Source: a virus. Taken from it: a DNA stretch of 64,000 nt. Position 1 is the first letter of the stretch. The number at the start of each line of letters is the position of its first letter. Both the position numbers and the translations under genes were made by a program. Of the stretch, positions 1 through 64,000 are shown one piece after another. The notes under the pieces were generated by a model. That model did not search any database and had not been told where the DNA came from. It saw nothing but the letters and a program-made list of their open reading frames with translations. The DNA lies in IMG/VR virus record IMGVR_UViG_3300044568_004391, positions 87,985 through 151,984 of that record. One strand, given 5' to 3'.

Positions 1-19
1 TATAGATAATCAATATGTC

Positions 20-112
20 GGGTAATTAATAATACTATTCTCTCCACATTTCACTTCGTGAACCACTCCACTTCGTTCCGTTATGTTTCGTTCATACTAT
101 TATTAATTACCC
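20..112. repeat. 15-bp perfect inverted repeat (GGGTAATTAATAATA / TATTATTAATTACCC) enclosing CTTCG/TTTCG motifs
   Basis: Arms at 20-34 and 98-112 read directly. Confidence 0.75.
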
Positions 113-274
113 ACCCCTTTATTTGTCCCACCTCCTGAAGTCCCACCCTGAAGAGACTGATAATGTAGGGAAACTTACAGATAAGGATGGTTCCCATCCT
201 TTACTATGAAGAGTTTCCATATGTAGTGTTTCTCGAATTATAACATAGGGAAGGGACTCTTCGAGTCAAGGATA

Positions 275-290
275 TGTTTCCCGTGAAACA
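275..290. promoter_or_regulatory. parS-like palindrome TGTTTCCCGTGAAACA
   Basis: One mismatch from the chromosomal parS consensus TGTTTCACGTGAAACA; lies in non-coding DNA. Confidence 0.6.
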
Positions 291-660
291 TGTTAGTATG
301 TCAGTCTGACACCCCCACTTTTTTATTTGAGAACTACTGAAGAGGGATAAATTTGACCCTCTAAAGTTGGGGAATTTAAAGGAACTTCGTTCTCACGCCC
401 CTTCAGGGGGGATATTCTTTTTTTTGCTGTAAATAATTACCATCTAATTTTTCCTTGCTGGCACTACTGCCAGAGGGGATTTTTTCCCCTTCTTACTATC
501 AAGAACGACAATATGGTGGTATAAAGTGGGGGAAGGTGGGAACAAATGGGAGGACAAAATATGGGGGGTGGGATTATCCCATCCCGCAGTCGAGACTGAC
601 ATTTTGTCATTTCCAAATATTTCAGGTTATTTTTTTATTAAAAATTACCCCTCTTTATAC

Positions 661-1023
661 TCAGGGGACTAAGTATACTATTGTTTTAGAAGGTCTCCAA
701 TCTTGTATTTCAAAATCTGTAACCTTATTGATATCCAAGTAATCGGATAAGATGGGTGATATTGATATTATGAATTTTTCAATAAAGGTAAAAAAATCCT
801 CTTCGTTTAAAGTATTTTTGATAATTCCGTAGGCGGGTAGTGTGTCATATATATCAAATCTACCCAACACATCAATAGAATTATATTCTTCATATGTAAA
901 GATATGAGTTTGATCCACATAATAAAATACTGTTATATTACCTCTTGAATCTCTGTGGGGAACTAATCTCCCACCTTTAAGTTCAGATAGAACTAGGGAT
1001 ATGAGTTTATCAATTTTTTTCAT
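661..1023 (-). CDS. hypothetical protein, tandem paralogue family A
   Basis: Start moved to MKKIDKLISLVLSE, matching its neighbours. Confidence 0.75.
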   Translation of the reverse strand: MKKIDKLISLVLSELKGGRLVPHRDSRGNITVFYYVDQTHIFTYEEYNSIDVLGRFDIYDTLPAYGIIKNTLNEEDFFTFIEKFIISISPILSDYLDINKVTDFEIQDWRPSKTIVYLVP

Positions 1024-1417
1024 GATCGAAATATACTCTTGAGTAACCCCATTGGTCATAGAGATCATTTACATGTATGATGTTCACTTTGTTTATATCC
1101 ACAATTTCAGAAAATATGGGAAGGATTGCCATGGTTAATTTCTCGATAAACTCTTTTAATTCTTCTTTTGAGACGGAAGACAAGATTATTTTAAAGTGGG
1201 GTATATTACCATAGATGTTAAGAAAGTTTTCTCCGAGTCCTCTGGGAGCAAAACTTCGTTGTAAATATAATACCATTTCTTTATCGACATAATAATAACC
1301 CAACCTTTTTCCGTATGGATTAAACTCTGATTCACCTGCGGGTCTAAGTTCTTTATATAATCTCCCACCTTCGAGTTCGGGAAGGACCAACTTAACGAGT
1401 TTATCTAATTTATTCAT
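1010..1417 (-). CDS. hypothetical protein, family A
   Basis: MNKLDKLVKLVLPELEGGRL; shares YYVD and DINKV motifs with 661-1023. Confidence 0.8.
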   Translation of the reverse strand: MNKLDKLVKLVLPELEGGRLYKELRPAGESEFNPYGKRLGYYYVDKEMVLYLQRSFAPRGLGENFLNIYGNIPHFKIILSSVSKEELKEFIEKLTMAILPIFSEIVDINKVNIIHVNDLYDQWGYSRVYFDHEKN

Positions 1418-1791
1418 TTTAAGTTATAGTATACAATTGTTTTTTCATGTCTTACCTCCGCCACCCTTATGGACGATATATCTTCGGGATCCAAGACTTC
1501 CGAGAAGTAGGGTAGAATTAGTTTTGCAAATTCTTCCATCAGTTCATAGAATTCTTTTGGGGGTAATGATGACAATAACAAACTATAGGTGGGGAGATTA
1601 TCGGTAATAAATAAAGCCCAATAATCAGAACGGTTAAGATAAAATTTGTCTAGCTGTAAGTGGCAAATAGTTTCATGTTCTTTATTATAAAGAATGGCTA
1701 TTGTGTATTCTGTGTCTTCAACCACTTTTACATGCAAGTCATCTTGAATTTCAGATAGAATTACTTTTGCGAGTTTGTTGATCTTATTCAT
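1414..1791 (-). CDS. hypothetical protein, family A
   Basis: MNKINKLAKVILSE; ILPYFSE and KTIVY motifs; 4-nt overlaps with neighbours. Confidence 0.8.
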   Translation of the reverse strand: MNKINKLAKVILSEIQDDLHVKVVEDTEYTIAILYNKEHETICHLQLDKFYLNRSDYWALFITDNLPTYSLLLSSLPPKEFYELMEEFAKLILPYFSEVLDPEDISSIRVAEVRHEKTIVYYNLK

Positions 1792-2144
1792 CTGTATACA
1801 ATATAAGATATAAAATGGTTGGGATAGATGCTCGACACCACCACCTCACCGTAATAATCTATTAAGTCGGGAAGGATCACATATGCGATTTTCAATGCAA
1901 AGATTTCCTGATCGGTCCTATCAAGCAAACCCAGAATCATATTCATATTTTCAATCCGAGCGGAAACGATCCTGAGTTCATAATAACTGCTGTCCTGATC
2001 ATCAAGCAGTGTGGCGATTATCCTCCCCGAAGGGTCCCTCAAATCAGAAACAGTATTGTGATCATTGTAGTGCTTGCTTTTTACAAGATCCAAATTCTCT
2101 AACTCAGGTATCATGAGAGAAACGAGTTTGTCTATCTTCTTCAT
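1788..2144 (-). CDS. hypothetical protein, family A
   Basis: MKKIDKLVSLMIPELE; TATTTAT just upstream. Confidence 0.8.
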   Translation of the reverse strand: MKKIDKLVSLMIPELENLDLVKSKHYNDHNTVSDLRDPSGRIIATLLDDQDSSYYELRIVSARIENMNMILGLLDRTDQEIFALKIAYVILPDLIDYYGEVVVSSIYPNHFISYIVYR

Positions 2145-2285
2145 AACAGATAAATATACAAAAAAAATAATTGATAAAAAAATTGGATCTTAATTTTTTT
2201 CGCCGTAACTTAGCATCATCTGACTAACCGAGAGGGGAGCAAGTATACTCCAACCTGCTTTATATTTTTTATAAAGGGGTGGGGA

Positions 2286-2642
2286 TTAAGTAAACCAATA
2301 TTCACCTCCACCCACCTTTCCCTGAAAAGTTAAATCCTGTGGGTAAACCTTCTTCGGGATCCTTGTTCCCAACATAGAAACCATTTTCTTGAATACTCCC
2401 TTGACAACCTTAAACATATCAGTCCATTCCAACATATTGACAACACCATTGGATTCAATAAAGTCCTTCTCAAAATAAAACTCCGATCCTATCCTATATG
2501 TGAAAAAACCAACCAACTGACCATCCTTCCTAACAAATAACTGATTGTATCCATGCAACATATTCGGTTCCCTGATCTCAACCTCCAACGGTCCATCATC
2601 CAAGATAGAGTCAACCAATGTATTTAATTGTCTCTCTGTCAT
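2286..2642 (-). CDS. hypothetical protein, family B
   Basis: MTERQLNTLVDSI; SNGV motif shared with the next gene. Confidence 0.75.
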   Translation of the reverse strand: MTERQLNTLVDSILDDGPLEVEIREPNMLHGYNQLFVRKDGQLVGFFTYRIGSEFYFEKDFIESNGVVNMLEWTDMFKVVKGVFKKMVSMLGTRIPKKVYPQDLTFQGKVGGGEYWFT

Positions 2643-2643
2643 T

Positions 2644-2982
2644 TCAATTCCTTGTAAATAAATACCCACCCGTAAGTTTACAACAATATTCTAAACTATC
2701 CAATATAGATGGGTTGGGTATATATTCTTTAACAATAGAAGCAACCCTTCCGTATAAACCATAAAGAAGTTCTATCTGATCCTCCTCCTTTAACATATCA
2801 AATACACCATTGGATTTAACAAACTCAGGCCATAAGAAAAAGTTAATGTCACCACCATACGCAGCAACCCAATCACCATCTTGAGTTTGAACATTACACC
2901 TCCCTTCTTCACCAACATTAACAACTAATTCATTGTCACCTATTATGCTTTCAACCAAAGTATTTAATTGTCTCTCTGTCAT
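2644..2982 (-). CDS. hypothetical protein, family B
   Basis: MTERQLNTLVESI; first 22 nt identical to 2286-2642. Confidence 0.75.
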   Translation of the reverse strand: MTERQLNTLVESIIGDNELVVNVGEEGRCNVQTQDGDWVAAYGGDINFFLWPEFVKSNGVFDMLKEEDQIELLYGLYGRVASIVKEYIPNPSILDSLEYCCKLTGGYLFTRN

Positions 2983-3049
2983 ATCATTACTATTGATAAT
3001 ATAAATACCAATACATAATAAATTTGGAATTGTCAAATATTCTATTACA

Positions 3050-3320
3050 GGGGGGATCAGGTGTTAGGGGATGGGTAAACCCCCTCCATACCCTATTGAC
3101 CCCCCCTCCCCCTCCGTATGCCCCCCATATACCCCCCTAAGATGGGTCAAAAAGGGGGTTTAATCCCCTCTATAAAGTTTTCCCCCCTGAAAGTGAAAAA
3201 AATGTTTATAAAATTTTTTGGAAAAATTTGGGATTTTTGTCTTATATGTTTTTGGAAACATTGACCCCCTCTTTAAGAATGATCTGTATATATGAAATAA
3301 AAATTTTTGGAAAAATTTAC
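3050..3320. other. non-coding G/C-homopolymer region with AAATTT(T)TTGGAAAAATTT repeats at a divergence point; origin-like
   Basis: At least 6 C-runs at 3080-3137; repeats at 3211 and 3301; gene orientation switches here. Confidence 0.45.
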
Positions 3321-3358
3321 AAAATCGGGTTTTATATATATGATTGAAAAAAAACAAT

Positions 3359-4027
3359 ATGTTAGAAAATTTCAAATGGGGGAGTCAAGATTCTGAGACA
3401 CAAAATTACTGTATAAATGAAATTTTGGAAAACAACACATATTCAAAAATCTTCAATGTTGATCAAGGGGATATTGTTGTTGATTTGGGAGGGTCTAATG
3501 GGATCTTTAGTTATTCCATTTTAAATCGTAAACCTATGTTTATCTATGTTCTTGAGGCTATATCCGATCAGGTTAAATTAATTGATGAGAATTTAGGAGA
3601 ATATCCTCACTTATCTATTCACGGGGCACTTTCTGAAAAGAAGACAATTAAGGAAATCAGGTGGGGGTCTTATGTTGATTATAATATCCCAACTTTTTCA
3701 TTTGAAGAATTTATTCACGGGTTTAATATCCCAAAGATTGATTTCTTCAAGGTGGATATAGAGGGTGGGGAGTATGATATATTTAAAAAAGAACATATTG
3801 ATTATTTGTTATCCATTCCAAAGATCGTTTGTGAGTTTCATCTTCATAGGGACGAGAGTTTGAATAACTGTAAATTCAGATATTTCAGGGACAATATCTT
3901 ACCCAACTTTTCTAACTTCCATGTTTTTTCCTTGGACGGTGCTGATATTAAGTGGGATCTATGGAACGAACATTTTTTGGAATATTATACCGAAGTAATT
4001 TTTCATTTTGATAATAGGACACATTGA
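3359..4027 (+). CDS. FkbM-family SAM-dependent methyltransferase
   Basis: VVDLGGSNG and IDFFKVDIEGGE motifs. Confidence 0.85.
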   Translation: MLENFKWGSQDSETQNYCINEILENNTYSKIFNVDQGDIVVDLGGSNGIFSYSILNRKPMFIYVLEAISDQVKLIDENLGEYPHLSIHGALSEKKTIKEIRWGSYVDYNIPTFSFEEFIHGFNIPKIDFFKVDIEGGEYDIFKKEHIDYLLSIPKIVCEFHLHRDESLNNCKFRYFRDNILPNFSNFHVFSLDGADIKWDLWNEHFLEYYTEVIFHFDNRTH

Positions 4028-4031
4028 TTTT

Positions 4032-4058
4032 TAACCCCTCTTAAGTGAGGGGTTTTTT
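4032..4058 (+). terminator. intrinsic terminator
   Basis: AACCCCTC-loop-GAGGGGTT followed by a T-run. Confidence 0.8.
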
Positions 4059-4161
4059 ATTTCTGAAATATTGACCCCTCCTTTATTATGGGGATGGGAA
4101 ATCTGAAATAAAATTTCTGGAAAAATTTTTTAATTTTGTTGGGGTTCATTATCTTTGGGAT

Positions 4162-4506
4162 ATGGAAAGGAAATCTGATTTGATCTTGCTTCGTTTGTTT
4201 CAAGAATTTCGGTGGGTTTCATATGGGTCTATCAAAGATCATATTAACTATAGAATTCCTGATGGGGATATGGTTTTAATTCGCAATGGTGATCCTGACA
4301 AGGAGATCTATATCCATATGACCGGTGGTGATGCCCGGTTTAACATTGCCTTATACGAAGACCATTTTTGTGATATGTCATTGGAATATTTCAAAAAGTT
4401 TCTTCGGGTCTTTCTTTTGGAACATGGATTGCATCGGTATTCAAGGGTGGTGAAATGGGACTTCCCTTTATTTCGAAGACCTCATGGTTTCATCTCCCCT
4501 CTTTGA
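4162..4506 (+). CDS. hypothetical protein
   Basis: ORF preceded by TATCTTTG (4150-4157) and followed by a terminator. Confidence 0.65.
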   Translation: MERKSDLILLRLFQEFRWVSYGSIKDHINYRIPDGDMVLIRNGDPDKEIYIHMTGGDARFNIALYEDHFCDMSLEYFKKFLRVFLLEHGLHRYSRVVKWDFPLFRRPHGFISPL

Positions 4507-4554
4507 GGTTAATTTATATCCCCTCCCTTATTGGTGAGGGGTTTTTTATTTTTT

Positions 4555-5158
4555 ATTATATTTATTTGTAAATAATAATTCTATGACACAACGACTAATA
4601 TTAACAGAAGAAGAAAAAAGAAACATCCAAAAGATGTATGGTATGATTAATGAACAACCTGATGACCAATTAAAAATGCTTCAAAATGAAGGTTATATTG
4701 ATGTAACAGATTCTGTTCATAAAGGCGAATATGTATTAGAAATTCCTGATGGTAAAAACTATAAAGTCAAAGGTGGTGGTTATCAATTTAAGCTTTTAAC
4801 AGATGATAATAAAGAAACAGGTTATCTTTTTTTATCTGAAAATGGAGTAAGAACACCTTCTATGGAGAAAGGTCCATTCTATGTTGAGGATAATGGAAAA
4901 ATGATTCGTCTTAATCAAGAATTTATAGGGATTTTAGGTCAAAATGGAAGGATTTTGTATAACCAAAAATTAAATCAAGTTAAAATTGAAAGATAAATTT
5001 TTATAAACTATATATTTAAGAACCTCTCCAATACGGGGAGGTTTTTTTGTTTTCAATTATATTTATTTGTAAACAATAATTCTATGGCACAACGACTAAT
5101 ATTAACAGAAGAAGAAAAGAGAAACATCCAAAAGATGTATGGTATGATTAATGAACAA
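4555..5158 (+). repeat. 103-bp direct repeat (4555-4657 and 5056-5158) covering the promoter motif plus the first 25 codons
   Basis: 3 mismatches by direct comparison; downstream coding sequences are unrelated. Confidence 0.9.
4583..4996 (+). CDS. E-leader protein (MTQRLILTEEEKRNIQKMYGMINEQ) with a variable domain
   Basis: ORF, TATTTAT at 4559, terminator downstream. Confidence 0.8.
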   Translation: MTQRLILTEEEKRNIQKMYGMINEQPDDQLKMLQNEGYIDVTDSVHKGEYVLEIPDGKNYKVKGGGYQFKLLTDDNKETGYLFLSENGVRTPSMEKGPFYVEDNGKMIRLNQEFIGILGQNGRILYNQKLNQVKIER

Positions 5159-5485
5159 GAAGAGACCAATTTCGATAAAAATTACTTTATGTCTAAAAAG
5201 ACGGGAACTGTAACCTTCGGTTCTCAAGCCATTCCATTAGAAGTTGACGGGATTAAGGTTTCTGACTACAAGACCCAATGGAAAAGAAATTTCAAAATAG
5301 AGAATATAGGGGGTAGAGGATTTCAACCTGGGGTTTTCACATGGACATACGGAGAGGAAGTTCCAACGGGAGTTATGGGTTATAGTACTGATTCTGATGT
5401 ACGTACATCAGAACCAGGTATATCAATAAAAGATAGTGCAAATAAAGAAGTTGGCACACTTATTTTTGAGTTACCTTGGGATTAA
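5084..5485 (+). CDS. E-leader protein with a different variable domain
   Basis: Same 25-aa leader as 4583. Confidence 0.8.
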   Translation: MAQRLILTEEEKRNIQKMYGMINEQEETNFDKNYFMSKKTGTVTFGSQAIPLEVDGIKVSDYKTQWKRNFKIENIGGRGFQPGVFTWTYGEEVPTGVMGYSTDSDVRTSEPGISIKDSANKEVGTLIFELPWD

Positions 5486-5575
5486 ACCCCCTCCCTTATT
5501 GGTGAGGGGTTTTTTGTTTTTTATTATATTTATATATAAAATAAAATAAAATAAAATAATTTTAAAATCAATAAA

Positions 5576-5986
5576 ATGAGAAAAGTTAGATTGACGGAAT
5601 CAGAATTGGTCCGTATCATAGAAAGAATTGTAAAAGAAGAATCCTTAACGGGAGGTAGATCAAAACCAGAATTCAAAGGTAGATTGGCTAAATCCAAAAA
5701 AGATTTTGGGATGGGATGGAGAGATGAATATGACAGCCCATCTGAAGGACCAGGTGAGAGATCAGGTTCGATTGTGAGTTATGAAGATTTTATGCGTTTC
5801 GCAGAAGACCACCCCGATTTGGCTGAGTTTTATTTTGGTTGGGCCGGTGATGAATCAGGTGAAGTTTTTGACAAATATGGTGGTGTAGATCTATTTAATC
5901 CTGAAGAAGATATGGCAAATCTTGAAGAGATGAAAAGAAAAGTCAGAGTTATGGAAAATAAACTCAAAAGGAAAATGGGAAGATAA
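5576..5986 (+). CDS. E-leader protein (MRKVRLTESELVRIIERIVKEE)
   Basis: ORF; TATTTAT at 5527. Confidence 0.8.
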   Translation: MRKVRLTESELVRIIERIVKEESLTGGRSKPEFKGRLAKSKKDFGMGWRDEYDSPSEGPGERSGSIVSYEDFMRFAEDHPDLAEFYFGWAGDESGEVFDKYGGVDLFNPEEDMANLEEMKRKVRVMENKLKRKMGR

Positions 5987-5990
5987 CAAA

Positions 5991-6398
5991 ATGAAAAAAG
6001 TTGTAAGATTAACGGAAAATGATTTGATTAGATTAACCAAGAGAGTTCTACTCGAATCGAAAGCTCAAGAGGCGGTAGACACCGCCTTTGAAAAATTTGA
6101 ATCAGGTCAAAAACCTCCAGCAGGTATGGTTCAAAATGTAAAAAAATGTTTGGAGAATACACCTCTCAGAAATATTGTTTTGGCTGGGGGAGATGTTGCT
6201 CAGTTAATTTTGAGTGTATTAGCATTGACGTTACTTGTCATGGTTGGTTGGGAAGCAGCATTGGTTGTGGCGGGGATTCATGGGGCACTTAGTATTTTAG
6301 AACACACATATAAAATAAAAGGTGTAAATGTTTTTGCAAAATCAGAAAAAGATATAAAATTTTTCGTTAATTGTTTACAATCAAAAGGGGTAATTTAA
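5991..6398 (+). CDS. E-leader protein with a hydrophobic hairpin
   Basis: MKKVVRLTENDLIRLTKRVLLES; long hydrophobic segment. Confidence 0.8.
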   Translation: MKKVVRLTENDLIRLTKRVLLESKAQEAVDTAFEKFESGQKPPAGMVQNVKKCLENTPLRNIVLAGGDVAQLILSVLALTLLVMVGWEAALVVAGIHGALSILEHTYKIKGVNVFAKSEKDIKFFVNCLQSKGVI

Positions 6399-6546
6399 TA
6401 ATCGATATTTCTTCTTTTATTGGAATAAAAAATAAAATTATTTCGGGGACCGAATTGGTCCCCTTTTTTTTGAAATCTAAAATTTCTGGAAAATTTTTTG
6501 ATATTATGGGGGTTTATTCTTATGTTTATAATATAGACCCAAAATT

Positions 6547-6975
6547 ATGAAACATATCATTTCCGTTATTTGTTTTATGATCTTCTCTCTTGTGGGAAGT
6601 TCACAAACCATCACAAAGGCTGCCATCTATAGATCCACCAATCAGAAGATTTCCATTTCAGAATTTGCTGGCGGTGCCATCATCTTCTATTATCAAAATC
6701 CTGACTATACTCACATCGTTGACCTCCTTCATTTCGGGGTTCAAAACAAGACCGAAGCTCTTGCTCTTATGGATGAATGTCTTCATGTTTTGAGTATGGA
6801 AAAAACCGGACAAGACCAACATATCTATCATAACTATAAATTCCATCAGATCATCCGGTATGGGTTCAATCAAAACTCCGTCATCATCGGCCGGTTATAT
6901 CTGAATGCCAAAACCATCGAGGAAATCAAACTTGCTCTTCTGAACTATTCTTATTCATCAATCAAAAATCAATAA
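6547..6975 (+). CDS. secreted hypothetical protein
   Basis: Signal peptide ending GSS-Q. Confidence 0.75.
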   Translation: MKHIISVICFMIFSLVGSSQTITKAAIYRSTNQKISISEFAGGAIIFYYQNPDYTHIVDLLHFGVQNKTEALALMDECLHVLSMEKTGQDQHIYHNYKFHQIIRYGFNQNSVIIGRLYLNAKTIEEIKLALLNYSYSSIKNQ

Positions 6976-6976
6976 T

Positions 6977-7585
6977 ATGAAAAAAGTTATTATCTTAATT
7001 TGTTTGGGACTTATTTCCTTGACCTCTTCTTCCCAACAATATATCGATATATTTCATTCAAGTCGCGGACCACATGTGATTAGCGCTTGTGAAGATGGAA
7101 AAGGTGGTTATGTTCATTTCTATCAAATGGAACCTATGGGGTTTTCAAGATCTACTCTTCTCTTTTTTGAAAATAAATCTGAAGACGATTCTCTGTCCGA
7201 TGATTTTTATGAGGTGATTGACTTAACAAAAAAAATGTTAAAAAGAAAATATGTTGAAAAAAGAAAGGAAACTCCCGACACAACTCTTGTCAATTTCACC
7301 ACAAATATGAAATGTGCCTTTCTTCATAAGGATGTTTGGTATTTTGATCGTGATGTAAACCTTTCTTATGAACTCACCAGAGAACCTTGGGGTATGGAAA
7401 TAAAGGTCGAAACTGATCGTCTCTGCGATGATAAAAACCCAAATATCTGCGTCCAAGGTGGAAGGTTTGTATTTTTGGATTATGAAGATTTTTATCTCTT
7501 CCCACTTTATTATTTGGATTGGGATGATGTGAATAGAATTCTAAACGAAAAAAAATCTCTTGAGCAATATTTTATTGATCAATAA
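6977..7585 (+). CDS. secreted hypothetical protein
   Basis: Signal peptide ending SSS-Q. Confidence 0.75.
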   Translation: MKKVIILICLGLISLTSSSQQYIDIFHSSRGPHVISACEDGKGGYVHFYQMEPMGFSRSTLLFFENKSEDDSLSDDFYEVIDLTKKMLKRKYVEKRKETPDTTLVNFTTNMKCAFLHKDVWYFDRDVNLSYELTREPWGMEIKVETDRLCDDKNPNICVQGGRFVFLDYEDFYLFPLYYLDWDDVNRILNEKKSLEQYFIDQ

Positions 7586-7615
7586 TTTTTATTGTTTCCC
7601 TATGTATTTATTAAT

Positions 7616-8044
7616 ATGGGAAAAAGAATTGTAATTTCAGAAAATGAGAAAGTAAAAATTCGTAAGTTATATGGATTGTCTGAAGGACTTGATTTTGAGC
7701 AGATCATGCTTGGGATCGGGTCCATCATTTTTTTAAGAAAGTTTTTTCAAGGACTTCGTTCTGATCCCAAATTCAAAGCATTATTTCTTCGTGATGAAGA
7801 TGTGGAACAGAATATCAAACACTTGGATAAGGTGATGGAAAGATATTTGAATGGTCTCGATGAGTATTACAGTGATATTGAAGAATATGACCGGGTGGAA
7901 ATTCGTGATATATATGAAAACGATATTAAACCTTTGCTCAGAGAAAAGAAACTTGTGGATATGGAAGATATTGTGAATTATTTGAGTTACAAACTAGATT
8001 ATCTTAACAAACAAAAGGAAAAGAAATTCTTTTCCAAAGATTGA
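7616..8044 (+). CDS. E-leader protein (MGKRIVISENEKVKIRKLYGLSE)
   Basis: Start reassigned; TATTTAT at 7605. Confidence 0.75.
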   Translation: MGKRIVISENEKVKIRKLYGLSEGLDFEQIMLGIGSIIFLRKFFQGLRSDPKFKALFLRDEDVEQNIKHLDKVMERYLNGLDEYYSDIEEYDRVEIRDIYENDIKPLLREKKLVDMEDIVNYLSYKLDYLNKQKEKKFFSKD

Positions 8045-8090
8045 CCCCCCTTTTAATATGGGTGTAGTATATTTATCATAAAAAAATACA

Positions 8091-8438
8091 ATGAAAAAAA
8101 TAGTTAGACTTACAGAATCCGATCTCGTTAAAATTATCGAACGAGTAATCGAAGAGGGAAAGACAGATAAAGGAGTTAAGGAAAAGGATGTTGACGTAAA
8201 AATTGAAACATTTCAAGATTCCATAAAAAACCATCTCAAATCAAAAGATAATGTTACGGTTAAAAAGGTGGGGGATGATTTTGAAATTCATTCTGATGGT
8301 GATCATATCGGTCAGGTTATGTTTAGGAAAGAAGGGATTACAGTAAAAAAAGTTGGAAACAAGTTTGGAAAGAAATTCGATTTCAACGAACTCGGGAATA
8401 TAAAAAAGGAAATTAATCGGATAATAAAAGAAGATTGA
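8091..8438 (+). CDS. E-leader protein (MKKIVRLTESDLVKIIERVIEE)
   Basis: ORF; TATTTAT at 8070; terminator downstream. Confidence 0.8.
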   Translation: MKKIVRLTESDLVKIIERVIEEGKTDKGVKEKDVDVKIETFQDSIKNHLKSKDNVTVKKVGDDFEIHSDGDHIGQVMFRKEGITVKKVGNKFGKKFDFNELGNIKKEINRIIKED

Positions 8439-8503
8439 ATATTTTAAACCCTCCGCCTTCAAGGAGGGTTTTTTATTTGAATTATTTTTCTTATATTTGT
8501 TTT

Positions 8504-8995
8504 ATGAAATACATCCTCCTTATTTTTGGTCTTTTGGTTTCATCACAGGTGATGAGCCAAACTTTCTACTCTGATTTCATCAGTGACCCAATCGATGGTG
8601 AACATGGTTTTGTTGGAAATGGAGATATTCAATTCCATCAATTTTCTGACACACCCGACTCTGTGGTGGTTTTCGGAATCACCGATTCATATTTCTGTGA
8701 AGATTCATTTTTGTATGTTGAATTTGCTGTTATGGTTAATGGTGTATGGAACAATCATGAACTTATGCTTTATCCATATAACACATCCAAATGGGCATAC
8801 CTCGATTTTCATATCAACGACCCACTTATTCAGGATCTCATTAGGGGATCCAAATATGTTTATAAGTATATCGATGCTCACTGTAGTATTGAACGAGGTG
8901 AGGGATCACTTGCTGGTGTGACCGCCGGATTTAAGAAAGCCGGTATTCCAATCAGATGGAAAGATGGTGTAAATCACGGGTTGAGTGCTTGGTGA
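8504..8995 (+). CDS. secreted hypothetical protein
   Basis: MKYILLIFGLLVSSQVMS-Q; TATATTTG at 8492-8499. Confidence 0.75.
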   Translation: MKYILLIFGLLVSSQVMSQTFYSDFISDPIDGEHGFVGNGDIQFHQFSDTPDSVVVFGITDSYFCEDSFLYVEFAVMVNGVWNNHELMLYPYNTSKWAYLDFHINDPLIQDLIRGSKYVYKYIDAHCSIERGEGSLAGVTAGFKKAGIPIRWKDGVNHGLSAW

Positions 8996-9072
8996 TAAAC
9001 AATTTAAATTTTGAACCCTCCCCCTTCAAGGAGGGTTTTTTTATTTTCGATATATTTATAAAGAAAAATAAG

Positions 9073-10488
9073 ATGTATATTTCTGAATCTGAAAAGAGGC
9101 ATATCTTAAAACTCTATAATCTATTGATTGAAGATACAAGACCTCTGCAAAAACTCAGAGAATGTAAAATTTCGAGTGACGGTCGATATATTGTCTATGA
9201 TAATCAAGTTTACCTAACATCTACGGGGGAACTTGCTCCAATATCTGAAGCGTGGTCATTAAGTGACATTCTTCACACAGGTGCGGACTTAGTATCTATG
9301 GGTATGGATTTTGTTATTCCTGGATCAGGTGCTGTAATCGACGTTCTCAATGCATTGAGTTATATAATCGAGGCTCAATTCGTTGATCCCGAAAAGAAAG
9401 ATTCTCTTTATATAATGGCGGCAATAACTTTCGGTTTCGTCATCCTTCCTGGTCCACTACAAGCCGTGGCGGTTCCGTTGAAAAGAGCGGTTAAGACAGG
9501 TGTTGGATTGGCAAGTAAAACCGTAGTTGCAGGGTTGAAAATAATTGGGAAATCATTGGATGTTTTACTCGTTAAGATTCCTGAGTATATTGGTCAGGCT
9601 CTAAAATCCAAAATGGGTAAAAGATTATTGGGAAAATGGGGTGATCGATTGAGTGGTTTTATAAGTGGGTTTACTTCAAGAATAAAGACTATATTAAGAT
9701 CAATTGGATCTGCACCAACTGCCACCAGGGCTGGTACTCAAACTGCAACTAGAAAATTACTTCAAACGCTCTCTAAAGCTCAACCACAATTTCTCAAAAA
9801 TTTCATGTCCAAATTACCTAAGATTAATAAGGGTAAGATGGTCTTAAGAAAGTTGGGTTTTGCACAAGGTCGATCCTATAGATACGTAGGTAAGTCAGGT
9901 AAAGCGTCAACCGCAACGATAGTGGGTATTACAGATTCTACGGTAAGAATTTCTTTTAAAACAGGATCCAAAGTTGCTGAATCTACAGTTCCTATAAATA
10001 CATTTATTTCACGAGCTGTCGGAGCTCCTTGGATAAGAAGGGGTGCAGGAGTCACAGTTCCATTTTTCATAAAGAGATTTGCGGATTGCTTGACTTCAGA
10101 TGGAAGTGTGGATGAAGCGGCGTTGGAAAAATTATCCGATATAAATCCTGATGTGACATCAGAAGAGTCATTGAATTACTTAAGGGAAGAAGTTGCAAGT
10201 TACGAAGGGGAAACTGGTCAATATACAGAAAACGAAAATGCCCAATTATTTCAAGAAGCTTTGAAAAAATTGGAATATGATCTTGGTAATTTTGGGCCCA
10301 ATAAGGATGGTATCGATGGTAAATTTGGACCAAAGACCAAATCGGCTTTGGAAAAATTCCAAACAAAAAACGGTTTAGAGGATTCTCTGGGTAAAATGGA
10401 CAGAATAACGGCAAATACTCTTGCCGATAGATTACCGGATGATGATGAAACTGCAATTAAATTAAGAAAATTAGTTTACCCGGATTAG
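9073..10488 (+). CDS. E-leader protein with a pre-toxin-TG-like hydrophobic domain and C-terminal peptidoglycan-binding domain
   Basis: HTGADLVSMGMDFVIPGSGAVIDVLNALSY; DGKFGPKTKSALEKFQ (PG_binding_1-like). Confidence 0.7.
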   Translation: MYISESEKRHILKLYNLLIEDTRPLQKLRECKISSDGRYIVYDNQVYLTSTGELAPISEAWSLSDILHTGADLVSMGMDFVIPGSGAVIDVLNALSYIIEAQFVDPEKKDSLYIMAAITFGFVILPGPLQAVAVPLKRAVKTGVGLASKTVVAGLKIIGKSLDVLLVKIPEYIGQALKSKMGKRLLGKWGDRLSGFISGFTSRIKTILRSIGSAPTATRAGTQTATRKLLQTLSKAQPQFLKNFMSKLPKINKGKMVLRKLGFAQGRSYRYVGKSGKASTATIVGITDSTVRISFKTGSKVAESTVPINTFISRAVGAPWIRRGAGVTVPFFIKRFADCLTSDGSVDEAALEKLSDINPDVTSEESLNYLREEVASYEGETGQYTENENAQLFQEALKKLEYDLGNFGPNKDGIDGKFGPKTKSALEKFQTKNGLEDSLGKMDRITANTLADRLPDDDETAIKLRKLVYPD

Positions 10489-10499
10489 AATTTATCATT

Positions 10500-11348
10500 A
10501 TGAAGTATGACGAAAAAAGAATAAGAAAAGTATTATCGGCTTTTAAATCATATTATGGTGAGGATAAGCCTAAACCAAGATATGGTAGTTGGTATGATTT
10601 TGATATACCTAATGTTTTTAAAAGTTTGGGTTATCCCGAAAAGTTTTTGCAAGCTCTGTTGAAACATAATATTGAATTTTATGAGATATGGGACGATCCT
10701 GAATATAAAATTGTCATACCTAAAGAAAAAACATTTGATGTTGTGATTGACTGGATGGGAAGACAATATTTAACTAAAAGTTATGGTCATAGAATTGATG
10801 CGTTTGATAAAGATGATATTGAAGATATGATTTCAAACTGTAACCCGTGTTATGATGAAGGTGATGAAATGGACGTTGATTATGGTGATTCAGATGGAGA
10901 GTGGGAAATAACGTCTTTTGAACAAATAACGGAATCCGATTACCAACGAATTAAAAGTAAACTTTTGATAAAAGAATCCGATAAGGAAAATTCAAAAGAA
11001 GAAAAATTGATGAGATTTTTGAATATATATATGGACCAAATTTTGGACGGAGGTGTTTGGTATGATGATGAGAATTATTGGTTCATAAATCCTGAAACCA
11101 AAGAATGGATTTTTGAATATCGTAAAAAAACGAAGTATGTGTTTTTTTATAGAAAATATTTTGAGATTATACAAGACCTTACAGGAATGAAATCTCCAAT
11201 TACAACCGAATTGAAAAAAATACTCACTAAATGGGTGTCAAAGAAATTTGGTTTTAATGTAGAAGATGTTATACCTTATTATAGTGAAGAAAGGGCTACG
11301 GTGAGAGATGTATTACAAAAAAATAATAGGTGGGACGAGATGAATTAA
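10500..11348 (+). CDS. two-domain hypothetical protein; N-domain paralogous to 37195-37857
   Basis: Shared IP.K...Y...D.YDK and EG..D...DS motifs; internal ITES/IKES junction. Confidence 0.75.
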   Translation: MKYDEKRIRKVLSAFKSYYGEDKPKPRYGSWYDFDIPNVFKSLGYPEKFLQALLKHNIEFYEIWDDPEYKIVIPKEKTFDVVIDWMGRQYLTKSYGHRIDAFDKDDIEDMISNCNPCYDEGDEMDVDYGDSDGEWEITSFEQITESDYQRIKSKLLIKESDKENSKEEKLMRFLNIYMDQILDGGVWYDDENYWFINPETKEWIFEYRKKTKYVFFYRKYFEIIQDLTGMKSPITTELKKILTKWVSKKFGFNVEDVIPYYSEERATVRDVLQKNNRWDEMN

Positions 11349-11361
11349 TAACAACCCACCT

Positions 11362-12048
11362 TTAGTGGGTTTTTTTTTGGATTATAAAAAACAAAATACC
11401 TGAAACAAAACCCCCAAGATGTGCGTAATCTCCTGATCCTATGTAGTGAGAAAATTCAGGTTCGGTAAAAAAAACTGTGGAAATCATTTCAAATAGGACA
11501 TACCCAATGAAAAGATTTATAAGTATTTTCCGAATTTCCAAGAAGTTAAAAAGAAGATACATAATGGCCATTGAAAAAATAATACCTGAAAAACCTTTTG
11601 TATTACCAACAGAATATAGGTAATTTTCTACTTGAATTTGTTGGTCAAAAGTTAAATTTTCTTCTTGGTAGTCGTAAGGATCAATACCCTCCTCCATAAG
11701 ATATTTCGAAGAACTCATGTATTTGGTATGTTGGTGGTATTGAGCAAAAGATAAGGATACAATTCCTGCCATCACCATAGATAAGATGTAGCTTCTTGTT
11801 CCCAACTTATTTTCCAAGAAAGGTCCCACCAAAAACAAAACCAACAAATTTCCAAAGATATGGAGTGGGTCGTATAGGTTATGAATGAATAAGGAGGTGA
11901 TTGGTTGAAACCATTTAAAATCTTCGGTAAAAGTCCCATATAACCCAAATTGGACACAAAGATCCAAGTTAAAAATGATGGAGATCAGATGAATCACCAC
12001 CATAAGAATAATTAAACTTTTTGTGACGATTGGAACTTTGAAATTCAT
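11362..12048 (-). CDS. rhomboid-family intramembrane serine protease
   Basis: Multi-TM; HIFGN, GFSG and AHLGG motifs; Bacteroidota promoter at 12053-12084. Confidence 0.85.
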   Translation of the reverse strand: MNFKVPIVTKSLIILMVVIHLISIIFNLDLCVQFGLYGTFTEDFKWFQPITSLFIHNLYDPLHIFGNLLVLFLVGPFLENKLGTRSYILSMVMAGIVSLSFAQYHQHTKYMSSSKYLMEEGIDPYDYQEENLTFDQQIQVENYLYSVGNTKGFSGIIFSMAIMYLLFNFLEIRKILINLFIGYVLFEMISTVFFTEPEFSHYIGSGDYAHLGGFVSGILFFIIQKKTH

Positions 12049-12077
12049 AAATCAAATATACAGAATATATTTGACTT

Positions 12078-13649
12078 TTACAAATTATCTCTCACTGATT
12101 CATTTATCTCTTTATTACTAGGGTTAGGATAAACATCAAAATCAAATTTTTCTTTATCGTAGAAGGTGGTTTCGTTTACTATATCCCAAAACGCACTCAT
12201 AATACTCAACCGATCATCAGAACGATGAAAATTCTGATCAAATAACTCTTGAACAAAATCGTCATCCAATAACGTGAGTGTTTGGGTTAAATCAACTTCC
12301 AACTTCAAACCCTCCTCTGTGAGTTCTATAACATGTCCATATTCACTAAGTGAATTTTTGAGTCGATCATATAATTTACCACTAACATCCGATTCTTCAG
12401 CATTTATTACCCCCCACCTAATTGCGTTTTCAATATCTCCATCATCGTACTCTTGAAATATTTCATATAAATTACCATCTTCTTCTTCACTGATGGTGAC
12501 ACCTTGTTTTTTAGCTTTTTCTATGAGTTTGGAACGAATAATCTGATCGGTTTTTGAATCTGATACATACTTAAAGAACCCTTCAATATCCACATGGCTT
12601 GAATCTCCCCAATATTCAAAATTTCCATTTACAATTTTTACAACGGGGTGTTCAAATGTGTATTCGTACTGTATTCTATTATCAGGCACCTTTATTCGTT
12701 TTTGAATTCTTATAGGATCCAAACCACCAACTAAGTACCATATATCCTCTAATTCAATATTCAAAACTTCGGACAATGGGAAGTCCTCTGGTTTTATGCG
12801 ACCTTCTTTAAATAATTTATATCTTGTATAACCATCTGTAAATAAATCCGGTCTATCTTCCAATAACTTTTTCATTTCTTCTTCAGTTAAATCGGATATT
12901 TTAAAATCACTTGACGATTGATATTCTCTCCCGAAATCTTTGATAAAATACTCACCATCTTCATCTGTGAGATAAAGAAGATCAATTATGTATTTGTGAT
13001 ATTTGCTTTGTGGTTTTGAGTTTTTCGGACCTTTCATCTGATAAATCACCCCGTCAGGACTAATTGCTGCCGTGAGGTGAGATTTATTAAGTTTGAATTT
13101 GGGGTTCAGAGTTTTTACTTCCCTCAAAGAATATATGTTCCCTGATGAACTTCTACCACAATGTCCCATCCTTTCACACTCTTCGGGCGAGTTACTTGTC
13201 TCTAAATCCGCCCAATAAAATCCATCTCCATTTTCATTTCTAAAATCCAATATGACAGGATTTTTTTCAACGTAATTTATATCACCCTGACCTACTTCAA
13301 GGGAGTCGTGCCATTCTCTTGATTTTTTATATAACTCATCGAAGGTGAGAATCATAAACGGTTTTACATTTCCATCCAAACCAACTCTGATCCAATCCAT
13401 TATAGATGTCATGGTATTCATAGCTGTGGATAAAGAAAGTGAATTAATTCTACTCAATGCTTCTTCTTTTGATTCACCTCTGTGTTTTTGAACTCTTTCT
13501 ATAAATTTATTTGCCAACCAAACCGACAAAGGCCCGGCAATTCTATCTACCATTTCCGCATTTTCTGCACTAAGTCCAACCTTATCTATTAGGATTTTTT
13601 TCTTGGATGCTTCTAAAATAATAGATGTTAAATTATCTAACAGTTTCAT
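12078..13649 (-). CDS. PcfJ-like domain protein with E-leader
   Basis: SREWH, EECERMGHC, IYSLR and QMKGPKN motifs. Confidence 0.55.
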   Translation of the reverse strand: MKLLDNLTSIILEASKKKILIDKVGLSAENAEMVDRIAGPLSVWLANKFIERVQKHRGESKEEALSRINSLSLSTAMNTMTSIMDWIRVGLDGNVKPFMILTFDELYKKSREWHDSLEVGQGDINYVEKNPVILDFRNENGDGFYWADLETSNSPEECERMGHCGRSSSGNIYSLREVKTLNPKFKLNKSHLTAAISPDGVIYQMKGPKNSKPQSKYHKYIIDLLYLTDEDGEYFIKDFGREYQSSSDFKISDLTEEEMKKLLEDRPDLFTDGYTRYKLFKEGRIKPEDFPLSEVLNIELEDIWYLVGGLDPIRIQKRIKVPDNRIQYEYTFEHPVVKIVNGNFEYWGDSSHVDIEGFFKYVSDSKTDQIIRSKLIEKAKKQGVTISEEEDGNLYEIFQEYDDGDIENAIRWGVINAEESDVSGKLYDRLKNSLSEYGHVIELTEEGLKLEVDLTQTLTLLDDDFVQELFDQNFHRSDDRLSIMSAFWDIVNETTFYDKEKFDFDVYPNPSNKEINESVRDNL

Positions 13650-13721
13650 AAAAAGACTTTTCAATAAATATATGAATTATGTTGATTTGGGGATAAAAGA
13701 TGAAAAAAACTTGTTTTGGTT

Positions 13722-13753
13722 TTTGTCAAATAGATAAACATTTATTATCTTTG
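13722..13753 (+). promoter_or_regulatory. Bacteroidota primary-sigma promoter (-33 TTTG / -7 TATCTTTG)
   Basis: 20-nt spacer; ATG 4 nt after the -7 box. Confidence 0.8.
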
Positions 13754-13757
13754 TAAT

Positions 13758-14192
13758 ATGAATAAATTACTGATCCTATTGTCATTTTGTTTTATGATTG
13801 CCGCTTGTGCTTCCAAGATTGAAGATGGTAAGCTTTGTGTTAAAACCATTGATGGTTATGGTGAAGAGGCTGAAGTTGAATTTTGGGTTGAGGAAATCCT
13901 TGTAAATGAAATCCGTATCTCTGAAGATGTTCTCAAAACAATCGGAGAAACTGCTTGTCGTTATTCTGATTGGAATATTCAGGACAAGAACTATTTCTAC
14001 ATTGACAACAACCGAATCAATATGATTGTCTTCAACGAAGAGAAAAATAACATTCACGTTTGGACTCACGTTGTTAAAACCAACTCAGATGGTTCTCAGA
14101 GTTTCATTACAAACTCATTTGACTTTGATTTGAACGGAAATATTCTTTTGGATGATGACGGTGACATCAAAGTTTATTCGTATGAATACTAA
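13758..14192 (+). CDS. lipoprotein
   Basis: Signal peptide with IAA-C lipobox. Confidence 0.7.
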   Translation: MNKLLILLSFCFMIAACASKIEDGKLCVKTIDGYGEEAEVEFWVEEILVNEIRISEDVLKTIGETACRYSDWNIQDKNYFYIDNNRINMIVFNEEKNNIHVWTHVVKTNSDGSQSFITNSFDFDLNGNILLDDDGDIKVYSYEY

Positions 14193-14234
14193 ACTCAAAT
14201 ATTTATATCAAGAGACCAATTCTCTTCTTAAATT

Positions 14235-14702
14235 TTGATTCAATATATACTAAAATTCGGTTTATCGGCGATGGGGATTATCTATCCACTACTTATGTGG
14301 TGGTGGATTGGTCCCCAAACTTCTATTTCTGCTTATTTTTTGACACAGGCTCAGTTTTTATTCCTACTTTTTAACGCTGGAACTTCATTTTACTTCGCAA
14401 ATACCAAAAATTGGTTGATGTCAGGTGTATTTTTGTTACTTCTGTCTTGTTTTTCCATCCAATATTATCAAACTATTCACAATATTTTTGCAATTTCCTT
14501 CTTTATTACCTCTGTCATCTCCATTTTGAGGTCGAAAAGGTATAAATGGGTGGTTTTTGGTGTAATTTCGGGTCTTTTTGGTCTTTTTCACTCTATTTTC
14601 CTTGCGGAATACATCGCAGTGGTCTTTATTTCCCTGTTTCACATCCTGATTTTGAGAGATCTTTACAAATTTGAGTTCAGAAAACACAAATTTATATCCT
14701 GA
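14235..14702 (+). CDS. polytopic membrane protein
   Basis: Several hydrophobic helices; TTG start uncertain. Confidence 0.65.
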   Translation: MIQYILKFGLSAMGIIYPLLMWWWIGPQTSISAYFLTQAQFLFLLFNAGTSFYFANTKNWLMSGVFLLLLSCFSIQYYQTIHNIFAISFFITSVISILRSKRYKWVVFGVISGLFGLFHSIFLAEYIAVVFISLFHILILRDLYKFEFRKHKFIS

Positions 14703-14724
14703 TATTTATTTTTAAACAAATATT

Positions 14725-14862
14725 ATGGGAAGAGCAAGAAAAAAACTCAAAAAAGCACCAAGTAGGTCAAAAATTGTCAAATTATCAAAAAGAATGACCT
14801 TAAATTTGGAAATTATCCGACAAATCGAACGAGATTTAATTCAAAATCAAAAATCGGAGTAA
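14725..14862 (+). CDS. small basic protein (45 aa, MGRARKKLKKAPSRSK...), absent from the ORF track
   Basis: Translated by hand; TATTTAT at 14703. Confidence 0.55.
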   Translation: MGRARKKLKKAPSRSKIVKLSKRMTLNLEIIRQIERDLIQNQKSE

Positions 14863-14905
14863 TTTTTTTGGAAAGTAGGGTTATTTTTTGTAAATTTACT
14901 CTACC

Positions 14906-15046
14906 ATGAAACTAATCCTCATTATCCTCATTCTGATGCTCCTTTTTGGAGGTTTCAAATCTGTTTTTAACCTTGTAAAAGGGGTTATGAAGTTCATTTG
15001 GATCGCAATTCTTATTATTTTTTTACTTATTCTAATTGGTTCTTGA
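14906..15046 (+). CDS. small two-TM membrane peptide (46 aa), absent from the ORF track
   Basis: MKLILIILILMLLFGGFKSVFNLVKGVMKFIWIAILIIFLLILIGS. Confidence 0.6.
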   Translation: MKLILIILILMLLFGGFKSVFNLVKGVMKFIWIAILIIFLLILIGS

Positions 15047-15069
15047 TATTTATATAAAAAAGGGCAAAG

Positions 15070-15321
15070 ATGAAACTTTCAGGTATGAAACATCTAGTGG
15101 AAGAGTATGGGTCAAGTCTAGTAGAAACTGAAGTGACCTTCGACGAGTTGAAATTGACCGCAAAATTAATCAGAGAATACTTAAAACTAACTCCAACACA
15201 ACATATTGATTATGCGTCAGATGATGACAACTATCTATCGTTAATCATCCAACAATATGGTATAGGAAACTACGAAGAAGCAAAAAGGGATTTGGATGAG
15301 TTCAGTGTATTGTTTAATTAA
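15070..15321 (+). CDS. hypothetical protein
   Basis: ORF; TATTTAT at 15047. Confidence 0.65.
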   Translation: MKLSGMKHLVEEYGSSLVETEVTFDELKLTAKLIREYLKLTPTQHIDYASDDDNYLSLIIQQYGIGNYEEAKRDLDEFSVLFN

Positions 15322-15353
15322 CCAATTTCATCATATTTATTAAGAAAATATTG

Positions 15354-15800
15354 ATGAAAAAGGTATTACATTTATCCCAAAACGAATTGAAGAATAAAAT
15401 CAAATCTTTAATTCAAGAACAAGAGGAAACAGAGTCAAACGACTTTCCAACCATAGTTTCACAACTTTTGTTTTCTCAAACTCAAGTTCATATATTCCAT
15501 CTTCAGACAAAATCCTTTGCGGAACACAATGCGTTACAGGATTACTATGATGGAATAGATGATTTGGTTGACACCTTAATAGAATCCTATCAGGGTGAGT
15601 TCGGCATTATTGAAAATTACAAATCATTTAAGGTAGAATCTTATCAAGACACAGATCAGGTTCTTGCTTATTTCGATATGATCCTAAATTTAGTAAAAAA
15701 GGGAAGGGAAACCATTGAATCAACTCATCTTCAAAACATCATGGATGAGATTATTACCCTTGTTACGAAAACAATGTATAAACTGAAGTTCTTGAAATGA
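15354..15800 (+). CDS. Dps/ferritin-like four-helix protein with E-leader
   Basis: HIFHLQT..FAEHNAL..YY....D.LIESYQG. Confidence 0.75.
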   Translation: MKKVLHLSQNELKNKIKSLIQEQEETESNDFPTIVSQLLFSQTQVHIFHLQTKSFAEHNALQDYYDGIDDLVDTLIESYQGEFGIIENYKSFKVESYQDTDQVLAYFDMILNLVKKGRETIESTHLQNIMDEIITLVTKTMYKLKFLK

Positions 15801-15898
15801 ACAGAAAAACCCCTCTTTGATGAGGGGTTTTAATTTTATTGTGTATTTATTTATATCAAATTATTTTAATGATCGGTTTAATCAAAAATTTCTTCTAA

Positions 15899-16318
15899 AT
15901 GAAATTCAAAAAAAAAGATATAAAATATTTTTTGGATCTCTATAAAAAGATGGGTGTACCCAAAGTGGATGCTGAAGACAATTTGAAAAAACTTATGAGG
16001 TGGGTGGAAAACCTACCAAAGAAAATTATTCTTTACAGAATCATATTTGTCAATTCCGAAGATGAAATTATCCGTGATATACCGGGTTCACACTACATGA
16101 TGGATAAAGAACATCTTATAGATACACATTATATTAACATTAAAAATTCACCTCAAGGTAGTGAGTGTTATCTTTTAACTGTAGAAGCAGACAAGAAGAT
16201 GATTGATCAATTCCAAACAATAGCGACAAATATTGTTTACCCAACTGAAAAAGAAATCACCCTAAAAAATAAAGGAGAGGGGATAAACTATATAGAACAC
16301 AAAAAAATCAATGAGTAA
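15899..16318 (+). CDS. putative ADP-ribosyltransferase-fold protein
   Basis: LYR ... GSHY ... EKE ordering resembles R-S-ExE. Confidence 0.4.
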   Translation: MKFKKKDIKYFLDLYKKMGVPKVDAEDNLKKLMRWVENLPKKIILYRIIFVNSEDEIIRDIPGSHYMMDKEHLIDTHYINIKNSPQGSECYLLTVEADKKMIDQFQTIATNIVYPTEKEITLKNKGEGINYIEHKKINE

Positions 16319-16661
16319 AAAATTAAATTTATCTGATAAGGAAATTCAGGAAATCAGAAAGAAACACGAAACCGAAAGAAACAACCACGAGTTTTTCAGT
16401 AAGAAGGTGTTTGAACCTAAGAAGAAACTTGATGAACAGTCGGTGGGATCGGTTGCGTCTTCAGGTGTATCCAAATCCAAAGGTGTTGAAGAGTCAGACG
16501 GAACCATAAGTTTCAGTGCTGAATCACCACAAAGAGAAATTGCCGCTAAAATAGCATTGAATAATGCAACTGTAGAAGGGTATAGATTACCATCAAAACC
16601 CAGTAAGGTTGAATCTACCGATAAAGGGTATAAAGTTACATATTATTTTAATAAGTTATGA
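16311..16661 (+). CDS. hypothetical protein with a leader-like N-terminus
   Basis: MSKKLNLSDKEIQEIRKKH...LDEQ. Confidence 0.7.
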   Translation: MSKKLNLSDKEIQEIRKKHETERNNHEFFSKKVFEPKKKLDEQSVGSVASSGVSKSKGVEESDGTISFSAESPQREIAAKIALNNATVEGYRLPSKPSKVESTDKGYKVTYYFNKL

Positions 16662-16803
16662 AAAAGAAAATCTGTCAATTTATCTCAAAGATAACTTTTG
16701 GAAAAGTTTGTCTTGGTTGGTGTAAGATTTAAGAAATGAAAAACCCCTCCGATTGGAGGGGTTTTGTTTTATTATTGAAACAATAACTATTGGTTTTGTT
16801 TCA

Positions 16804-17649
16804 TTAAACGAACAATACCTCTTCTTCCTTATGTTTTTCTTGTTGAAGAAGTTCATAAGCTCTTGCAAGTCTGGTCATACCGATTCCACCTCCGAATCTT
16901 GGGAAGAAGTTATGGGATAGGAATTCTTCAAGTTCTTTCTCCACTCTTTCTTGTCCGAACAATTCAAATAGTTTTTCACAATATCTTCCATCTTCAATTG
17001 AATAGAACATTTCTCTCATACCTTCAACATCACAAGATCTTTCAGCCGATCCAATTGTTTCTTGACCATAAAGGATGACATCAACCTTGTTGAAGATCTC
17101 ACCTTCTCTGTGTTTCATATTCCAAAATGGATTTGTTCTTCTTGGGAATAGTTCAAGAGAAACCACAGATCCTTTCTCTTGCCACATTCTTGTTTCATCT
17201 TCGTGTTCAATGATTGAAATACCACCATATTCTTCACATACTGAATCGTATGTCTCACGGATGGGTTGATCAAACCCAAGATATTCCAAAAGTTCTGCTT
17301 CCAATTGGATCATATCTTCAATAGTTCCTTTTGACTCAAACTCAAACATGGGAAAAATTAGAGAGTGTCTACCTTCAATAGGGGTTTTCTCTTCACGATA
17401 AGAAGTTGAAATACAGAATACCCCATCCCACTCAGGGTTTTTAAGAAGTTCATATTCCAACCACATCTGTCCTGTTTGTGGTAAGGGCCATTGTTCCCCA
17501 CAGTATTCAAAGGTTTTTACCGAATGAGGATTTTCACATGCCGCAAGAATTGACAAACGGGATTGAACTGGAACTTCAACAAAGTTTTTGTTTAGGAAAA
17601 ATGTTCTCATCTTTTGAACAAGTTCGTTGTAGGTTTTTGTGTTTTTCAT
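16804..17649 (-). CDS. catalytic-core-only Asp/Asn-tRNA-synthetase paralogue (AsnRS-derived asparagine synthetase-like)
   Basis: Class II motifs SYREE...RH..IFPMFEFE, ETIGSAER, GGGIGMTRL; 281 aa with no anticodon OB domain. Confidence 0.8.
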   Translation of the reverse strand: MKNTKTYNELVQKMRTFFLNKNFVEVPVQSRLSILAACENPHSVKTFEYCGEQWPLPQTGQMWLEYELLKNPEWDGVFCISTSYREEKTPIEGRHSLIFPMFEFESKGTIEDMIQLEAELLEYLGFDQPIRETYDSVCEEYGGISIIEHEDETRMWQEKGSVVSLELFPRRTNPFWNMKHREGEIFNKVDVILYGQETIGSAERSCDVEGMREMFYSIEDGRYCEKLFELFGQERVEKELEEFLSHNFFPRFGGGIGMTRLARAYELLQQEKHKEEEVLFV

Positions 17650-17695
17650 TTTTTTGTTTTTTTATTTGTTTATGTTTATTTGTTCATTATTGGGC

Positions 17696-17721
17696 AAAAA
17701 AAATCCCTCAATAAAGAGGGA
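17696..17721 (-). terminator. intrinsic terminator inside the 5' leader of the AsnRS-like gene
   Basis: TCCCTC-TTTATT-GAGGGA followed by a U-run on the minus strand. Confidence 0.7.
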
Positions 17722-17770
17722 ATGATTTTTTTGGTTTTATTTTTGTAATATTTGGATGTCCGTGACTCAT
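17708..17770 (-). CDS. candidate leader peptide MSHGHPNITKIKPKKSFPLY
   Basis: Stop codon lies in the terminator hairpin; TATTTAT at 17790-17796. Confidence 0.4.
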   Translation of the reverse strand: MSHGHPNITKIKPKKSFPLY

Positions 17771-17865
17771 GATTTTCTTAAAATTTTTAATAAATATATC
17801 TGAAATAAACAAAGTATCAAGTTTTTTAAAAAAAAAATTATTATACTTATAAAAAAAGAAATACA

Positions 17866-18609
17866 ATGAAAAACATTATACCATTTATCCTGTTTTTATT
17901 ATTTATACCGATGATTTCTCTTTCTCAGAGTGAATCAGACCAGAAGAGACAAAGACGAGTTGAACGATATCAAAGACCTGTACCTACACCTGATGTAGTT
18001 GTCGTCCCAAATCCATATATCTCACCCTACTATAATCCATATGTCCCATATTATTACAACAGATATACACCTTATACTCCTTATTACGGATTACCTGTTG
18101 CCACACCCACAAGGTTGTTTAATAGACCCGTATTTTCAATGGGGGTTCTTTCCACCATCGGAACTGATCCTTCCCTCCCAACCTTTGGTGTATATGGAAC
18201 GGTTGGATCGGAGAATGTGTTTTTTAAAATGTCTTATGAAGGAAGCAGAGTTTCCAATATTGAACATTATAACAATATCACCTTAAACGATGTTTATTCT
18301 TGGAACGATCAATCAAGAGGCGAGTTTGAAAGATATTCGGCGTTGTTTGTTGGGATGGGTGGGAAGTTAACACCCTCCATTTATCCATTTTTGGGGGCAA
18401 ATTTCTACTTTCAAGAGCAAGACCTGATATTCTACGATGAACTACATATCTTGTCAAATGACGGGGAATATTCAATCAATGGGATTGATAAAAATGGTCT
18501 TAATGTGAGAGGTGGGATTATGTTCAGAAAAAATAATTTTGAAGCAGGAACAAATATTACTTTGTTGAACCCCGCAAGATTTGGTGCCAATATAGGATTA
18601 AATTTTTGA
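17866..18609 (+). CDS. outer-membrane beta-barrel protein with a Pro/Tyr-rich N-region
   Basis: Signal peptide SLS-Q; amphipathic strands; C-terminal GANIGLNF beta-signal. Confidence 0.7.
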   Translation: MKNIIPFILFLLFIPMISLSQSESDQKRQRRVERYQRPVPTPDVVVVPNPYISPYYNPYVPYYYNRYTPYTPYYGLPVATPTRLFNRPVFSMGVLSTIGTDPSLPTFGVYGTVGSENVFFKMSYEGSRVSNIEHYNNITLNDVYSWNDQSRGEFERYSALFVGMGGKLTPSIYPFLGANFYFQEQDLIFYDELHILSNDGEYSINGIDKNGLNVRGGIMFRKNNFEAGTNITLLNPARFGANIGLNF

Positions 18610-18662
18610 TATGGTTTGATTTTTAAAAACCATTTCGTATTTTTTCCATAAAGTTTTTGAAT

Positions 18663-19070
18663 ATGAATTTGATTCAATCTGAAGTTGGAAAAAGTCCCAT
18701 TTTACCGGATCACGTTAAGAATTATTTGATTGATATTGACGGAACAATCACCGATGATGTTCCCAATGAAGAACCAGAAAGAATGGTGTCCTGTCTTCCC
18801 TTTGTGGATGCCGTTGAAACCATAAACAAATGGTTTGATGAAGGTCATATAATCACCTTTTTTACATCAAGAACTGAAGAACATAGAAAAATCACAGAAG
18901 AATGGTTGATAAAACACAACATCAATTACCATAATCTTCTTATGAATAAACCCAGAGGTGGAAACTATCATTGGATTGATAATCATATTGTTAGAGCAAC
19001 AAGATATGATGGTGTTTGGGGTGATTTGATAAAAAAGAAAGTTGACATAGAAGTTTTTGAAGAAAAATGA
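18663..19070 (+). CDS. HAD-superfamily phosphatase
   Basis: DIDGT motif, FTSR, KP, WIDN. Confidence 0.8.
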   Translation: MNLIQSEVGKSPILPDHVKNYLIDIDGTITDDVPNEEPERMVSCLPFVDAVETINKWFDEGHIITFFTSRTEEHRKITEEWLIKHNINYHNLLMNKPRGGNYHWIDNHIVRATRYDGVWGDLIKKKVDIEVFEEK

Positions 19071-20458
19071 TTACAGTAGGATTTTCAACAAGAAAGATTA
19101 ATCCCACCTTTGTTGAGTATATAAAAAATACAATCGGTCCAAAAAATGTTGAGATAATTCCCATTGAAAACGATGGGGTTTATTCTTTAACACAAGCTTA
19201 CAATATGATTTTGGATCAAGCATCCAATGATATTGTTATATTGTGTCATGATGACATTTATTTTGAAAAAACTTACTGGGGAAAAAGGTTATTGGACCAC
19301 TTCAACAAAAATCCTGAATATGGGATCTTGGGTGTTGCCGGAACAACTTACTATCCGAAGTCAGGAAGATGGTGGGACATTCAAGGAGAAATGGTTGGTC
19401 AAGTTTATCACGAACATCAAGGGAAAAAATGGCTTTCCCAATATAACAAACCATTTGGTTCTAAAATAATCGATACTGTAATTGTGGATGGATTATTTTT
19501 GGGTGTAAAAAAATCCAACATAAAGAAAAAGTTTAATGAAGAAGTTCAGGGATTTCATTTCTATGATACAACTTTTTGTCTTGAAAATTTCTTGGAAGGT
19601 GTAAAAGTTGGAACTATATCTAACATTGAAATTACACACAAATCAATAGGTATGACTAATCAAGAATGGGAAAGAAACAGACAATTATTCGTCAAAAAAT
19701 TTGAAGATAATTTACCAATCAAATTAAAATCTCAATATCCAAAGATTGAACTTGACACCACCAAACCTATTGTTTCAGTTATAATTCCAATCTACAATTA
19801 TGGAATTCAATTTGAAAAGACATTGAATTCGGTATACGATTCAACATATAAAAATGTAGAAATCATTATTGTTAATGACGGATCCACAGATCAATATGTG
19901 TTAGAAAAACTAAAATCTTTGTCTGATATACCAAATATCAAAATTATCAATCAAGAAAATAAGGGTCCCTCGGCTGCGAGAAATAGAGGTGTACAAGAAT
20001 CAAAAGGTGACTATATTTTACCTTTGGACGCTGATGACATGATAAAACCGGAATACATTGAATCTTGTTTAAGAATTCTCAAGAAGAATCCAAATGTGAG
20101 TCCTGTATATTGTGATACTCATCATATAGGTGAAATGCAAGGAATTGAAAAAAGACCCGAATGGAGCGAGGAAAGATTAATTCAGGGACCTTTTATTGTT
20201 AATTGTTCCATGTTCCACCGAAAAGCTTTTGAGGATTGTGAAGGTTTCGATGAGGCATTGAAAGGTTGGGAAGATTATCATTTTTGGCTAAAAATGATGA
20301 AAAAAGGATATAAGGGTGTTAGAATACCAAAACCTTTGTTTGTTTATTTTCATCACGAAAAGGATGGTACTATCTCAACTGAGGCTAATGTAAATCAACA
20401 AGTTTTATATCAACAAATAATGGAAAAAATTAATAATTTTTCAAATCATGAAAATTAA
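19067..20458 (+). CDS. two-domain GT2 glycosyltransferase
   Basis: CHDD domain plus VSVIIPIYN, VNDGSTD and LDADD domain. Confidence 0.9.
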   Translation: MITVGFSTRKINPTFVEYIKNTIGPKNVEIIPIENDGVYSLTQAYNMILDQASNDIVILCHDDIYFEKTYWGKRLLDHFNKNPEYGILGVAGTTYYPKSGRWWDIQGEMVGQVYHEHQGKKWLSQYNKPFGSKIIDTVIVDGLFLGVKKSNIKKKFNEEVQGFHFYDTTFCLENFLEGVKVGTISNIEITHKSIGMTNQEWERNRQLFVKKFEDNLPIKLKSQYPKIELDTTKPIVSVIIPIYNYGIQFEKTLNSVYDSTYKNVEIIIVNDGSTDQYVLEKLKSLSDIPNIKIINQENKGPSAARNRGVQESKGDYILPLDADDMIKPEYIESCLRILKKNPNVSPVYCDTHHIGEMQGIEKRPEWSEERLIQGPFIVNCSMFHRKAFEDCEGFDEALKGWEDYHFWLKMMKKGYKGVRIPKPLFVYFHHEKDGTISTEANVNQQVLYQQIMEKINNFSNHEN

Positions 20459-21182
20459 AATTGTAAGTACTTTTTGGAATTGTAGTCAATATATAGAAGA
20501 TTGTATACTGTCAGTTAAGAACCAAACATTCAAGGATTTTGAAATGTTTTTAATTGACGATATGTCACAGGATGATACAGTTGAAAAAATTAAAAAAGTC
20601 ATAAAAAACGATTCGAGATTTCATCTCATAGTCAATGAAGAAAAAAAGTATAAATTAAAAAATATGGATGATTTAATTACGGATGAGTCTTTTTTTGACG
20701 ATGATGATGTGATTGTAGAGTTAGATGGTGATGATAAGTTATATGATTCATATGTTATTGAAAAAATCAATAACAAGTATTTGAATAATAAAAATTTATG
20801 GATTACAAATGGCAGTTTTATTTTTTCAGATGGAAATCCAGGATTCTCATCCAAAGTAAATCCATTCACCATAAGAAAAGATATTTTTAGATTTTCTCAC
20901 CTGAGAACATGGAAAGCTCACTTGTGGCGTTCCATCGATGAAGAATCTTTTATCGGTCCTGACAATGAATATTTTAAGTCAGCACCTGATGTTGCGTATT
21001 CTTTCCCAATGGTTGAAATGGCTGGTTTAAGGCACTACGAATACATACCTGATATAATGTATGTATATAACGCTTCAAGTCCATTCAATGAGAATAAACC
21101 CAAAAGTTCTATGGGAGGTTTAAATGACGTAATAAAAAACGAACATTTCATTAGAAAAATGAAATCATATAATCCTATATAA
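20448..21182 (+). CDS. GT2 glycosyltransferase
   Basis: IDDMSQD and ELDGDD motifs. Confidence 0.85.
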   Translation: MKIKIVSTFWNCSQYIEDCILSVKNQTFKDFEMFLIDDMSQDDTVEKIKKVIKNDSRFHLIVNEEKKYKLKNMDDLITDESFFDDDDVIVELDGDDKLYDSYVIEKINNKYLNNKNLWITNGSFIFSDGNPGFSSKVNPFTIRKDIFRFSHLRTWKAHLWRSIDEESFIGPDNEYFKSAPDVAYSFPMVEMAGLRHYEYIPDIMYVYNASSPFNENKPKSSMGGLNDVIKNEHFIRKMKSYNPI

Positions 21183-21184
21183 AA

Positions 21185-22018
21185 ATGATTAAAATTAACA
21201 TGATTGGAGGCGGATTTCAACACGACATTTGCTCTTCAGCAATGAATACAAACAAATATGTTGAATGGGTCAAGGACCGATCCGCTAATATAAGCATTCA
21301 TATAGATGATGCACTAAAGTCAGAGGTTGACCCAAAAAAAAAGAATTACGGTTGGTTTTCTGAATCGAGTGCTGTTATACCAAAAATTATTGAAGATGTT
21401 AAAAACAACATCACAATTTATAAAGAAAAATATGAATTTATTTTTACACATGATAAGAGAATTGTTGACACAGATCCAACATTCTTTAAATTTACCCTCC
21501 CAAATGCACTACCTTGGATAAAAAATCAGGAAATTTATACTAAAAATAAAAATATTTCTTTTATTGTTTCTAGTAAAAACTTCACTTCGGGTCACAAGTA
21601 TCGTTTAGATGTTTTGAAAAAACATGAAGGTAAAAACATAGAACATTTTGGAAAAGGTTTTCGGAATGAATTACCTTGGTCTATAATTTTCAATAATATA
21701 GAAGAAAACGGTAAAATATTGGCGTTAAAGGACTTTAGATTTTCATTTGCATTTGAAAATGACAATTACCCATCAATTTTTTGTGAAAAAATAACAGATT
21801 GTTTTGCCACAGGTACAATTCCTATATATTGGGGTACTCCGGATATTGGTGATTATTTTGACACAAATGGTATTATTTTTTATAATGATGATTTAAATAT
21901 TGAGAATTTGAATGAAGACTTATATTATAGTAAAATGGATTCAGTTAGAAACAATTTTGATTTGATCAAAAATTTATTGAGTGCTGAAGATTATATTTAT
22001 GAAAACTATTTGAAATGA
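21185..22018 (+). CDS. GT10-like alpha-1,3-fucosyltransferase
   Basis: FAFEN.....CEKITD.F..GTIPIYWG. Confidence 0.8.
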   Translation: MIKINMIGGGFQHDICSSAMNTNKYVEWVKDRSANISIHIDDALKSEVDPKKKNYGWFSESSAVIPKIIEDVKNNITIYKEKYEFIFTHDKRIVDTDPTFFKFTLPNALPWIKNQEIYTKNKNISFIVSSKNFTSGHKYRLDVLKKHEGKNIEHFGKGFRNELPWSIIFNNIEENGKILALKDFRFSFAFENDNYPSIFCEKITDCFATGTIPIYWGTPDIGDYFDTNGIIFYNDDLNIENLNEDLYYSKMDSVRNNFDLIKNLLSAEDYIYENYLK

Positions 22019-22848
22019 TATCGTGTAATTTTTTTGGAGGGTTGGGTAATAATTTATTTCAATTGGCAACAGTGATTGGTATTTCGGAAAAATACAAATT
22101 TGATCTATCAATACCATCGAAAGTAAACAGAGGTAATATATCCATTTACGGTCAATCAGTTGATTTGGAATTTAATAATCTCTTTGAGAATGAATTTATT
22201 TACGACCGAATACCCAAAAACTTAAGAATATATACACATCCCGATTTAAATTTAAACAGAACTGATTATTCTTTTGTTGAACTACCAGTACAGGATAATA
22301 CAATTTATCATGGGTATTTTCAATCTGAAAAATATTTTTCAGGAGTAAACATCAAAGAAATTTTAAAATTAAAAAAAGAAAATATAGATTTAGTAAAAGA
22401 CAAATTCAACTCTTTTTTCGATAGAAAAACAGTTTCATTACATTATAGATTGGGTGGAGATCGGGTTACAAATCACATGCAATACTATCATAAGAATGTT
22501 TCGGTTGACTATTACAAGACGTGTATAGACCAAATCAAAAAAGAAAGCTCTGAAGATTTTAATATATTAATTTTTACAGACAACATGAAAATGTGTAAAG
22601 AAAAACTATCAGAGATTGATGAAAATTTTATATACATAGATAATGGGAACTCAAACATTTTAGATTTTACATTCATGAGTTTGTGTGACATTAACATTGT
22701 GGGAAACTCTACTTTTTCATGGTGGAGTGCATATCTGAATCAAAATGATAATAACACAGTTTTTGTTACTGAAAGTGAATGGTTTGGTCCCGGATATAAA
22801 CATTTCAATTTGAAGGACACCTTCCCCGAAAAATGGATAAGAATATAA
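22015..22848 (+). CDS. GT11 alpha-1,2-fucosyltransferase
   Basis: GGLGN, GYFQSEKYF, HYRLGGD and NSTFSWW motifs. Confidence 0.9.
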   Translation: MISCNFFGGLGNNLFQLATVIGISEKYKFDLSIPSKVNRGNISIYGQSVDLEFNNLFENEFIYDRIPKNLRIYTHPDLNLNRTDYSFVELPVQDNTIYHGYFQSEKYFSGVNIKEILKLKKENIDLVKDKFNSFFDRKTVSLHYRLGGDRVTNHMQYYHKNVSVDYYKTCIDQIKKESSEDFNILIFTDNMKMCKEKLSEIDENFIYIDNGNSNILDFTFMSLCDINIVGNSTFSWWSAYLNQNDNNTVFVTESEWFGPGYKHFNLKDTFPEKWIRI

Positions 22849-23939
22849 ATTTTTTTTCAACCACAATATCAAAGAAGGGTATAGATAATGTTGTAAAAGT
22901 GTTGGAATCAGGATTAATTTCTGCAGGTAAAATCGCGGATCAGTTTGAAAATGAGTTATCAAAGTATGGATTTACAAATCCTGTAACCCTGAACAGTGGT
23001 ACTGTAACAATGCATTTGGCGTTAATTGCGTCGGGTGTTAAAAAAGGAGATGAAGTTATAATCCCGGCTCAAACTTTTATTGCTACAGGACTTGCTGTTT
23101 TATATGTTGGTGCTGTTCCCGTTTTTGCGGATATTAATAGTTATGACGGTAATATTTCAGTAGAATCAATAAAAGATAAAATAACCGAAAAAACCAAAGC
23201 AATTATACCTGTTCATTGGGGTGGATATCCTTGTAACATGGATGAAATAAACCAACTCGCTAAGAAATATAATCTATCGGTTATTGAGGATGCGGCACAC
23301 GCATTTGGGTCTGAATATAAAGGAAAAAAAATAGGTTCAATATCAAGGTTCACTTCTTTTTCATTTCAAGCAATAAAACATTTAACAACTGGTGATGGTG
23401 GAGTTTTATGTTGTGAGAGTAAAAATGATTATGATTTAATTAAAAGATTAAGATGGTTTGATATTGATAGGGAAAATTCTAAGGTGGGTTTTTTAGGTGA
23501 GAGAGAGTATGATGCAACAAATGTAGGTTTCAAATATCATATGAATGATTTATCTGCTAGTTTGGGTATAGGAAATTTAGAATTCATAAATGAAAGACTA
23601 AATAGAATAAAAGAAATATCAAATTTTTATAATGAAAAACTAAAAGATATTCCTGGTTTAAAAAAAATGATCTATACCGATGATCGAAAATCATCATATT
23701 GGCTTTATCCTATATTAGTAGAAAGAAGGAATGATTTTATTAAAAAAATGAAAGAAAAAAACATACCAGTTTCAGTTGTTCATTTGGGTATTGATAAAAA
23801 CACAATTTTTGGTGGTATAAATAATGATTTGATTAATCAAAGATTTTTTGATAATAACCAAATACATCTACCAATTAACGATCAACTTAGTGATGATCAA
23901 ATAGACTACATAATTAACTCAGTCACATCAGGGTGGTAA
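22833..23939 (+). CDS. DegT/DnrJ/EryC1/StrS PLP-dependent sugar aminotransferase
   Basis: IEDAAHA; SFQAIKHLTTGDGG with the catalytic Lys. Confidence 0.9.
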   Translation: MDKNINFFSTTISKKGIDNVVKVLESGLISAGKIADQFENELSKYGFTNPVTLNSGTVTMHLALIASGVKKGDEVIIPAQTFIATGLAVLYVGAVPVFADINSYDGNISVESIKDKITEKTKAIIPVHWGGYPCNMDEINQLAKKYNLSVIEDAAHAFGSEYKGKKIGSISRFTSFSFQAIKHLTTGDGGVLCCESKNDYDLIKRLRWFDIDRENSKVGFLGEREYDATNVGFKYHMNDLSASLGIGNLEFINERLNRIKEISNFYNEKLKDIPGLKKMIYTDDRKSSYWLYPILVERRNDFIKKMKEKNIPVSVVHLGIDKNTIFGGINNDLINQRFFDNNQIHLPINDQLSDDQIDYIINSVTSGW

Positions 23940-24022
23940 ACAATATTACTATTTATATTCTAAAATTTTAGAATATAATGTTATGAATTACTTGGTTAAA
24001 TAAATTCTATAAGATAAAAAAA

Positions 24023-24952
24023 ATGAAAAAAATAATATTAGTGGGTGGTTTTGGATTTTTGGGTAAAAATCTACAGGAGGTTTTCAAAAATGATAATTAT
24101 GAAGTTTTTCCTATTTCAAGAAAAAACGGATATGATTTGTTGGAAAAAAACAAAATAAAAAAATTGATTGAAGATGTTAATCCTGATTATATCATCAATT
24201 GTGCCGCATATGTCGGTAGTTTGGAGTACGTTAACAATCATGTTGCGGATGTTATCTCAAATAATATTCTGTTAGGGTTAAATTTATGGGAGATTCTCAA
24301 AGAAGTTAAATTTGACGGAATTGTGATAAATCCTATTTCTAACTGTACATATCCTGGAAAGGCTGATTTACAAAGAGAGGAAGAATGGTGGGATGGTATG
24401 GTTCATCCGAGTATTATATCATACGGTACTGCGAAAAAAACAATTTACATGATAAATAAATGTTATGAAAAACAATATGGTATAAAAACAATAAACATAA
24501 TTATGCCAAATTCATATGGTGAATATGATTATGAAGATGAAAATAGAGTTCATGCCTTGAATGGTATTATAATCAGAATGTTGAAGATGGTAAAAAAGGG
24601 TGAAAAACAATTTACTGTGTGGGGATCTGGTACACCGATTAGAGAATGGGGTTATATGCCAGACACCGCTAGATTTATTAAATACATAATAGATAATGAT
24701 ATTATTGAATTACCTAATCCAATAAACTTAGGTCAAGGTAAAGGACATACTATAAATGAAATTACACAAATGATTAAATCATATATCGATGACGACATAA
24801 TAATTTCTAATGACATTTCTAAGATAGATGGTGATCCAATAAAGATATTAGATGGTAATCTGTTTAGAAATGAGTTCCCTGATTTTGAGTTTACAGATTT
24901 GGATGATGGAATACAAAATACTATCAAGTATTATAAAGAGATAATTTTATAA
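24023..24952 (+). CDS. GDP-L-fucose synthase / ColC-like reductase
   Basis: GGFGFLG, YGTAK, VWGSGTPIRE. Confidence 0.8.
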   Translation: MKKIILVGGFGFLGKNLQEVFKNDNYEVFPISRKNGYDLLEKNKIKKLIEDVNPDYIINCAAYVGSLEYVNNHVADVISNNILLGLNLWEILKEVKFDGIVINPISNCTYPGKADLQREEEWWDGMVHPSIISYGTAKKTIYMINKCYEKQYGIKTINIIMPNSYGEYDYEDENRVHALNGIIIRMLKMVKKGEKQFTVWGSGTPIREWGYMPDTARFIKYIIDNDIIELPNPINLGQGKGHTINEITQMIKSYIDDDIIISNDISKIDGDPIKILDGNLFRNEFPDFEFTDLDDGIQNTIKYYKEIIL

Positions 24953-25755
24953 TGAAAAAGTTTTATATAATTACTAAAGTTTATGATGGTGATGGTTTTT
25001 TTGCTAAATTCAATCATGTTTTGATGCATTTATATAAAGGAGATGAACTTGGTTTAATACCATATGTGGATTATACCAAACCTTCAAATCTCAGAGATTA
25101 CACAAATAATGAAACTAACAATGAATGGGAATATTGTTTTGAACAGAATTATACTTTTGATGAAGTTTATAATTCCGATCATACCATGTCAGATGGATTA
25201 TTTCAAGGTTGGTACCCAGCTCAAGGTAAGAATTACAGAAATTCTGACTTAACAAAGAGATTGAATTACCTTTATCATAAATACATAAAAGTAAAACCTG
25301 AAATTCAAAATAAAGTAGATCAAGAAATTTTTAACTACAAAACTTTGGGTGTTCATTGTAGGAGAAGTGACATGAACAGATACCACCCCGAAATCGCATT
25401 GAATATTACAAACGAAATTTTTTTTCAGAAAACTATGAAAATTTATGAAGAAAATAATTTTGAAAAAATATATATAGCGACTGAAGAAATTGAAATAATT
25501 AATTATTTTAAATCAAAAATACCTGAAAAAATTATCTATCAAGATTGTTTTAGAGTTAACAAAAATGAGTCTCCTGTTCATAAACAAGACGACAGACCTT
25601 TACACAGAACTCTACAATGTCAGGAAGTTTTGATTGATGCTTTGAACCTTGCAAATTGTAATTCTTTTTTATGTGGAATTTCGGGTGTATCGAACGCAGT
25701 TGCGTATATCAATGGTTTAAAATTTGAAAATGTGTACTATTTTGATGAAATATAA
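24952..25755 (+). CDS. NodZ/O-fucosyltransferase-like glycosyltransferase
   Basis: GVHCRRSD, IYIATEE and SGVS motifs. Confidence 0.7.
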   Translation: MKKFYIITKVYDGDGFFAKFNHVLMHLYKGDELGLIPYVDYTKPSNLRDYTNNETNNEWEYCFEQNYTFDEVYNSDHTMSDGLFQGWYPAQGKNYRNSDLTKRLNYLYHKYIKVKPEIQNKVDQEIFNYKTLGVHCRRSDMNRYHPEIALNITNEIFFQKTMKIYEENNFEKIYIATEEIEIINYFKSKIPEKIIYQDCFRVNKNESPVHKQDDRPLHRTLQCQEVLIDALNLANCNSFLCGISGVSNAVAYINGLKFENVYYFDEI

Positions 25756-25874
25756 TTTCATTTTATGTTCGATAAAAAAACAAAATATAAAATAAATTAT
25801 TAAAATTTTATTTTTAATACTTCAAACGGTAATGTTTATAGTCTTAACAAAAAGTATCAATTGATCAGAAAAAA

Positions 25875-26480
25875 ATGAAAAATTATTCAAAAAAAGAACT
25901 CATAGATTTTGAAACAAAAATCGGAGATTTATTCAATGAAGGTAAAATTAGATCACCTATACACTTATACTACGGAAATGAAGATAAAATGATTGAAATA
26001 TTTAAAAAAATTAAAGACGAAGATTGGATTTTTTGTACATGGAGATCTCATTACCAGTGTCTTCTCAAAGGAGTTAATCCTGAATTATTAACAGAAGATA
26101 TTTTGAAAGGTAAATCAATAACTTTATGTTATCCAAATTTTAAAATTTATTCTTCAGCAATTGTTGCAGGAAACATTCCAATTGCGACGGGAGTTGCTAT
26201 GGATATTAAAAGAAAAAAAGAAAAAAATCATGTTTGGTGTTTTGTTGGGGATATGGCCTCAGAAACTGGTACTTTTTTCGAAAATTGGAAATATTCAGTA
26301 AATTATGATTTACCTATAACTTTTATTATTGAAAACAACAATAAATCTGTTTGTACAGTAACAAGTGATGTTTGGAAAACTGAAGAACTTTTTTTTAAAA
26401 ATGAAAAAAGGAAAATAATCTATTACGAATATGAATCAAAATATCCACACGCTGGTTCAGGAAAAAGGATTCAATTTTGA
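25875..26480 (+). CDS. TPP-dependent E1-alpha-like subunit
   Basis: IHLYYGNE, WRSH, GDMASE...ENN. Confidence 0.85.
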   Translation: MKNYSKKELIDFETKIGDLFNEGKIRSPIHLYYGNEDKMIEIFKKIKDEDWIFCTWRSHYQCLLKGVNPELLTEDILKGKSITLCYPNFKIYSSAIVAGNIPIATGVAMDIKRKKEKNHVWCFVGDMASETGTFFENWKYSVNYDLPITFIIENNNKSVCTVTSDVWKTEELFFKNEKRKIIYYEYESKYPHAGSGKRIQF

Positions 26481-26500
26481 AAATTAAAGAATATAATTAA

Positions 26501-27037
26501 ATGAAATATTTTGATGAATTAAAAAAATCAATGAATTGGTTGTCACAAAAAGAAGATACATTATTTTTGGGTCAAGCAATAGAATTTCCAGGTACAGCAA
26601 TTACAAATACATTAAAAGATGTTGATAGATCTAAACTTTTGGAAATGCCTGTAAATGAAGACATGCAGATGGGTATGACTTTAGGTATGGCGCTAAATAA
26701 AACAGTTCCGATCTCGATCTATCCTAGATGGAATTTTTTATTGTTATCCGCCAATCAAATAGTGAATCATGTTGATAAAATTAAAATAATGTCAAATGGT
26801 GAATACACACCAAAAATCATAATAAGAACATCCATTGGGTCTCAGAGACCTTTACATCCCCAATATCAACATATTGGGGATTTTACCGCCGGATTCAAAT
26901 CAATGTGTGATTATATCGACATAATAAGACTTGATGAACCTAATCAGATATTTGAGTCGTACAAGTATGCATATGAAAGAAAAGATAACAGACCAACTAT
27001 TTTAGTTGAGTGGGGTGATTACTATAATGAAAAATAA
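26501..27037 (+). CDS. TPP-dependent E1-beta-like subunit (pyrimidine-binding domain only)
   Basis: EMPVNE..Q.G...G.A, NQIVN, QH; only 178 aa. Confidence 0.8.
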   Translation: MKYFDELKKSMNWLSQKEDTLFLGQAIEFPGTAITNTLKDVDRSKLLEMPVNEDMQMGMTLGMALNKTVPISIYPRWNFLLLSANQIVNHVDKIKIMSNGEYTPKIIIRTSIGSQRPLHPQYQHIGDFTAGFKSMCDYIDIIRLDEPNQIFESYKYAYERKDNRPTILVEWGDYYNEK

Positions 27038-27046
27038 AATTACAAA

Positions 27047-28054
27047 ATGATTGAAATAATAAATCGAGATATTGATAAAATCTGTAAAAAAATAGATTTC
27101 TCCCGGATTCAAAATAAAAAAATATTAGTGACAGGGGCATCAGGATTAATTGGTGTTTATTTAATTTCTTGTTTAAAAATTTTCAAAAAAAAAAATAATT
27201 TAGAAATTTACGCTTGGATTAAAAATGAAATTGACGAAAATTTTATTGAAATTTTTTCAGGTTGTAATGTAATAAGGAAGGATCTGACAGATGAAAATTC
27301 ATTTTATGATCTACCCAAATTTGATATTATAATTCATTCCGCTGGTTATGGTCAACCAATTAAATTTATGGATGATAAAATCAGAACAATAAAATTAAAT
27401 ACAATATCGACTATAAAATTATTTGAAAATTTAAAAGATGATGGTAAATTTTTATTTGTAAGCTCAAGTGAAGTTTATAGTGGGTTGGATCGTCAAAATG
27501 TTTCAGAAACCGAAATAGGGACAACAAATACTGACCATGCTAGATCTTGTTATATTGAAGGTAAAAGATGTGGTGAATCTATTTGTTATTCCTACTCAGA
27601 AAAAGGTTACGATGTAAAGATAATTAGATTGAGTTTAGCATATGGACCGGGTACAAAAAAAAATGATCAGAGGGTTTTAAATTCACTAATTCAAAAAGCT
27701 TTGGAAAATGATGTAATTACATTATTAGATCACGGAACTTCAATTAGAACTTTTTTATATATTACGGATGTTATTGAAATGTTTTGGAATATAATTTTAT
27801 TTGGAAAAGAAAAGATGTATAATGTTGGTGGTGAATCTATTATGAGTATCCTGAATTTATCTAAATTAATTGGTGAAGAATTAGGTAAGAATATTAAAGT
27901 ACCAGCAACAGATAACAAACTTGTTGGTAATGCAAACTTTGTAAATATATCGATTAAAAAATACTTGAATGAGTTCGAAAAAAAGGATTTTGTTTCAATT
28001 AAAGAAGGATTGAGGAATACAATCGAATGGCAAAAAAAATTATACGAAAAATGA
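27047..28054 (+). CDS. NAD-dependent epimerase/dehydratase (UDP-GlcA decarboxylase-like)
   Basis: TGASGLIG, SSSEVY, RSCYIEGKR. Confidence 0.85.
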   Translation: MIEIINRDIDKICKKIDFSRIQNKKILVTGASGLIGVYLISCLKIFKKKNNLEIYAWIKNEIDENFIEIFSGCNVIRKDLTDENSFYDLPKFDIIIHSAGYGQPIKFMDDKIRTIKLNTISTIKLFENLKDDGKFLFVSSSEVYSGLDRQNVSETEIGTTNTDHARSCYIEGKRCGESICYSYSEKGYDVKIIRLSLAYGPGTKKNDQRVLNSLIQKALENDVITLLDHGTSIRTFLYITDVIEMFWNIILFGKEKMYNVGGESIMSILNLSKLIGEELGKNIKVPATDNKLVGNANFVNISIKKYLNEFEKKDFVSIKEGLRNTIEWQKKLYEK

Positions 28055-29199
28055 TAAAATTAGTAAGTGATACAATAGACAGAGGTGATATAGAAAGCCT
28101 CATAGAATGGTTAAATCAGGACCCAATCCCTAGACTTACAAAAGGTGAACTTACTTTACAATTGGAGTCTATGTGGGCAAAAAAGATTGGAACCAAATAC
28201 TCTGTTTTTTTGAATTCAGGTTCCTCTGCTATTTTTCTAACTTTATTGGCATTAAAAGAAACGAATAGATTAAAAAATTTAAAAATAATCGTACCTGCTT
28301 TGAGTTGGGTTACTGACGTTAGTTCTCCAATGATTTTGGGTTATGAAACTTTTATGTGTGATTGTAATTTGAATGACTTATCATGTGATCTGGATAAATT
28401 AGAGAATTTATTTAAATCAAAGAACCCTTCTGTTTTCATTTTGGTCTCTCCTTTAGGTTTAGTTCCCAAAATGAAAGAAATAGTAGAGTTATGTGAAAAA
28501 TATGATGTTTTATTATTGGAAGATGTCTGTGAGAGTATGGGATCCAAATATCAAGACACTTACTTGGGTAATTTCGGATTCGCCTCATTTTTTTCAACAT
28601 ATTTTGGACATCATTTATCTACGATAGAAGGTGGATTTATTAATACAAATGATGATGATTTTTATCATGCGTTGTTAATGTTAAGAAGTCACGGATGGGA
28701 CCGTGATTTACCTTCGAAATTTCAGAAAAAACTTAGAAAAGAATATAATTGTGATGAATTCAACTCTCTTTACAATTTTTATTTACCTGGTATGAATTTA
28801 AGATCAACTGATTTACAAGCTTTTTTGGGTATTCGAGCGGTAGGTAAGTTAGATAGATTTGCAGAGGAAAGGAGGAAAAACTTCTTCAAGTATAATAATC
28901 TAATTTCTAAAAACATCCTCTCGTTGAGTGAAAGAGAGGGGGATTTTATATCCAATTTTGCAATGCCTGTACTAAATCACAACAGAAAAAAAATTGTTGA
29001 TAATCTAATTAAGGAACAAATAGAGGTTAGACCATTAATTGCCGGAAATATGGCTCACAAACCGATGTGGAAAGGTGATAGACATGATTTAGAGAATTGT
29101 GACTTAATCGATAAATTTGGTTTTTACTTACCGAACCATCAAGATTTAACTGACGATGAAATTTATAAAATTTCAAAAATTATAAATGAAAATGGATAA
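28051..29199 (+). CDS. ColD-like PLP-dependent NDP-4-keto-6-deoxyhexose 3-dehydratase
   Basis: EDVCES; STYFGHHLSTIEGG has His in place of the catalytic Lys; RSHGWDR. Confidence 0.8.
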   Translation: MIKLVSDTIDRGDIESLIEWLNQDPIPRLTKGELTLQLESMWAKKIGTKYSVFLNSGSSAIFLTLLALKETNRLKNLKIIVPALSWVTDVSSPMILGYETFMCDCNLNDLSCDLDKLENLFKSKNPSVFILVSPLGLVPKMKEIVELCEKYDVLLLEDVCESMGSKYQDTYLGNFGFASFFSTYFGHHLSTIEGGFINTNDDDFYHALLMLRSHGWDRDLPSKFQKKLRKEYNCDEFNSLYNFYLPGMNLRSTDLQAFLGIRAVGKLDRFAEERRKNFFKYNNLISKNILSLSEREGDFISNFAMPVLNHNRKKIVDNLIKEQIEVRPLIAGNMAHKPMWKGDRHDLENCDLIDKFGFYLPNHQDLTDDEIYKISKIINENG

Positions 29200-29737
29200 T
29201 ATTTTTTTTGATAAAAAAACTTTAAAATATTGTGGTGAGAATGTCATAATAGGTAAAACAGTAAGGATTAGAAAACCTGAACTGTGTGTTATTGGAGATG
29301 GAACAATTATTGATGATTTCACTTATATTTCATGTGGAATAACTATCGGTAAATATTGTCACATCGCTTCGAATGTTACAATATCGGGGGGTGAAGGACA
29401 TCTATATATGGATGATTATTCTACAATTTCAAATCATTGTTCTATTCATTGCGCTAGTTCAGATTACAAAGAAGTATCTTTAGACTTACCTTCAGTTCCT
29501 GAAGATTTAAGATTTGGTGGAGAAGTTGGTGAAGTTAACATAGGTAAGTACGTAACAATAGGATCTCATTCTTGTATTCTACCGAATACTATTCTTCCAC
29601 AAGGTTTTGCTTGTGGTGCGTTTTCATTACTCAAATCACAAGAGTATAAAGAATTTTCTTTATATGCTGGAATTCCTGCTAAATTTTTATCAAAAAGGAA
29701 TAAAAATAAACTAAATGAAATAATTAAAAAAAAATGA
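29192..29737 (+). CDS. left-handed beta-helix O-acetyltransferase
   Basis: Hexapeptide repeats; YAGIPAK. Confidence 0.85.
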   Translation: MDNIFFDKKTLKYCGENVIIGKTVRIRKPELCVIGDGTIIDDFTYISCGITIGKYCHIASNVTISGGEGHLYMDDYSTISNHCSIHCASSDYKEVSLDLPSVPEDLRFGGEVGEVNIGKYVTIGSHSCILPNTILPQGFACGAFSLLKSQEYKEFSLYAGIPAKFLSKRNKNKLNEIIKKK

Positions 29738-30675
29738 AAATATTCATTACAGGTGGTGCCGGTTATATAGGTACAACTCTAATCCCCTTATTGTTGGAAA
29801 AAGAATATCAAGTAACTGTTTATGACTCACTGATTTTCAATAACGGTGATAAAATTTTACCTTACATAACGAATGAAAATTTTACCTTTATCAAGGGTGA
29901 TATAAGGGATGAAAATCTACTCAAAGAAAGTTTGAAAGATCATGACGTTGTAATTCACTTAGCGGCTTTAGTTGGATTCCCAATTTGTAGAGAAAAAGGT
30001 GAAAAGGAATCCTTCGATGTTAATACAAATGGAACAAAAATAATTATAAATAACTTATCCCCAAATCAATACTTACTGTATGGTTCAACTGGATCGAATT
30101 ATGGTGATGTGGATGGAATATGTACTGAGGATAGCCCCCTTAACCCTCTGAGTATTTATGGTCAATCTAAAACACGGGCTGAAAATTTAGTAATGAAACG
30201 ACCCAACAGTACTGCATTTAGATTTGCAACTGCGTTCGGAGTTTCACCAAGATTGAGATTGGATCTTTTGATAAATGATCTAACTTATAAATCAATCAAA
30301 GAAGGATATGCCGTAATTTATGAATCACACTTTTTGAGAACATTTATACACGTGAAAGATATTGCAAGAGTCTTTGTATTTGCGATTGAAAATTCAGAAA
30401 AGATGAAAGACAATATCTATAATGTAGGATCTGAAAAAATGAATTTTTCGAAAAAAGAAATATGTGAACTTATAAAAAAAGAAATACCTAATTCTTACTT
30501 CAACTATGCCGATGTTGGAGAGGATGCTGATAAGAGAAATTATGTAGTTAGTTACGAAAAAATTAAATCGATTGGTTATGACACAACAATCGATGTTGAA
30601 ACAGGAATCAGAGAATTAATACGATCGATCCCCTTGATAAATCTTCACAATCCTTATTATAATGTTTTGAAATAA
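29734..30675 (+). CDS. NAD-dependent epimerase/dehydratase
   Basis: TGGAGYIG, YGQSK, RFAT.FG.SPR.R.DL. Confidence 0.9.
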   Translation: MKIFITGGAGYIGTTLIPLLLEKEYQVTVYDSLIFNNGDKILPYITNENFTFIKGDIRDENLLKESLKDHDVVIHLAALVGFPICREKGEKESFDVNTNGTKIIINNLSPNQYLLYGSTGSNYGDVDGICTEDSPLNPLSIYGQSKTRAENLVMKRPNSTAFRFATAFGVSPRLRLDLLINDLTYKSIKEGYAVIYESHFLRTFIHVKDIARVFVFAIENSEKMKDNIYNVGSEKMNFSKKEICELIKKEIPNSYFNYADVGEDADKRNYVVSYEKIKSIGYDTTIDVETGIRELIRSIPLINLHNPYYNVLK

Positions 30676-30703
30676 AAAAAGGTGGTCATTTGACCACCTT
30701 TTT
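30676..30703. terminator. bidirectional terminator between convergent genes
   Basis: AAAAAGGTGGTCA-T-TTGACCACCTTTT hairpin. Confidence 0.8.
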
Positions 30704-30896
30704 AATCCATCATATCGATGTGTTTCCTAATTAGTTGTTGAAAAAAATCTGAATTACTTTTCCATTCTTTCCAAACATCAAAATCTTGTAATTCCTCTAA
30801 CATAGTTTGGGGAATCAGAACAAAACCTTCAGGTACAAGATGATCAAACTTCTTGTACTTATAGTTTTTGATTGATTCTTGAATATTAACGTCCAT
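30702..30896 (-). CDS. small hypothetical protein
   Basis: ORF downstream of TATATTTG at 30989-30996. Confidence 0.55.
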   Translation of the reverse strand: MDVNIQESIKNYKYKKFDHLVPEGFVLIPQTMLEELQDFDVWKEWKSNSDFFQQLIRKHIDMMD

Positions 30897-31063
30897 TTTC
30901 TTTGTAACAATAAAACCTCAATACCATAAGCGTAACCAGTGCCGAAATGAAAATTACCAGGAATGTTGTCATGTAAGTTTATTTTCTACAAATATAATCT
31001 AAATTTATTCAGAATCCAAATATTAATCAAAGAATTAATATATTTATAACAAAAAGATTTGTC

Positions 31064-31567
31064 ATGCCAAAAGTTATAAAACTTAACGAAAATGATTTAA
31101 GAAAAATTGTTGACAGGGTTATCACCGAATCCAACAAGCACGATGTTAAATGGACCAAAAACTTCAAAAAATATTTTAAACCCAACCAATACGAGCTCGA
31201 GGATAGGGATCAAAGAGAACTTCTTGAACTTATTGATGATATCAGAAGAGAACTCGACCGTTATGAGGATGGTGTTGTAACCATTAAACTCAAGGGTGGT
31301 GAATCCAAAACTCCAAACGTTGTTAATGTAAGAGGTGAAGATCAAGTTCACCCACCTGGTGCAATGGCAAAGAGAAGATGTCATTGGACTAAGAAGTTCC
31401 TTCAAAATCACGGAGGTGATCTTTTAAGGGGTGTTAATTATGTAACGGACAAGCCTTTTATCAACGGCCCCGATCATGATCCATCTAAGAGAATTAATTC
31501 TCCCGAATATTTGGACAATCAGTTTGTCGATCTTCTTGTTACCGTCAACGGTAATGTGAGAAGATAA
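31064..31567 (+). CDS. E-leader protein with a degenerate OmpA-like domain
   Basis: MPKVIKLNENDLRKIVDRVITES; F..NQY.L, I...GGES..PN and AKRR motifs. Confidence 0.6.
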   Translation: MPKVIKLNENDLRKIVDRVITESNKHDVKWTKNFKKYFKPNQYELEDRDQRELLELIDDIRRELDRYEDGVVTIKLKGGESKTPNVVNVRGEDQVHPPGAMAKRRCHWTKKFLQNHGGDLLRGVNYVTDKPFINGPDHDPSKRINSPEYLDNQFVDLLVTVNGNVRR

Positions 31568-31631
31568 ATTCTTAAATATTTTTGTCCTTTACTTTTTTTT
31601 CGTATATTTGTGATTATAGACAATCACAAGT

Positions 31632-33740
31632 ATGAAAAAAATATTTCTTGTATTTTTCTCTTTTATTTCTTTTATTGGTTTTTCGCAGTCAGATCAGTGT
31701 GGATTCGATCACATTAAGATGATGGGTATGTTTGATATTACCGAAAATCACGAAATAACGTATATTGGTAATAGAGATGAAGTTCACACAATTCCTGTTG
31801 TTTTTCACGTAATTCATTTGGGTGAAGATGAAGGTGTTGGTACAAATATTTCAGATGAACAGATTTTAGATGGATTGAGAATTATCAACGAAGACCTAAG
31901 AAAAATTCCAAATTCATGGGGTGATGGAATAGGTGTTGATGTTGAAATGGAACTTTGTTTGGCGTCGAGAGACCCTTTGGGAAATCCAACAAATGGAATT
32001 ACAAGACATGATGGTAATATATGGGTGGATTATTCTACAAATGGTATTTCATTCACACCAAACCAAGTAGGTGAACCTGAATTGAATATTAAAAATGCTA
32101 CAACATGGGATAGAACCAAATACCTGAATGTGTGGTTAGTTTCTGAAATTCAAGGAAATGACGGACTGTGGGGTACACAGGGATATGCTTACTATCCAAT
32201 CCCCAACAATCGTGACGGTATTGTTTTATTACACAATGTTATTGGTTCCTTTGGAAATGTCAAACCAACACACAATAGAAGTAGGACTTTTACTCATGAG
32301 TTTGGTCATTACTTAGGTTTGTACCACACATTTGAAAGTTATGAAGATTGTAGTTCTGCGGCTTCAGAAGTGGATTGTGTAACTCAAGGAGATAGAGTTT
32401 GTGATACACCACCCACCAAAGTGGGTTGGGGTTGTACACCGGCTTGTGTAATCACAAATTCACAATACCAAAACTATATGGATTATAGTGAACAAACTTG
32501 TAGAAACACATTTACTCAAGGACAAAAAGATAGAATGAGGGGTGGTGCAGGAATTATGAATGCTTGGAGAGTTTCTTTATTATCTAGCGATGGTTGTACA
32601 CCTGTCGAAGGAACCAATCTTTCTATTGAAAGTGGTACATATTACCAAAATTGTGGGTTTTCAGGGATCAAACCTGAAGTTAAAATTCAAAACTTGGGGT
32701 TAAATCCAATTCATCAATTTCAAGTAAGTGCAAGAATTGTTGGTACACCTTACTTTATTGTTAAAAGTTGGACATCTGAAAATCCAATAAACTTATTTGA
32801 CGTTGTCACAGTTACGTTCCCTATGGGATCTACAGATTACGGGACAGGAGAAATTATTTATCAAATTTTGGATCAAGATTCCTACATGACTGATAATACC
32901 CTTGAAATTATTTACGAATCATTACCATCGGAAGAATTAACGTTGATTTTGAATCCAGATTTTTTTGCGAACGAAACGACTTGGGAAATGGTAAATATTA
33001 ATGGTGATATAATTTGGGAGGGGGGTCCATATAGTACAGGTCCCGATAATCCAATTATCCATATCGATTGTGTCTCGAATGGATGTTATGACTTTACAGT
33101 ATATGATCAGTTTGGAGATGGATATGATTTCGGTGGGGATTTTGAGTTGATCAATTCATCAGGTGAAACATTAGCATACGGAGAGGATAATTTCGGTGAT
33201 GAGGTGACTTTTAACTTTTGTATAGATGTGCCATTTTTGGAACCCTGTAGTGATATTGGATATAATGGAATTTGTGACGATGATGAGATCGGATTAATTT
33301 GGGGTTGTTTAGATCCGTTGGCGTGTAATTATGATTTTTATGCGAACTTATCAAACGCATCTTGTATTTTTCCGAATGGTATTTACGATTGTTTTGGGAA
33401 TTGTTTGGTTGATTCAGATTACGATGGTGTTTGTGACCAATTAGAAATCTTGGGGTGTATAGATCCGATTTCCTGTAATTACGATGAAAATGCAACCGAA
33501 GAATCAGAGTGTCAATATCCAATCTTCGGATATTCTTGTGATGGTATACCGTTGACTTCATTGAATACTGTAACAGGTATTAGAGAACTAATTAATTCAA
33601 ATATCGTTGAAAAAATTATTCTATACGATATTCAGGGTAGAGAAATAAACCCTGATAAAATAACATCATCAGGTGTTTACCTAATTAATTTACACTTTAG
33701 GGATGGTACAATCAGAACTCACAAAGTTCATTTGAACTAA
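31632..33740 (+). CDS. secreted M43 (pappalysin/ulilysin-like) zinc metalloprotease with Cys-rich repeats and a probable T9SS type-A CTD
   Basis: GFS-Q signal; QCG Cys-switch; HEFGHYLGLYH; NYMDY Met-turn; YDIQGRE...GVYLI...KV. Confidence 0.85.
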   Translation: MKKIFLVFFSFISFIGFSQSDQCGFDHIKMMGMFDITENHEITYIGNRDEVHTIPVVFHVIHLGEDEGVGTNISDEQILDGLRIINEDLRKIPNSWGDGIGVDVEMELCLASRDPLGNPTNGITRHDGNIWVDYSTNGISFTPNQVGEPELNIKNATTWDRTKYLNVWLVSEIQGNDGLWGTQGYAYYPIPNNRDGIVLLHNVIGSFGNVKPTHNRSRTFTHEFGHYLGLYHTFESYEDCSSAASEVDCVTQGDRVCDTPPTKVGWGCTPACVITNSQYQNYMDYSEQTCRNTFTQGQKDRMRGGAGIMNAWRVSLLSSDGCTPVEGTNLSIESGTYYQNCGFSGIKPEVKIQNLGLNPIHQFQVSARIVGTPYFIVKSWTSENPINLFDVVTVTFPMGSTDYGTGEIIYQILDQDSYMTDNTLEIIYESLPSEELTLILNPDFFANETTWEMVNINGDIIWEGGPYSTGPDNPIIHIDCVSNGCYDFTVYDQFGDGYDFGGDFELINSSGETLAYGEDNFGDEVTFNFCIDVPFLEPCSDIGYNGICDDDEIGLIWGCLDPLACNYDFYANLSNASCIFPNGIYDCFGNCLVDSDYDGVCDQLEILGCIDPISCNYDENATEESECQYPIFGYSCDGIPLTSLNTVTGIRELINSNIVEKIILYDIQGREINPDKITSSGVYLINLHFRDGTIRTHKVHLN

Positions 33741-33762
33741 TCAGTACTTGATCGATAGAAAT

Positions 33763-34014
33763 TTAAAGAGGGGGATTCTCCTCCTCTTTTTTTCTTTCTA
33801 TTATTTTAGTAAACCGTTCTGATGCAGTAAAACCTATACCTGCGGCAACCACATACATCATATCATCCCAAACATATTCGGGAAGATCAATGTCTATAAA
33901 AACATCAACCAAAAATGCAACAGACAGGAGTAAAAATGCTCCTACTGTTACAAATCTTTTTGATGAAAACTGACCGTCTTGGTCTCTCATCATTTCTTTG
34001 AAGTATTCAATCAT
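33763..34014 (-). CDS. two-TM membrane protein, holin-like
   Basis: SSKRF plus two TM segments and a charged tail; TATTTAT upstream. Confidence 0.55.
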   Translation of the reverse strand: MIEYFKEMMRDQDGQFSSKRFVTVGAFLLLSVAFLVDVFIDIDLPEYVWDDMMYVVAAGIGFTASERFTKIIERKKEEENPPL

Positions 34015-34115
34015 TCCCTTTTTTTATTTATAAATATTTTTGATTCCGATTTAATCTTAATATGAAAAAAATATATAATCATACTTTGTCCGATATTTAT
34101 ATAAAAAAGGAAAAG

Positions 34116-34751
34116 ATGAAACATTTGATTTTTTTAATTCTATTCGTGTCTGCGACAAACATTCTAAAGTCACAAGCACCCTGTGATCTACATCTACAAG
34201 ACGTAGAATTTAACTCACAAACAACTAATCCACAACCAATTCTAACGATCCAAAATGTTGGAACTGAACCCATCACGACCGCTCAAATTCAATGGGGTCT
34301 CTTAGAAGATTCTCAAAGTATTTGGCCGTTCAGTTCTTCGGCGTGGGGTGGTGTTTTACAACCCGAAGAGGTTACAACACTTACTATGCCCGAAATCTCA
34401 ATCCCTCAAGGTTCTTGGACCTACGTGTTCAGAATTATTGCATTAAATAATTTTAACCCCGCGTTTGGTCCTTGTGTGGGTATTGATGATCATCCTCTTG
34501 ATAATATGTTGTTCGTTGAAATTCATGTGGATGAGAATGGTTGTGTTGACGATGATCAAGATGGGTTTTGTGATCAAGTTGTTTCGGTAGAAGAAGTAGA
34601 ACTTATCGAAATGAAAATTATTTCTGTAGAATATTTTGATTTGTTAGGAATAAGTATTAAATTCGAAGACTTAGAGCAAAATAGAATCTATATCAGAAGA
34701 ACCACATTCGAAAATCGAGAAACCAAAATCCAAAAAATAATAAAAACATGA
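34116..34751 (+). CDS. secreted CARDB/Ig-like protein with a T9SS-like CTD
   Basis: LKS-Q signal; I.N.G..PIT; YFDLLG...IYI...QKII. Confidence 0.7.
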   Translation: MKHLIFLILFVSATNILKSQAPCDLHLQDVEFNSQTTNPQPILTIQNVGTEPITTAQIQWGLLEDSQSIWPFSSSAWGGVLQPEEVTTLTMPEISIPQGSWTYVFRIIALNNFNPAFGPCVGIDDHPLDNMLFVEIHVDENGCVDDDQDGFCDQVVSVEEVELIEMKIISVEYFDLLGISIKFEDLEQNRIYIRRTTFENRETKIQKIIKT

Positions 34752-35059
34752 AAAACTTTCCCTTGTTGATTTTGTCAATCTTTTTGTTGTCCTCCTGTGC
34801 TGTTACATTGGAAGAAATGCAATCAGAACCAAATGATTGGACAATTCAACCTGCATTTGTTTTAGATTGGGATGGTCAAACACCGGTCAACAGGTGGTGT
34901 TCAGTTATCGAACTTAATAAATTGGACACAACAACGAATGGTGTTCCTTACATCATCAGAGAAGTTCTGGTTCAAGAAGGTGACAGCACTAAAAGAATTT
35001 TGGTGATCGAATCTCAGTTGGATGAAACCTATAAAATTACCAAAGAAATGTTTAGGTGA
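34748..35059 (+). CDS. lipoprotein
   Basis: LSS-C lipobox. Confidence 0.75.
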   Translation: MKNFPLLILSIFLLSSCAVTLEEMQSEPNDWTIQPAFVLDWDGQTPVNRWCSVIELNKLDTTTNGVPYIIREVLVQEGDSTKRILVIESQLDETYKITKEMFR

Positions 35060-37194
35060 GAATCATCTTATCTATATTATTTTTAATCTTAGGTGTAAAT
35101 TTATATTCCCAATGTGACGTTATTATCCAACCTGGGACACTCCAAAAGATAGATGTAAACCCTGGTGTTAAGTTCAGTTTCACAATAAAAAATAATGGAA
35201 CTACACCTTTTCAAAATGGGACATTCCATCTTTCTTTTGGGTGGTTGGATTCTCCAATGAATCCTCAATCTGTTTGGAATATGAATTTAAGTACTCCTAT
35301 TCAACCGAATGGTACACTACAAGTAACGTCACCTGTTTTCGATATTCCGGTTCCACAAAACGCAACAGAGTGGCCTTTTTGGGATGAAACCACAGGACCC
35401 AACGGTTGGCCAAACCCTAACTATGGTCCTTTGATGGTTTATTTAAATGGATGTTTTATAAATGCTCAAACCATAAATTCATTCCTCCCTTTGAGTGATG
35501 ATTGTCCAAATATAAATCAGGATCAATTTTGTGATTGTAATTTTGAGCTCTATGATTTCAGGACAGAACCCGAAATGCAATTAGATGTTGTTGTCCATAG
35601 TGATTATAATTGTTTTCCTGTAGGTTTTCCTCCTGGCCCCAATAGTTTTACAATTAACAATCCTGGTATATATAACATGACGATCGGTATAAACAGTTTG
35701 TTAGAAGACAACTGTGGACCATCTCCTGATCAAGGACATACTTATCTTCATTTTACATCATCTTATTTACCTGATTATGTTTTGGGAGATACGATCACTC
35801 TCGATTTAGACCAAGCATCAAATTATTCATTAATAACATGTCTTCAAGAATCTTATAATCAAGGTAATTTTGATAATTGTTATGAGGTAGTTTTGTGGCA
35901 AATAAATAACAGTCTGAGTTTGATTTCACCAAACACATTCGAAGTAACAGTTGGTGACAATATAATTCGTGTGGATGAAAATTGTCAGACGGTTGTTGAT
36001 GTTACTGACTTATCTATTGATTCCTTTTCTTACGACATAATAGGGTGTGATGTAGGTTCGCCATATGCTGCTATGAACATCACACTATCCAACGAAGGTA
36101 ATACAACTATAACCAATTTCTGTTTGAATTTGGACATTCTTCCTGATGGTATACCTGGTGAACAATATTGTTTTTCTAATTTAAATATTTTACCTGGTCA
36201 AAGTTATGTCGTTGAAGTCAACGGAGGTTCATTATCAAATGGTGTTACTTCTATCTCAATTGAAACACCGAATGACGTAATTGTAACGAATAATACCTTC
36301 GTAACTATTATTGATTTACCTTGTTATGGTTGTACGATAAGTTCAGCAATAAACTACGATCCTTTCGCAACGGTTGATGACGGATCTTGTATTATGCCCG
36401 TTCCAGGTTGTTTGGATCCTTTGGCGAATAATTATAATCCAAATGCAACGGTTGACGATGGTTCTTGTACTTATGATGTTCTTGGTTGTACCGATCCTTT
36501 AGCGAACAACTTCAATCCTGATGCAAATACAGATGACGGATCTTGCTTATATGATGTCTTTGGATGTACTGATCCATCGGCAAATAATTATAACCCTAAC
36601 GCAACTGTTGACGATGGTTCTTGTACTTACGACCCAATTTTGATTTTCGGATGTACTGACCCATTAGCAAATAACTATGATCCAAATGCCAATACTGATG
36701 ATGGATCATGTAATTATGATATTTTTGGTTGTACGGATCCCGAAGCAAATAACTACAACCCAAATGCGAACATAGAAGATGGATCTTGTACATACGATCC
36801 TGAAATTATATTTGGTTGTACCGATCCAACGGCCCTTAACTTTGATCCATTTGCAAACTCTGACGATGGGACTTGTATTTATGAAATTGATATTTGTGAG
36901 GAAGCGGATTTACATACATTCGTACCAAATGTTATAACACCAAACAATGACGGATTAAACGATGTTTGGAGAGTGGTTACTCAGTCAGACTGTTGGAGAA
37001 CTTGGAAAACTCAAATCTATAACAGATGGGGTAGTTTGATCTGGGAATCTGAAGACCCCGATGCCGTGTGGAACGCAAGTAATAGTGGAAGTGTCTACTT
37101 TGTTTCCGATGGAATTTATGTGTATACTATTACAGGGGTCGCTTGGAATAACAAACCAATTCAAAAATCAGGTTACGTTACAATAATGAGGTAA
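35056..37194 (+). CDS. secreted protein with Ig-like domains, 7 Cys-rich repeats and a T9SS type-B (gliding-motility/CHU_C) CTD
   Basis: VPNVITPNNDGLNDVW...IYNRWG...DGIYVY...GYVTIMR. Confidence 0.85.
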   Translation: MRIILSILFLILGVNLYSQCDVIIQPGTLQKIDVNPGVKFSFTIKNNGTTPFQNGTFHLSFGWLDSPMNPQSVWNMNLSTPIQPNGTLQVTSPVFDIPVPQNATEWPFWDETTGPNGWPNPNYGPLMVYLNGCFINAQTINSFLPLSDDCPNINQDQFCDCNFELYDFRTEPEMQLDVVVHSDYNCFPVGFPPGPNSFTINNPGIYNMTIGINSLLEDNCGPSPDQGHTYLHFTSSYLPDYVLGDTITLDLDQASNYSLITCLQESYNQGNFDNCYEVVLWQINNSLSLISPNTFEVTVGDNIIRVDENCQTVVDVTDLSIDSFSYDIIGCDVGSPYAAMNITLSNEGNTTITNFCLNLDILPDGIPGEQYCFSNLNILPGQSYVVEVNGGSLSNGVTSISIETPNDVIVTNNTFVTIIDLPCYGCTISSAINYDPFATVDDGSCIMPVPGCLDPLANNYNPNATVDDGSCTYDVLGCTDPLANNFNPDANTDDGSCLYDVFGCTDPSANNYNPNATVDDGSCTYDPILIFGCTDPLANNYDPNANTDDGSCNYDIFGCTDPEANNYNPNANIEDGSCTYDPEIIFGCTDPTALNFDPFANSDDGTCIYEIDICEEADLHTFVPNVITPNNDGLNDVWRVVTQSDCWRTWKTQIYNRWGSLIWESEDPDAVWNASNSGSVYFVSDGIYVYTITGVAWNNKPIQKSGYVTIMR
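36328..36882 (+). repeat. 7 tandem repeats of 26-29 aa (GCTDP.A.NY.P.A..DDGSC)
   Basis: Read from the translation. Confidence 0.9.
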
Positions 37195-37857
37195 TTATTT
37201 TTTACCGAATTTGAAACCTATGGGTTCTCTATCTGAATTTTTAGCAATAGAGATCATTCTTTCGAATCTTTCAATCTCATCGTCTATTATTGTTCTCATC
37301 ATATAAAGAGTTTCCAAATCAGAATGATTTTGAACACAGTTGATGAATTCATCTGCAGAGAAATTACATTCTCCGTATGGCTTTTCCTCTACTTCCTCCG
37401 ATGATTCATTAATATTATTATTTTTTAATGGAATAACATCCTCTAATTCAACACCAGAAACAACAGAATCATAAGTTTCTGTATCGAAAGAAGATCCCTC
37501 CCAATATTCAAAGTCACTGGAGTGAAAGTAATGTTCAACTTGTTCTTTATCGTAACCCTCTACGGTATCTTCATAATAAGTTCCTTGATACAGATTTTCT
37601 TTTACAACATAATGTAACCTATAGAGTTTTTTTTCAGGAATTATTACGTTGTCTTCTGAAAGAGTGCCATCTATTATATTTTTTTTATTAATTTTTAATA
37701 AAGCTACTACAAACCACTCATCCCAAAAGGGTACTGATTTTAAAATACTAGGTAAAGATTCTATTTCATATAAATCCCAAGTATTCCAAGTATCTTTGGT
37801 GATATGACCTTCACTATATAATAAATTTAAATATTTAACAAGAACCTTCTTATTCAT
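37195..37857 (-). CDS. hypothetical protein; N-domain paralogous to 10500-11348
   Basis: Shared motifs; NINES junction; TATTTAT upstream. Confidence 0.75.
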   Translation of the reverse strand: MNKKVLVKYLNLLYSEGHITKDTWNTWDLYEIESLPSILKSVPFWDEWFVVALLKINKKNIIDGTLSEDNVIIPEKKLYRLHYVVKENLYQGTYYEDTVEGYDKEQVEHYFHSSDFEYWEGSSFDTETYDSVVSGVELEDVIPLKNNNINESSEEVEEKPYGECNFSADEFINCVQNHSDLETLYMMRTIIDDEIERFERMISIAKNSDREPIGFKFGKK

Positions 37858-37879
37858 AACATATATTTGAATATAAATA

Positions 37880-38500
37880 TCACAAATATGTTTTGAGTGA
37901 TGCTGAAAGTTGTGTTACTTCTTGAATAAATTCTTGATTAAACTTTCCATCTGTAACAATTTCTGAAGGTATAGAACTGAATACCCAATCCATACATAGG
38001 ATACCAATCAAATGGTTCTTATCATCGAACATCGGTGTTGCCACGTGGGACTTGGTTCCATTTCCTGTACATAGAGAACGAATTCCAATATCTTCGATTT
38101 CTTCCATATCCAAAAAGTAAGATTCATTCATCATAACTTGTTTCATATACCAAGCAAATAAACTAACAAGAACACCTTGATATTTTTCTGATTTTCTTTC
38201 CAACCCTTCAGAACATCTTTCATAAGTGATTGATGCTTTTTGCATAGATGATTCGGTATAAAAATTTCCTCCGTTATGGAATTGCCAAATATAAATTCTA
38301 TCTGCATGAAATTGTCTTCTTACATCTCTTAACGCTAAATGAATAATCTCATCTCTTTCGATCTGTTCCATCAAATCCTCTTTGGATTTGTCCTTTCTCT
38401 TCTTATCTTCTTTTTTTCTGAAATAATCTTTACCAATCAACGCAACAATTATTGATGTAATTGATGTCATAAAAATCACAAAATAATCATAGAATTCCAT
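37880..38500 (-). CDS. holin-like protein (N-terminal TM plus GAF-like domain, T4 gpT-like architecture)
   Basis: TM, ADRIYIWQFHNGG, IGILCMDW. Confidence 0.55.
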   Translation of the reverse strand: MEFYDYFVIFMTSITSIIVALIGKDYFRKKEDKKRKDKSKEDLMEQIERDEIIHLALRDVRRQFHADRIYIWQFHNGGNFYTESSMQKASITYERCSEGLERKSEKYQGVLVSLFAWYMKQVMMNESYFLDMEEIEDIGIRSLCTGNGTKSHVATPMFDDKNHLIGILCMDWVFSSIPSEIVTDGKFNQEFIQEVTQLSASLKTYL

Positions 38501-38619
38501 CCCCAATAAATTTTATTTATAAATATATCGGGATTTTATTAATTCTTGAAAATGACTAAATTTGTTTTAAAAGATAATGTATATGAACTTTGTTCGTCTT
38601 AATTTATAATTAATTCGTC

Positions 38620-39015
38620 TTATTTTTTATGACCAACATTCCACAACATATCAATTCCATAGGCATTACAGAAACCTTTTTCAGGTAGAATATCTTCATC
38701 CATATCGCCACCATTTGCAAATGCAATTTTCATGGTTGGATAGAGTTGTTTGACTTTTGTTAATAGATCTACAGCAGTTCCGTCCATATCGTTGAAATGA
38801 ATTACTTCATCTATGTACTTGACTGCACGGAGAATGTGGGACCTGTCAGCCCAACAATAATTTACTTTACCATTTTTTGAAACCAACCATTCGTCAGAAT
38901 TCAATCCCAAGATGACTTTATATCCCATATGTTTTGCGGCTCTGAATAGATTTATATGTCCTCTATGGATGGTATCAAAACCGCCAGAAATAACTACTAT
39001 ATCGTATGTTTTCAT
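38620..39015 (-). CDS. cytidylyltransferase-like nucleotidyltransferase (TagD/RfaE family)
   Basis: SGGFD..HRGH, GLNSD, ANGGD. Confidence 0.85.
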   Translation of the reverse strand: MKTYDIVVISGGFDTIHRGHINLFRAAKHMGYKVILGLNSDEWLVSKNGKVNYCWADRSHILRAVKYIDEVIHFNDMDGTAVDLLTKVKQLYPTMKIAFANGGDMDEDILPEKGFCNAYGIDMLWNVGHKK

Positions 39016-39052
39016 TTTAAAACTAAGAGGTCAGTTGTAACCGACCATTTTG

Positions 39053-39139
39053 CGGAGAGAGAGGGATTCGAACCCCCGGTACCCTTTCAGGTACGTCTGA
39101 TTTCAAGTCAGGTGCATTGAACCGCTCTGCCATCTCTCC
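39053..39139 (-). tRNA. tRNA-Ser(UGA)
   Basis: Cloverleaf, loop CTTGAAA, long variable arm; no CCA. Confidence 0.92.
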
Positions 39140-39146
39140 TGAAAAA

Positions 39147-39494
39147 TCACAACTCTTCGATTCGTTTTGCTTTGTCGTCTATCACAAGATCGAAATGAGG
39201 TTTGTGTTCTCCACCACACTTAAGATAGTTGAACTTACATCCCCAGTCAACAAGTTGCTTTAATGTAAATTCAGTATAATCTAAACCTGAGGTAGACCCT
39301 CTCGCCGTCCAATAAACTACAATCCAACCCTCCTCGAAGAGTTTGTTGATTTTTTTTATGTTGTCAAAGTTGGGTTCTGCCAAGTCATACCGACGAATAC
39401 CTGAATAAAAACAAATGGTTTCATCAATATCAACGAACGCTGTTTTAGCATTTCCCTCCTCTGTGAATCTTTTTGACTCTTGAAATTCTATCAT
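39147..39494 (-). CDS. small HAD-superfamily phosphatase
   Basis: DIDET, WTARG, KP and IDDK motifs. Confidence 0.8.
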   Translation of the reverse strand: MIEFQESKRFTEEGNAKTAFVDIDETICFYSGIRRYDLAEPNFDNIKKINKLFEEGWIVVYWTARGSTSGLDYTEFTLKQLVDWGCKFNYLKCGGEHKPHFDLVIDDKAKRIEEL

Positions 39495-39840
39495 CTTTTC
39501 TGTGATTCTTATAGTTGTTTATGAGTGTTGAAATATTTAATCTTCCGACGGGGTTAGAACTCTGAATTCCGTAAGGTGGAGGATTGAGATTATTATCCAA
39601 ACAATACTCCACCATCCAAATTGCCGCATCATACCCCGTCTTTTCTTTTTTGGTCTCACCCAAGTCGTGGTCAAAACAAACCCCGTCGGGAAGCCCATTT
39701 ATCTTAATCCATGAAATAAACTCTTTGTAATTCTTAACCCATGTAACTTCAACATCTGTTCCAATAGGTGAGAACGAGAGCCAGTTCATATTAGGATCTA
39801 AAGGATTTCTCAAATCATCGAGCCAAAGTAGTTTTTTCAT
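39445..39840 (-). CDS. cyclic-phosphate-processing receiver-like domain protein (RNA-repair associated)
   Basis: LWLDDLRNP, FDHDLG, TGYD, SSNPVG. Confidence 0.75.
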   Translation of the reverse strand: MKKLLWLDDLRNPLDPNMNWLSFSPIGTDVEVTWVKNYKEFISWIKINGLPDGVCFDHDLGETKKEKTGYDAAIWMVEYCLDNNLNPPPYGIQSSNPVGRLNISTLINNYKNHRKDDRISRVKKIHRGGKC

Positions 39841-39982
39841 TGGGGTAGTTGTTAGAGGACGTAAAGGTAAGTATTTGAATCCAAAAAAACAAAACCTTTA
39901 ACAAAATAAAATTACCAAAAGTGTCAATGTTATTACTCCGATCATAGCATAATATGCTGTGTCTTCGGAAAATTTAATCTGT

Positions 39983-40360
39983 CTATCCCTCGTGCTTTTC
40001 GACATCAGAATTTTTGAAAATCAAAGTTAGGTTCAAAATCAAAAAAGACAAATTCACAATACCTACAATAGCCGTTTGATGTGAAAATGCACCCAATAGA
40101 TTACCAATAACGGCGAAGATCATAATTTCCATCAAATGGTTTGGAAAAAGTGCTTTAACTCTTTTGAAGATACTCACAAGGTTAAAATAAATAGCCAAAG
40201 ACATCAGGATTGCAAAAACTACTACAAGTCCATAGTTTTCAACTTTCATAAAATACCCTAATCCAAAACCTGTTAGGTATGCTAAAATACTCGATAGAAA
40301 ATAACGACCGAGAAAAACTGAACCACTGATGGTTCCACTAAGTTGAAGATATTTTTTCAT
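39983..40360 (-). CDS. DUF805-like membrane protein
   Basis: SGTIS...F, four TMs, KR..A. Confidence 0.6.
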   Translation of the reverse strand: MKKYLQLSGTISGSVFLGRYFLSSILAYLTGFGLGYFMKVENYGLVVVFAILMSLAIYFNLVSIFKRVKALFPNHLMEIMIFAVIGNLLGAFSHQTAIVGIVNLSFLILNLTLIFKNSDVEKHEG

Positions 40361-40364
40361 ATTA

Positions 40365-40556
40365 TTACCAATGTACACTACAAGGAACTTCTTTCTTGCC
40401 GAACAAGAAATCTTTAGGTGCGTGACCCGAATGGATCACTTGAACGTCTCGTTGACGAACCATTTTTCGTTTTCCGTTTTGGTATACATATCCGCCCGAA
40501 GCACAGGATTGTAATACCAACATAACCAAACCTAACGACCAAATTGTATATTTCAT
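40365..40556 (-). CDS. small lipoprotein
   Basis: LQS-C lipobox. Confidence 0.6.
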   Translation of the reverse strand: MKYTIWSLGLVMLVLQSCASGGYVYQNGKRKMVRQRDVQVIHSGHAPKDFLFGKKEVPCSVHW

Positions 40557-40572
40557 ATCAGATCAAGATTAG

Positions 40573-40644
40573 TACCCCCACCTGGACTCGAACCAGGAAT
40601 AGAACTTTAGAAGAATTCGGTTATTTCCCTTTAACTATGGGGGC
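40573..40644 (-). tRNA. tRNA-Arg(UCU)
   Basis: Loop CTTCTAA; promoter TAACTTTG at 40673-40680 with -33 TTTG. Confidence 0.88.
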
Positions 40645-40705
40645 TTATTTTTTTTTTATCCTTTCAACACGACAAAGTTAGGTAATATTCCTCCAAAATC
40701 CAAAT

Positions 40706-41122
40706 TTATTCTCCTCCAATTTGAAGTTTTTCCAAAAGTTTGTCAATTCGGATCCTCCCCTTCTCTCCGATCGGGATTGGGTTTCCTTCTTCATCAATCC
40801 TTACGAATCTGATATTTGTTTTCAGAACCACGGTTTGGTGTCCTGTATATACGTTATGGGCTCTTGCTTCCATATAGAGAGTTATGGATGTGGTTCCGAG
40901 TTTGCTTGGGTATCCATAGATTTTAAGTAATTGACCCTCCTTTGCCGGTCGTTCAAAAAAACATTTATCAATTGATACGGTCACCATTCTTGGTGTGTCA
41001 CATAACTGCATTGCATAACCCGCCGCAGCTCCGTCAATCCATTTAAGTAATGATCCACCAAATAAATTTCCGTGAAAACCCAAATCCGACTTTTTGATTG
41101 GGTGTGTTGAAATCAAGTCCAT
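40706..41122 (-). CDS. hotdog-fold acyl-CoA thioesterase
   Basis: HGNLFGG.LL.WID; VTVSID. Confidence 0.88.
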   Translation of the reverse strand: MDLISTHPIKKSDLGFHGNLFGGSLLKWIDGAAAGYAMQLCDTPRMVTVSIDKCFFERPAKEGQLLKIYGYPSKLGTTSITLYMEARAHNVYTGHQTVVLKTNIRFVRIDEEGNPIPIGEKGRIRIDKLLEKLQIGGE

Positions 41123-41499
41123 TAACAGAATCTTTTTGTTATAATTTTTATATTGTTCGGGATAATTGGAAATTTTGTATCACCAATTTGTTCATCATCA
41201 ATAATCGACAGATAGAGAGTGTCAATCAAATCAATTGTTTTGCGATAGATCTCACCCCCTCCTATTACAATATCGGGATTTAGTTTCAAAGCATCTTCAA
41301 ACTGAAGTCCACTTTTACTTACCACAATAAGTTCCCTTCCTTTAAGAGGGGGTAGGGATTCAAAGGTCTTTCGTCCGACAAGACATTTTTTCCCCATCGT
41401 GACTTCTTTGAACCACTTTAAATCATCGGAACATTTCCACATAAGATTTCCATCTTTTCCGATATAACCCAACTTATTGACGGCGACAATCATTTCCAT
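41122..41499 (-). CDS. folA: dihydrofolate reductase
   Basis: IG..G.L.W...DL..F, GRKTFESL, PL.GR, IGGG. Confidence 0.88.
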   Translation of the reverse strand: MEMIVAVNKLGYIGKDGNLMWKCSDDLKWFKEVTMGKKCLVGRKTFESLPPLKGRELIVVSKSGLQFEDALKLNPDIVIGGGEIYRKTIDLIDTLYLSIIDDEQIGDTKFPIIPNNIKIITKRFC

Positions 41500-41567
41500 G
41501 TCACAAATATATTCAAAGAAAGTTTTTAATCTATATTTATTTTAATAAACAACTATATTTTAATACG

Positions 41568-42419
41568 ATGTCAGATTTCAATATAACAAAACAAAATCTC
41601 CCTCAAGACGAGTATTTCAAAAACGAAACCAAAAAGACCATTTTGGTTCTTCACCATACCGCCGGTGGTCACAGACCCGATTGGACAATTTCGGGTTGGG
41701 ACAAAGATAAGACATCAAAAAACGAATCCATCAGAATCGCAACTTCTTATGTGATCGGAGGAAAATCTGTAAGAGACGGAAACCAAGATTTTGATGGAAA
41801 GATATATGAAGCGTTTGAGGATAAGTATTGGGCTCACCATATCGGGATGAAAACCAGTAACAATGCCAATGTAAACAAACATTCCATAGGTATTGAAGTC
41901 TGTAACTACGGGCCACTGACCTTAACCAAAGATGGAAAGTTTTTAACTTATGTGAACTCTGTTGTTCCTCAATCAGAAGTTTTGGATCTCGGAAAACCAT
42001 TTAGAGGTTACAGATACTGGCACAACTATACCCCAAACCAACTTGAATCGTTGGAATTTTTAATCAAAGATATTATCCAAAGACACGGGATCAACAAAGA
42101 GTTGGGTCTTAAAGAGGCGTTGAGTAAAAAGAAAAACCTTTCGTCAATGACCGTTAGACAAAAACAGGAATTCCTTAATAACAGAGGATATGTCGGAATG
42201 GATGGAAAGAAATTATCTACCGACGGGGTGATGGGTGGGAACACAAAATATGCTGAAAGGATGTATAACGACACAAAAAGAGGTGATATAAATGGTTTTG
42301 AATTTAACGATCTTGCTGTGTTGGGTGGTCACGGAATTTGGTCTCATACTTCATATAGAAAAGACAAGAGTGATATGTATCCTCACCCCAAATTAATTGA
42401 AATATTGAAAAACTTATAA
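41568..42419 (+). CDS. N-acetylmuramoyl-L-alanine amidase (Amidase_2) endolysin with an inserted PG-binding-like segment
   Basis: VLHHTAG, SIGIE, H....KDK.D motifs. Confidence 0.85.
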   Translation: MSDFNITKQNLPQDEYFKNETKKTILVLHHTAGGHRPDWTISGWDKDKTSKNESIRIATSYVIGGKSVRDGNQDFDGKIYEAFEDKYWAHHIGMKTSNNANVNKHSIGIEVCNYGPLTLTKDGKFLTYVNSVVPQSEVLDLGKPFRGYRYWHNYTPNQLESLEFLIKDIIQRHGINKELGLKEALSKKKNLSSMTVRQKQEFLNNRGYVGMDGKKLSTDGVMGGNTKYAERMYNDTKRGDINGFEFNDLAVLGGHGIWSHTSYRKDKSDMYPHPKLIEILKNL

Positions 42420-42422
42420 GAG

Positions 42423-43016
42423 ATGAATATTTTATCTGAAGCGGTCACTGACCAACCAGTTCGTCAAGTTGTTAAGGACATCATTAAGATGGTGAAAACT
42501 CAAGTGAGTAGAGAATATTATTTACCTGAAGAAGTTTCGGAAAATTATATCCCCGAATATAAATTCCGTCAATTACCATTTGGTTTTGATGTAATTCTTG
42601 ATTTTACTATTGAAGACGATATTGAATATTTTACAAATGCTGATCTGTTGGGTGATGACACCATCGGTGTTTTAATCAAGATAAATAAAAAGGATTATCC
42701 ATCGATAATATATACATTAATTTCGGATTTGAATGATCTTATTGCTCACGAGTTAGAACACATCTATCAGAACTATGGATATAGAGACGTGAGTTTGGAA
42801 AAATATCCTGAATATTCACAAACAACAGGAAAAGATTATTACAAACACCCCATTGAAGTTCCCGCTCAGATCAAAGGATTTCAAAGACAAGCTAGGGTCA
42901 CAGGAAAACCTATTGAGGAATTGATAAGAAATTATTTTGAAAAGAATAAAAAGAGATATGAACTATCGGACGAGGACGTGGAGGATATTATTTCTTATCT
43001 TCTTTCGAAGATTTAA
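42423..43016 (+). CDS. HExxH zincin-like protein
   Basis: AHELEH..Q and YY..P.E.PA. Confidence 0.55.
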   Translation: MNILSEAVTDQPVRQVVKDIIKMVKTQVSREYYLPEEVSENYIPEYKFRQLPFGFDVILDFTIEDDIEYFTNADLLGDDTIGVLIKINKKDYPSIIYTLISDLNDLIAHELEHIYQNYGYRDVSLEKYPEYSQTTGKDYYKHPIEVPAQIKGFQRQARVTGKPIEELIRNYFEKNKKRYELSDEDVEDIISYLLSKI

Positions 43017-43626
43017 GAATATTCGAAAAGAATTCTTTTACCAAATCTCCACCTTTTTCAAAAGAAAACCACAAAAGAATTGCTGCAAATATTTTGAAAA
43101 CATCGTTGGTTGACATCTCTTGTTCTTGAATCATATTTGTCAACACGGACATCAACGGAACAAGAGCGGAAAACTTGATTATATTGGAATAGTTTTTAAC
43201 TCCAATTCCAAATTTAGTAAAGAAAGATTCAATCTTTAAGTTTCTCTTTCCCACAAATTCTTCACCGGCTTTTAGTTCATCTTCAAGACCTTTTTCCACA
43301 ATTGAATCGTAAATACCTTTTTTATGGTCTCTTCTTTCAAAGAAAATTGAACTCAAAAGAGAAATAACCAAGAGTGTAATATCTTTTGAATCAAGTTCAG
43401 GATATCTAAATTCATAAAATTCTGTAAATATTTTGCTAAGTGGTGGGATGGCAGCCCCGAATGTCAAAAGAAACTTCAAATCAACACCTAATTCCACTTC
43501 CTTTTCTTTGATAAAGTCTTTTCCATCTTCATATAGATCCTCGAGATATTTTTTTACAGGGGTCACTTTGTTCTCTGACTCCAATATAATTTTTCTTACC
43601 TGAAGATTTTTGCTCTCTAATATCAT
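42988..43626 (-). CDS. membrane protein with E-leader
   Basis: MILES...IILESE; hydrophobic helices. Confidence 0.7.
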   Translation of the reverse strand: MILESKNLQVRKIILESENKVTPVKKYLEDLYEDGKDFIKEKEVELGVDLKFLLTFGAAIPPLSKIFTEFYEFRYPELDSKDITLLVISLLSSIFFERRDHKKGIYDSIVEKGLEDELKAGEEFVGKRNLKIESFFTKFGIGVKNYSNIIKFSALVPLMSVLTNMIQEQEMSTNDVFKIFAAILLWFSFEKGGDLVKEFFSNILKSSKEDKK

Positions 43627-43657
43627 TTGACAATATATTTATAAAATAAATATTACC

Positions 43658-44182
43658 ATGAGAGGATATTCAACAATGACCGATGAAGAAAGACAATCAA
43701 TTCTTTCTCAACACAAAACATTTTATAACGGATACCAAGTACAAAACGTTCCATCATCGTACCAACCTTTAGAGGAAAAAAGTTATGCCAACGATATGGG
43801 AGGTATAACCGTCAACAATAAAGGTGAGGTTTCTTCTTATAAGAACTATGGAATCAACGAAAATTATCAGTTAAATGAATATGATTTTGAAGATGAGGAA
43901 CCCGTTGACCTATACGACGATATGGAATATTCCGAACTTATGTCAAGCTTGGAAAAAATGCTTGATGAGGTGGGATATGAAGATGAAGATGAATTTGATT
44001 ATGTTGAATCTGAAGTTGCCGAAAAATACAAAATAGAAGAAAGAGTTTGTCCTACTTGTGGTCTTACAGAAGAAAAATGTGGGTGTTCCTACGAGAGCAA
44101 AGTCGATGAAGAAATCAAAGAATCTTTCGAAAATCAGAAGTCAAAGATTCATGAAATGATGAAAAGGATGAAGATTGGATGA
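43658..44182 (+). CDS. acidic protein with leader (MTDEERQSIL) and repeated x-x-E sites
   Basis: INE, LNE, IEE and IKE sites; CxxC; TATTTAT at 43636. Confidence 0.7.
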   Translation: MRGYSTMTDEERQSILSQHKTFYNGYQVQNVPSSYQPLEEKSYANDMGGITVNNKGEVSSYKNYGINENYQLNEYDFEDEEPVDLYDDMEYSELMSSLEKMLDEVGYEDEDEFDYVESEVAEKYKIEERVCPTCGLTEEKCGCSYESKVDEEIKESFENQKSKIHEMMKRMKIG

Positions 44183-44916
44183 AAAAACTTTTGCGTAAAA
44201 TATTGTTGGAGTTAGAAATACCGAATCCTGTTTATGGTGCATCGAATTCTACTACGATCAGAAGTCGTTATGGTATGAGAAAACATCCTGTAACAGGGAA
44301 AAATAAAATGCATTATGGTATTGATATACCTGTAAAATGTGGTACAAAATTAAAATCACCTGACAACGGAAGAATTACAGAGGCCGGTTTCAAAGAAGAT
44401 GGTTGTGGAGGTAGGATCAGAATTGATCACGGTATGTATTCGACCAGATATTGTCATTTGAAAGAAATTTTTGTAAAGACAGGTGATTGGGTAAATCAAA
44501 ATGATGAGATTGCCAGTACAGGTGGAGAAAAAAACACCAAAGGTGCTGGATTATCAACAGGTTGTCATTTACATATGGAAGTCAAAAGGAATGATCAAAA
44601 TATTGATCCAGAAACAGTTGTTGATTTGTCAAAAAATCCAAAAGAATTTGGAGATGAAAAATTGAAAAAGGGTTATAGGGGTTCTTCGATTGGGACTTTA
44701 CAGTGTTTCTTAAAACATTCTGGGGTGGATAGTAATTTAGAAAAAACAAATTTACTTGACGATGACACGATGCAAGCCATCAAGAAATTTCAGTCTGAAG
44801 TAGGAATGATCGAAACTGGTGAGGTCTCAAATGAGTTAATAATAGAAATTAGAGATTATATTAAGAAGTTAGACAAAGAAACTAAAAACAACATTAAAGA
44901 TTGTTATAGTAATTAA
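44179..44916 (+). CDS. M23 peptidoglycan endopeptidase with a PG-binding domain
   Basis: H.GID, TGCHLHME; TMQAIKKFQ. Confidence 0.88.
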   Translation: MKKLLRKILLELEIPNPVYGASNSTTIRSRYGMRKHPVTGKNKMHYGIDIPVKCGTKLKSPDNGRITEAGFKEDGCGGRIRIDHGMYSTRYCHLKEIFVKTGDWVNQNDEIASTGGEKNTKGAGLSTGCHLHMEVKRNDQNIDPETVVDLSKNPKEFGDEKLKKGYRGSSIGTLQCFLKHSGVDSNLEKTNLLDDDTMQAIKKFQSEVGMIETGEVSNELIIEIRDYIKKLDKETKNNIKDCYSN

Positions 44917-45533
44917 TTAATTCTTCTATCCATAAATTTTGGTGATTCTGAATCTTTTTGAGAAAGAATTAAATCAGTATCCTGTAGGAATAAATCAAAA
45001 ACTTCTTTGATGGTTGTTTTATTGTCCGATACGTGTCTAATAATTTCATCGAAGGGGGTAATTGAACCCTCATTTTCTTTTTTATAAAGATTCCCACACT
45101 TGTAGTGAAAAATTGTGTCGTCCTCTAAAGATAAAAATCCGTGTGCGAAATATGGGGGAACAAAAAGAGAAAACCCACTCTTATCATCAAGTTCAAAATA
45201 TTCAAACTTACCAAAGGTGTGGGAGTCTTCCCGTAAATCAACCACAAAATCAATTACTCGACCCTTCAAGACCCTAACTAACTTCGCCTGTGACCAATCC
45301 CCAACTTGATAGTGTAAACCTCTGAAAACCCCTTCTTTTGAATAGGAAATATTGTCTTGAATAAAATACGTTTTAATTAATGATTCATCGGTATTTTGTG
45401 TGAATTTATTTATATTTTTTTTATCTGAATATGAAATTTCATCCCAAATTTGTAAAAATTTACCTCTTTCATCTTCATAAATGTTTTCTTTTATTAAAAA
45501 AACATTGGTCATGGTCGTTTCTTTTATTGTCAT
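44913..45533 (-). CDS. rmlC: dTDP-4-dehydrorhamnose 3,5-epimerase
   Basis: DERG.F, QDN.S.S..GV.RGLHYQ, AHGF. Confidence 0.9.
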   Translation of the reverse strand: MTIKETTMTNVFLIKENIYEDERGKFLQIWDEISYSDKKNINKFTQNTDESLIKTYFIQDNISYSKEGVFRGLHYQVGDWSQAKLVRVLKGRVIDFVVDLREDSHTFGKFEYFELDDKSGFSLFVPPYFAHGFLSLEDDTIFHYKCGNLYKKENEGSITPFDEIIRHVSDNKTTIKEVFDLFLQDTDLILSQKDSESPKFMDRRIN

Positions 45534-45632
45534 TTTTGAATATTTTACTACTAATTTAGTTTAAAAAATGGTTTTTCATAAAAATAAAGATATTTCTTTT
45601 ATATAAAAATAAATAAGAATTTAATTAATCAT

Positions 45633-45947
45633 ATGGAAATTTTAGAAATATACCATTATGAAGTGAATGAACAATTAAAAACTGTTGAAATCACTTTCAG
45701 GTTGACTTCAGATTCTGATGATGAAAGTAGAGTTGATACATTTGAATTTTCTATATTAAACGAATATGGTATACAGATTGGTGATGAGATAGAAGATTTT
45801 GTGTTTGAATCTGAAGAATATGCCGATGAATTTGACGATGACGAATCTGAAGATTGGATCATGTTGGACGAGGATGAATTGATTTCATTTCTAAATGAAT
45901 ATTACACAATTAATCCAAAAAAACTACCCGAAAAAACTTTTTTCTGA
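45633..45947 (+). CDS. small, highly acidic protein
   Basis: Asp/Glu-rich, 104 aa. Confidence 0.7.
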   Translation: MEILEIYHYEVNEQLKTVEITFRLTSDSDDESRVDTFEFSILNEYGIQIGDEIEDFVFESEEYADEFDDDESEDWIMLDEDELISFLNEYYTINPKKLPEKTFF

Positions 45948-45958
45948 TATTTATCAGT

Positions 45959-46441
45959 ATGAAACCATACTCAGATCAACCCGAAAGAGAAGATTATTTA
46001 GATAAGTTGAAAAAACTTATTGGAAAGATTACCCTCACTAAAGAGAGGTTTTTGGGCTTGCAATTGGATAAAATAGAAATTTATATTACACCTTCTTTAA
46101 AGATTATTAGGATCAACACCAAACCTGAAAAATTAAGGGGTTCTGTTGGTCTATCCGAGAAGTCAACTTTGGACACTCAAAAATTAAAAGAATGGGCGGA
46201 TGAACATGGATATCAAGTTAGTTTTGTGGCGCAATTACCAAAACTTAAGAGACACTTGTTCAACATTTTTGGTGACGTTCTCCAAACGGACGACACGTTA
46301 TCTGAGAGTTATGGCAAAAGAAAAATAGAAATAATAATAAAGGAGGAGGAATTACCTGAAAATATTAAAGAGTGGGCATATAATAACCCAGAGAAATTCC
46401 TTCAAAATCTTCAAAGGATTAAAGACATCCTTAACAATTGA
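45959..46441 (+). CDS. hypothetical protein
   Basis: ORF; TATTTAT at 45948. Confidence 0.7.
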   Translation: MKPYSDQPEREDYLDKLKKLIGKITLTKERFLGLQLDKIEIYITPSLKIIRINTKPEKLRGSVGLSEKSTLDTQKLKEWADEHGYQVSFVAQLPKLKRHLFNIFGDVLQTDDTLSESYGKRKIEIIIKEEELPENIKEWAYNNPEKFLQNLQRIKDILNN

Positions 46442-46485
46442 AAACCTTTTATTAATTTGACTTTATCGGATATTTATCTGGTAAG

Positions 46486-46755
46486 ATGAAAATTTTAAGA
46501 GAAGAAATTTCAAGAATAAAAGAACTAATGGATCTTGATGATGTTGAATTCAGTGGTGACACCGAATCAACAGAAGAGTTGGGTGAGCAGGAAGATGCTG
46601 CCGCAGCATCGACAACATCGACAAGTTCGGGTGGTGGAACACCATCAGTTCCCGTATGGGCAAGTGGAAGAAATTTTGGTAAAACATACATGAATGATCC
46701 CAAGTATAAATGGGAGTCAGGATTAACAAGAGGAAAAGCAAATAGTCTTTACTAA
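46486..46755 (+). CDS. E-leader protein (MKILREEISRIKELM) ending W.SGLTRGKAN
   Basis: ORF; TATTTAT at 46471. Confidence 0.75.
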   Translation: MKILREEISRIKELMDLDDVEFSGDTESTEELGEQEDAAAASTTSTSSGGGTPSVPVWASGRNFGKTYMNDPKYKWESGLTRGKANSLY

Positions 46756-48860
46756 TGGCAGAAAACGTAGGTGAAAATTTAGAAAATTCAATCAAAGACG
46801 CAACAGAAGGAACAGGTGGATTGGTTGAAGGATTAGAAGAAGTTACAGAAAAAACAAACGAAGCCGTTAAAGAAATCTCTAATTTCAGTGATTTTGTTGG
46901 TCAAAGTGTTAGTGCCGTAGGTTTTTTGGGTAAAGGATTTTTTGCTCTTGCTGAATCGATAGGGTTGGCCAAAGCGGCAAGCTTCCTTTTTGCAAAAACC
47001 TATATGGACATTGAAGATAGTGTCACCGAAGTAGTTGCGGGTTTTGGTCAAACAAGGTATTTTTCCGATGCGATGCAAAACACACTTGTTGCCGCAAACA
47101 TGGAATTATATGAGTTCGGTATTACATTAGATGAACAAGAAAAAAGCATTGCAGGGTTCAACTCTGAGTTGGATAGGATGAATTTGTTGACAAGTCAAGA
47201 AGTCGTGAGGATGAACATATTGGCAAAAGCAACAGGTCTTAGTGGTGAGGAGATGGCTCAAATGGTTGCACAGATGTCAGATTTAGGGATGGGGACTTTA
47301 ACTGCCATTCAGAACGTCGAGAAAATGGCAGTGGAAGCTCAAAGGTTAGGGTTAAATGTTAAAGCATTTATTAGTGAGATTGGTGATAATATTAAATTAG
47401 TAAATCAATATGGTTTTGATAAGGGGATAAATGGTTTAGCTAAAATGGTGGCCAAAGCTCAAGCTTTAAGATTCGATATTCAACAATCTGTAAATATTGC
47501 TGACACAATTTTAGACGGAGGACCCGAAAAAGCGGTTGAACTTGCCGCGGAACTCGCGACTCTTGGTGGTGACATCGGAGAGTTGAGTGATCCTTATGCT
47601 CTTATGTTTAATAGTCTAAACGATGTTGGTGCAATTCAGGATTCTTTAATCGATCTTGCAAGTGCGGCGGCATCAGTCAACCAAGAAACTGGACAGATAG
47701 AAATTCCGCCCGAAGCAAGATTTAGATTAAGACAACAAGCAAAAATGATGGGTCTTGATATTGATGAATTGTCAACCGCGGCGGTCAATTCAAAAAGACA
47801 GATGATGGCGTTGGAAGAGATCGAGTTTAGTGGTTTGGCTGGTATGTCGGACGAGGACAAACAATTCATTGCAAACATTAGTGAAATCAATGAAAAAGGA
47901 GAACTTGTTGTAAAACTGAAAGAAGGTACAGAGACAAGAGAGATACAATTGACTGATGAGGCCGGAATTACCCAGGCTATGAATGAGTTGAAAGAACAAC
48001 AAGCCGAGGCCACTATGGATCCACAAGATATTTTAAGGGCGAATACTTTGGAAATGAAGTCTTTAAATGACACTCTTAAAATCTTGACAAGTAAAGAAGC
48101 CTTATTAAAGGTGGCTGCGGGAGCATTTGACAGTAAAGAGGTGGAAAAGGTATTGGGGGGACTTAAAGATTCAGTGAATGATGTCACTCAATCAATTTCT
48201 CAGACGGCTTTGAACGTAAAAGAAGTTTTCAATAAAGAACAAGTAACAGGTGAAGATATAAAAGGACTTATAAATGACACAATAGACTTATTTCAAGAAG
48301 ACTTAACTGAATTTGGTAAACATCTTGAATTACCTGAAGAAAGTACAAAAGGATTTAGAGACGCGTTAGATAGTTTGACAAAATATATCAAAGAAAAAGT
48401 TTTTCCTGAAAGAAACACACTTGGTGGTGAAATTGATAAAAACGATACAACGAAAGATTTAGGTGCTGAAATTAATAAAACCAATACAACAACAGGTTTG
48501 GGTGCTGAAATCAACAAAGGGATTACAGTGCCTTTTCAAGAGATGAATAATTCATTAATTCAGAAACCAAATGAATCAACCCAAACAACTACACAGCCTT
48601 CAAATAATTTCCAACCAATAATGGAAAAACAATCCGCTGTTTTAGAAACCATACAACAAAATACAACATATACTCAAAAACAAGAACAGTCAGTTTCAAT
48701 TAAAGATATGAATGTGAATGTAAGTGGTTCAATATCTTTGACCGACAGAAATGGAAATGTGGTCGATATATTACGAAACAACCCGGATGTGAAAAACCAA
48801 ATAGTTATGATTGTGAATGATGCGTTCAAGAGAGGATATGAACCTTATACGGTGGTTTAA
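46755..48860 (+). CDS. tape-measure-like helical virion protein
   Basis: Long Ala/Gly/Met-rich helical sequence; three LG.EI.K repeats near the C-terminus. Confidence 0.6.
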   Translation: MAENVGENLENSIKDATEGTGGLVEGLEEVTEKTNEAVKEISNFSDFVGQSVSAVGFLGKGFFALAESIGLAKAASFLFAKTYMDIEDSVTEVVAGFGQTRYFSDAMQNTLVAANMELYEFGITLDEQEKSIAGFNSELDRMNLLTSQEVVRMNILAKATGLSGEEMAQMVAQMSDLGMGTLTAIQNVEKMAVEAQRLGLNVKAFISEIGDNIKLVNQYGFDKGINGLAKMVAKAQALRFDIQQSVNIADTILDGGPEKAVELAAELATLGGDIGELSDPYALMFNSLNDVGAIQDSLIDLASAAASVNQETGQIEIPPEARFRLRQQAKMMGLDIDELSTAAVNSKRQMMALEEIEFSGLAGMSDEDKQFIANISEINEKGELVVKLKEGTETREIQLTDEAGITQAMNELKEQQAEATMDPQDILRANTLEMKSLNDTLKILTSKEALLKVAAGAFDSKEVEKVLGGLKDSVNDVTQSISQTALNVKEVFNKEQVTGEDIKGLINDTIDLFQEDLTEFGKHLELPEESTKGFRDALDSLTKYIKEKVFPERNTLGGEIDKNDTTKDLGAEINKTNTTTGLGAEINKGITVPFQEMNNSLIQKPNESTQTTTQPSNNFQPIMEKQSAVLETIQQNTTYTQKQEQSVSIKDMNVNVSGSISLTDRNGNVVDILRNNPDVKNQIVMIVNDAFKRGYEPYTVV

Positions 48861-48946
48861 AAATACAAAACTTCCAAATCACACAAAATTAAGTAATACA
48901 AGTTTCAATTTTTTAATTGATCTGAGTATTTATAAATAAATAAAAT

Positions 48947-50218
48947 ATGGTTCTGCGTGAAGATATATCAAGAATACATTTTTTGATAAATTACGATGTC
49001 AAGAAATCTATTCTGATTCAAGAAGAAGAAAACATTCTGAACTCAAAAAAATTTGAGGGTTTTTTAATCAATGAATCGAATGGATCAAGTATTCTTAAAT
49101 ACTTTGATTCATGGGATAATCATGACTGGTTGGCGTTCGGTGAACTTTCAACAGGATTGTTGGGTATGATTCCCTTCCCTCCCTTTGCTTTAGCTATGAA
49201 TGCAATATCAATAGGTTTCGGTGTTTCAAATGCCGCCTTATACGCATCTGAAGGTGATAATTATTCAGCATCGATTGCTCTTGCGTTGGCCTTGATCCCA
49301 GGACCATCAACTTATAAATTAGGTAAAGAAGTGTTCGGAAAGGGGGGAAAGGAAGCTTTGCAAAAAATTCTCATGAAAAAAGCAAAAGGTATTCCACTGA
49401 CCAAAGTCGAACAAGAACTACTTAAAAGAGGTATGACTCAAATTGGTAAGAATCCCAAACTTTTTAATTCTTTAGTTTCTTCATCTCTTAGACAAACAAT
49501 CAAAACGAGTTTGAGTAAAATTGGATTGGAAAAAACGTTCAGATTTCTTCTAAATACGGCAAATAGACCAATTTTCAAAAATATTTTATTTCCAATTTAC
49601 GGTGCAACTGTTGGTGTTGATTCTTTATATTACCTTTATACTTTGACCAAAAAACCTGAAGAGAGAAGAACACTCGAAGAAAAAAGAATGCTTTCTGACT
49701 TCAAACCTCTCGTTGACCTATTAAAAAATCCAACACAAATTTACAATATAATTTCATACCAAGTAAACCCAAAAAATATTGATGAAAATATAGATGTTTC
49801 TGAAAGTATTCAGGTTAGTGAAAAAACATTACAAGAAGGTAGAAATAAATTAAAAGCGATTCAACAAAGAGAACTCGGAGTTACGAAACCTAACCAAACA
49901 ACAGACCTTGAATCACCAAAAACTCAAACTAAGATTACTCCAACTATTACTACAAATGAAAAAACTTGGATAAATAATATTTCGAAAGGTATTTGGGTTT
50001 TGATGAAAGGTAGTCACACTTACAACACAAAGAAAGGTTATGAAGGTGTAGGTGATTTGATTGAGACCATTCAGGAAAAGTTGGGTATTATACCTACAGG
50101 TAAATTTGATCAAAAAACGGAAGATGCTGTAAAAAATTTCCAAAAAGAAAATGATCTAACTGTAGATGGAATCATAGGACCAAAAACAATAAGTAAATTA
50201 AATTTAATTGAAATATGA
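48947..50218 (+). CDS. E-leader protein with a pre-toxin-TG-like domain and C-terminal PG-binding domain
   Basis: GMIP...NAALYASEGDNYSASIALALALIPG; TEDAVKNFQKENDLTVDGIIGPKT. Confidence 0.75.
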   Translation: MVLREDISRIHFLINYDVKKSILIQEEENILNSKKFEGFLINESNGSSILKYFDSWDNHDWLAFGELSTGLLGMIPFPPFALAMNAISIGFGVSNAALYASEGDNYSASIALALALIPGPSTYKLGKEVFGKGGKEALQKILMKKAKGIPLTKVEQELLKRGMTQIGKNPKLFNSLVSSSLRQTIKTSLSKIGLEKTFRFLLNTANRPIFKNILFPIYGATVGVDSLYYLYTLTKKPEERRTLEEKRMLSDFKPLVDLLKNPTQIYNIISYQVNPKNIDENIDVSESIQVSEKTLQEGRNKLKAIQQRELGVTKPNQTTDLESPKTQTKITPTITTNEKTWINNISKGIWVLMKGSHTYNTKKGYEGVGDLIETIQEKLGIIPTGKFDQKTEDAVKNFQKENDLTVDGIIGPKTISKLNLIEI

Positions 50219-51291
50219 AAAAAAATATTCTGACGGAGGTAAGTAGAATCAAAGAATTGATGCCGTCTAATTTGATAATGGAACAAGCCTTTTATGGCAA
50301 GATATTAAAAGGAATGAATGTTTTGGTGGGTAATATTGATAATTTAGTTGCTCAATTCGGTGATGATGTTAGAAGACCTCTCGAAGAATTGGTGGCCTTG
50401 ACTGACGACACTGCTAAACTTTCGAAATTAGAAGACATAGCAACAAAACATCCAGAATTAGCTAAAGAACTAAGAACAAAAATTTTTTCTCGTTTAACAC
50501 TCCCGACTCAGACAGCAGTAAAAGACATTGTTGACCACATTAATGGGTATTCAAAATCTGATGTATTGTTAAGGTTGGACCAAGGTTTGGATGCATATTT
50601 CCAAAATGCAACTAAATCGGAAAAAGATTTGATCGAAAGATTAGTACGAGACTTAGATGACGATATAGACGATGCGATTGATGTTGCTAGAGGAGGTACA
50701 AGAGGAGGTGCTCCACCGGTAAGTAATACGGGATGGTGGAATAGATTTTTAGGGAATTTCAAACCAAGTAATATACAAGATAAAGTAAGAAGACAAATAC
50801 CTCTTTACGCAAACAAAACGGATGATGAAATTCTTAGAGAAATTAAAAGGTATGAAAATGGACTAATGAAAAATGCAAAAACTGTTGAGCAACTTGATGA
50901 AGTTTTTAGAGCGAAAGGCCTAGGTGTTTGGTGGCGAAAACAAACTTTTTGGACTAAATTAAGTTTTTTAATAGGTGTCCCTGTCTTTGGACCGGCGTTC
51001 ATACAACTTCTTGTTGGTTTGGGTGTTCTATATGTCAATAATTATGCAGGATTGTGGGATTTACCTATTTATAGATTTGTTACAACAGGAGGAGGACTTT
51101 TTATGGGACTTGAAGAGGCTAAAAATGCGGCACCTGAAGAAATCCAAAAATCAATTTATGAAAATAAAGAAAACGGTGAAATCTTCATTTATGTCAGTGA
51201 CACTGAAAAATACCCTGTTGTTTATGACTTTCCCACAAACAAATGGTGTTACGTTGCCGATGGACAAAGATATTTATTATCTGAATATTAA
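50215..51291 (+). CDS. E-leader helical protein with a TM segment
   Basis: MKKNILTEVSRIKELM; LSFLIGVPVFGPAFIQLLVGLGVLYV. Confidence 0.75.
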   Translation: MKKNILTEVSRIKELMPSNLIMEQAFYGKILKGMNVLVGNIDNLVAQFGDDVRRPLEELVALTDDTAKLSKLEDIATKHPELAKELRTKIFSRLTLPTQTAVKDIVDHINGYSKSDVLLRLDQGLDAYFQNATKSEKDLIERLVRDLDDDIDDAIDVARGGTRGGAPPVSNTGWWNRFLGNFKPSNIQDKVRRQIPLYANKTDDEILREIKRYENGLMKNAKTVEQLDEVFRAKGLGVWWRKQTFWTKLSFLIGVPVFGPAFIQLLVGLGVLYVNNYAGLWDLPIYRFVTTGGGLFMGLEEAKNAAPEEIQKSIYENKENGEIFIYVSDTEKYPVVYDFPTNKWCYVADGQRYLLSEY

Positions 51292-51309
51292 TCAAAAATC
51301 ATAAAAAAA

Positions 51310-52482
51310 ATGAATTATATTAGTGAACAAACTAAAATACCAGCAAGGAGACCCAAAAAGACGAATCCACAACCTGTAGAAAAAGGAAAGAGGTCGGATG
51401 ATTCTTCAGTTTTAGGTTCTGAGGATGGTAAAAAAGGGTCAAGTTCTAAATCATCTGAAAAATATCCAGAAAGTGATTTTCATTTGGGTAAATTAGATCC
51501 AAACAAACCAAGTGACGTTGAAGTGATGGATAAGCTAAAAAGTAACTGGGGTGTGTCACCTGATAAATTTGTGAAAAAACTTACAGATCAGAAAGTTACA
51601 AATTGTGATGAAAATAAAGAAACATACGTCGATGTTAATTTTTATGCAACAAACAAATCAAAAGTATTTTTGGGATCATATAAATATAATCCTGAAAAAC
51701 CAGGATGTCAAAATACTCTCGCATTGGTAAAAGATGTTAAAGGTGGTAGAGAAGATTCATCGGATTCTTTATTTACACTGACACAACTTCAAGGGATGGA
51801 TAAAGATGATATGATTTCGATGATAAACCGAGTGGTAATGATTAATGAAAATTTAAAGTCAATGAACGGTAAAGTAATGAAAAACATTCTAAAAGAAGAA
51901 TTCCAAAAAAGAGAAAATGATAAGAATATCATTTCCAAAAGATTCAACATTCTTTCAGAATCCAAAAAGACTTGGACAGCATCAAGTCTAATATCCGAAG
52001 TTAATTATTTGAAAAAACAGAATTATAGTTCCGTTCTTATCAAAGAAGGATTGGTAGAACTGATGAAATCTTTATATGATGATGATCCGACTTTCATACC
52101 AAAAATCAAAGATTCTTACAAAGGATGGTTAATGAAGAAGTTACCAAATGAAAGTGAACTCTTTAAGAAGAGTTTGGAAACAAGTATTGAAGATTTGGAG
52201 AATGATTCTGTACCGGCTCTATTTACGGATTGTAATAAAGTTGTTGAGATGATGTATGAAGCCATGGTCAAAGGAATGGTAGATGAAAAATTTGATGTCG
52301 TTGGTGTTCCAAAAGATATTGAAGATCTATTAAGATCTGAAATAATTGACAACATAAAAAAGGATGAATTCAAATCAAAGGTCAAACAACAGTTGACAAA
52401 TAAGATTTGTCCTCAATATGGTGATTTGTTAAAGAACACACAGAAGACATTTGACGATATCAAAAACAAGTTGGTATCTTAA
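51310..52482 (+). CDS. hypothetical protein with a cluster of [IL]-x-E sites
   Basis: ISE, INE, LKE, LSE, ISE, IKE. Confidence 0.75.
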   Translation: MNYISEQTKIPARRPKKTNPQPVEKGKRSDDSSVLGSEDGKKGSSSKSSEKYPESDFHLGKLDPNKPSDVEVMDKLKSNWGVSPDKFVKKLTDQKVTNCDENKETYVDVNFYATNKSKVFLGSYKYNPEKPGCQNTLALVKDVKGGREDSSDSLFTLTQLQGMDKDDMISMINRVVMINENLKSMNGKVMKNILKEEFQKRENDKNIISKRFNILSESKKTWTASSLISEVNYLKKQNYSSVLIKEGLVELMKSLYDDDPTFIPKIKDSYKGWLMKKLPNESELFKKSLETSIEDLENDSVPALFTDCNKVVEMMYEAMVKGMVDEKFDVVGVPKDIEDLLRSEIIDNIKKDEFKSKVKQQLTNKICPQYGDLLKNTQKTFDDIKNKLVS

Positions 52483-52620
52483 TCGTGTTGTGAGATTAAC
52501 CACCTCACATCATAAACCAATCAATAAAAAGGAGATAAAATACCTTGGTTTAGAAGGAGTCAGAGATGACTCCTTTTTTAATCTTCATACTCTCCGTTCC
52601 ACATATTCGTTTTCTTTTTG

Positions 52621-52695
52621 TACCGGTGATAGGACTCGAACCTACAATTATCATACACCTAAAATATGTGCGTATACCTATTCCGCCACACCGGT
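52621..52695 (-). tRNA. tRNA-Leu(UAG) with a short variable region
   Basis: Loop TTTAGGT; Leu-type D arm; A73; 75 nt. Confidence 0.7.
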
Positions 52696-52701
52696 ATTAA
52701 G

Positions 52702-52784
52702 AGCCAGTAGAGGGATTCGAACCCCCGAGTCTTTTCAGATCCTGAGTACAAATCAGGTGCAATCGACCACTATGCGACACTGGC
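52702..52784 (-). tRNA. tRNA with UGU (Thr) anticodon and a long variable arm
   Basis: CCTGA-TTTGTAC-TCAGG; 14-nt variable region ATCTGAAAAGACTC. Confidence 0.75.
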
Positions 52785-52790
52785 TTTTTT

Positions 52791-52924
52791 TGGAGGTTCG
52801 TCTCCTCCTATAATAACTCTCATCAGGTTCCTCGTCAGGTCTGATGTTGGTTCTACGATGACCGCTTACTTTCGTTCACAACATCAACAGATGCCTTACT
52901 GGATTTCGGTGATGGTCATCAACC
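52791..52924 (-). ncRNA. candidate pseudoknotted ncRNA upstream of the tRNA pair
   Basis: Crossing helices GATGACC/GGTCATC and TGATGTTG/CAACATCA; higher GC than the flanks. Confidence 0.45.
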
Positions 52925-52956
52925 AATCGATTTATTTCCTCATTCAAAGAACATCA

Positions 52957-52988
52957 CAAAGATATATCATATTTTTCAATTTTCCAAA
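52957..52988 (-). promoter_or_regulatory. Bacteroidota promoter (TTTG-N20-TATCTTTG) followed by boxA-like GTTCTTTGA
   Basis: Read directly on the minus strand. Confidence 0.75.
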
Positions 52989-52996
52989 TTTTGAGA

Positions 52997-53383
52997 TCAA
53001 ATTTTTATCTCAAATCTATCTCTCATCTTTTCCACAACATCATCAGGTGGATTGTGAACCGAACTATTTCCGTGTCTATTTTCAACGATCACACTGAATA
53101 CCTTATATCCGTACTTTTCTGCCAATTCATAGTATACATTCATTTCCCACTCTGTAGAGAAGGTGTTTGAAACCACAATCTTAGGTTCAGCCCACTTCAT
53201 CATGTCTTCACATGTATCTTGACACCATTTGTGAGCATAGATCAGTTTTGATGAGTCAAAATTATACTCACCATTGATAGTGAAATACATATCCGCTTCG
53301 ATGTGTTTAGATGTTAAAAAAGGTGCAAGGGTACTTTTACCAGCACCGGGTACACCCCTTACTAAAAATAAAACTCTATCCAT
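52997..53383 (-). CDS. P-loop polynucleotide-kinase-like protein (AAA_33/N4BP2-like)
   Basis: RGVPGAGKST, EADMYF, AH.WCQ, VSNT. Confidence 0.85.
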   Translation of the reverse strand: MDRVLFLVRGVPGAGKSTLAPFLTSKHIEADMYFTINGEYNFDSSKLIYAHKWCQDTCEDMMKWAEPKIVVSNTFSTEWEMNVYYELAEKYGYKVFSVIVENRHGNSSVHNPPDDVVEKMRDRFEIKI

Positions 53384-53403
53384 ACTATAAAATGATATTT
53401 ATT

Positions 53404-54171
53404 CTATAAACCGTAACGACCTTTTGTTCCGTTATAAATCGCCGAAATCATAGCAGCTCGGTCGGTATTAGCAGTAGTTCTCCAGAGAAAAGCTTCGGGA
53501 ATTCTTCCTAACCACCAATCTTGTACCCCTGCGGTTCCGGATCCATTCGTGGCTCCAATAACATACCTTTCAAGTGCAACGTTAATGACTGGTTGACTTG
53601 TAATAGTCGTAGCAGAAACTCCATTTTTATATAGTGTGACAGTATTTGTGTTCATGTTGTGATCAAAACATAAAAAATTCCAAGTATCAGGATTTATTGA
53701 TGTATTAAAAGTGGTTTGAGTTGATGCGTTATTCATATATGCCATTATACCATAGACACCACCAGCGGATCTATTAACTGTAAATTGTATGCTATCTAGT
53801 GAAGAATCTTCTATCCCAAAAATTACTCTCTTGACTGTTGTTGCCGTTGTATTATACCAAACCCAAGCACCCCAAACCCAATATGTGTAAGTGGAGCTGT
53901 AAGTATAATTTGTATTACTATAATAAGCATCACTTGAACCATCAAGATTGAAATATTTCGCATAACCTGCTTGTTGAAATGGAGGATCTCCCTGAACTGT
54001 CCATGTTCCACCACCAGGACCTAAAGATGTAACTGAAGTTCCGGTTCCCACATACGACGCAGTACTTGTTAAGTCAATTCTCCATTCCATATCACTATTG
54101 TAAGTGCTCCAATCATAAGGAGTAAATGCCCCTTTTAATTTTGGTATAACAGAAAAAATAGAACTTGGCAT
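53404..54171 (-). CDS. LamG/concanavalin-like tail-associated protein
   Basis: Thr/Ser-rich; W.....D...LYKNG...IGA....G.I. Confidence 0.7.
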   Translation of the reverse strand: MPSSIFSVIPKLKGAFTPYDWSTYNSDMEWRIDLTSTASYVGTGTSVTSLGPGGGTWTVQGDPPFQQAGYAKYFNLDGSSDAYYSNTNYTYSSTYTYWVWGAWVWYNTTATTVKRVIFGIEDSSLDSIQFTVNRSAGGVYGIMAYMNNASTQTTFNTSINPDTWNFLCFDHNMNTNTVTLYKNGVSATTITSQPVINVALERYVIGATNGSGTAGVQDWWLGRIPEAFLWRTTANTDRAAMISAIYNGTKGRYGL

Positions 54172-54173
54172 AT

Positions 54174-54680
54174 TTAATTATATTGATTTGCTAATCTAAA
54201 TATTTCATCGATACCTGACTGATCGACACCCAACAATTGTGCAAAATTGACAATCAACGGGTTATTTTTTTCTATGAGAACAGCATATTCCCAAGTTATT
54301 AGAATTCTTTTTCTTTCGTCCAAGTCAGGTACTTGACTAATCATGTTTGTAATCGTATCAGGGTCAATTCCGTAGTCTAACAACCCTAACCTAAATTGTC
54401 TAGGTGTACAATCATTATATTTTGGTTTTCTATCCTCTATTTCTTGAGGTGTTAGATCTCTGACTGAATGTGTTACGAAGAATTTTTTTTGATTCAAGTC
54501 CAATAGTTCAGTTGTTTCTATTGTTTGTAAATTGTGATCAAATATCGGAGTATTGTCTTCACAATACTCAATTTCGACAATATTATCAGGTAACCAACCT
54601 GGTAAACCGTCAACCATGTACCTACCTTCTCGAATGTCACCTATTTGTCCGGTATCTAAAAAATAAAAAAATGTTCTCAT
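54174..54680 (-). CDS. tail-fibre assembly-like protein
   Basis: TPRQFRL.L, WEYA, ID.IF..A. Confidence 0.6.
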   Translation of the reverse strand: MRTFFYFLDTGQIGDIREGRYMVDGLPGWLPDNIVEIEYCEDNTPIFDHNLQTIETTELLDLNQKKFFVTHSVRDLTPQEIEDRKPKYNDCTPRQFRLGLLDYGIDPDTITNMISQVPDLDERKRILITWEYAVLIEKNNPLIVNFAQLLGVDQSGIDEIFRLANQYN

Positions 54681-55567
54681 GTTGTTAAATCTCCGAATAT
54701 TGTCCAAACATTTTGACTGACTCTTTTTAAACCAATAACTGAATATTGAGTTCTGGTTTGAGCACTCAAAGAACTATAATTTAATGTTACACCTGAACCT
54801 CCACTAAGTGTTACCTTACCAGCTCCCGCTTGTTCAATAATAATTTCGGTGTCATTGGCCCAAGTGACTGAAGATTGAGGTGGTATTGACGCGGTTATTG
54901 CACTAGCATTATTCATCCTAAGATAATCACTTGCATCTGCCGTTCCCAAAGTCACAGAAGTTGCAGTGTAACTGACCACAGGAAACGCGTTAATCCCTGA
55001 AGAACCTGATGTTCCTGAAGAACCTGATGTTCCTGAAGAACCTGAATTACCTGTTCGACTAAAGTCTATAGCTAAAGCGGCATTATTAGAAGGTAAAGTT
55101 CCACTTATATAAGACACAGGAATTTTATAATATCCACTAGCAACTGTAACAGTACTCGTAACTTGAAATTGATTTACTACTGTTCCAGTGTCTCGACTAT
55201 ATAGAGTTACAACACCTCTAGTTGCTGTAGTTGTACTGTCATCCCATGTATTGAACCACGCAGTCTGAGTATTACCTAACTGGTCTACGTTATCAATATA
55301 CAAGAATGTAACAGAAGCAATTGTTGCGTTATTGTAAGACACAAGACCATTACCTGGATCTGTATCGGTTGTGGTTGTGGTGAAATTATATCTAACACCA
55401 CCTGCAACTCCTGATGTTCCGCTCGAACCTGATGTTCCGCTCGAACCTGATGTTCCGCTCGAACCTGATGTTCCGCTCGAACCTGATGTTCCGATCGAAC
55501 CTGATGTTCCGCTCGAACCTGATGTTCCTGAAGATCCACCTGTAAGTGTTACACCATTAATTTTCAT
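54677..55567 (-). CDS. tail-fibre-like protein with GSSGTS repeats
   Basis: Gly-X-Y Ser/Thr repeats; C-terminal Q.GAG.VT...W...GDL. Confidence 0.7.
   Translation of the reverse strand: MKINGVTLTGGSSGTSGSSGTSGSIGTSGSSGTSGSSGTSGSSGTSGSSGTSGVAGGVRYNFTTTTTDTDPGNGLVSYNNATIASVTFLYIDNVDQLGNTQTAWFNTWDDSTTTATRGVVTLYSRDTGTVVNQFQVTSTVTVASGYYKIPVSYISGTLPSNNAALAIDFSRTGNSGSSGTSGSSGTSGSSGINAFPVVSYTATSVTLGTADASDYLRMNNASAITASIPPQSSVTWANDTEIIIEQAGAGKVTLSGGSGVTLNYSSLSAQTRTQYSVIGLKRVSQNVWTIFGDLTT
55410..55537 (-). repeat. 18-bp tandem repeat (GAACCTGATGTTCCGCTC on +) encoding GSSGTS; second block about 54996-55050
   Basis: About 7 units read directly. Confidence 0.9.
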
Positions 55568-55610
55568 TAATAAAATTCTATTTTTATATAAATATAATGT
55601 ATTATTGTAA

Positions 55611-56003
55611 TTAAAGAATATTTACGTGAGTCCTTCCATCACCCCAATAACTATCATCACCATAATATACAAAAATTTCTTCGTATTTAAATATTTTCCT
55701 ATTTGAGATAAATTGAAAGGCTTTGAGAGTCGGATGATCCCTCCAATAAGCATTTGCGTTATTTGAATGATTATAGTAGGATGCGTATCCCATCGCTAAT
55801 ACTTGTTCCGTCCATTCACCTTGTTGTGGATAGTTGAACCTGTAGTCCAAAAACAAAGAACTGACCTCACCCTTTTGAATTGGTAAGGTCAGGACTAAAC
55901 ATTCTTCAATTATTTCACCCTCTTCGATGTCTTCAGTTGCGAAGACACCCCACCCTTTACCGGGTGATTCTTTAATCTCGATCTTGGTTGGTGGTTTAAT
56001 CAT
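55611..56003 (-). CDS. SET-domain protein lysine methyltransferase
   Basis: SPGKGWGVFA, YNHS, EEIFVYYG. Confidence 0.88.
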   Translation of the reverse strand: MIKPPTKIEIKESPGKGWGVFATEDIEEGEIIEECLVLTLPIQKGEVSSLFLDYRFNYPQQGEWTEQVLAMGYASYYNHSNNANAYWRDHPTLKAFQFISNRKIFKYEEIFVYYGDDSYWGDGRTHVNIL

Positions 56004-56085
56004 CTCCAATTTTTGTTGACTTTATTCCAATAAGTTTCTCTTTGACATTTCCACCAAAGAATTCTTATTTTTCTGATAAAATTTT

Positions 56086-56340
56086 TTATATCCATTCTTT
56101 TACATCATAAGCATTATAATCATAAAGCTTTGGTGAAAATTGTGGATACTGTTCGCTAACAAAAAAATGAATTAATTTACCTGATTTTAAATTTTTACTT
56201 ACCCACGTCCAATTTCCGTTTTGATCTTGCGTTGGAATTTCGATTACTTGACATTTGATACCAATTGGGCCATCATATTCATAATGAATGTCACCAATTC
56301 TGATTTCCTCCACTATAATATTTCCGGCAGTCTTGGTCAT
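56086..56340 (-). CDS. hypothetical protein
   Basis: ORF overlapping the upstream gene by 4 nt. Confidence 0.65.
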   Translation of the reverse strand: MTKTAGNIIVEEIRIGDIHYEYDGPIGIKCQVIEIPTQDQNGNWTWVSKNLKSGKLIHFFVSEQYPQFSPKLYDYNAYDVKEWI

Positions 56341-57074
56341 GACGAAAGATAGGTGTACAGATTTATTGCAGATTGTTTTGCTTCAGACAATGTCTTGATC
56401 TTTTCTTTTCCTAACCTTGAGAACGGTATAAAATTTTTGATTCCCGCTTCTTCAATCTTTTTTCTTTCGTTGGAATCTTTTGCGTTTTTTATCGATTGAA
56501 TAAATTCGGAATTGTATTTATTCCATTCATGTTCATCATAATCTTGAATGTTTGGAATATAATCGGATTCGAAGTATCTATCACCGATTTTGAATAATGA
56601 TTCTCCTTTAGGAGTTGAAGTCACATATCCAACGATTTTTGGTGTTCCATATTTCAGAGAAGCATAATGAGTCGTTTTTTCAACATCATCGTATTTGATC
56701 GCAACACCTTTTGGGAAATCATCACAAACTTTTAAATTGTTTTGATAATACGACCAACCTGTCCTTAGATCTCCAATCAAAGTTCCATCTTTGGAAACAA
56801 ATGAATTTGGAATGTTAAAGGTTTCTCCCGAGTGAGACCAAGAATATTTTCTGATGTATCCTCCGGTAAATCTGTTAATCTTATAAATTTTGTTAATGTC
56901 CGGAATCCATCCATTTTTGTCTTTGTCGGGAAAAACCCTACTAACCAACTTAACAAATCCAAGATCCAAATGAACTTGGTTCAGGATACTTTTTCCGATA
57001 TAATTCGGAGATTTTTGAAACCTGAATTTTACCTTTCCAAGATATGGTGTTTGATTCTCAATCATGGTTTTCAT
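56337..57074 (-). CDS. hypothetical protein
   Basis: 245-aa ORF. Confidence 0.7.
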   Translation of the reverse strand: MKTMIENQTPYLGKVKFRFQKSPNYIGKSILNQVHLDLGFVKLVSRVFPDKDKNGWIPDINKIYKINRFTGGYIRKYSWSHSGETFNIPNSFVSKDGTLIGDLRTGWSYYQNNLKVCDDFPKGVAIKYDDVEKTTHYASLKYGTPKIVGYVTSTPKGESLFKIGDRYFESDYIPNIQDYDEHEWNKYNSEFIQSIKNAKDSNERKKIEEAGIKNFIPFSRLGKEKIKTLSEAKQSAINLYTYLSS

Positions 57075-57126
57075 TCATTTGGTTATTAAAATATAATTCG
57101 ATTTTGGAAAATGTCAAACTTGAATA

Positions 57127-57714
57127 TTATAGAATATCACCATTTATCATATAGACAGAGGATCCCTTATGATCATTATCCAATGTGTATTGAGGTGCAC
57201 AAATTTCCCCCTTAAAGAAGATTTTGGAGATAAAATCAATCTCGAAATTTGGTGCAACCACTGATCCGCTTACAAATGAAAAATCTGATGGAACCGGAAC
57301 TGTGTCGGATTCGATATTCAATTCAAAAAGACCTCCCTTGTATTCGTCAACAAACAACATAACATTTTCGAATTCTTCATCTATCATAATATCGAAAGTT
57401 TCTGACAAATCTTCTTCATCATAAAATTCCTCATGATTGTTGATTTCGGTTCCGATAAATTCACAAACCACATTATTATCGGAATCTTCAACTTTAAACC
57501 AAAGATTTTCAAGATTGAAATGTGGTCGTGAAATATCCATAAGTTCCATACCTGCAAGACTGAGCATGGTTTCAATTTCTTCATAAACGGACACAATATC
57601 ATTTGTGTCGTTTTTCATCAAAATATCTTTGATTGTTTCAATATCAGATTTATCTAACCCGAATGTACGAAAGTGGTTCTCCCAACCACTAACAAGAACT
57701 CTATAACTTTGCAT
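57127..57714 (-). CDS. acidic hypothetical protein
   Basis: 195-aa ORF. Confidence 0.7.
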   Translation of the reverse strand: MQSYRVLVSGWENHFRTFGLDKSDIETIKDILMKNDTNDIVSVYEEIETMLSLAGMELMDISRPHFNLENLWFKVEDSDNNVVCEFIGTEINNHEEFYDEEDLSETFDIMIDEEFENVMLFVDEYKGGLFELNIESDTVPVPSDFSFVSGSVVAPNFEIDFISKIFFKGEICAPQYTLDNDHKGSSVYMINGDIL

Positions 57715-57773
57715 TTTTTTTATAAAAATATATGTAAAAAAAATTCAATAGACAAATTATTTTGAAAAAAAAG

Positions 57774-57847
57774 TGACCCCTATGGGATTCGAACCCATGA
57801 CTCTCACATTAAAAGTGTGATACTCTAGCCAGCTGAGTTAAGAGGTC
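57774..57847 (-). tRNA. tRNA-Lys(UUU)
   Basis: TCACA-CTTTTAA-TGTGA. Confidence 0.92.
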
Positions 57848-57854
57848 ATTAATA

Positions 57855-58139
57855 TCAATCCCGACAATGATATTTGATCAATACTCGGACATCTTCCAAA
57901 TTCCGATATTTGTTTGCGATCTCATCTGCCTTAGCGGATGCTTCTTCAGGTGAAGAATTCATGATAGAAGAGAAACCTACATTATATGAATATTCATATT
58001 TCGGAAAAACAGAGTTACTTTGAACCTTACGACTTTTGAGACCATCGGAATAACTTACTTTCTTACCCAACGCATTGTAGATAGATCGTTTGCGAGGAGA
58101 ACAAATCTCAACAGAGTAGAAATCAAAAAGGTTTTCCAT
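57855..58139 (-). CDS. hypothetical protein
   Basis: Promoter TTTG-N20-TATATTTG at 58160-58191. Confidence 0.7.
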   Translation of the reverse strand: MENLFDFYSVEICSPRKRSIYNALGKKVSYSDGLKSRKVQSNSVFPKYEYSYNVGFSSIMNSSPEEASAKADEIANKYRNLEDVRVLIKYHCRD

Positions 58140-58229
58140 ATCGGTTTTCTTCAGTGAAACAAATATACAACCAATTCACCGAATTACCAAATATTTTAAA
58201 GAAAAGGAAGAGTTCTTTTGTTTATTTAT

Positions 58230-58595
58230 TTATTCACCCATTATGATTGACCCATAACGATTAGTCAATCGGTTTTCTAGTTTATCTAATCTACTGTCCA
58301 AATCACGATTAAAGTTCATCTCAACTTCATCGATTCGTCTGTGAAGGTGATCTTTTGATAAGTCAAGCTCACGAGACAAATCATCAACAACTTCTGAAAC
58401 ACGTCTATCCATCATTTCACGATCACGAGCATAGTTGGAATGATCGTATGACATTTGTTCTCTTATGTCATCTATTTCTTGTTGTTTTTCTTGCAACAAT
58501 TTGATTTTTTTGTTCACGGAAACTAAAAACACTATCAAACCAATAAAACCTGATAGTATCATACCCCCCACGAAATTTAATAATTCTATTGTCAT
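58230..58595 (-). CDS. membrane-anchored coiled-coil protein
   Basis: N-terminal TM plus heptads ending LDSRLDKLE. Confidence 0.7.
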   Translation of the reverse strand: MTIELLNFVGGMILSGFIGLIVFLVSVNKKIKLLQEKQQEIDDIREQMSYDHSNYARDREMMDRRVSEVVDDLSRELDLSKDHLHRRIDEVEMNFNRDLDSRLDKLENRLTNRYGSIIMGE

Positions 58596-58632
58596 TTTTT
58601 AAATTTTTTTAATGTCAAAGAACTCTTCCTTG

Positions 58633-58705
58633 TCGAGAAAGCGAGACTCGAACTCACAACTTCTGCGTCCCAAACGCAGCGCTCTACCAATTGAACTATT
58701 TCTCG
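58633..58705 (-). tRNA. tRNA-Pro(UGG)
   Basis: CTGCG-TTTGGGA-CGCAG. Confidence 0.92.
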
Positions 58706-58715
58706 ATATAACTTG

Positions 58716-58795
58716 TGGGGGTAGATGGACTCGAACCACCGAACCGTTAGGAGCTGATTTACAGTCAGCCGCAATTGCCACTATGCGATACCCCC
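58716..58795 (-). tRNA. tRNA-Tyr(GUA)
   Basis: GCTGA-CTGTAAA-TCAGC. Confidence 0.92.
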
Positions 58796-58907
58796 AAAAT
58801 GACCGTTTTTTCCCCCATTAGCCCACCCAAGAGAGGGACCTTGTGATGGATTTTAGTTCAGGAAGTCTGACAGGGTTTCCCCCATCAGACCGTTACCACG
58901 GACAAAC

Positions 58908-59618
58908 CTACCCACTTACAACACCAATCATAAAATAATTTTCCTCGTAGATCAAGTAATTACCAACGGGCAAAGCATCAATTAAAAATAATTTATTTTC
59001 CAACATCAATTTCATCGGCATTTCTTTAACTTCTGTATGACCCACGACTTGAATATATTGATCATTCAAAAAAGTATTTTTATTTCCCGACATCAAACTT
59101 CTTGGACGAATCCAAATCGGTGTTTGCATGATATCATCACCTGTTGGATCAAATATTCCGTTGAATTCAAAATTTCGTGGTTTGTATTTCCAAATTTCAT
59201 TTACAAAGTTAGAGATAGGTTCTCCTTCCTTGTATCTATTTTGATTTACCAACCAATCATAACCAATACCCGCATGTGAACACAAGATATTATCCATCTC
59301 ATAACACATTTGAAGGTGGTGTAGGTTTTCTTTAATAAGAAGTTGAATTGCCGGTCCTGCACTCCGTTGAAATCCACTATACACTTCGTAAGTGTTGATA
59401 TAATGGAAGTCATGATTACCAATCAACATAATAACCTCACATTCACCTTTTTCTTTGAACTCAATAATTTCCTTGAAATTATATTGTTGCTCTGCTGATC
59501 CAATGTCGAAACTGTCAAAATAATCCCCGATGAAAACAACCCGATCAGGTTTTTCACTTTCTACGATTTTTTTCCATATGTCTCGACCATGAATATCTCC
59601 GATAAAGATTGTTTTCAT
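58908..59618 (-). CDS. calcineurin-like metallophosphoesterase
   Basis: GDIHG, GDYFD, GNHD, SHAG, GHT. Confidence 0.9.
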   Translation of the reverse strand: MKTIFIGDIHGRDIWKKIVESEKPDRVVFIGDYFDSFDIGSAEQQYNFKEIIEFKEKGECEVIMLIGNHDFHYINTYEVYSGFQRSAGPAIQLLIKENLHHLQMCYEMDNILCSHAGIGYDWLVNQNRYKEGEPISNFVNEIWKYKPRNFEFNGIFDPTGDDIMQTPIWIRPRSLMSGNKNTFLNDQYIQVVGHTEVKEMPMKLMLENKLFLIDALPVGNYLIYEENYFMIGVVSG

Positions 59619-59634
59619 TAGTTTATTATTTTAG

Positions 59635-59732
59635 TAGTCAGGACAGGACTCGAACCTGTACGTATAGGATTAGCGCGTAGCCTATACACATCTTATTTGA
59701 GGAGTGCGTCTAACCAATTCCGCCACCTGACT
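59635..59732 (-). tRNA. Leu-like tRNA-shaped RNA with an irregular anticodon arm and oversized variable arm
   Basis: Intact acceptor, D and T arms; A73; 98 nt. Confidence 0.6.
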
Positions 59733-59738
59733 GTGTTT

Positions 59739-59942
59739 TTAGTCTTTAAACTCTCGATAAACAAACATGAAAAAACAAATGTAACTAAGGGTCAACCCAC
59801 CCACTAGAGAGTATCTGATTAGCTCGTGAAGTAGGGTACCGTCGAGTGGCACATCCCAAAGGATACAAGTTAAAAAAACAATAAATGACAGGATGAAGAG
59901 TGTGAGTGATGCAAATCCTGTGATGTTGATTAGTTTTTTCAT
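59739..59942 (-). CDS. small two-TM protein
   Basis: Hydrophobic ORF between tRNAs. Confidence 0.6.
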   Translation of the reverse strand: MKKLINITGFASLTLFILSFIVFLTCILWDVPLDGTLLHELIRYSLVGGLTLSYICFFMFVYREFKD

Positions 59943-59970
59943 AGTGATTCAGATAATTTTTATTTTTTTG

Positions 59971-60044
59971 CTCTCCCTCTTGGGCTTGAACCAAGGACCT
60001 ATTGATTAACAGTCAACCGCTCTAACCGACTGAGCTAAGGGAGA
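59971..60044 (-). tRNA. tRNA-Asn(GUU)
   Basis: GTTGA-CTGTTAA-TCAAT. Confidence 0.9.
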
Positions 60045-60049
60045 AAAAG

Positions 60050-60140
60050 GGTCGAGTTCAACACGCCAGGAAGGGCCCAACAAGCCTCTTTCACTGAAGA
60101 GGAAGGGCCCAACTAGCCTGTAGGTGAAGAACTTTCGACC
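60050..60140 (-). ncRNA. candidate rod-shaped, two-fold pseudo-symmetric ncRNA inside the tRNA array
   Basis: Closing stem GGTCGA/TCGACC; two copies of AGGCT(A/T)GTTGGGCCCTTCCT. Confidence 0.6.
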
Positions 60141-60144
60141 TGTA

Positions 60145-60217
60145 AGAAGGAGACGAGATTCAAACCCGCGACCATCAGATTGGAAGTCTGACGATCTACC
60201 AACTGAGATATTCCTGC
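60145..60217 (-). pseudogene. degenerate tRNA-Gly(UCC)
   Basis: Good anticodon arm, but two acceptor-stem mismatches, altered D stem and T-loop TTTGAAT. Confidence 0.65.
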
Positions 60218-60222
60218 AAACG

Positions 60223-60295
60223 AGCCTCTAGACGGACTCGAACCCCCGACCCGCTCATTACAAATGAGCTGCTCTACCAACTGAGCTATAGAGGC
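60223..60295 (-). tRNA. tRNA-Thr(UGU), canonical
   Basis: GCTCA-TTTGTAA-TGAGC. Confidence 0.92.
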
Positions 60296-60301
60296 AAATA
60301 G

Positions 60302-60375
60302 TCCTCCCACTTGGATTTGAACCAAGGACCTACGGTTTATGAGACCGCCGCTCTAACCGATTGAGCTATGAGAGG
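60302..60375 (-). tRNA. tRNA(CAU), probably Ile2 (lysidine)
   Basis: GCGGT-CTCATAA-ACCGT; paired C1-G72 so not an initiator; near TilS. Confidence 0.75.
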
Positions 60376-60442
60376 GTTTTTTTATTATTCCGATACTTCA
60401 AAGAACACCACAAAGATATGAATTTTGGATTAATTAACCAAA

Positions 60443-60856
60443 TTAAACTAAACCTTTTTTCAGTACTTCTGAAACTAATTCTATATTCATTTCGGGATTG
60501 TGTTCCTCTCTATGACAATTCGAACAAAGGAGTTCACATTTTAAAAATTCTTGATTTATGTAATCAATATTACGATTAGAAAGTATCCTCATATCTAATT
60601 TGGATTCTTTTTGTGTTGGATCAATATGATGAAATTCTAATGCCGCTATATTTTTATTATAACCACATCTTTTACAAGATCCTCCAGCTTGTTCAATCAA
60701 GGATAGTTTTCTACGATAAGCCCTAATTGTTTGAGAATGATACGTATTTGTTTGTTTTTTTAATCTATGGTAGTGATGTTTTTGTTTACAAGCGCCAGAA
60801 CAATACATTTTTTTTTGACCAGATAATTCAATATCACATACTATACATTTTTTCAT
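60443..60856 (-). CDS. free-standing HNH endonuclease with an N-terminal Zn finger
   Basis: CxxC...CxxxC; CKRCG..LEFHH..LLCSNCH...H. Confidence 0.85.
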   Translation of the reverse strand: MKKCIVCDIELSGQKKMYCSGACKQKHHYHRLKKQTNTYHSQTIRAYRRKLSLIEQAGGSCKRCGYNKNIAALEFHHIDPTQKESKLDMRILSNRNIDYINQEFLKCELLCSNCHREEHNPEMNIELVSEVLKKGLV

Positions 60857-60864
60857 GTTTTTAT

Positions 60865-61482
60865 TTATAAATATACAGTATTATGTTTTTGTTCATAATC
60901 CTTGATCATTTTTTTCACGACAGTTTTAAGACCGGGGTTGACCTTTAGAAGTTCGGGAATAATATTATGTCTGATTCTATTTCTTGAATATTCCACCGAG
61001 TTATTTGATTCGTCTTGAATAAAAGGTACATTTTTCCTTTTACACCAACTTTCGAACTCAGACTTTTCAGTCAAAAGAAAAGGACGAATAACATTTTCCT
61101 TACGATAAGGGATGACCGATTGAAACCCCCTCGTCATAGTGAAAATATATGTTTCTAGACAATCATCCAAATGGTGACACGTTACGATTGGAAAATCAAA
61201 TGATCTAAAAAACTTATACCTCAAATCAGACCACACCTTTTCCTTGTTGGATTTTGGTTTTTGATCCGTCCTTCCAACAAACAAACTCAAACCGTTTTCC
61301 TCACAATATTTGGTGATAAACTTTTCAGCATCATCACCGTGTTCTGTATTGTGATTGAAATAAAGGACGTGTGGATTATAATTTGATCTTCTCAAAAAAT
61401 CCAAGACGGCCATAGAGTCAACCCCTCCCGAACAAGCAAGACCAAATTCAGAGGTTGGAATATTTCCGAGTACTTTGATCAT
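60865..61482 (-). CDS. tilS: tRNA(Ile2) lysidine synthetase, minimal N-terminal domain
   Basis: SGGVDS, RY.FF, HHLDD..ET, IRP.L, DESN, RN.IRH; start reassigned. Confidence 0.88.
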   Translation of the reverse strand: MIKVLGNIPTSEFGLACSGGVDSMAVLDFLRRSNYNPHVLYFNHNTEHGDDAEKFITKYCEENGLSLFVGRTDQKPKSNKEKVWSDLRYKFFRSFDFPIVTCHHLDDCLETYIFTMTRGFQSVIPYRKENVIRPFLLTEKSEFESWCKRKNVPFIQDESNNSVEYSRNRIRHNIIPELLKVNPGLKTVVKKMIKDYEQKHNTVYL

Positions 61483-61497
61483 AACATTATTTTTTTG

Positions 61498-61585
61498 TGG
61501 AAGGTAAGGGATTCGAACCCTTGCATCAGTTTCCCGACCTAGCGGTTTAGCAAACCGCCCCCTTCGGCCTCTTGGGTAACCTTCC
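61498..61585 (-). tRNA. tRNA-Ser(GCU)
   Basis: GCGGT-TTGCTAA-ACCGC; long variable arm. Confidence 0.92.
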
Positions 61586-61594
61586 AACTTATTG

Positions 61595-62155
61595 TCACAA
61601 TATAAGAACCGGTTGATTCAAATATTCGATCAATAAGGTTTTAACTTCGGAATTACAAATTCCATTTTTGTGATCTGTTGACAAAACAAAATGTTCCAAA
61701 CCCCACCCTTGTTCTCCAAGTCTCATATCATCGATTGCTACCCATGATGCGACGTAAGGATGATTGTCCAACCATTTTCTGATTTCCAAAACTCGGGTTT
61801 GGTTTAACCCAAGACCCATCTTAAATTCGAACTCAGGTGGAACTTCACTTCGATCGATGAAAGGGGTAAAACCGATTGGTTTTTTGATGATCCCCTGACT
61901 TTCATAATATTCACCGATTTCTTCCAAAGTTGCCCATGTTCTCCAATCAGAAGAAATTACAATCTCACAATCGGTGTCCCTGATGACCTGATTCAGACAT
62001 TCAACACAACTATGATTGAAGTTGTCAAACCTATCCAAGATTGGGATTTCTTTGATGGTGGGGCGTGGATCATATTTTTTTTGTTTATCGAATCTTGAAC
62101 CCCATTCAGATTCCAAACAGATCACACCATCGTGATCCATAAAAATTACTTTCAT
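61595..62155 (-). CDS. HAD domain of the Swiss-army-knife RNA-repair type
   Basis: FMDHDGV, VISSDWR, EI..WL, VAIDD; start reassigned. Confidence 0.8.
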   Translation of the reverse strand: MKVIFMDHDGVICLESEWGSRFDKQKKYDPRPTIKEIPILDRFDNFNHSCVECLNQVIRDTDCEIVISSDWRTWATLEEIGEYYESQGIIKKPIGFTPFIDRSEVPPEFEFKMGLGLNQTRVLEIRKWLDNHPYVASWVAIDDMRLGEQGWGLEHFVLSTDHKNGICNSEVKTLLIEYLNQPVLIL

Positions 62156-62173
62156 TTGTTTTAATTGTTGCGG

Positions 62174-62259
62174 TAGCCGGAGCGGGGATCGAACCCGCAC
62201 GGACCCTTCGGTCCATTTGATTTTAAGTCAAACATGTATACCAATTTCATCATCCGGCC
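62174..62259 (-). tRNA. tRNA-Leu(UAA)
   Basis: TTTGA-CTTAAAA-TCAAA; normal long variable arm. Confidence 0.92.
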
Positions 62260-62368
62260 ATGATTATTCCGATATGTCAAAGAACACCCAAAACATACAA
62301 CAAATCTTCTGAAGTTTCAACCCCTCCCTCTATTCTATATTTTTGGGGAGGGGAGAGGAGCCTACTAT

Positions 62369-62689
62369 TTAGTAGGCGTCCATCTCATCAATCACGTAAG
62401 CCACGTTTACGTTTACCTTGTCTTCGTGGTTTCGGATGTCCACAATGAACCCACCCATCCCGAAGTTGGTCACTCCTTCCTGTTCGTAGGAAGTGAATGC
62501 TTGGTTCATCACGACGGTGGTATAGTCCTTGAGTGTTTGGACGTTGAAAGAGTCGGGTGACACTTCCAACCAAGAAGTATACATCGCCTCACGGTTCAGA
62601 GCCTTTACGACCTTCGCTACGGTTTCGTAGTCGAAGTTGTTGGTTACACGGCCAATCCGGTTTTGGGGGTTGGAGATGACGTTTTTCAT
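62369..62689 (-). CDS. hypothetical, probably early protein
   Basis: Promoter TTTG-N20-TACCTTTG at 62711-62742; higher GC than neighbours. Confidence 0.75.
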   Translation of the reverse strand: MKNVISNPQNRIGRVTNNFDYETVAKVVKALNREAMYTSWLEVSPDSFNVQTLKDYTTVVMNQAFTSYEQEGVTNFGMGGFIVDIRNHEDKVNVNVAYVIDEMDAY

Positions 62690-62793
62690 GGTGTGATTGT
62701 TTTAACACCACAAAGGTATGGCAGGAGATTGATCTTTCCAAATCTTGATGTGACTTTTTTCGATCTACGTAAATTAATCTTTAACTGAAGGTA

Positions 62794-63768
62794 TTAATAT
62801 TCTTCAGGTTTTTCAAAATGTATCACTTCACTACCTCCAGGACCTACTTCATAGTTTTTATTAGGGAAAACATATACCTTACCACCTATTTTTGCATAAA
62901 CAATATAATCAATACTTTTACTCTTATAGTCGTTCTTCATACCATAAGTTTTAACAAAATATTTACCGTCTTCTACGAGGAGTTTAGATAAAGGTTTTAT
63001 TTGAAAACTCTGACCCCCAATAATCATGTCTATTGATTTGTGTCGGTCAATTATAGAACCAGGAGGAAACAACTCAACATTACCTGGTATATGATTAGAA
63101 ATTACTTCTGAGGCGTATACCTCAGTATTATAACCATTTTCTATTGACCTCCATTGGATATCCAACAACTCTTTCATAAAATCTTTGTCGTTTTTAAATA
63201 CATCCACTAACCATTCCTCTAAATCTCCGTTACCTTCATTATTCCATTTTTGTGATATTTTTCTTTGTACTTCTTTTTTTGTATCAAAATAATTCATAAT
63301 TGACCATGACTCACCCTTACCCGTTCTCTCACCTATTGTATTTATATCTCTAATACCTGCGCTATATATTTCATCTTGTTCTTTCCAATTATTTGGAAAC
63401 GCCTTTTTTAACGCACTCCTAATTAAAGTTGATTTTACTTCTCCACTATCCTTACTACCGAACAAAATTTTACGAATATCAGGTTTTATTTCTTCAAGTT
63501 TCCAATAGTCAACGTAACCCGATTCTCCATTTTTCGTAAAATTAAAATCTGTAGGAGTAATACCTGTCAACTTAATATTATTTCCAATCAAATTTATATA
63601 TGTATTTTTACCATGTGAATATTGGCCTTCTTCGGTTTTTAAGTCGTTGAAGTATACCCTCCACGGAGCGTATGTTGGTTTATAAGCCCTCATATAACTA
63701 AAACTAAAGGTTACAGGACCGTCACCTGAAGTTAATTCTTTTAGAATTTTGCGTATTTGCTCTCTCAC
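62794..63768 (-). CDS. E-leader protein with a possible C-terminal PD-(D/E)xK-like nuclease domain
   Basis: MREQIRKILKE; E...IDM......QIK. Confidence 0.45.
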   Translation of the reverse strand: MREQIRKILKELTSGDGPVTFSFSYMRAYKPTYAPWRVYFNDLKTEEGQYSHGKNTYINLIGNNIKLTGITPTDFNFTKNGESGYVDYWKLEEIKPDIRKILFGSKDSGEVKSTLIRSALKKAFPNNWKEQDEIYSAGIRDINTIGERTGKGESWSIMNYFDTKKEVQRKISQKWNNEGNGDLEEWLVDVFKNDKDFMKELLDIQWRSIENGYNTEVYASEVISNHIPGNVELFPPGSIIDRHKSIDMIIGGQSFQIKPLSKLLVEDGKYFVKTYGMKNDYKSKSIDYIVYAKIGGKVYVFPNKNYEVGPGGSEVIHFEKPEEY

Positions 63769-63866
63769 GTAAATAAATATTCCTAAATTAAGAAATGTTT
63801 AATCAAACCTTTTATCCCACAAACTAAAGATTTGTGGGTTTTTCGGTGGAGTTAATAAAACAAATG

Positions 63867-63938
63867 CGGTCTATGAGGGTTCCGACCCCTCTACTCCTGC
63901 GTGACAGGCAGGTATGATAGCCACTTCACCAATAGACC
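63867..63938 (-). tRNA. tRNA-Asp(GUC) with a non-canonical T-loop
   Basis: CCTGC-CTGTCAC-GCAGG; T-loop GTCGGAA. Confidence 0.8.
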
Positions 63939-64000
63939 TTATAATTTTTAGTATAGTACGATTAACTATTTATTGAGTTAGTTATATTTATATAAAAAGT

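Follow-up and report, generated by a model that had tools for sequence, protein, structure and literature searches.

Portable N-terminal leaders on unrelated proteins of an uncultured T4-like jumbo phage: candidate capsid-targeting propeptides

T-even phages have polymorphic internal-protein loci, whose variable genes share a late promoter and a 5' end coding for a capsid targeting sequence (CTS). Encapsulin cargo-loading peptides, likewise short and portable, direct unrelated cargo into an HK97-fold shell. The propeptides of T4 comprise 10-19 residues, are cut after L/I-X-E and are sufficient for packaging foreign proteins (PMC9026906, PMC3012670); it has been proposed that the CTS may allow T4-like phages to load varied proteins, and 'CTS-like sequences' are mentioned in T2 and T6 (PMC9026906). 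In phiKZ, 201phi2-1 and SPN3US many head-internal proteins are cut after Glu by a gp21-related protease, and extra internal cleavage sites have been suggested in giant-phage propeptides (PMC5694885). In this study, we analysed a window of 64 kb, the 3' part of a 152-kb IMG/VR jumbo-phage contig (~52% complete), in which ~18-20 genes carry one of a few N-terminal leader types on unrelated bodies; more such genes lie upstream of the window. The source phage is an uncultured T4-like jumbo phage, syntenic with the relative G003, in which 80 of its 226 proteins have matches (median identity 42%), and it was compared with the near-complete leader-bearing relatives G002, G003, G004 and G005. As the most likely explanation (probability roughly 0.6), we propose that the leaders serve this phage as capsid-targeting propeptides.

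Leader classes in the window

Style 1 is a 22-residue leader, MKKIVRLTESDLxRIVKRVIxE, style 2 is of the LTExEK type and style 3 of the LxEEISRIK type, while short IKKILKE-like forms (44179, 13649, 43626, 63768) are weaker members picked up solely by regular expressions composed after inspection. The genes concerned are:

4583..4996, plus strand: style-2 leader gene; leader codons 1-24 (4583-4654), ending I-N-E; TATATTTAT at 4557-4565
5084..5485, plus strand: style-2 leader gene; leader 5084-5155, ending I-N-E; TATATTTAT at 5058-5066; body unrelated to that of 4583
5576..5986, plus strand: style-1 leader gene; leader 5576-5638, ending V-K-E; HMM E = 4.5e-9 from Met1; TATATTTAT at 5525-5533
5991..6398, plus strand: style-1 leader gene, second in the 5576 operon; leader 5991-6056, ending L-L-E; HMM E = 1.8e-12 from Met1
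7616..8044, plus strand: style-2 leader gene; leader 7616-7684, ending L-S-E; hydrophobic stretch downstream; TATTTAT begins 11 nt ahead of the ATG
8091..8438, plus strand: style-1 leader gene with small basic body; leader 8091-8156, ending I-E-E; HMM E = 1.8e-14
9073..10488, plus strand: style-2 leader gene; leader 9073-9132, ending L-I-E; C-terminal PG_binding_1 (E = 3e-10); the start is an internal ATG of ORF 8956-10488, directly after TATATTTAT at 9051-9059
12078..13649, minus strand: short leader-like N-terminus (13611-13649), weak member, ending I-L-E; TATATTTAT at 13664-13672; no family match in Pfam or PHROG
15354..15800, plus strand: leader-like 24-residue extension on a Dps-like/DUF5856 body, ending I-Q-E
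16311..16661, plus strand: weak style-2 member without a clear leader-end [LI]xE; was a style-2 seed sequence
31064..31567, plus strand: style-1 leader gene; leader 31064-31129, ending I-T-E; HMM E = 7e-12; TATATTTAT at 31039-31047
42988..43626, minus strand: short leader-like N-terminus (43579-43626), weak member, with two I-L-E sites; TATTTAT upstream
43658..44182, plus strand: style-2 leader gene; E = 4e-13, the top style-2 HMM score in the source genome; TATATTTAT at 43634-43642
44179..44916, plus strand: short leader-like N-terminus, weak assignment; Peptidase_M23 (E = 1e-21) and PG_binding_1 (E = 1e-6)
46486..46755, plus strand: style-3 leader gene, 89 aa; E = 9e-13; poor fit to the leader-end [LI]xE
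48947..50218, plus strand: style-3 leader gene; leader to I-Q-E at residue 26; C-terminal PG_binding_1 (E = 3e-12)
50215..51291, plus strand: style-3 leader gene; leader 50215-50283, ending I-M-E; E = 7e-11
62794..63768, minus strand: short leader-like N-terminus, weak member; GTG start at 63768, ending L-K-E; TATTTAT ~12 nt upstream

The first-pass annotation had described shared N-termini on unrelated ORFs, and all of those it listed are present where it had placed them. Three of its coordinates, 62794, 13649 and 43626, belong to minus-strand genes; the last two are the N-terminal ends, while 62794 marks the 3' end, the N-terminus of that gene lying at 63768. Its three main styles were recovered by HMM, whereas its short forms found no such support and gene 15354, which it had counted with style 1, misses that model (E = 2.8); the G003 ortholog of 15354 is without the extension. 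The [ILMV]-x-E that it had noted at the end of, or within, nearly all leaders holds as an ending [LIV]-x-E in styles 1-3, with 16311 and 46486 fitting poorly. Among its domain labels, the M23 and Dps-like ones were borne out (gene 15354 matches DUF5856 over residues 49-144, E = 5e-23, and phrog_858 over residues 25-147), but OmpA-like, PcfJ-like, pre-toxin-TG-like and nuclease had no support in Pfam or PHROG. The body of 8091 gave a weak HU-like match (Pfam Bac_DNA_binding, E = 0.0025, below cut-off), a low-confidence AF2 model of 8091 places the leader within a helix (residues 9-22), and its ortholog in one relative is fused to a second leader-body unit. An Atlas search for 31064 yielded chance-level leads only.

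When residues 2-29 of 186 proteins were compared all against all, 63 pairs of N-termini scored >=35, versus 21 pairs of internal segments and 9 of shuffled N-termini, and unrelated bodies were joined in 64 of the 85 N-terminal pairs scoring >=33. The regular expression for each class had 6-18 N-terminal matches, versus ~0-1 in shuffled controls. A scan of genome and relatives had been suggested earlier; in a six-frame HMM scan of the source genome and G003, 13 of the 14 strong style-1 matches (E < 1e-3) began with, or immediately behind, an ORF's start Met, 12 of them at model position 1, and one was internal. The best HMM E-values were 1e-15 for a genome and 2e-20 for the library of 1.84e9 proteins. 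In a set of 38 distinct leader DNAs, up to 5 synonymous codons were used per conserved leader residue and third-position identity in conserved codons was only 64%, and because conserved residues use such varied codons, selection acts on the leader peptide. The leaders are thus portable, conserved as peptides, almost always N-terminal and not a product of chance. Chance similarity of low-complexity Lys/Ile/Leu/Glu-rich N-termini in an AT-rich genome would draw on the short IKKILKE-like forms, which are hard to separate from ordinary N-terminal helices, and on single-linkage clustering, which links 219 N-termini into one chain when the threshold is loose; against the shuffled controls and the HMM E-values this explanation is hardly credible. 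For styles 1-3 those two results refute it, and for individual short members a chance origin is possible.

Late promoter, cleavage motif and protease

The sequence TATATTTAT occurs 17 times in the window, versus 2.5 expected. TATTTAT, which the leader genes had been said mostly to follow, indeed lies upstream of 33 of 53 (62%), versus 110 of 575 other genes (odds ratio 7, p = 1e-10). In the complete relative G003, TATTTAT stands ahead of the portal, protease, scaffold, sheath and tube genes, and since it precedes these head and tail genes it marks late genes; judged by this promoter motif, the leader genes are late genes.

Of 135 late proteins, 79 have the tripeptide [LI]xE within residues 3-27, compared with 141 of 406 other proteins (odds ratio 2.65, p = 1.7e-6), although it is a common tripeptide that ~35% of non-late proteins have within their first 28 residues. 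Late and other proteins did not differ in [LI]xE at residues 30-55, and neither [LI]xD nor [LI]xK was enriched in the N-termini of late proteins. Each of G002-G005 encodes one gp21-type protease (Peptidase_S77) above the Pfam cut-off and no HK97-type (S78) protease gene. In these proteases the residues corresponding to T4 gp21 His85, Ser140 and the N-terminal L7-I-E9 are invariant, and the T4 gp23 cleavage position Glu65 aligns with a conserved I-N-E in the capsid protein of the relatives. No head module was found in the 52%-complete source contig, nor any capsid, scaffold or protease gene. At the level of genomes, the testable predictions of the capsid-targeting propeptide idea all came out as expected.

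Spread among relatives and alternative roles

Style-1 leaders were found on unrelated bodies in 166 IMG/VR stretches and matched 8,257 protein clusters in a library of 1.84 billion proteins, with 128 of the top 150 matches starting at residue 1. Styles 2 and 3 recur in G002, G004 and G005, with 4-7 matches each, nearly all from the first few model positions; the style-2 seeds included only one sequence from these three genomes, from G002. The leader was absent from GenBank phages and from Flavobacterium phage immuto, the nearest cultured relative by capsid protein. A conserved gene beside the head/baseplate module carries a style-1 leader in G002 and G005 and a short IRKVIKE-type one in G003; such swapping on orthologous bodies indicates that the leader types are functionally equivalent. 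The Dps-like body exists both with and without a leader.

The cassettes of 4583 and 5084 are near-identical in DNA over promoter and leader (4555-4657 and 5056-5158), the identity ending exactly after the leader, and orthologous cargo genes occupy different neighbourhoods in the relatives. A comparable recombination role has been proposed for T-even internal-protein loci, and the promoter-plus-leader block might be mainly a DNA recombination handle, with a generic peptide role such as translation start or solubility. We consider this quite unlikely, as the peptide is conserved across genomes while synonymous codons vary widely and the motif is conserved over thousands of clusters. A recombination role is compatible with capsid targeting and no replacement for it, and the block is probably also a handle by which cargo genes are shuffled.

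Among the cargo bodies are several with a peptidoglycan-directed activity (M23, lysozyme, PG_binding_1), which counts against capsid targeting, as T4 heads are not known to contain such enzymes. Dozens of cargo species per genome, far above the handful of T4, count against it as well. Peptidoglycan enzymes of myoviruses are usually located on the tail or baseplate, and the leader could be a docking helix for another late process (tail or baseplate incorporation, an assembly chaperone, oligomerisation), uncut by the head protease. The style-3 genes would agree with this, flanking the gene of a 701-aa protein (46755-48860, directly downstream of 46486; match at G003 126569-128563) that is a paralog of the gene following the tail tube gene in G003. 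So would the occurrence of the motif away from the N-terminus, as an internal style-1 copy in one conserved 398-aa protein of the source genome and in two- and three-copy leader proteins of the 1.84-billion-protein library; the motif is therefore not strictly an N-terminal signal, which also counts against capsid targeting. On the other hand, a docking helix offers no reason for the [LI]xE that ends the leaders of all classes, or for an enrichment that does not extend beyond residue 28. In addition, the range of bodies is very wide (Dps-like, PPK2, LRR, HU-like), and leader length and position agree with the T4 CTS, which makes this role unlikely.

The peptidoglycan hydrolases among the cargo could also speak for a cationic amphipathic helix with a membrane role, either carrying late proteins to the cytoplasmic membrane or rendering them membrane-active, which might help wall-degrading enzymes get to the wall, and the helical hydrophobic moment of leaders is above that of other N-termini (median 0.49 vs 0.40, p = 3e-7). 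However, most cargo is without an envelope link, the likely endolysin (the Amidase_2 protein at 41568-42419) has no leader, nor does a small lysozyme-like late gene of G003 that is a candidate endolysin by its N-terminal sequence only, and truly secreted proteins of the source phage have ordinary signal peptides; we regard a membrane role as very unlikely.

Proposed mechanism and comparison with known systems

The capsid-targeting reading would involve the following steps. Late in infection, a TATTTAT-type late promoter would drive many small cassettes, each consisting of an amphipathic N-terminal helix of 13-26 residues and an unrelated body. The helix would dock the protein onto the scaffolding core of the assembling prohead, and the gp21-type prohead protease would cut after the leader-end [L/I]-x-E, perhaps with a second cut after L-T-E inside the leader. 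The body, freed within the head, would exit with the DNA at the next infection. The first-pass annotation had likewise interpreted the leaders as an address label, an interpretation that our results partly support; loading into heads, clipping and co-injection are well motivated but circumstantial. Put at its broadest, there is about an even chance that a freshwater clade of uncultured T4-like jumbo phages, probably infecting Bacteroidota, uses interchangeable address peptides to load dozens of shuffled effectors that are injected with the DNA; these would include wall hydrolases, a polyphosphate kinase, Dps-like, HU-like and LRR proteins and many small proteins, and tandem leader copies would be the protease-cut joints of cargo polyproteins.

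Should the leaders prove to be capsid-targeting tags, the injected proteome of a large uncultured jumbo-phage group could be recognised by a simple sequence signature, and the 22-residue tag alone, marking >8,000 protein families, would provide a sequence-readable catalogue of what these phages inject, with thousands of candidate host-takeover and anti-defence proteins among those now called 'hypothetical'. The packaging-tag principle of T4 would then hold on a larger scale, with several classes of tag and dozens of cargo species, and new, longer tags would be available for engineering protein delivery in phage heads.

The system is most likely a much enlarged version of the T4 CTS tag. Like the CTS of IPI, IPII, IPIII and Alt, which is removed by gp21, the leaders are short N-terminal candidate propeptides on unrelated proteins, end in L/I-x-E and sit on putative late genes, and the relatives encode a gp21-family protease with the gp23 and gp21 sites conserved. 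They differ from the single, 10-19-residue CTS class with ~4 carriers in T4 in being ~20-26 residues long, in forming at least 3 distinct conserved classes, in having dozens of carriers per genome, in having internal and tandem copies, and in a cargo that includes peptidoglycan hydrolases, PPK2, Dps-like and LRR proteins. As no match was found in GenBank phages, they are at most analogous, not homologous, to the CTS. Giant-phage propeptides are often >100 residues, have the motif A/S/G-x-E and belong to paralog families with no shared portable tag; those of the phiKZ type are proven by mass spectrometry. Encapsulin peptides, in contrast to what is proposed for the leaders, are usually C-terminal and uncleaved, and serve a cellular nanocompartment rather than a virion. 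With the T-even internal-protein loci the leaders share a promoter-plus-leader cassette ahead of swappable bodies, as at 4555-4657 and 5056-5158, but here such cassettes stand at numerous loci and recur throughout a clade of uncultured jumbo phages.

Portable N-termini on unrelated proteins

The first-pass annotation had described short shared N-termini in three styles on unrelated proteins, and every N-terminus that it listed is present, three of the listed coordinates belonging to minus-strand genes (12078-13649, 42988-43626 and 62794-63768) and one, 9073 (genes are named by their start), being an internal ATG immediately 3' of a copy of TATATTTAT, a sequence found just before leader-gene starts. 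When residues 2-29 of 186 proteins were compared all against all, an unbiased test, pairs scoring at least 35 numbered 63 for N-termini, 21 for internal segments, 29 for C-termini and 9 for shuffled N-termini, and 64 of the 85 N-terminal pairs scoring at least 33 join proteins otherwise unrelated in sequence. Ordinary signal peptides and lipoprotein signals cluster apart in this comparison and provide a positive control for portable N-termini. A Sec or lipoprotein signal was therefore rejected for the leaders, which are charged and fall outside that cluster, and a paralogous family was rejected because the bodies behind the leaders are unrelated. Such ordinary signals occur on many proteins (6547-7585, 8504-8995, 13758-14192, 17866-18609, 31632-37194), a number unusual for a phage.

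The style-1 HMM, built from a 22-residue alignment (A2) and run against six-frame translations of this genome and its relative G003, gave 14 matches at E < 1e-3, of which 13 start at or directly after the initiator Met. The remaining match is internal to a late protein of 398 aa encoded outside the window, and the G003 ortholog keeps this copy. This protein (G000:32934-34130, corresponding to L003:12934-14130) carries a leader-like N-terminus together with the style-1-like copy at about residues 171-189, and had no family match. Five leader classes written as regular expressions, after the data had been seen and hence somewhat circular, gave 58 N-terminal versus 7 internal matches, with about 6 N-terminal expected by length and about 2 in total in shuffled proteins. 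Single-linkage clustering of N-termini from the two genomes chained 219 proteins into one group and was dropped. Styles 1 (RLTESDL-containing), 2 (LTExEK) and 3 (LxEEISRIK) are confirmed; the short IKKILKE-like forms are plausible, yet weak. When the 8091 protein was modelled with AF2, the leader helix was the only feature noted, and the mean pLDDT of 58.9 was too low for fold searching.

The 8091 protein, used as query against IMG/VR, brought up 166 stretches, many of which match over residues 1-22/28 only (65-91% identity) and carry bodies that differ wholly; in most of them TATATTTAT lies about 25 nt or less from the ATG. In a library of 1.84 billion representative proteins the leader profile matched 8,257 clusters at E <= 1e-3 and 598 at <= 1e-10. 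Among the best 150 library matches, 128 begin at residue 1 and 7 others within the first four residues; 9 begin at residues 11-34, the one inspected (P0001) having its start codon placed too far 5', and 6 are second leader copies within longer proteins. Examples retrieved have two or three leader copies between unrelated modules, and one of them joins the 8091 ortholog to a further leader-body unit. A word-indexed homolog search with the leader region found 10 orthologs only. Related-locus searches with a virion protein and with a style-2 protein found nothing, and one with a style-3 protein found orthologs only; since these were uninformative for styles 2 and 3, portability was examined with HMMs on the relatives (style 2, A5; style 3, A6; seeds from this genome and G003, with one G002 sequence in A5). 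Each style had 4-7 matches in each of G002, G004 and G005, nearly all from the first few model positions. In a close relative (L007:4457-6437) four tandem genes with MKIIITE.Q-type N-termini, a candidate further leader class (class E), lie downstream of the 8091 ortholog.

Exchange of leaders and bodies

The bodies assigned to families are as follows.

Bodies attached to leaders
PG_binding_1, at 9073, 44179 and 48947: supported
Peptidase_M23, at 44179: supported
DUF5856/Dps-like, at 15354: supported
HU-like, at 8091: weak match
A lysozyme and an LRR family, this genome outside the window: supported
PPK2, M23 and lysozyme, in G003: supported

Among the domains that the first-pass annotation had named, Dps-like and M23 stand, and OmpA-like, PcfJ-like, pre-toxin-TG-like and nuclease received no support; ESM Atlas searches with the bodies of 31064 and 5576 returned chance-level or zero matches. 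Four LRR/Receptor-L-domain paralogs outside the window (G000:67211-67756 and 80287-82264) have a common short IKKILKEE-type N-terminus. The Dps-like protein 15354 has a 24-residue extension that its G003 ortholog lacks. Next to the structural module lies a conserved gene whose leader is of style 1 in G002 and G005 and of the short IRKVIKE type in G003; the homologous body begins a few residues past the Glu. No leader is present on the probable endolysin (Amidase_2, 41568-42419), although its gene lies behind the late promoter motif.

Conservation acts on the peptide. In 38 distinct style-1 leader DNAs, invariant or near-invariant residues each use up to five synonymous codons, and identity at the third position of conserved codons is 64%; this synonymous variation indicates selection on the peptide, and an RNA- or DNA-level signal was rejected on the same ground. 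Cassette duplication at the DNA level, recent, also occurs within this genome: promoter-plus-leader blocks from 4555 and 5056 are near-identical in DNA, the match ending directly after the leader. Use of the promoter-leader block as a recombination handle probably coexists with targeting.

Relatives and putative late promoters

The window (bases 87,985-151,984) comes from a single IMG/VR virus contig of 151,984 bp (~33% GC, 226 genes by simple ORF-based calling); because CheckV completeness is 52%, the full genome is probably ~290 kb. The relatives G002-G005 (261-326 kb, 89-100% complete) carry 8-11 style-1 leaders each. G003, taken whole, has homologs for 80 of the 226 proteins, with order largely kept and a median identity of 42%; a long block of genes in the window (19067-30675), with Rossmann-type N-termini and homologs among the G003 84-97 kb genes, resembles sugar-nucleotide/glycan biosynthesis (N-termini and BLAST only). 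The G003 capsid protein matched 2,588 T4-like records, and Flavobacterium phage immuto, the nearest cultured phage by this protein (41% identity), does not have the style-1 leader. GenBank phages gave no megablast match to 12 kb of the window and no tblastn match to the consensus leader, and full-text literature searches on the motif and on propeptides of Flavobacterium jumbo phages returned nothing relevant.

In G003 the putative late promoter motif TATTTAT lies 11-42 nt 5' of portal, protease, scaffold, sheath, tube and many other structural genes. TATATTTAT was observed 17 times in the window versus 2.5 expected, and TATTTAT precedes 33 of 53 regex-defined leader genes versus 110 of 575 others (odds ratio 7, p = 1e-10), several leader genes without one being second genes in leader operons. 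Many late genes have TATTTAT 11-13 nt before the ATG (7605-7615, for example, and many in G003), and a second group at 20-26 nt; if it is a -10-like element, the former would yield nearly leaderless late mRNAs. Tandem minus-strand families of four (661-2144) and two (2286-2982) paralogs, just beyond the range of the first-pass annotation, have TATTTAT promoters and their own common N-termini, of KIDKLV..L and TERQLNTLV types.

Prohead protease and candidate cleavage motif

No head module was found in this 52%-complete contig. Each of G002-G005 encodes one Peptidase_S77 prohead protease (T4 gp21-type) above the Pfam cut-off, and no HK97-type protease was found in these four. The head genes of G003 are arranged as in T4, with the portal first, then two small genes at core positions, the protease, a 69-aa gene, a scaffold-like acidic protein and a gp23-type capsid protein. 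The 69-aa gene (G003:67687-67896; orthologs in G002, G004 and G005), whose product ends in V-I-E or V-I-D, may encode a small prohead core component.

T4 gp21 cleaves after L/I-X-E and itself has L-I-E at residue 9, and the capsid targeting sequences at the N-termini of T4 internal proteins are 10-19 residues long (PMC9026906). Aligned to gp21, the relatives' proteases have H85, S140 and L7-x-E9 invariant. In an alignment of their capsid protein to T4 gp23, the invariant E65 is the last residue of an I-N-E conserved in the relatives; T4 gp23 is cut after residue 65. A gene adjoining the capsid gene begins differently in G002, G003 and G005, with a short N-terminus that in each case ends in [LI]-x-E and leads into a stretch rich in Ser/Thr/Gly. 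In a test free of any leader definition, 79 of 135 proteins behind TATTTAT contain an [LI]xE whose Glu falls at residues 3-27, versus 141 of 406 others (odds ratio 2.65, p = 1.7e-6); the two sets do not differ over residues 30-55 (p = 0.67), nor are [LI]xD, [LI]xK or [AG]xE enriched in this way.

Several points bear against a capsid-targeting reading: this fragment has no head module, the searches found no cultured carrier, wall-active cargo is unusual among head contents, and the leader motif also occurs in internal copies. Even so, the best explanation of the evidence, all of it genomic and by analogy, is one to which we give roughly a 60% chance: the leaders would be an analogue of the T4 capsid targeting sequence, much expanded and divided into several classes, that undergoes gp21-type processing. 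The two candidate sites of each style-1 leader, L-T-E and [VI]-[IL]-x-E, recall the suggestion that additional sites aid the clearing of propeptide fragments from the head (PMC5694885).

Follow-up and report, generated by a model that had tools for sequence, protein, structure and literature searches.

A peptidoglycan-binding phage protein with a new conserved helical domain as a candidate ejected head protein of T4-type jumbo phages

The window, that is the whole stretch of 64,000 nucleotides analysed here, comes from IMG/VR virus record IMGVR_UViG_3300044568_004391 and carries on its + strand, at 9073-10488, an open reading frame of 471 aa that runs from an ATG at 9073 to a stop at 10486-10488, just as the initial annotation had placed it. 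The start at 9073 is favoured since homologues begin there, although a longer frame opens at 8956. A terminator-like hairpin at 9014-9047 separates the upstream gene from this ATG, and motifs related to the promoter-like ATATTTATAAAGA lie 5' of 16 of the 94 window genes (TATAAATA: 29 occurrences observed vs 8.3 expected). The gene stands in a row of leader-bearing genes and is followed by a gene at 10500-11348 and a phage rhomboid gene at 11362-12048 (Pfam E 8e-12). The window also encodes an Amidase_2 protein and, in a module with the genes at 42988-43626, 43658-44182 and 45633-45947, an M23 peptidase that likewise bears PG_binding_1, as well as a protein of 701 aa.

Features of the gene, its upstream region and the encoded protein (positions in the window)
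Feature	Position	Strand	Basis or remark
Terminator-like hairpin	9014..9047	+	8-bp G+C-rich stem, then T run; read from sequence; putative
Promoter-like motif ATATTTATAAAGA	9052..9064	+	9-21 nt 5' of the ATG; putative
N-terminal leader helix, aa 1-20, type 'xTESEK..IL.LY'	9073..9132	+	common to neighbouring genes
Rest of putative propeptide, aa 23-59	9139..9249	+	small beta-hairpin, then I-S-E site
I-S-E site, aa 57-59	9241-9249	+	cleavage inferred from sequence
Conserved core, aa 60-135	9250..9477	+	alignments, conservation, hydropathy, profile search
Basic amphipathic helices, aa 136-215	9478..9717	+	charge, hydrophobic moment; pack with the core in a seven-helix bundle (model)
Linker, aa 216-236	9718..9780	+	pLDDT 35, identity 0.21: low confidence, poorly conserved
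Small beta-barrel, aa 237-345, SH3/Tudor-like, basic	9781..10107	+	pLDDT about 90 (model)
Acidic stretch, aa 346-387	10108..10233	+	K+R = 2 vs D+E = 12
PG_binding_1, aa 388-450	10234..10422	+	Pfam E 3.2e-10

All the parts that the initial annotation had named in the protein were found, namely a leader (MYISESEKRHILKLYNLLIE), a glycine-rich segment (HTGADLVSMGMDFVIPGSGAVIDVLNALSY...AAITFGFVILPG, aa 68-127), a basic region and a C-terminal PG_binding_1 domain. The conserved core is laid out as two helices with acidic/polar stripes, a P-G-S-G-A joint and a strongly hydrophobic helix containing P-G-P. By hydropathy (1.8 for aa 114-132) the latter is the single clearly membrane-like segment of the protein, and two weaker hydrophobic helices precede it. 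The basic region that follows (aa 136-236) holds 20 K+R and 3 D+E, and at the position of the linker a subfamily of ~620 aa (seen in P0007, P0012 and P0024) carries an additional domain of ~140 aa. Two features had been overlooked, the small beta-barrel at aa 237-345 and an invariant I/L-x-E at aa 57-59. The structural matches of the barrel are weak (Tudor 2eqm, Foldseek probability 1.0 over 46 columns; VIA Z 4.6). Foldseek comparison of the full-length model with the PDB yielded nothing at E <= 0.001, and the sole match in BFVD was one uncharacterised uncultured-phage homologue (E 4.2e-19).

The C-terminal domain scores 40.5 bits against a 23-bit cut-off for PG_binding_1 (PF01471), which was found in all 25 close homologues. 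In VIA the model aligns with the N-domain of SleB (6tci; Z 9.4, rmsd 1.9, 70 residues aligned) and with phiKZ gp144 (Z 8.9), and the structural alignments to PG-binding domains begin at aa 370-376. The C-terminal 70-85 residues are thus a true member of PG_binding_1, the same module as in these phage lysins and spore-cortex enzymes; unlike phiKZ gp144 and SleB, the protein has no recognisable catalytic domain and the partner of the module is a new helical domain. Among divergent representatives, PG_binding_1 occurs in only 15 of 105, so that wall tethering is not a family-wide trait.

The glycine-rich segment is the best-conserved region of the protein, with a mean pairwise identity of 0.73 vs 0.38 in the leader, and is therefore not a chance pattern. 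A profile search of 1.84 billion proteins delimited a domain family of 130 clusters at 50% identity; in 121 of 124 representatives the domain starts at residue 140 or earlier. H68, D72, D79, G84, G86, D90 and Y97 are conserved in 87-96% of 125 cluster representatives (H68 0.90, D72 0.96, D79 0.87, D90 0.95, Y97 0.95), and E100 in a fraction of 0.82. AlphaFold2, supplied with 127 sequences, predicts aa 60-215 as a compact, soluble-looking bundle of seven helices (pLDDT 88.2, pTM 0.82). This model had no Foldseek match at E <= 0.001, its best VIA-wide match was a designed six-helix barrel (Z 8.0, within helical-bundle noise), and the domain profile reached at best E 0.92 against the sequences of solved structures. 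Models of Pfam, PHROGs and NCBIfam gave no match to the domain either; DUF4112, which matched 2 of 105 members at about 1e-3 and was absent from 10 chosen members, was dropped. A homo-oligomer test with four copies of aa 60-215 scored 0.00, a value that is neutral as to binding, controls not having been run. We regard the segment as the centre of a new family of domains, for which none of the known folds is a convincing match.

The initial annotation had presented as established a likeness of this segment to the PT-TG domain, which precedes the C-terminal toxin domain of bacterial polymorphic-toxin loci that also carry an immunity gene. Profile and profile-profile searches did not support it. 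PF14449 (cut-off 23.5 bits) matched none of the 25 close members (E <= 10), none of the 105 divergent ones (E <= 0.01) and nothing in the 152-kb record translated in six frames (E <= 10), a search in which a Bacillus subtilis positive control was detected. When the phage domain profile was aligned by hhalign with a set of 23 PT-TG domains, all 23 verified as such by Pfam, the probability was 0.16% (E 0.36, 16 columns). The likeness amounts to a short glycine/proline-rich motif, D-F-V-I-P-G-S-G briefly resembling the D-F-I-P-V-V-G of some PT-TG domains, and to a weak language-model similarity, a feature match to a PT-TG cluster of the Atlas (rank 17, score 0.87, 109 shared features) that serves as a lead only; none of 14 word-index matches held a Pfam domain. 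Pfam found no toxin family in the protein or its close members, the C-terminus being PG_binding_1, and 29 related loci showed no conserved partner or immunity gene, in agreement with the earlier remark that no immunity gene is evident. Furthermore, 185,579 prokaryote species' genomes searched with two peptide patterns gave 26 matches, none of them confirmed as relatives, and the nearest Atlas clusters are 96-100% viral; the family thus looks phage-only. Homology to PT-TG is rejected on the negative PF14449 and hhalign results, and a kinship of the phage protein with bacterial polymorphic toxins is barely credible. Among public phage records, tblastn found no relative of P0001, P0180 or P0237, and P0216 matched one uncultured 636-kb phage record; named phages gave no match.

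The combination of the new domain with PG_binding_1 could also be read as a lysin, virion-associated or acting at lysis time, in which the N-domain, joined to a wall-binding module, would be catalytic, either as a new kind of enzyme that acts on the wall or as a metal-binding domain. An enzyme domain with PG_binding_1 is the usual arrangement in lysins, the matches in PHROGs are all endolysin families (through aa 372-452, the PG-binding region, only), the best-kept residues (H68, D72, D79, D90, Y97, E100) are typical of catalytic or metal sites, and the model is a compact bundle rather than a bare hairpin. We hold this quite unlikely, as the profile libraries named above give no hydrolase family and solved folds no match, a soluble enzyme seldom contains an apolar helix of 25 residues with P-G-P, the wall-binding module is found in just the small fraction of divergent representatives given above, and the window already encodes an Amidase_2 protein and an M23 peptidase.

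The leaders may point towards the phage head. The 'xTESEK' leader motif stands at the N-terminus of 9 of 211 open reading frames examined in the record, and 27 of 123 family representatives share this leader type with the protein under study; leaders are swapped between orthologues. T4 leaders read MKTYQEFIAEA (IPII, IPIII) and MKTFKEFTST...ITEA (IPI), and a T4-like motif set by eye before counting, [YF]x[EDQ][WF], occurs among the 16 N-terminal residues of 34 of the 123 representatives, as compared with 12 of 2954 segments of this length taken from other parts of these proteins. The 'xTESEK' type itself has no T4 counterpart. In addition, all 25 aligned homologues have [LIVMF]-x-E in the column of aa 57-59, an invariant I/L-x-E directly before the domain, and 152 of 220 family proteins have the motif at the same spacing, 8 residues ahead of His68, a count that includes close homologues (the His motif went undetected in 24 of 244 proteins, and 15 of the 220 are without the site). 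The same motif is conserved inside a core helix at aa 98-100 (25 of 25) and as a second L-x-E in the acidic stretch at aa 370-372 (23 of 25), so that its conservation is no proof of a cleavage site; cleavage at 372 would release the wall anchor.

According to passages of PMC5694885, proteases of the T4 family cleave C-terminal to Glu, and passages of PMC9958956 describe protease processing in T4 as a head event, in which small N-terminal peptides are removed from internal proteins that are then injected. Among relatives of the phage, Peptidase_S77 (gp21) was found above the cut-off in all five large related records and in three of five further fragments (8/10), and the gp23 capsid protein in all three complete relatives. 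Judged by these matches, the relatives are T4-type phages. The window's own record, which is 52% complete, gave no match to a head protease or capsid protein. The relatives resemble T4, with its IPI, IPII, IPIII and Alt proteins that carry a capsid-targeting sequence and are trimmed by gp21, in having a gp21-type protease and gp23, and the proteins resemble the T4 internal proteins in their short, swappable leaders, MKTYQEF-like in part of the family, in a hydrophobic-x-Glu motif after the leader and in a basic region. In complete relatives 55-85 kb separate the homologue from the head genes, which in T4, too, are remote from the ip genes.

The gene neighbourhood bears on a different placement in the virion. 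In 11 of 29 related loci, from two lineages, the homologue lies between homologues of 42988-43626, 43658-44182 and 45633-45947, a module that in the window also contains the M23 peptidase and a faint match to TIGR02675. On this reading the protein would be no head cargo but an accessory of the tail or baseplate, for instance a partner of the tail tip or of the tape measure. That match, in the 701-aa open reading frame at 46755-48860, has an E of 0.021, below the cut-off, and the protein had no PDB relative, for which reason it was rejected as a tape measure. Moreover, in complete relatives the homologue is far from weak tail-tube matches, at about 125 kb (G001) and about 60 kb (G002), and processing in the head, as passages of PMC9958956 describe it for T4, suits the leaders and I/L-x-E sites better; a tail accessory is thus very unlikely. 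The open reading frame at 48947-50218 had been counted as a second copy of the protein, a label that is too strong since the two share architecture only. The family HMM gave E = 5 against it, and hhalign aligned the PG-binding part alone (23 columns, probability 4.3%); as a paralogue of the N-domain it is undetectable by these two means, in a comparison made without a profile of its own family.

Taken with the T4-type relatives, these features suggest that the gene product is packaged in the head, trimmed by a protease and ejected, and that it then binds peptidoglycan and has the inner membrane as its target, a reading to which we assign a probability of about 0.5. An ejected, membrane-inserting protein tethered to the wall had already been proposed in the initial annotation, and the T4-like leaders in the family, the I/L-x-E at the domain border, the head genes of the relatives and the charge layout now lend that proposal indirect support. 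The product would be a cargo protein of a T4-type jumbo phage, which its N-terminal leader would direct into the prohead and which the gp21-type head protease would cut behind Glu59 (I-S-E / A), so that the mature N-terminus would be the exact start of the new helical domain. The trimmed protein would be expelled along with the DNA during infection, in a predicted soluble state in which the basic amphipathic helices wrap the core, two helices of which bear stripes of Asp, His, Tyr and Glu and the third of which is membrane-like. In the periplasm PG_binding_1, perhaps together with the small beta-barrel, would fix the protein to the wall, the bundle would open, and its hydrophobic part would insert into the inner membrane from outside, where it might either aid DNA crossing or disturb the membrane.

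The direction of insertion matters, given the positive-inside rule, by which the basic flank of a membrane segment stays on the cytoplasmic side. With a basic aa 136-236 behind the hydrophobic helix, insertion of the ordinary kind would place the PG-binding domain in the cytoplasm, away from any peptidoglycan, a conflict that disappears if the protein enters from the periplasmic side. The same topology weighs against a non-virion envelope protein, which would insert into the inner membrane from the cytoplasmic side, hold peptidoglycan and serve in lysis timing, superinfection exclusion or envelope remodelling. Such a role would use the hydrophobic helix, the two weaker ones before it and the PG-binding domain, has a precedent in the small membrane proteins of phage T4 for lysis control and exclusion, and gains from the fact that packaging is proposed on sequence grounds. 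The rhomboid gene nearby could be counted in its favour as well, yet neither this gene nor the one at 10500-11348 has a homologue near the relatives in the 29 loci. No signal peptide is evident by eye, the basic region predicts a C-terminus on the wrong side for the PG-binding domain, and swappable leaders like T4 capsid-targeting sequences and the I/L-x-E at the domain border would be left unexplained. We consider this role unlikely.

The proposed ejected protein would differ from its nearest models. The T4 internal proteins are small and soluble and, as far as functions are known, act in the cytoplasm, as the IPI passage in PMC9958956 describes. Unlike them, the protein has a conserved acidic-hydrophobic bundle, a beta-barrel and a peptidoglycan anchor, a combination that points to the envelope, and no sequence homology to them was seen beyond the leader motif. 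Its proposed working mode is closer to that of the podophage ejection proteins (T7 gp14, gp15 and gp16; P22 gp7, gp20 and gp16), which PMC8954989 describes as stored in the head, expelled first and rebuilt as a DNA path through the envelope. T7 gp16 also acts on the wall, through a transglycosylase part. Homology to T7 gp14 and gp16, the two podophage proteins compared, was rejected on hhalign probabilities of 0.09% and 0.22%. The podophage proteins belong to short-tailed phages, whereas the relatives found here are T4-type with contractile tails, and such phages are not known to require ejection proteins. In design, the modelled apolar helix beside acidic and basic amphipathic helices may be likened to the pore-forming domains of colicins, Bcl-2 and the diphtheria-toxin T domain; the folds of these are absent among the VIA and Foldseek matches listed.

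To our knowledge, the passage of DNA of contractile-tailed phages across the inner membrane is poorly understood, and the known ejected envelope proteins are those of short-tailed phages. A further-reaching and doubtful proposal is that T4-type jumbo and huge phages carry a widespread, as yet undescribed family of head proteins in which trimming by the head protease exposes the bundle at the new N-terminus and which, once ejected, builds or primes a peptidoglycan-anchored passage for DNA through the inner membrane; if true, myoviruses would have independently evolved a counterpart to the ejectosome of podophages. At the level of annotation, a tempting but wrong assignment to PT-TG is corrected and a new domain is defined. 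If the protein is packaged and ejected, it would provide a defined candidate for inner-membrane DNA crossing in a large group of uncultured T4-type jumbo phages, one that is widespread, as the 130 clusters indicate, and that offers clear residues to mutate (H68, D72, D79, D90, Y97 and E100).

The window corresponds to bases 87985-151984 of a 151,984-bp IMG/VR virus record (CheckV completeness 52%) and has a G+C content of ~33%. The frame encoding protein P0001 opens further upstream, at 8956, but the starts of the homologues align with 9073 instead. The motif ATATTTATAAA(T/G)A was found upstream of 16 of the 94 window genes (e.g. at 9052-9064, 48927-48938, 43636-43646 and 31041-31051), 13-23 nt from many start codons, and precedes both P0001 and the ORF which the initial annotation had paired with it as a second copy. 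The window contains 29 copies of TATAAATA versus 8.3 expected, and none of 100 shuffles reached 29. The ATATTTATAAA(T/G)A motif is possibly a T4-late-like promoter.

Positions of the P0001 gene, the parts of its protein and the genes of the 42988-52482 module
Feature	Position	Strand	Details
P0001 ORF	ATG 9073 to stop 10486-10488	+	471 aa
Terminator-like hairpin	9014-9047		between 8956 frame opening and ATG 9073
A+T-rich motif ATATTTATAAAGA	9052-9064		between 8956 frame opening and ATG 9073
Leader helix	N-terminus of P0001		AlphaFold2 full-length model
Beta-hairpin	aa 39-48		AlphaFold2 full-length model
Helices	aa 63 to 212		AlphaFold2 full-length model
Disordered linker	aa 213-236		AlphaFold2 full-length model
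Small beta-barrel, well modelled	strands aa 268-307		AlphaFold2 full-length model
PG-binding helices	C-terminal		AlphaFold2 full-length model
Charge	aa 60-135		K+R 2, D+E 8
Charge	aa 136-236		K+R 20, D+E 3
Charge	aa 237-345		K+R 19, D+E 4
Charge	aa 346-387		K+R 2, D+E 12
Module gene	42988-43626	-	
Module gene	43658-44182		
M23 peptidase	44179-44916		with PG_binding_1 and own leader
Module gene	45633-45947		
89-aa ORF	46486-46755		homologous to 81-84-aa ORFs of relatives
701-aa helical protein	46755-48860		tape-measure match sub-threshold
Supposed second copy	48947-50218		in module
Leader protein	50215-51291		TM helix near aa 251-269
Leader protein	51310-52482		

All four parts initially read in P0001 were recovered: a leader, a hydrophobic segment rich in glycine, a basic region and, at the C-terminus, a domain for wall binding. 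The last is a Pfam PG_binding_1 domain (aa 388-450, E 3.2e-10; score 40.5 bits, cut-off 23), the only family returned by the Pfam search, and the PHROGs and NCBIfam matches all pass through the same region. In a comparison of the full-length AlphaFold2 model (pLDDT 76.5, 25 sequences) with ~48,000 solved chains, the C-terminal domain matched the SleB N-domain (6tci; Z 9.4, rmsd 1.9, 70 residues, 30% identity) and phiKZ gp144 (Z 8.9), and the beta-barrel weakly matched Tudor/SH3-like barrels (Z 4.6). Charge is strongly segregated along the sequence; the sole clearly membrane-like segment is aa 114-132 (Kyte-Doolittle hydropathy 1.8), and windows within aa 73-99 reach 1.4-1.55. The apolar helix contains a helix-breaking P-G-P. 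Two genes downstream lies a gene for a rhomboid-family intramembrane protease (11362-12048, minus strand, Pfam E 8e-12); a link between the two proteins is unsupported, because no rhomboid homologue was found near the P0001 homologue in 29 related loci.

The glycine-rich segment had been likened to PT-TG, the pre-toxin domain of bacterial polymorphic toxins (PF14449), a resemblance that did not hold. PF14449 matched no close member (0/25, E <= 10) and no divergent member (0/105, E <= 0.01). When the entire record was searched in six frames, it again gave no match at E <= 10, while a Bacillus subtilis control scored above the cut-off. A word-indexed search with the domain profile gave 14 proteins at E <= 10 among 1737 candidates, none with a Pfam domain. 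For a profile-profile comparison, PT-TG domains were taken from Bacillales genomes (match in 21 of 121) and the pre-toxin segment alone was excised; 23 of 28 translated segments were aligned (omitted were L142, because it held a stop codon, and L145, L146, L148 and L150 as near-duplicates), all 23 being PT-TG by Pfam. Against this alignment, hhalign with the core-domain alignment of the phage family gave a probability of 0.16% (E 0.36, 16 columns). The single point favouring PT-TG is an ESM-Atlas feature match to a PT-TG cluster (rank 17, score 0.87, 109 shared features), which the tool treats below 0.9 as a lead only, and the likeness reduces to the short string D-F-(V)-I-P-x-x-G. On the Pfam, hhalign and six-frame results we rejected PT-TG membership, which we regard as barely credible.

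P0001 belongs instead to a phage family of its own. Of 8000 candidates scored in a word-indexed search, 247 proteins reached E <= 0.001. PF01471 is present in all 120 homologues listed, which form a ~470-aa and a ~620-aa length class, the latter with a ~140-aa insertion after the basic helices. In three ~620-aa members (P0007, P0012, P0024) the insertion occupies residues ~237-373, between the basic helices and the beta-barrel, and carries the motif FYKSSG.NVGTTGK.AGEWF.IPGF, without family assignment. The core profile (15 sequences, 88 positions), searched against 1.84 billion cluster representatives, matched 130 clusters at E <= 0.001, of which 92 remain at a threshold of 1e-10 and 29 at 1e-30. 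The matched proteins are 97 to 1154 aa long, and many members are short (250-300 aa). In 121 of 124 representatives the domain starts no later than residue 140 (median 55.5). Since PG_binding_1 occurs in just 15 of the 105 more divergent representatives, the N-terminal domain is the constant part and the wall anchor a feature of one large subfamily. Mean pairwise identity is highest in the core (0.73), followed by the PG-binding domain (0.62), leader (0.38) and linker (0.21).

Within the core, conservation among 125 representatives is highest at D72 (0.96), D90 and Y97 (both 0.95), G84 (0.94) and H68 (0.90), followed by D79 and G86 (both 0.87) and P83 and E100 (both 0.82). Read from the sequence, the spacing places D65-H68-D72-S75-D79 on one helix face and D90-N93-Y97-E100 on one face of the following helix, the two helices being joined by P-G-S-G-A. 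A model of aa 60-215 (127-sequence alignment; pLDDT 88.2, pTM 0.82) comprises seven helices in one compact bundle, helix 1 being least certain (pLDDT ~60). Foldseek found no PDB match to it at E <= 0.001 (TM-scores ~0.2-0.3), the best hit of an exhaustive VIA search was a designed six-helix barrel at a Z of 8.0 (rmsd 2.4, 84 residues), inside the noise for helical bundles according to the tool's notes, and a profile search of PDB sequences gave a best E of 0.92. The core domain is without a model in Pfam, PHROGs or NCBIfam and without a recognisable fold. The His/Asp/Glu/Tyr conservation and the lysin-like layout would agree with a new wall-acting enzyme equipped with a binding module, a reading that no family or fold search supports and that we hold to be quite unlikely.

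The N-terminus of P0001, M-Y-I-S-E-S-E-K-R-H-I-L-K-L-Y, belongs to a leader class present on 9 of the 211 ORFs examined in the record, 7 of which, P0001 included, stand in a row at 4583-10488. This plus-strand row comprises ten genes, with leaders of two related types, LTESDL..II.RV or ITE(S/E)EK..I..LYG, on those at 4583, 5084, 5576, 5991, 7592 and 8091 and on P0001; three signal-peptide proteins (6547, 6977, 8435) are interspersed among them. In addition to its leader, the protein at 5991-6398 contains a strongly hydrophobic helix (hydropathy 2.29). To judge from their sequences, leaders are interchangeable within the family: the xTESEK type of P0001 occurs in 27 of 123 representatives, and a third type, also borne by the supposed second copy, in one. 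The motif [YF]x[EDQ][WF] lies within the first 16 residues of 34 of the 123 (e.g. M-K-H-L-M-L-Y-E-D-W, M-R-H-L-S-T-Y-Q-D-W) and in just 12 of 2954 sixteen-residue windows elsewhere in family proteins, an enrichment that is descriptive and no blind test, because the motif was picked by eye after both sets had been seen. In the T4 record, the leaders are MKTYQEFIAEA on the internal proteins IPII and IPIII and MKTFKEFTST...ITEA on IPI.

Whatever the leader, a hydrophobic-x-Glu directly precedes the conserved domain (I-S-E, aa 57-59 in P0001; 25/25 aligned homologues). Among 244 family proteins, close homologues counted, the pattern missed the His motif in 24; in 152 of the other 220 the site lies exactly 8 residues before His68, and 15 have none within 25 residues. 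By way of caution, the same motif is conserved inside the core (aa 98-100, 25/25) and at aa 370-372 (23/25), and a cut at aa 372, if made, would release the wall anchor. The preferred motif of the T4 head protease is Leu/Ile-x-Glu, and the site before the domain is likely a head-protease cleavage site. T4-family head proteases are described as cleaving after Glu at x-X-E motifs (PMC5694885), and T4 internal proteins as loaded via a capsid-targeting sequence and losing small N-terminal peptides to the prohead protease gp21, IPI being injected (PMC9958956). Such trimming would leave the conserved domain at the new N-terminus.

The phages carrying homologues of P0001 are T4-type. No head genes were found in its own record (52% complete). 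Peptidase_S77, the gp21 family, scored above cut-off in all five large homologue-bearing records (148-321 kb, three rated complete) and in three of five additional fragments; those lacking it are rated 22% and 36% complete. Gp23 adjoins the protease gene in all three complete relatives. An uncultured phage record of 636 kb that encodes a distant member of the family has a protease match below threshold only (24.7 bits). No relative was found by tblastn of P0001 and the proteins P0180 and P0237 against 50,697 public phage records, or with two peptide patterns in genomes of 185,579 prokaryote species. The window also encodes an M43 metallopeptidase-like protein (31632-33740) and a 712-aa protein (35056-37194) whose C-terminus is a CHU_C type IX secretion signal (E 5.9e-17), suggesting that the host belongs to the Bacteroidota. 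A class II aminoacyl-tRNA-synthetase-like gene (16804-17649, minus strand, tRNA-synt_2 E 2e-11) is 71-73% identical in 11 related loci, where it lies <10 kb from the P0001 homologue.

The supposed second copy (423 aa) shares the layout of P0001, with a leader, a hydrophobic stretch rich in Gly and Pro, and a PG_binding_1 domain (E 3.3e-12), but no kinship of the N-terminal parts was detectable: BLASTP aligned the PG-binding region alone (E 0.7), the family HMM gave E 5 and hhalign just 23 PG-binding columns (probability 4.3%). The protein is an analogue in layout rather than a demonstrated paralogue. Its module is partly kept in relatives, where the P0001 homologue sits within it. Downstream of the homologue, loci of two relatives encode proteins with a leader and glycine-rich hydrophobic stretches (L008:12551-14089, 512 aa; L030:11106-12314, 402 aa), and L030:12329-13633 (434 aa) is weakly like the second copy (phmmer E 0.002). 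Several products of the module may be membrane-directed. Its M23 peptidase and 701-aa protein, together with the location of the homologue inside it in two lineages (11 of the 29 related loci), would suit a tail-tip accessory; in complete relatives the homologue lies far from weak tail-tube matches, and we consider such a role improbable.

A PG-binding domain needs a periplasmic location, no signal peptide was evident by eye on P0001, and by the positive-inside rule a basic stretch stays cytoplasmic upon usual insertion. As the basic stretch follows the sole clear membrane helix, usual insertion would therefore leave the C-terminal half on the cytoplasmic side. A role as a membrane protein synthesised during infection, serving exclusion or the timing of lysis, fails on this topology and leaves the leaders unexplained, and is unlikely; arrival from outside via the tail would remove the conflict. 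Taken together, the leaders, cleavage motif, T4-type relatives and topology favour, with a probability of about one half, a protein that is ejected, attaches to the wall and uses its helical bundle to engage the inner membrane. On this reading, the acidic stripes of the bundle might form a polar lining or a latch that responds to metal or pH, and the basic helices might hold DNA while in the head or, later, acidic lipids. P0001 thus looks like T4-type head cargo, a known kind when tagged with a capsid-targeting sequence; for contractile-tailed phages, cargo that is anchored to the wall and directed at the membrane would be a new variant.

Follow-up and report, generated by a model that had tools for sequence, protein, structure and literature searches.

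A candidate small RNA gene with a pseudo-dyad repeat core in the tRNA array of a freshwater phage

Background

Phage tRNA arrays are now viewed as counter-defence loci, and some of them include RNAs that are not tRNAs. For such embedded RNAs, exemplified by RNAC and RNAD of phage T4, we know of no role established in 50 years. RNAC and RNAD (the species 1 and 2 stable RNAs) are non-tRNA RNAs of the T4 tRNA cluster that lie on the tRNA strand, a few nucleotides from their neighbors: rnaD and rnaC follow tRNA-Arg with spacers of 1 and 6 nt, beside the segB homing endonuclease gene. The function of both RNAs is unknown (PMC3014915, PMC9697503). GOLLD and ROOL are orphan phage RNAs found near tRNA islands (PMC12286853).

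The rod RNA described here shares the placement of RNAC and RNAD. It is found in the right-hand 64 kb (the window, 64,000 nucleotides in all) of a 152-kb IMG/VR phage record that is estimated to be 52% complete. The phage is uncultured and of freshwater origin, and DNA of the region is present in many lake-water metagenomes.

Architecture of the rod RNA

The rod RNA is a 93-nt sequence on the minus strand (60049-60141), defined by its predicted fold and by a covariance model, R1. It forms an unbranched hairpin with 29 bp in this copy and 32 bp in its relatives. From the base upward, the helix GGUCGA/UCGACC (60140-60135 with 60055-60050) is followed by an AA bulge, GUUC/GAAC, a UU x UU loop, CAC/GUG, a small loop and CAGG/CCUG. 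Above these, CUAGUU lies opposite UU, two GGGCCC blocks (60110-60105 and 60078-60073) are paired with one another, and UU lies opposite CUUGUU. The rod ends in an apical hairpin (60085-60102), located by the fold and by pair counts among variants, in which the 6-bp stem CCUCUU/AAGAGG carries the loop CAGUGA (60096-60091). As seen from relatives, the stem gains a pair of 60141 with 60049.

The core is a pair of 20-nt direct repeats with a 32-nt period. Copy 1, AGG-CUAGUU-GGGCCC-UU-CCU (60100-60119, minus strand), was identified by repeat finding and motif search, and copy 2, AGG-CUUGUU-GGGCCC-UU-CCU (60068-60087, minus strand), by the same means and by the fold. The unit AGG-CUWGUU-GGGCCC-UU-CCU is in large part its own complement. 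Its two copies therefore pair in antiparallel orientation, which gives the core a pseudo-dyad symmetry of 3 bp, a 6x2 loop, 6 bp, a 2x6 loop and 3 bp. An earlier inspection of the letters by a model (the sequence-only reading) had proposed the helices, the pairing between GGGCCC palindromes, the mirror-image loops and the cap, all of which were recovered on the minus strand. Its statement that the repeats differ at one base is also borne out (60119-60100 versus 60087-60068, 19/20 bases identical).

The predicted minimum free energy of the rod is -40.9 kcal/mol (z = -3.9), a value matched by 1 of 200 dinucleotide shuffles. Among 12,782 overlapping 100-nt segments from both strands of the window, the rod ranks second, and it ranks first if only unbranched folds are considered. 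Its G+C content (0.53) is similar to that of the adjacent tRNAs, compared with 0.342 for the 152-kb record and approximately 0.3 for flanking coding DNA. The rod is present in a single copy in the phage record, and the 13-nt core of its repeat is absent from the rest of the record, so it is not a dispersed repeat. The only reading frames across it are TTG- or GTG-initiated frames of 25-70 amino acids that overlap tRNAs, and none is a credible ORF.

Other strong folds also occur in the window. The 112-nt gap between ORF236 and tRNA-Tyr (58796-58912, minus strand) folds with -39.5 kcal/mol (z = -1.8). A hairpin-dense region at 62300-62430 (both strands; z from -3.4 to -4.8) follows ORF106 and precedes tRNA-Leu, and a further rod, of roughly 30 bp, is predicted at 39540-39634 within 39530-39650 (minus strand; z = -3.2).

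Setting in the tRNA array

In minus-strand order, a promoter-like site (60411-60442) is followed by tRNA-Met(CAU) (60301-60375), tRNA-Thr(UGU) (60222-60295), a degenerate Gly(UCC)-like tRNA (60145-60217), the rod and tRNA-Asn(GUU) (59970-60044), with spacers of 3-5 nt throughout. The Met, Thr and Asn tRNAs are called by both ARAGORN and Rfam. The Gly-like sequence scores 37.9 bits with the Rfam tRNA model and receives no call from ARAGORN. With spacers of 3-5 nt on both sides, the rod occupies a tRNA-sized slot. It had been described as flanked by tRNA genes, which holds for its 3' neighbor, tRNA-Asn, but its 5' neighbor is only the degenerate Gly-like tRNA.

These neighbors are constant among the five known versions of the rod (the window, L039, L088, L091 and L099; see below). 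The Gly-like tRNA is always directly 5' of the rod and is diverged, with an 8-nt deletion in L039, L088 and L091. The tRNA-Asn gene always begins 4-6 U residues after the rod (the U run that follows the stem has five residues in the window and six or seven in L088, L091 and L099).

The promoter-like site upstream of tRNA-Met was found by a motif scan and consists of TTTG, 20 nt and TATCTTTG on the minus strand. It conforms to the pattern TTTG-N17-22-TAnnTTTG, the Bacteroidota promoter consensus. This pattern has 19 sites in the window versus 5.1 expected, and none of 100 shuffles reaches 19. Copies precede several tRNA clusters (for example 60411-60442, 52957-52988 and 40673-40704, all on the minus strand). 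The enrichment would fit a Bacteroidota host, and the copy at 60411-60442 may act as a promoter.

The genes among the tRNAs encode an HNH endonuclease, a PP-loop enzyme (PF01171, TilS/QueC-like; 60865-61587), a PF18143 HAD domain (61595-62200) and a calcineurin-like phosphoesterase (58908-59618), the last three on the minus strand. PF18143 is the HAD domain of 'Swiss Army Knife' RNA repair proteins. From its gene content, the locus can be described as a tRNA and RNA-repair island. A fourth interleaved protein (56337-57074, minus strand) matches the Thoeris inhibitor Tad6 at 22.6 bits, below the cut-off of 27.

A second odd RNA, a Leu-like tRNA mimic, lies downstream (59635-59732, minus strand). 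It has an AGUCAGG/CCUGACU acceptor and no proper anticodon arm. Homologues of the mimic are found in two distant relatives that do not have the rod (L042:4723-4833 and L049:5021-5115), whose locus proteins are 46-67% identical, so that the mimic is older than the rod and more widely distributed.

Comparison with known families

No Rfam 15 family overlaps 60049-60141, either in a scan of the whole window at gathering thresholds or in a scan of 59600-60450 at E <= 10. The sequence-only reading had taken the element for a structured non-tRNA RNA that is neither SRP, 6S nor a known ribozyme, and the lack of any family match, even at E <= 10, upholds that description. The rod copy of contig L099 also belongs to no family, its sole match being a chance one to suhB (E = 1.1). 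A tRNA identity was considered and rejected: the tRNA model RF00005 recognizes both neighbors of the rod, ARAGORN recognizes tRNA-Asn, and neither calls the rod itself, whose fold is unbranched, with neither a T arm nor an anticodon arm.

A blastn search of 50,697 phage records returned only 20-nt chance matches, in tape-measure genes of Salmonella phages. Searches of approximately 185,000 prokaryote genomes with 19-mer and double-repeat patterns gave scattered chance matches in unrelated phyla, all rejected by the covariance model, so at that level no host RNA or repeat has been copied. Pattern matches in IMG/VR (L002 and L052-L077) were likewise rejected by model R1, with the exception of L068 and L069, which are the records L039 and L040 described below. 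A further candidate, L094 (23.5 bits), is an unrelated tandem 22-nt repeat that happens to include GTTGGGCC.

Homologues in lake-water phages

Protein-guided, pattern-guided and covariance-model (R1) searches were combined to find homologues. The rod is present in two IMG/VR records (L039 and L040) and four metagenome contigs (L097, L088, L099 and L091) besides the window. Five distinct versions result (alignment A5), namely those of the window, L039 (identical in L040 and L097), L088, L091 and L099, of which the four non-window versions are in lake-water phage contigs. Model R1 matches only the window copy and these homologues. The block of pseudo-Gly tRNA, rod and tRNA-Asn is the same in 5/5 versions.

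More distant relatives, whose ORF236 proteins are 47-69% identical to that of the window, gave no model match, neither in the 10-kb loci nor in five records searched in full. Between their tRNA genes lie the Leu-like mimic or other folds instead of the rod. In a set of 5.8 billion proteins, the identity of ORF236 falls from 98% to 69% without intermediates. The only intermediate is L099, in which an ORF236 homologue is 79% identical over 145 residues.

Several other RNAs were observed in these loci. In L088 (217-479, minus strand), an insert of about 190 nt interrupts the anticodon loop of the tRNA-Asn(GUU) gene beside the rod; the insert matches the group I intron model RF00028 at 277-454 (54.1 bits, gathering score 50). 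In L099, approximately 100 nt downstream of tRNA-Asn, a freshwater-1 RNA (RF02979; 74 bits, gathering score 72) at 654-715 (minus strand) replaces ORF67 of the window. This copy ties the freshwater-1 motif to these lake phages and their tRNA arrays. Unbranched hairpins are also predicted between tRNA genes in two unrelated phages that share the HNH gene family: a 129-nt hairpin between tRNA-Met and tRNA-Arg (L037:4512-4640, -47.6 kcal/mol) and a 63-nt hairpin between tRNA-Ile and tRNA-Glu (L027:6257-6319, -26.6 kcal/mol). Neither has sequence similarity to the rod.

Conservation of the fold

The five versions differ at 13 sites of the rod, five of them in bulges or loops and eight in paired columns. 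The unpaired variable sites are in the AA bulge, at the W position of both 6-nt loops and at one site of the apical loop (A or U), whereas the apical stem is invariant. None of the eight changes in paired columns breaks a pair. By computed expectation, a random substitution at a paired site would retain a standard pair in 18% of cases, and a transition in 52%. Two mismatches of the window are repaired in relatives: AxC at 60141:60049 gives way to A-U (L088, L099) or G-C (L091), and CxC at 60123:60065 to C-G (L088, L099) or G-C (L091). The remaining paired changes are three from C-G to U.G and one from U.G to U-A. RNAfold predicts the same rod for L091, L099 and L088, with 32 bp and -43 to -46 kcal/mol; three of the extra pairs were recognized only once the variants had been seen.

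Read on the minus strand, every wobble pair is G.U; the plus strand would have A-C mismatches in their place. Because the wobble pairs are standard on the minus strand only, the functional strand is that of the tRNAs, which argues against a DNA cruciform. As for the covariation that the sequence-only reading had thought worth seeking among homologues, the pair-restoring and wobble changes are suggestive, but in a shuffle control with these five close sequences they are not statistically significant (169/500).

The W positions of the 6-nt loops are both U in three versions, both A in one version, and one of each in the window. This matching hints weakly at two equivalent sites. From the fold, its conservation and its strand, the rod looks like a real, selected small RNA gene.

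Divergence and module exchange

L099 is the version that informs on rates of divergence. In the 242-nt block that is co-linear with the window, its rod differs at 3/93 positions, its tRNA-Asn at 6/75, and its pseudo-tRNA and spacers at 14/74, and the adjacent ORF236 DNA differs at 75/474. By Fisher tests, the rod differs less than the rest of the block (p = 0.006) and less than ORF236 DNA (p = 0.0003), and it is not distinguished from the adjacent tRNA-Asn (3/93 versus 6/75, p = 0.15). Overall, the L099 rod has changed less than the DNA around it and not more quickly than tRNA-Asn, and its loop sequences are also kept, a near-identity that could partly reflect recent transfer of the block, since exchange of tRNA modules is common. 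In L039 and L091 the background itself diverges by 1-5%, so the 3-8% divergence of the rod in these phages is uninformative and was dropped as an argument.

Exchange of modules is evident when the window is compared with L039 and L091. These phages are otherwise 95-99% identical, yet their tRNA-Lys, tRNA-Pro and tRNA-Ser genes show 23-39% divergence, and some of the phages lack an HNH endonuclease gene or a tRNA-Thr that others have. The swapped modules are located at 57773-57847, 58632-58705, 61497-61585, 60443-60856 and 60222-60295 of the window. The sequence comparison indicates that the arrays differ by module swapping through recombination and not by gradual drift.

Processing, expression and proposed role

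Our best reading, to which we assign a probability of about 0.5, is that the rod is a gene for a noncoding RNA of approximately 93 nt that takes up one slot of a tRNA operon, that would be cut out with the tRNAs, and that would serve as a protein-binding platform. The promoter-like motif before tRNA-Met, together with the lack of room for a promoter between the rod and tRNA-Asn, suggests that the rod is co-transcribed with tRNA-Met, tRNA-Thr, the Gly-like tRNA and tRNA-Asn from the site at 60442-60411. RNase P cuts at position +1 of every pre-tRNA, so the 3' side of the rod must be freed 4-5 nt past the stem. This cut at the 5' end of tRNA-Asn would leave the rod with a short U tail. The sequence-only reading had remarked that tRNA processing could release the RNA; by position, such processing must make at least the 3' cut. 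On the 5' side, release might come about when the upstream pseudo-tRNA decays or is processed at its 3' end, after which a nuclease-resistant hairpin of about 30 bp would presumably persist as a stable RNA. In this the rod would follow the example of RNAC and RNAD in T4.

The part of this reading that concerns protein binding follows from the conserved loop sequences and from a core of two equivalent units. Two copies of one 20-mer would present two equivalent loop-helix faces, and the rod most likely binds a protein, plausibly one that forms a homodimer, in a conflict over tRNAs and RNA repair to which the neighboring genes point. Our searches found neither a partner protein nor host mimicry for the rod, and its roles as a decoy or as a ligand of a dimer are speculation.

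Sequences from the region occur in 24 sequencing runs, including two metatranscriptomes in which its share is small. The contigs cover some phage genes and tRNA-like stretches and not 60083-60173, which is no evidence either way, because metatranscriptome libraries rarely capture structured RNAs of 90 nt.

A more specific role, based on a detail of the loops, is a long shot. The GUU in both CU(A/U)GUU loops is the anticodon of the adjoining phage tRNA-Asn(GUU) and is set in a context resembling an anticodon loop. The rod might then be a dyad decoy that displays the Asn anticodon twice and engages a host enzyme that recognizes GUN anticodon loops and works as a dimer, occupying both of its subunits. 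Candidates for such an enzyme would include an anticodon nuclease used in defence and enzymes of tRNA modification or charging. Such a decoy would protect or redirect tRNA-Asn during infection. If true, this would be an RNA-based counter-defence of a new type within a tRNA and RNA-repair island.

Alternative explanations

The rod could act only in cis, as an RNase III-type cleavage site or as a folding insulator between the decayed tRNA and tRNA-Asn, in which case it would do nothing in trans. Such a site might look like the rod, an extended duplex that is interrupted by internal loops and lies between genes sharing a transcript. The rod is directly 5' of tRNA-Asn in 5/5 versions, and the pseudo-tRNA of L099 has an Asn-like 5' half that could mispair with tRNA-Asn. 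However, the loops and 20-nt repeats are conserved in sequence even in L099, beyond the needs of an insulator, and the other tRNA junctions of the array lack such a hairpin. Also, the 6x2 loops break the duplex every 4-6 bp, which would probably make it a poor substrate for RNase III. We consider a purely cis-acting hairpin unlikely.

The rod might instead be a non-functional relic, either a duplicated palindromic insert or tRNA debris, that has been kept through recent exchange or recent divergence. Its narrow distribution is compatible with this idea, as is its absence from relatives at 47-69% identity. The array is a mosaic with swapped tRNAs, a variably present HNH gene and an adjacent pseudo-tRNA, and the sequence AGAGGCU-yGUU of the rod recurs at the 3' end of tRNA-Thr and in a spacer. 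Against a relic, a G+C content of 0.53 is maintained in a genome of 0.34 while the adjoining pseudo-tRNA drifts. Pairs are never broken by the changes in the rod, four of which mend mismatches. The L099 rod also diverges significantly less than the remainder of its block and ORF236 DNA, and no more than tRNA-Asn. A relic is, in our judgment, an explanation with little chance of being correct.

An intrinsic terminator or attenuator that ends the Met-Thr cluster is improbable. It would account for the GGUCGA/UCGACC base followed by a U run (five U residues in the window and six or seven in L088, L091 and L099), but the fully conserved tRNA-Asn begins within this run, which leaves no space for a separate promoter. 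A consensus terminator scan did not flag the rod, and a 93-nt hairpin with conserved loops and repeats far exceeds what a terminator needs.

Function at the level of DNA is very improbable: the direct repeats are 32 bp apart, or three helical turns, as might suit 20-bp protein sites, and a cruciform could be a target for recombination or for the HNH endonucleases whose genes enter and leave the array, yet the outer 13-16 bp of the stem lie outside the repeats and are nevertheless conserved and repaired, and in a cruciform, as on the opposite strand, the four wobble pairs would turn into A-C mismatches. We give scarcely any credence to a self-dimerizing RNA, in which two rods are joined through their self-complementary 20-mers as an extended duplex: homo-oligomeric phage RNAs near tRNA islands exist in GOLLD and ROOL (PMC12286853), and the predicted homodimer (-90.2 kcal/mol) is more stable than two monomers (-81.8 kcal/mol), but any long hairpin yields such a computed gain, and the palindromes are buried in an intramolecular helix (pair probability 0.99-1.0) with no exposed self-complementary loop.

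Relationship to known RNAs

Several known systems resemble the rod in part. GOLLD and ROOL share its setting near tRNAs, but are ornate RNAs of 500-800 nt with unrelated folds, and their models miss the rod. Freshwater-1 is, like the rod, an orphan RNA of phage tRNA regions, but it comprises two hairpins in 62 nt, and its model also misses the rod.

The R sites of phage T7 early RNA are long, imperfect RNase III hairpins with internal loops that are located between genes, and a homodimeric enzyme would fit a two-fold site. In contrast to RNase III sites, the rod has helices of 3-7 bp between large asymmetric loops whose sequence is conserved. Phages also use repeat-built RNA decoys, such as pseudo-ToxI and RNA anti-CRISPRs, whose repeated units could occupy a host defence protein. 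The rod differs from these in having only two 20-nt units, with a 32-nt period, that are paired together, and no prokaryote repeat matches it beyond chance.

Y RNAs and YrlA provide a lead only. They share with the rod a stem built from the ends of the RNA with bulges, a 3' U tail and adjoining tRNA-like sequence, and the GGUCGA/UCGACC helix is reminiscent of their conserved Ro-binding helix. However, no Y RNA or YrlA match falls on the rod at E <= 10, the single YrlA match being on the Met and Thr tRNAs, and the tRNA-like module is not nested in the stem of the rod. A search for Ro60 with PF05731 (TROVE) gave no match in the 152-kb record, which is approximately 52% complete, and detected its positive controls.

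The closest systems are RNAC and RNAD of T4. These RNAs, of 139 and 119 nt, stand at the end of their cluster, whereas the rod is 93 nt and lies between tRNA-like neighbors. RNAC is branched, with a tRNA-like T arm, whereas the rod is unbranched, and neither RNAC nor RNAD has a dyad-repeat core. When model R1 was run on the T4 tRNA region with filters off, its best match (9 bits, E = 0.9) was outside rnaC and rnaD. On this comparison, the rod is similar in kind and placement to RNAC and RNAD and not homologous to them.

Without a partner, the rod stays a lineage-restricted orphan RNA of one group of lake phages; a partner, if found, would give a first mechanism for the class of tRNA-cluster RNAs. 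The rod is a compact and unusually legible example of that class, whose design predicts two equivalent binding faces for a dimer. It is a lineage-restricted, unbranched dyad-repeat design that is distinct from RNAC.
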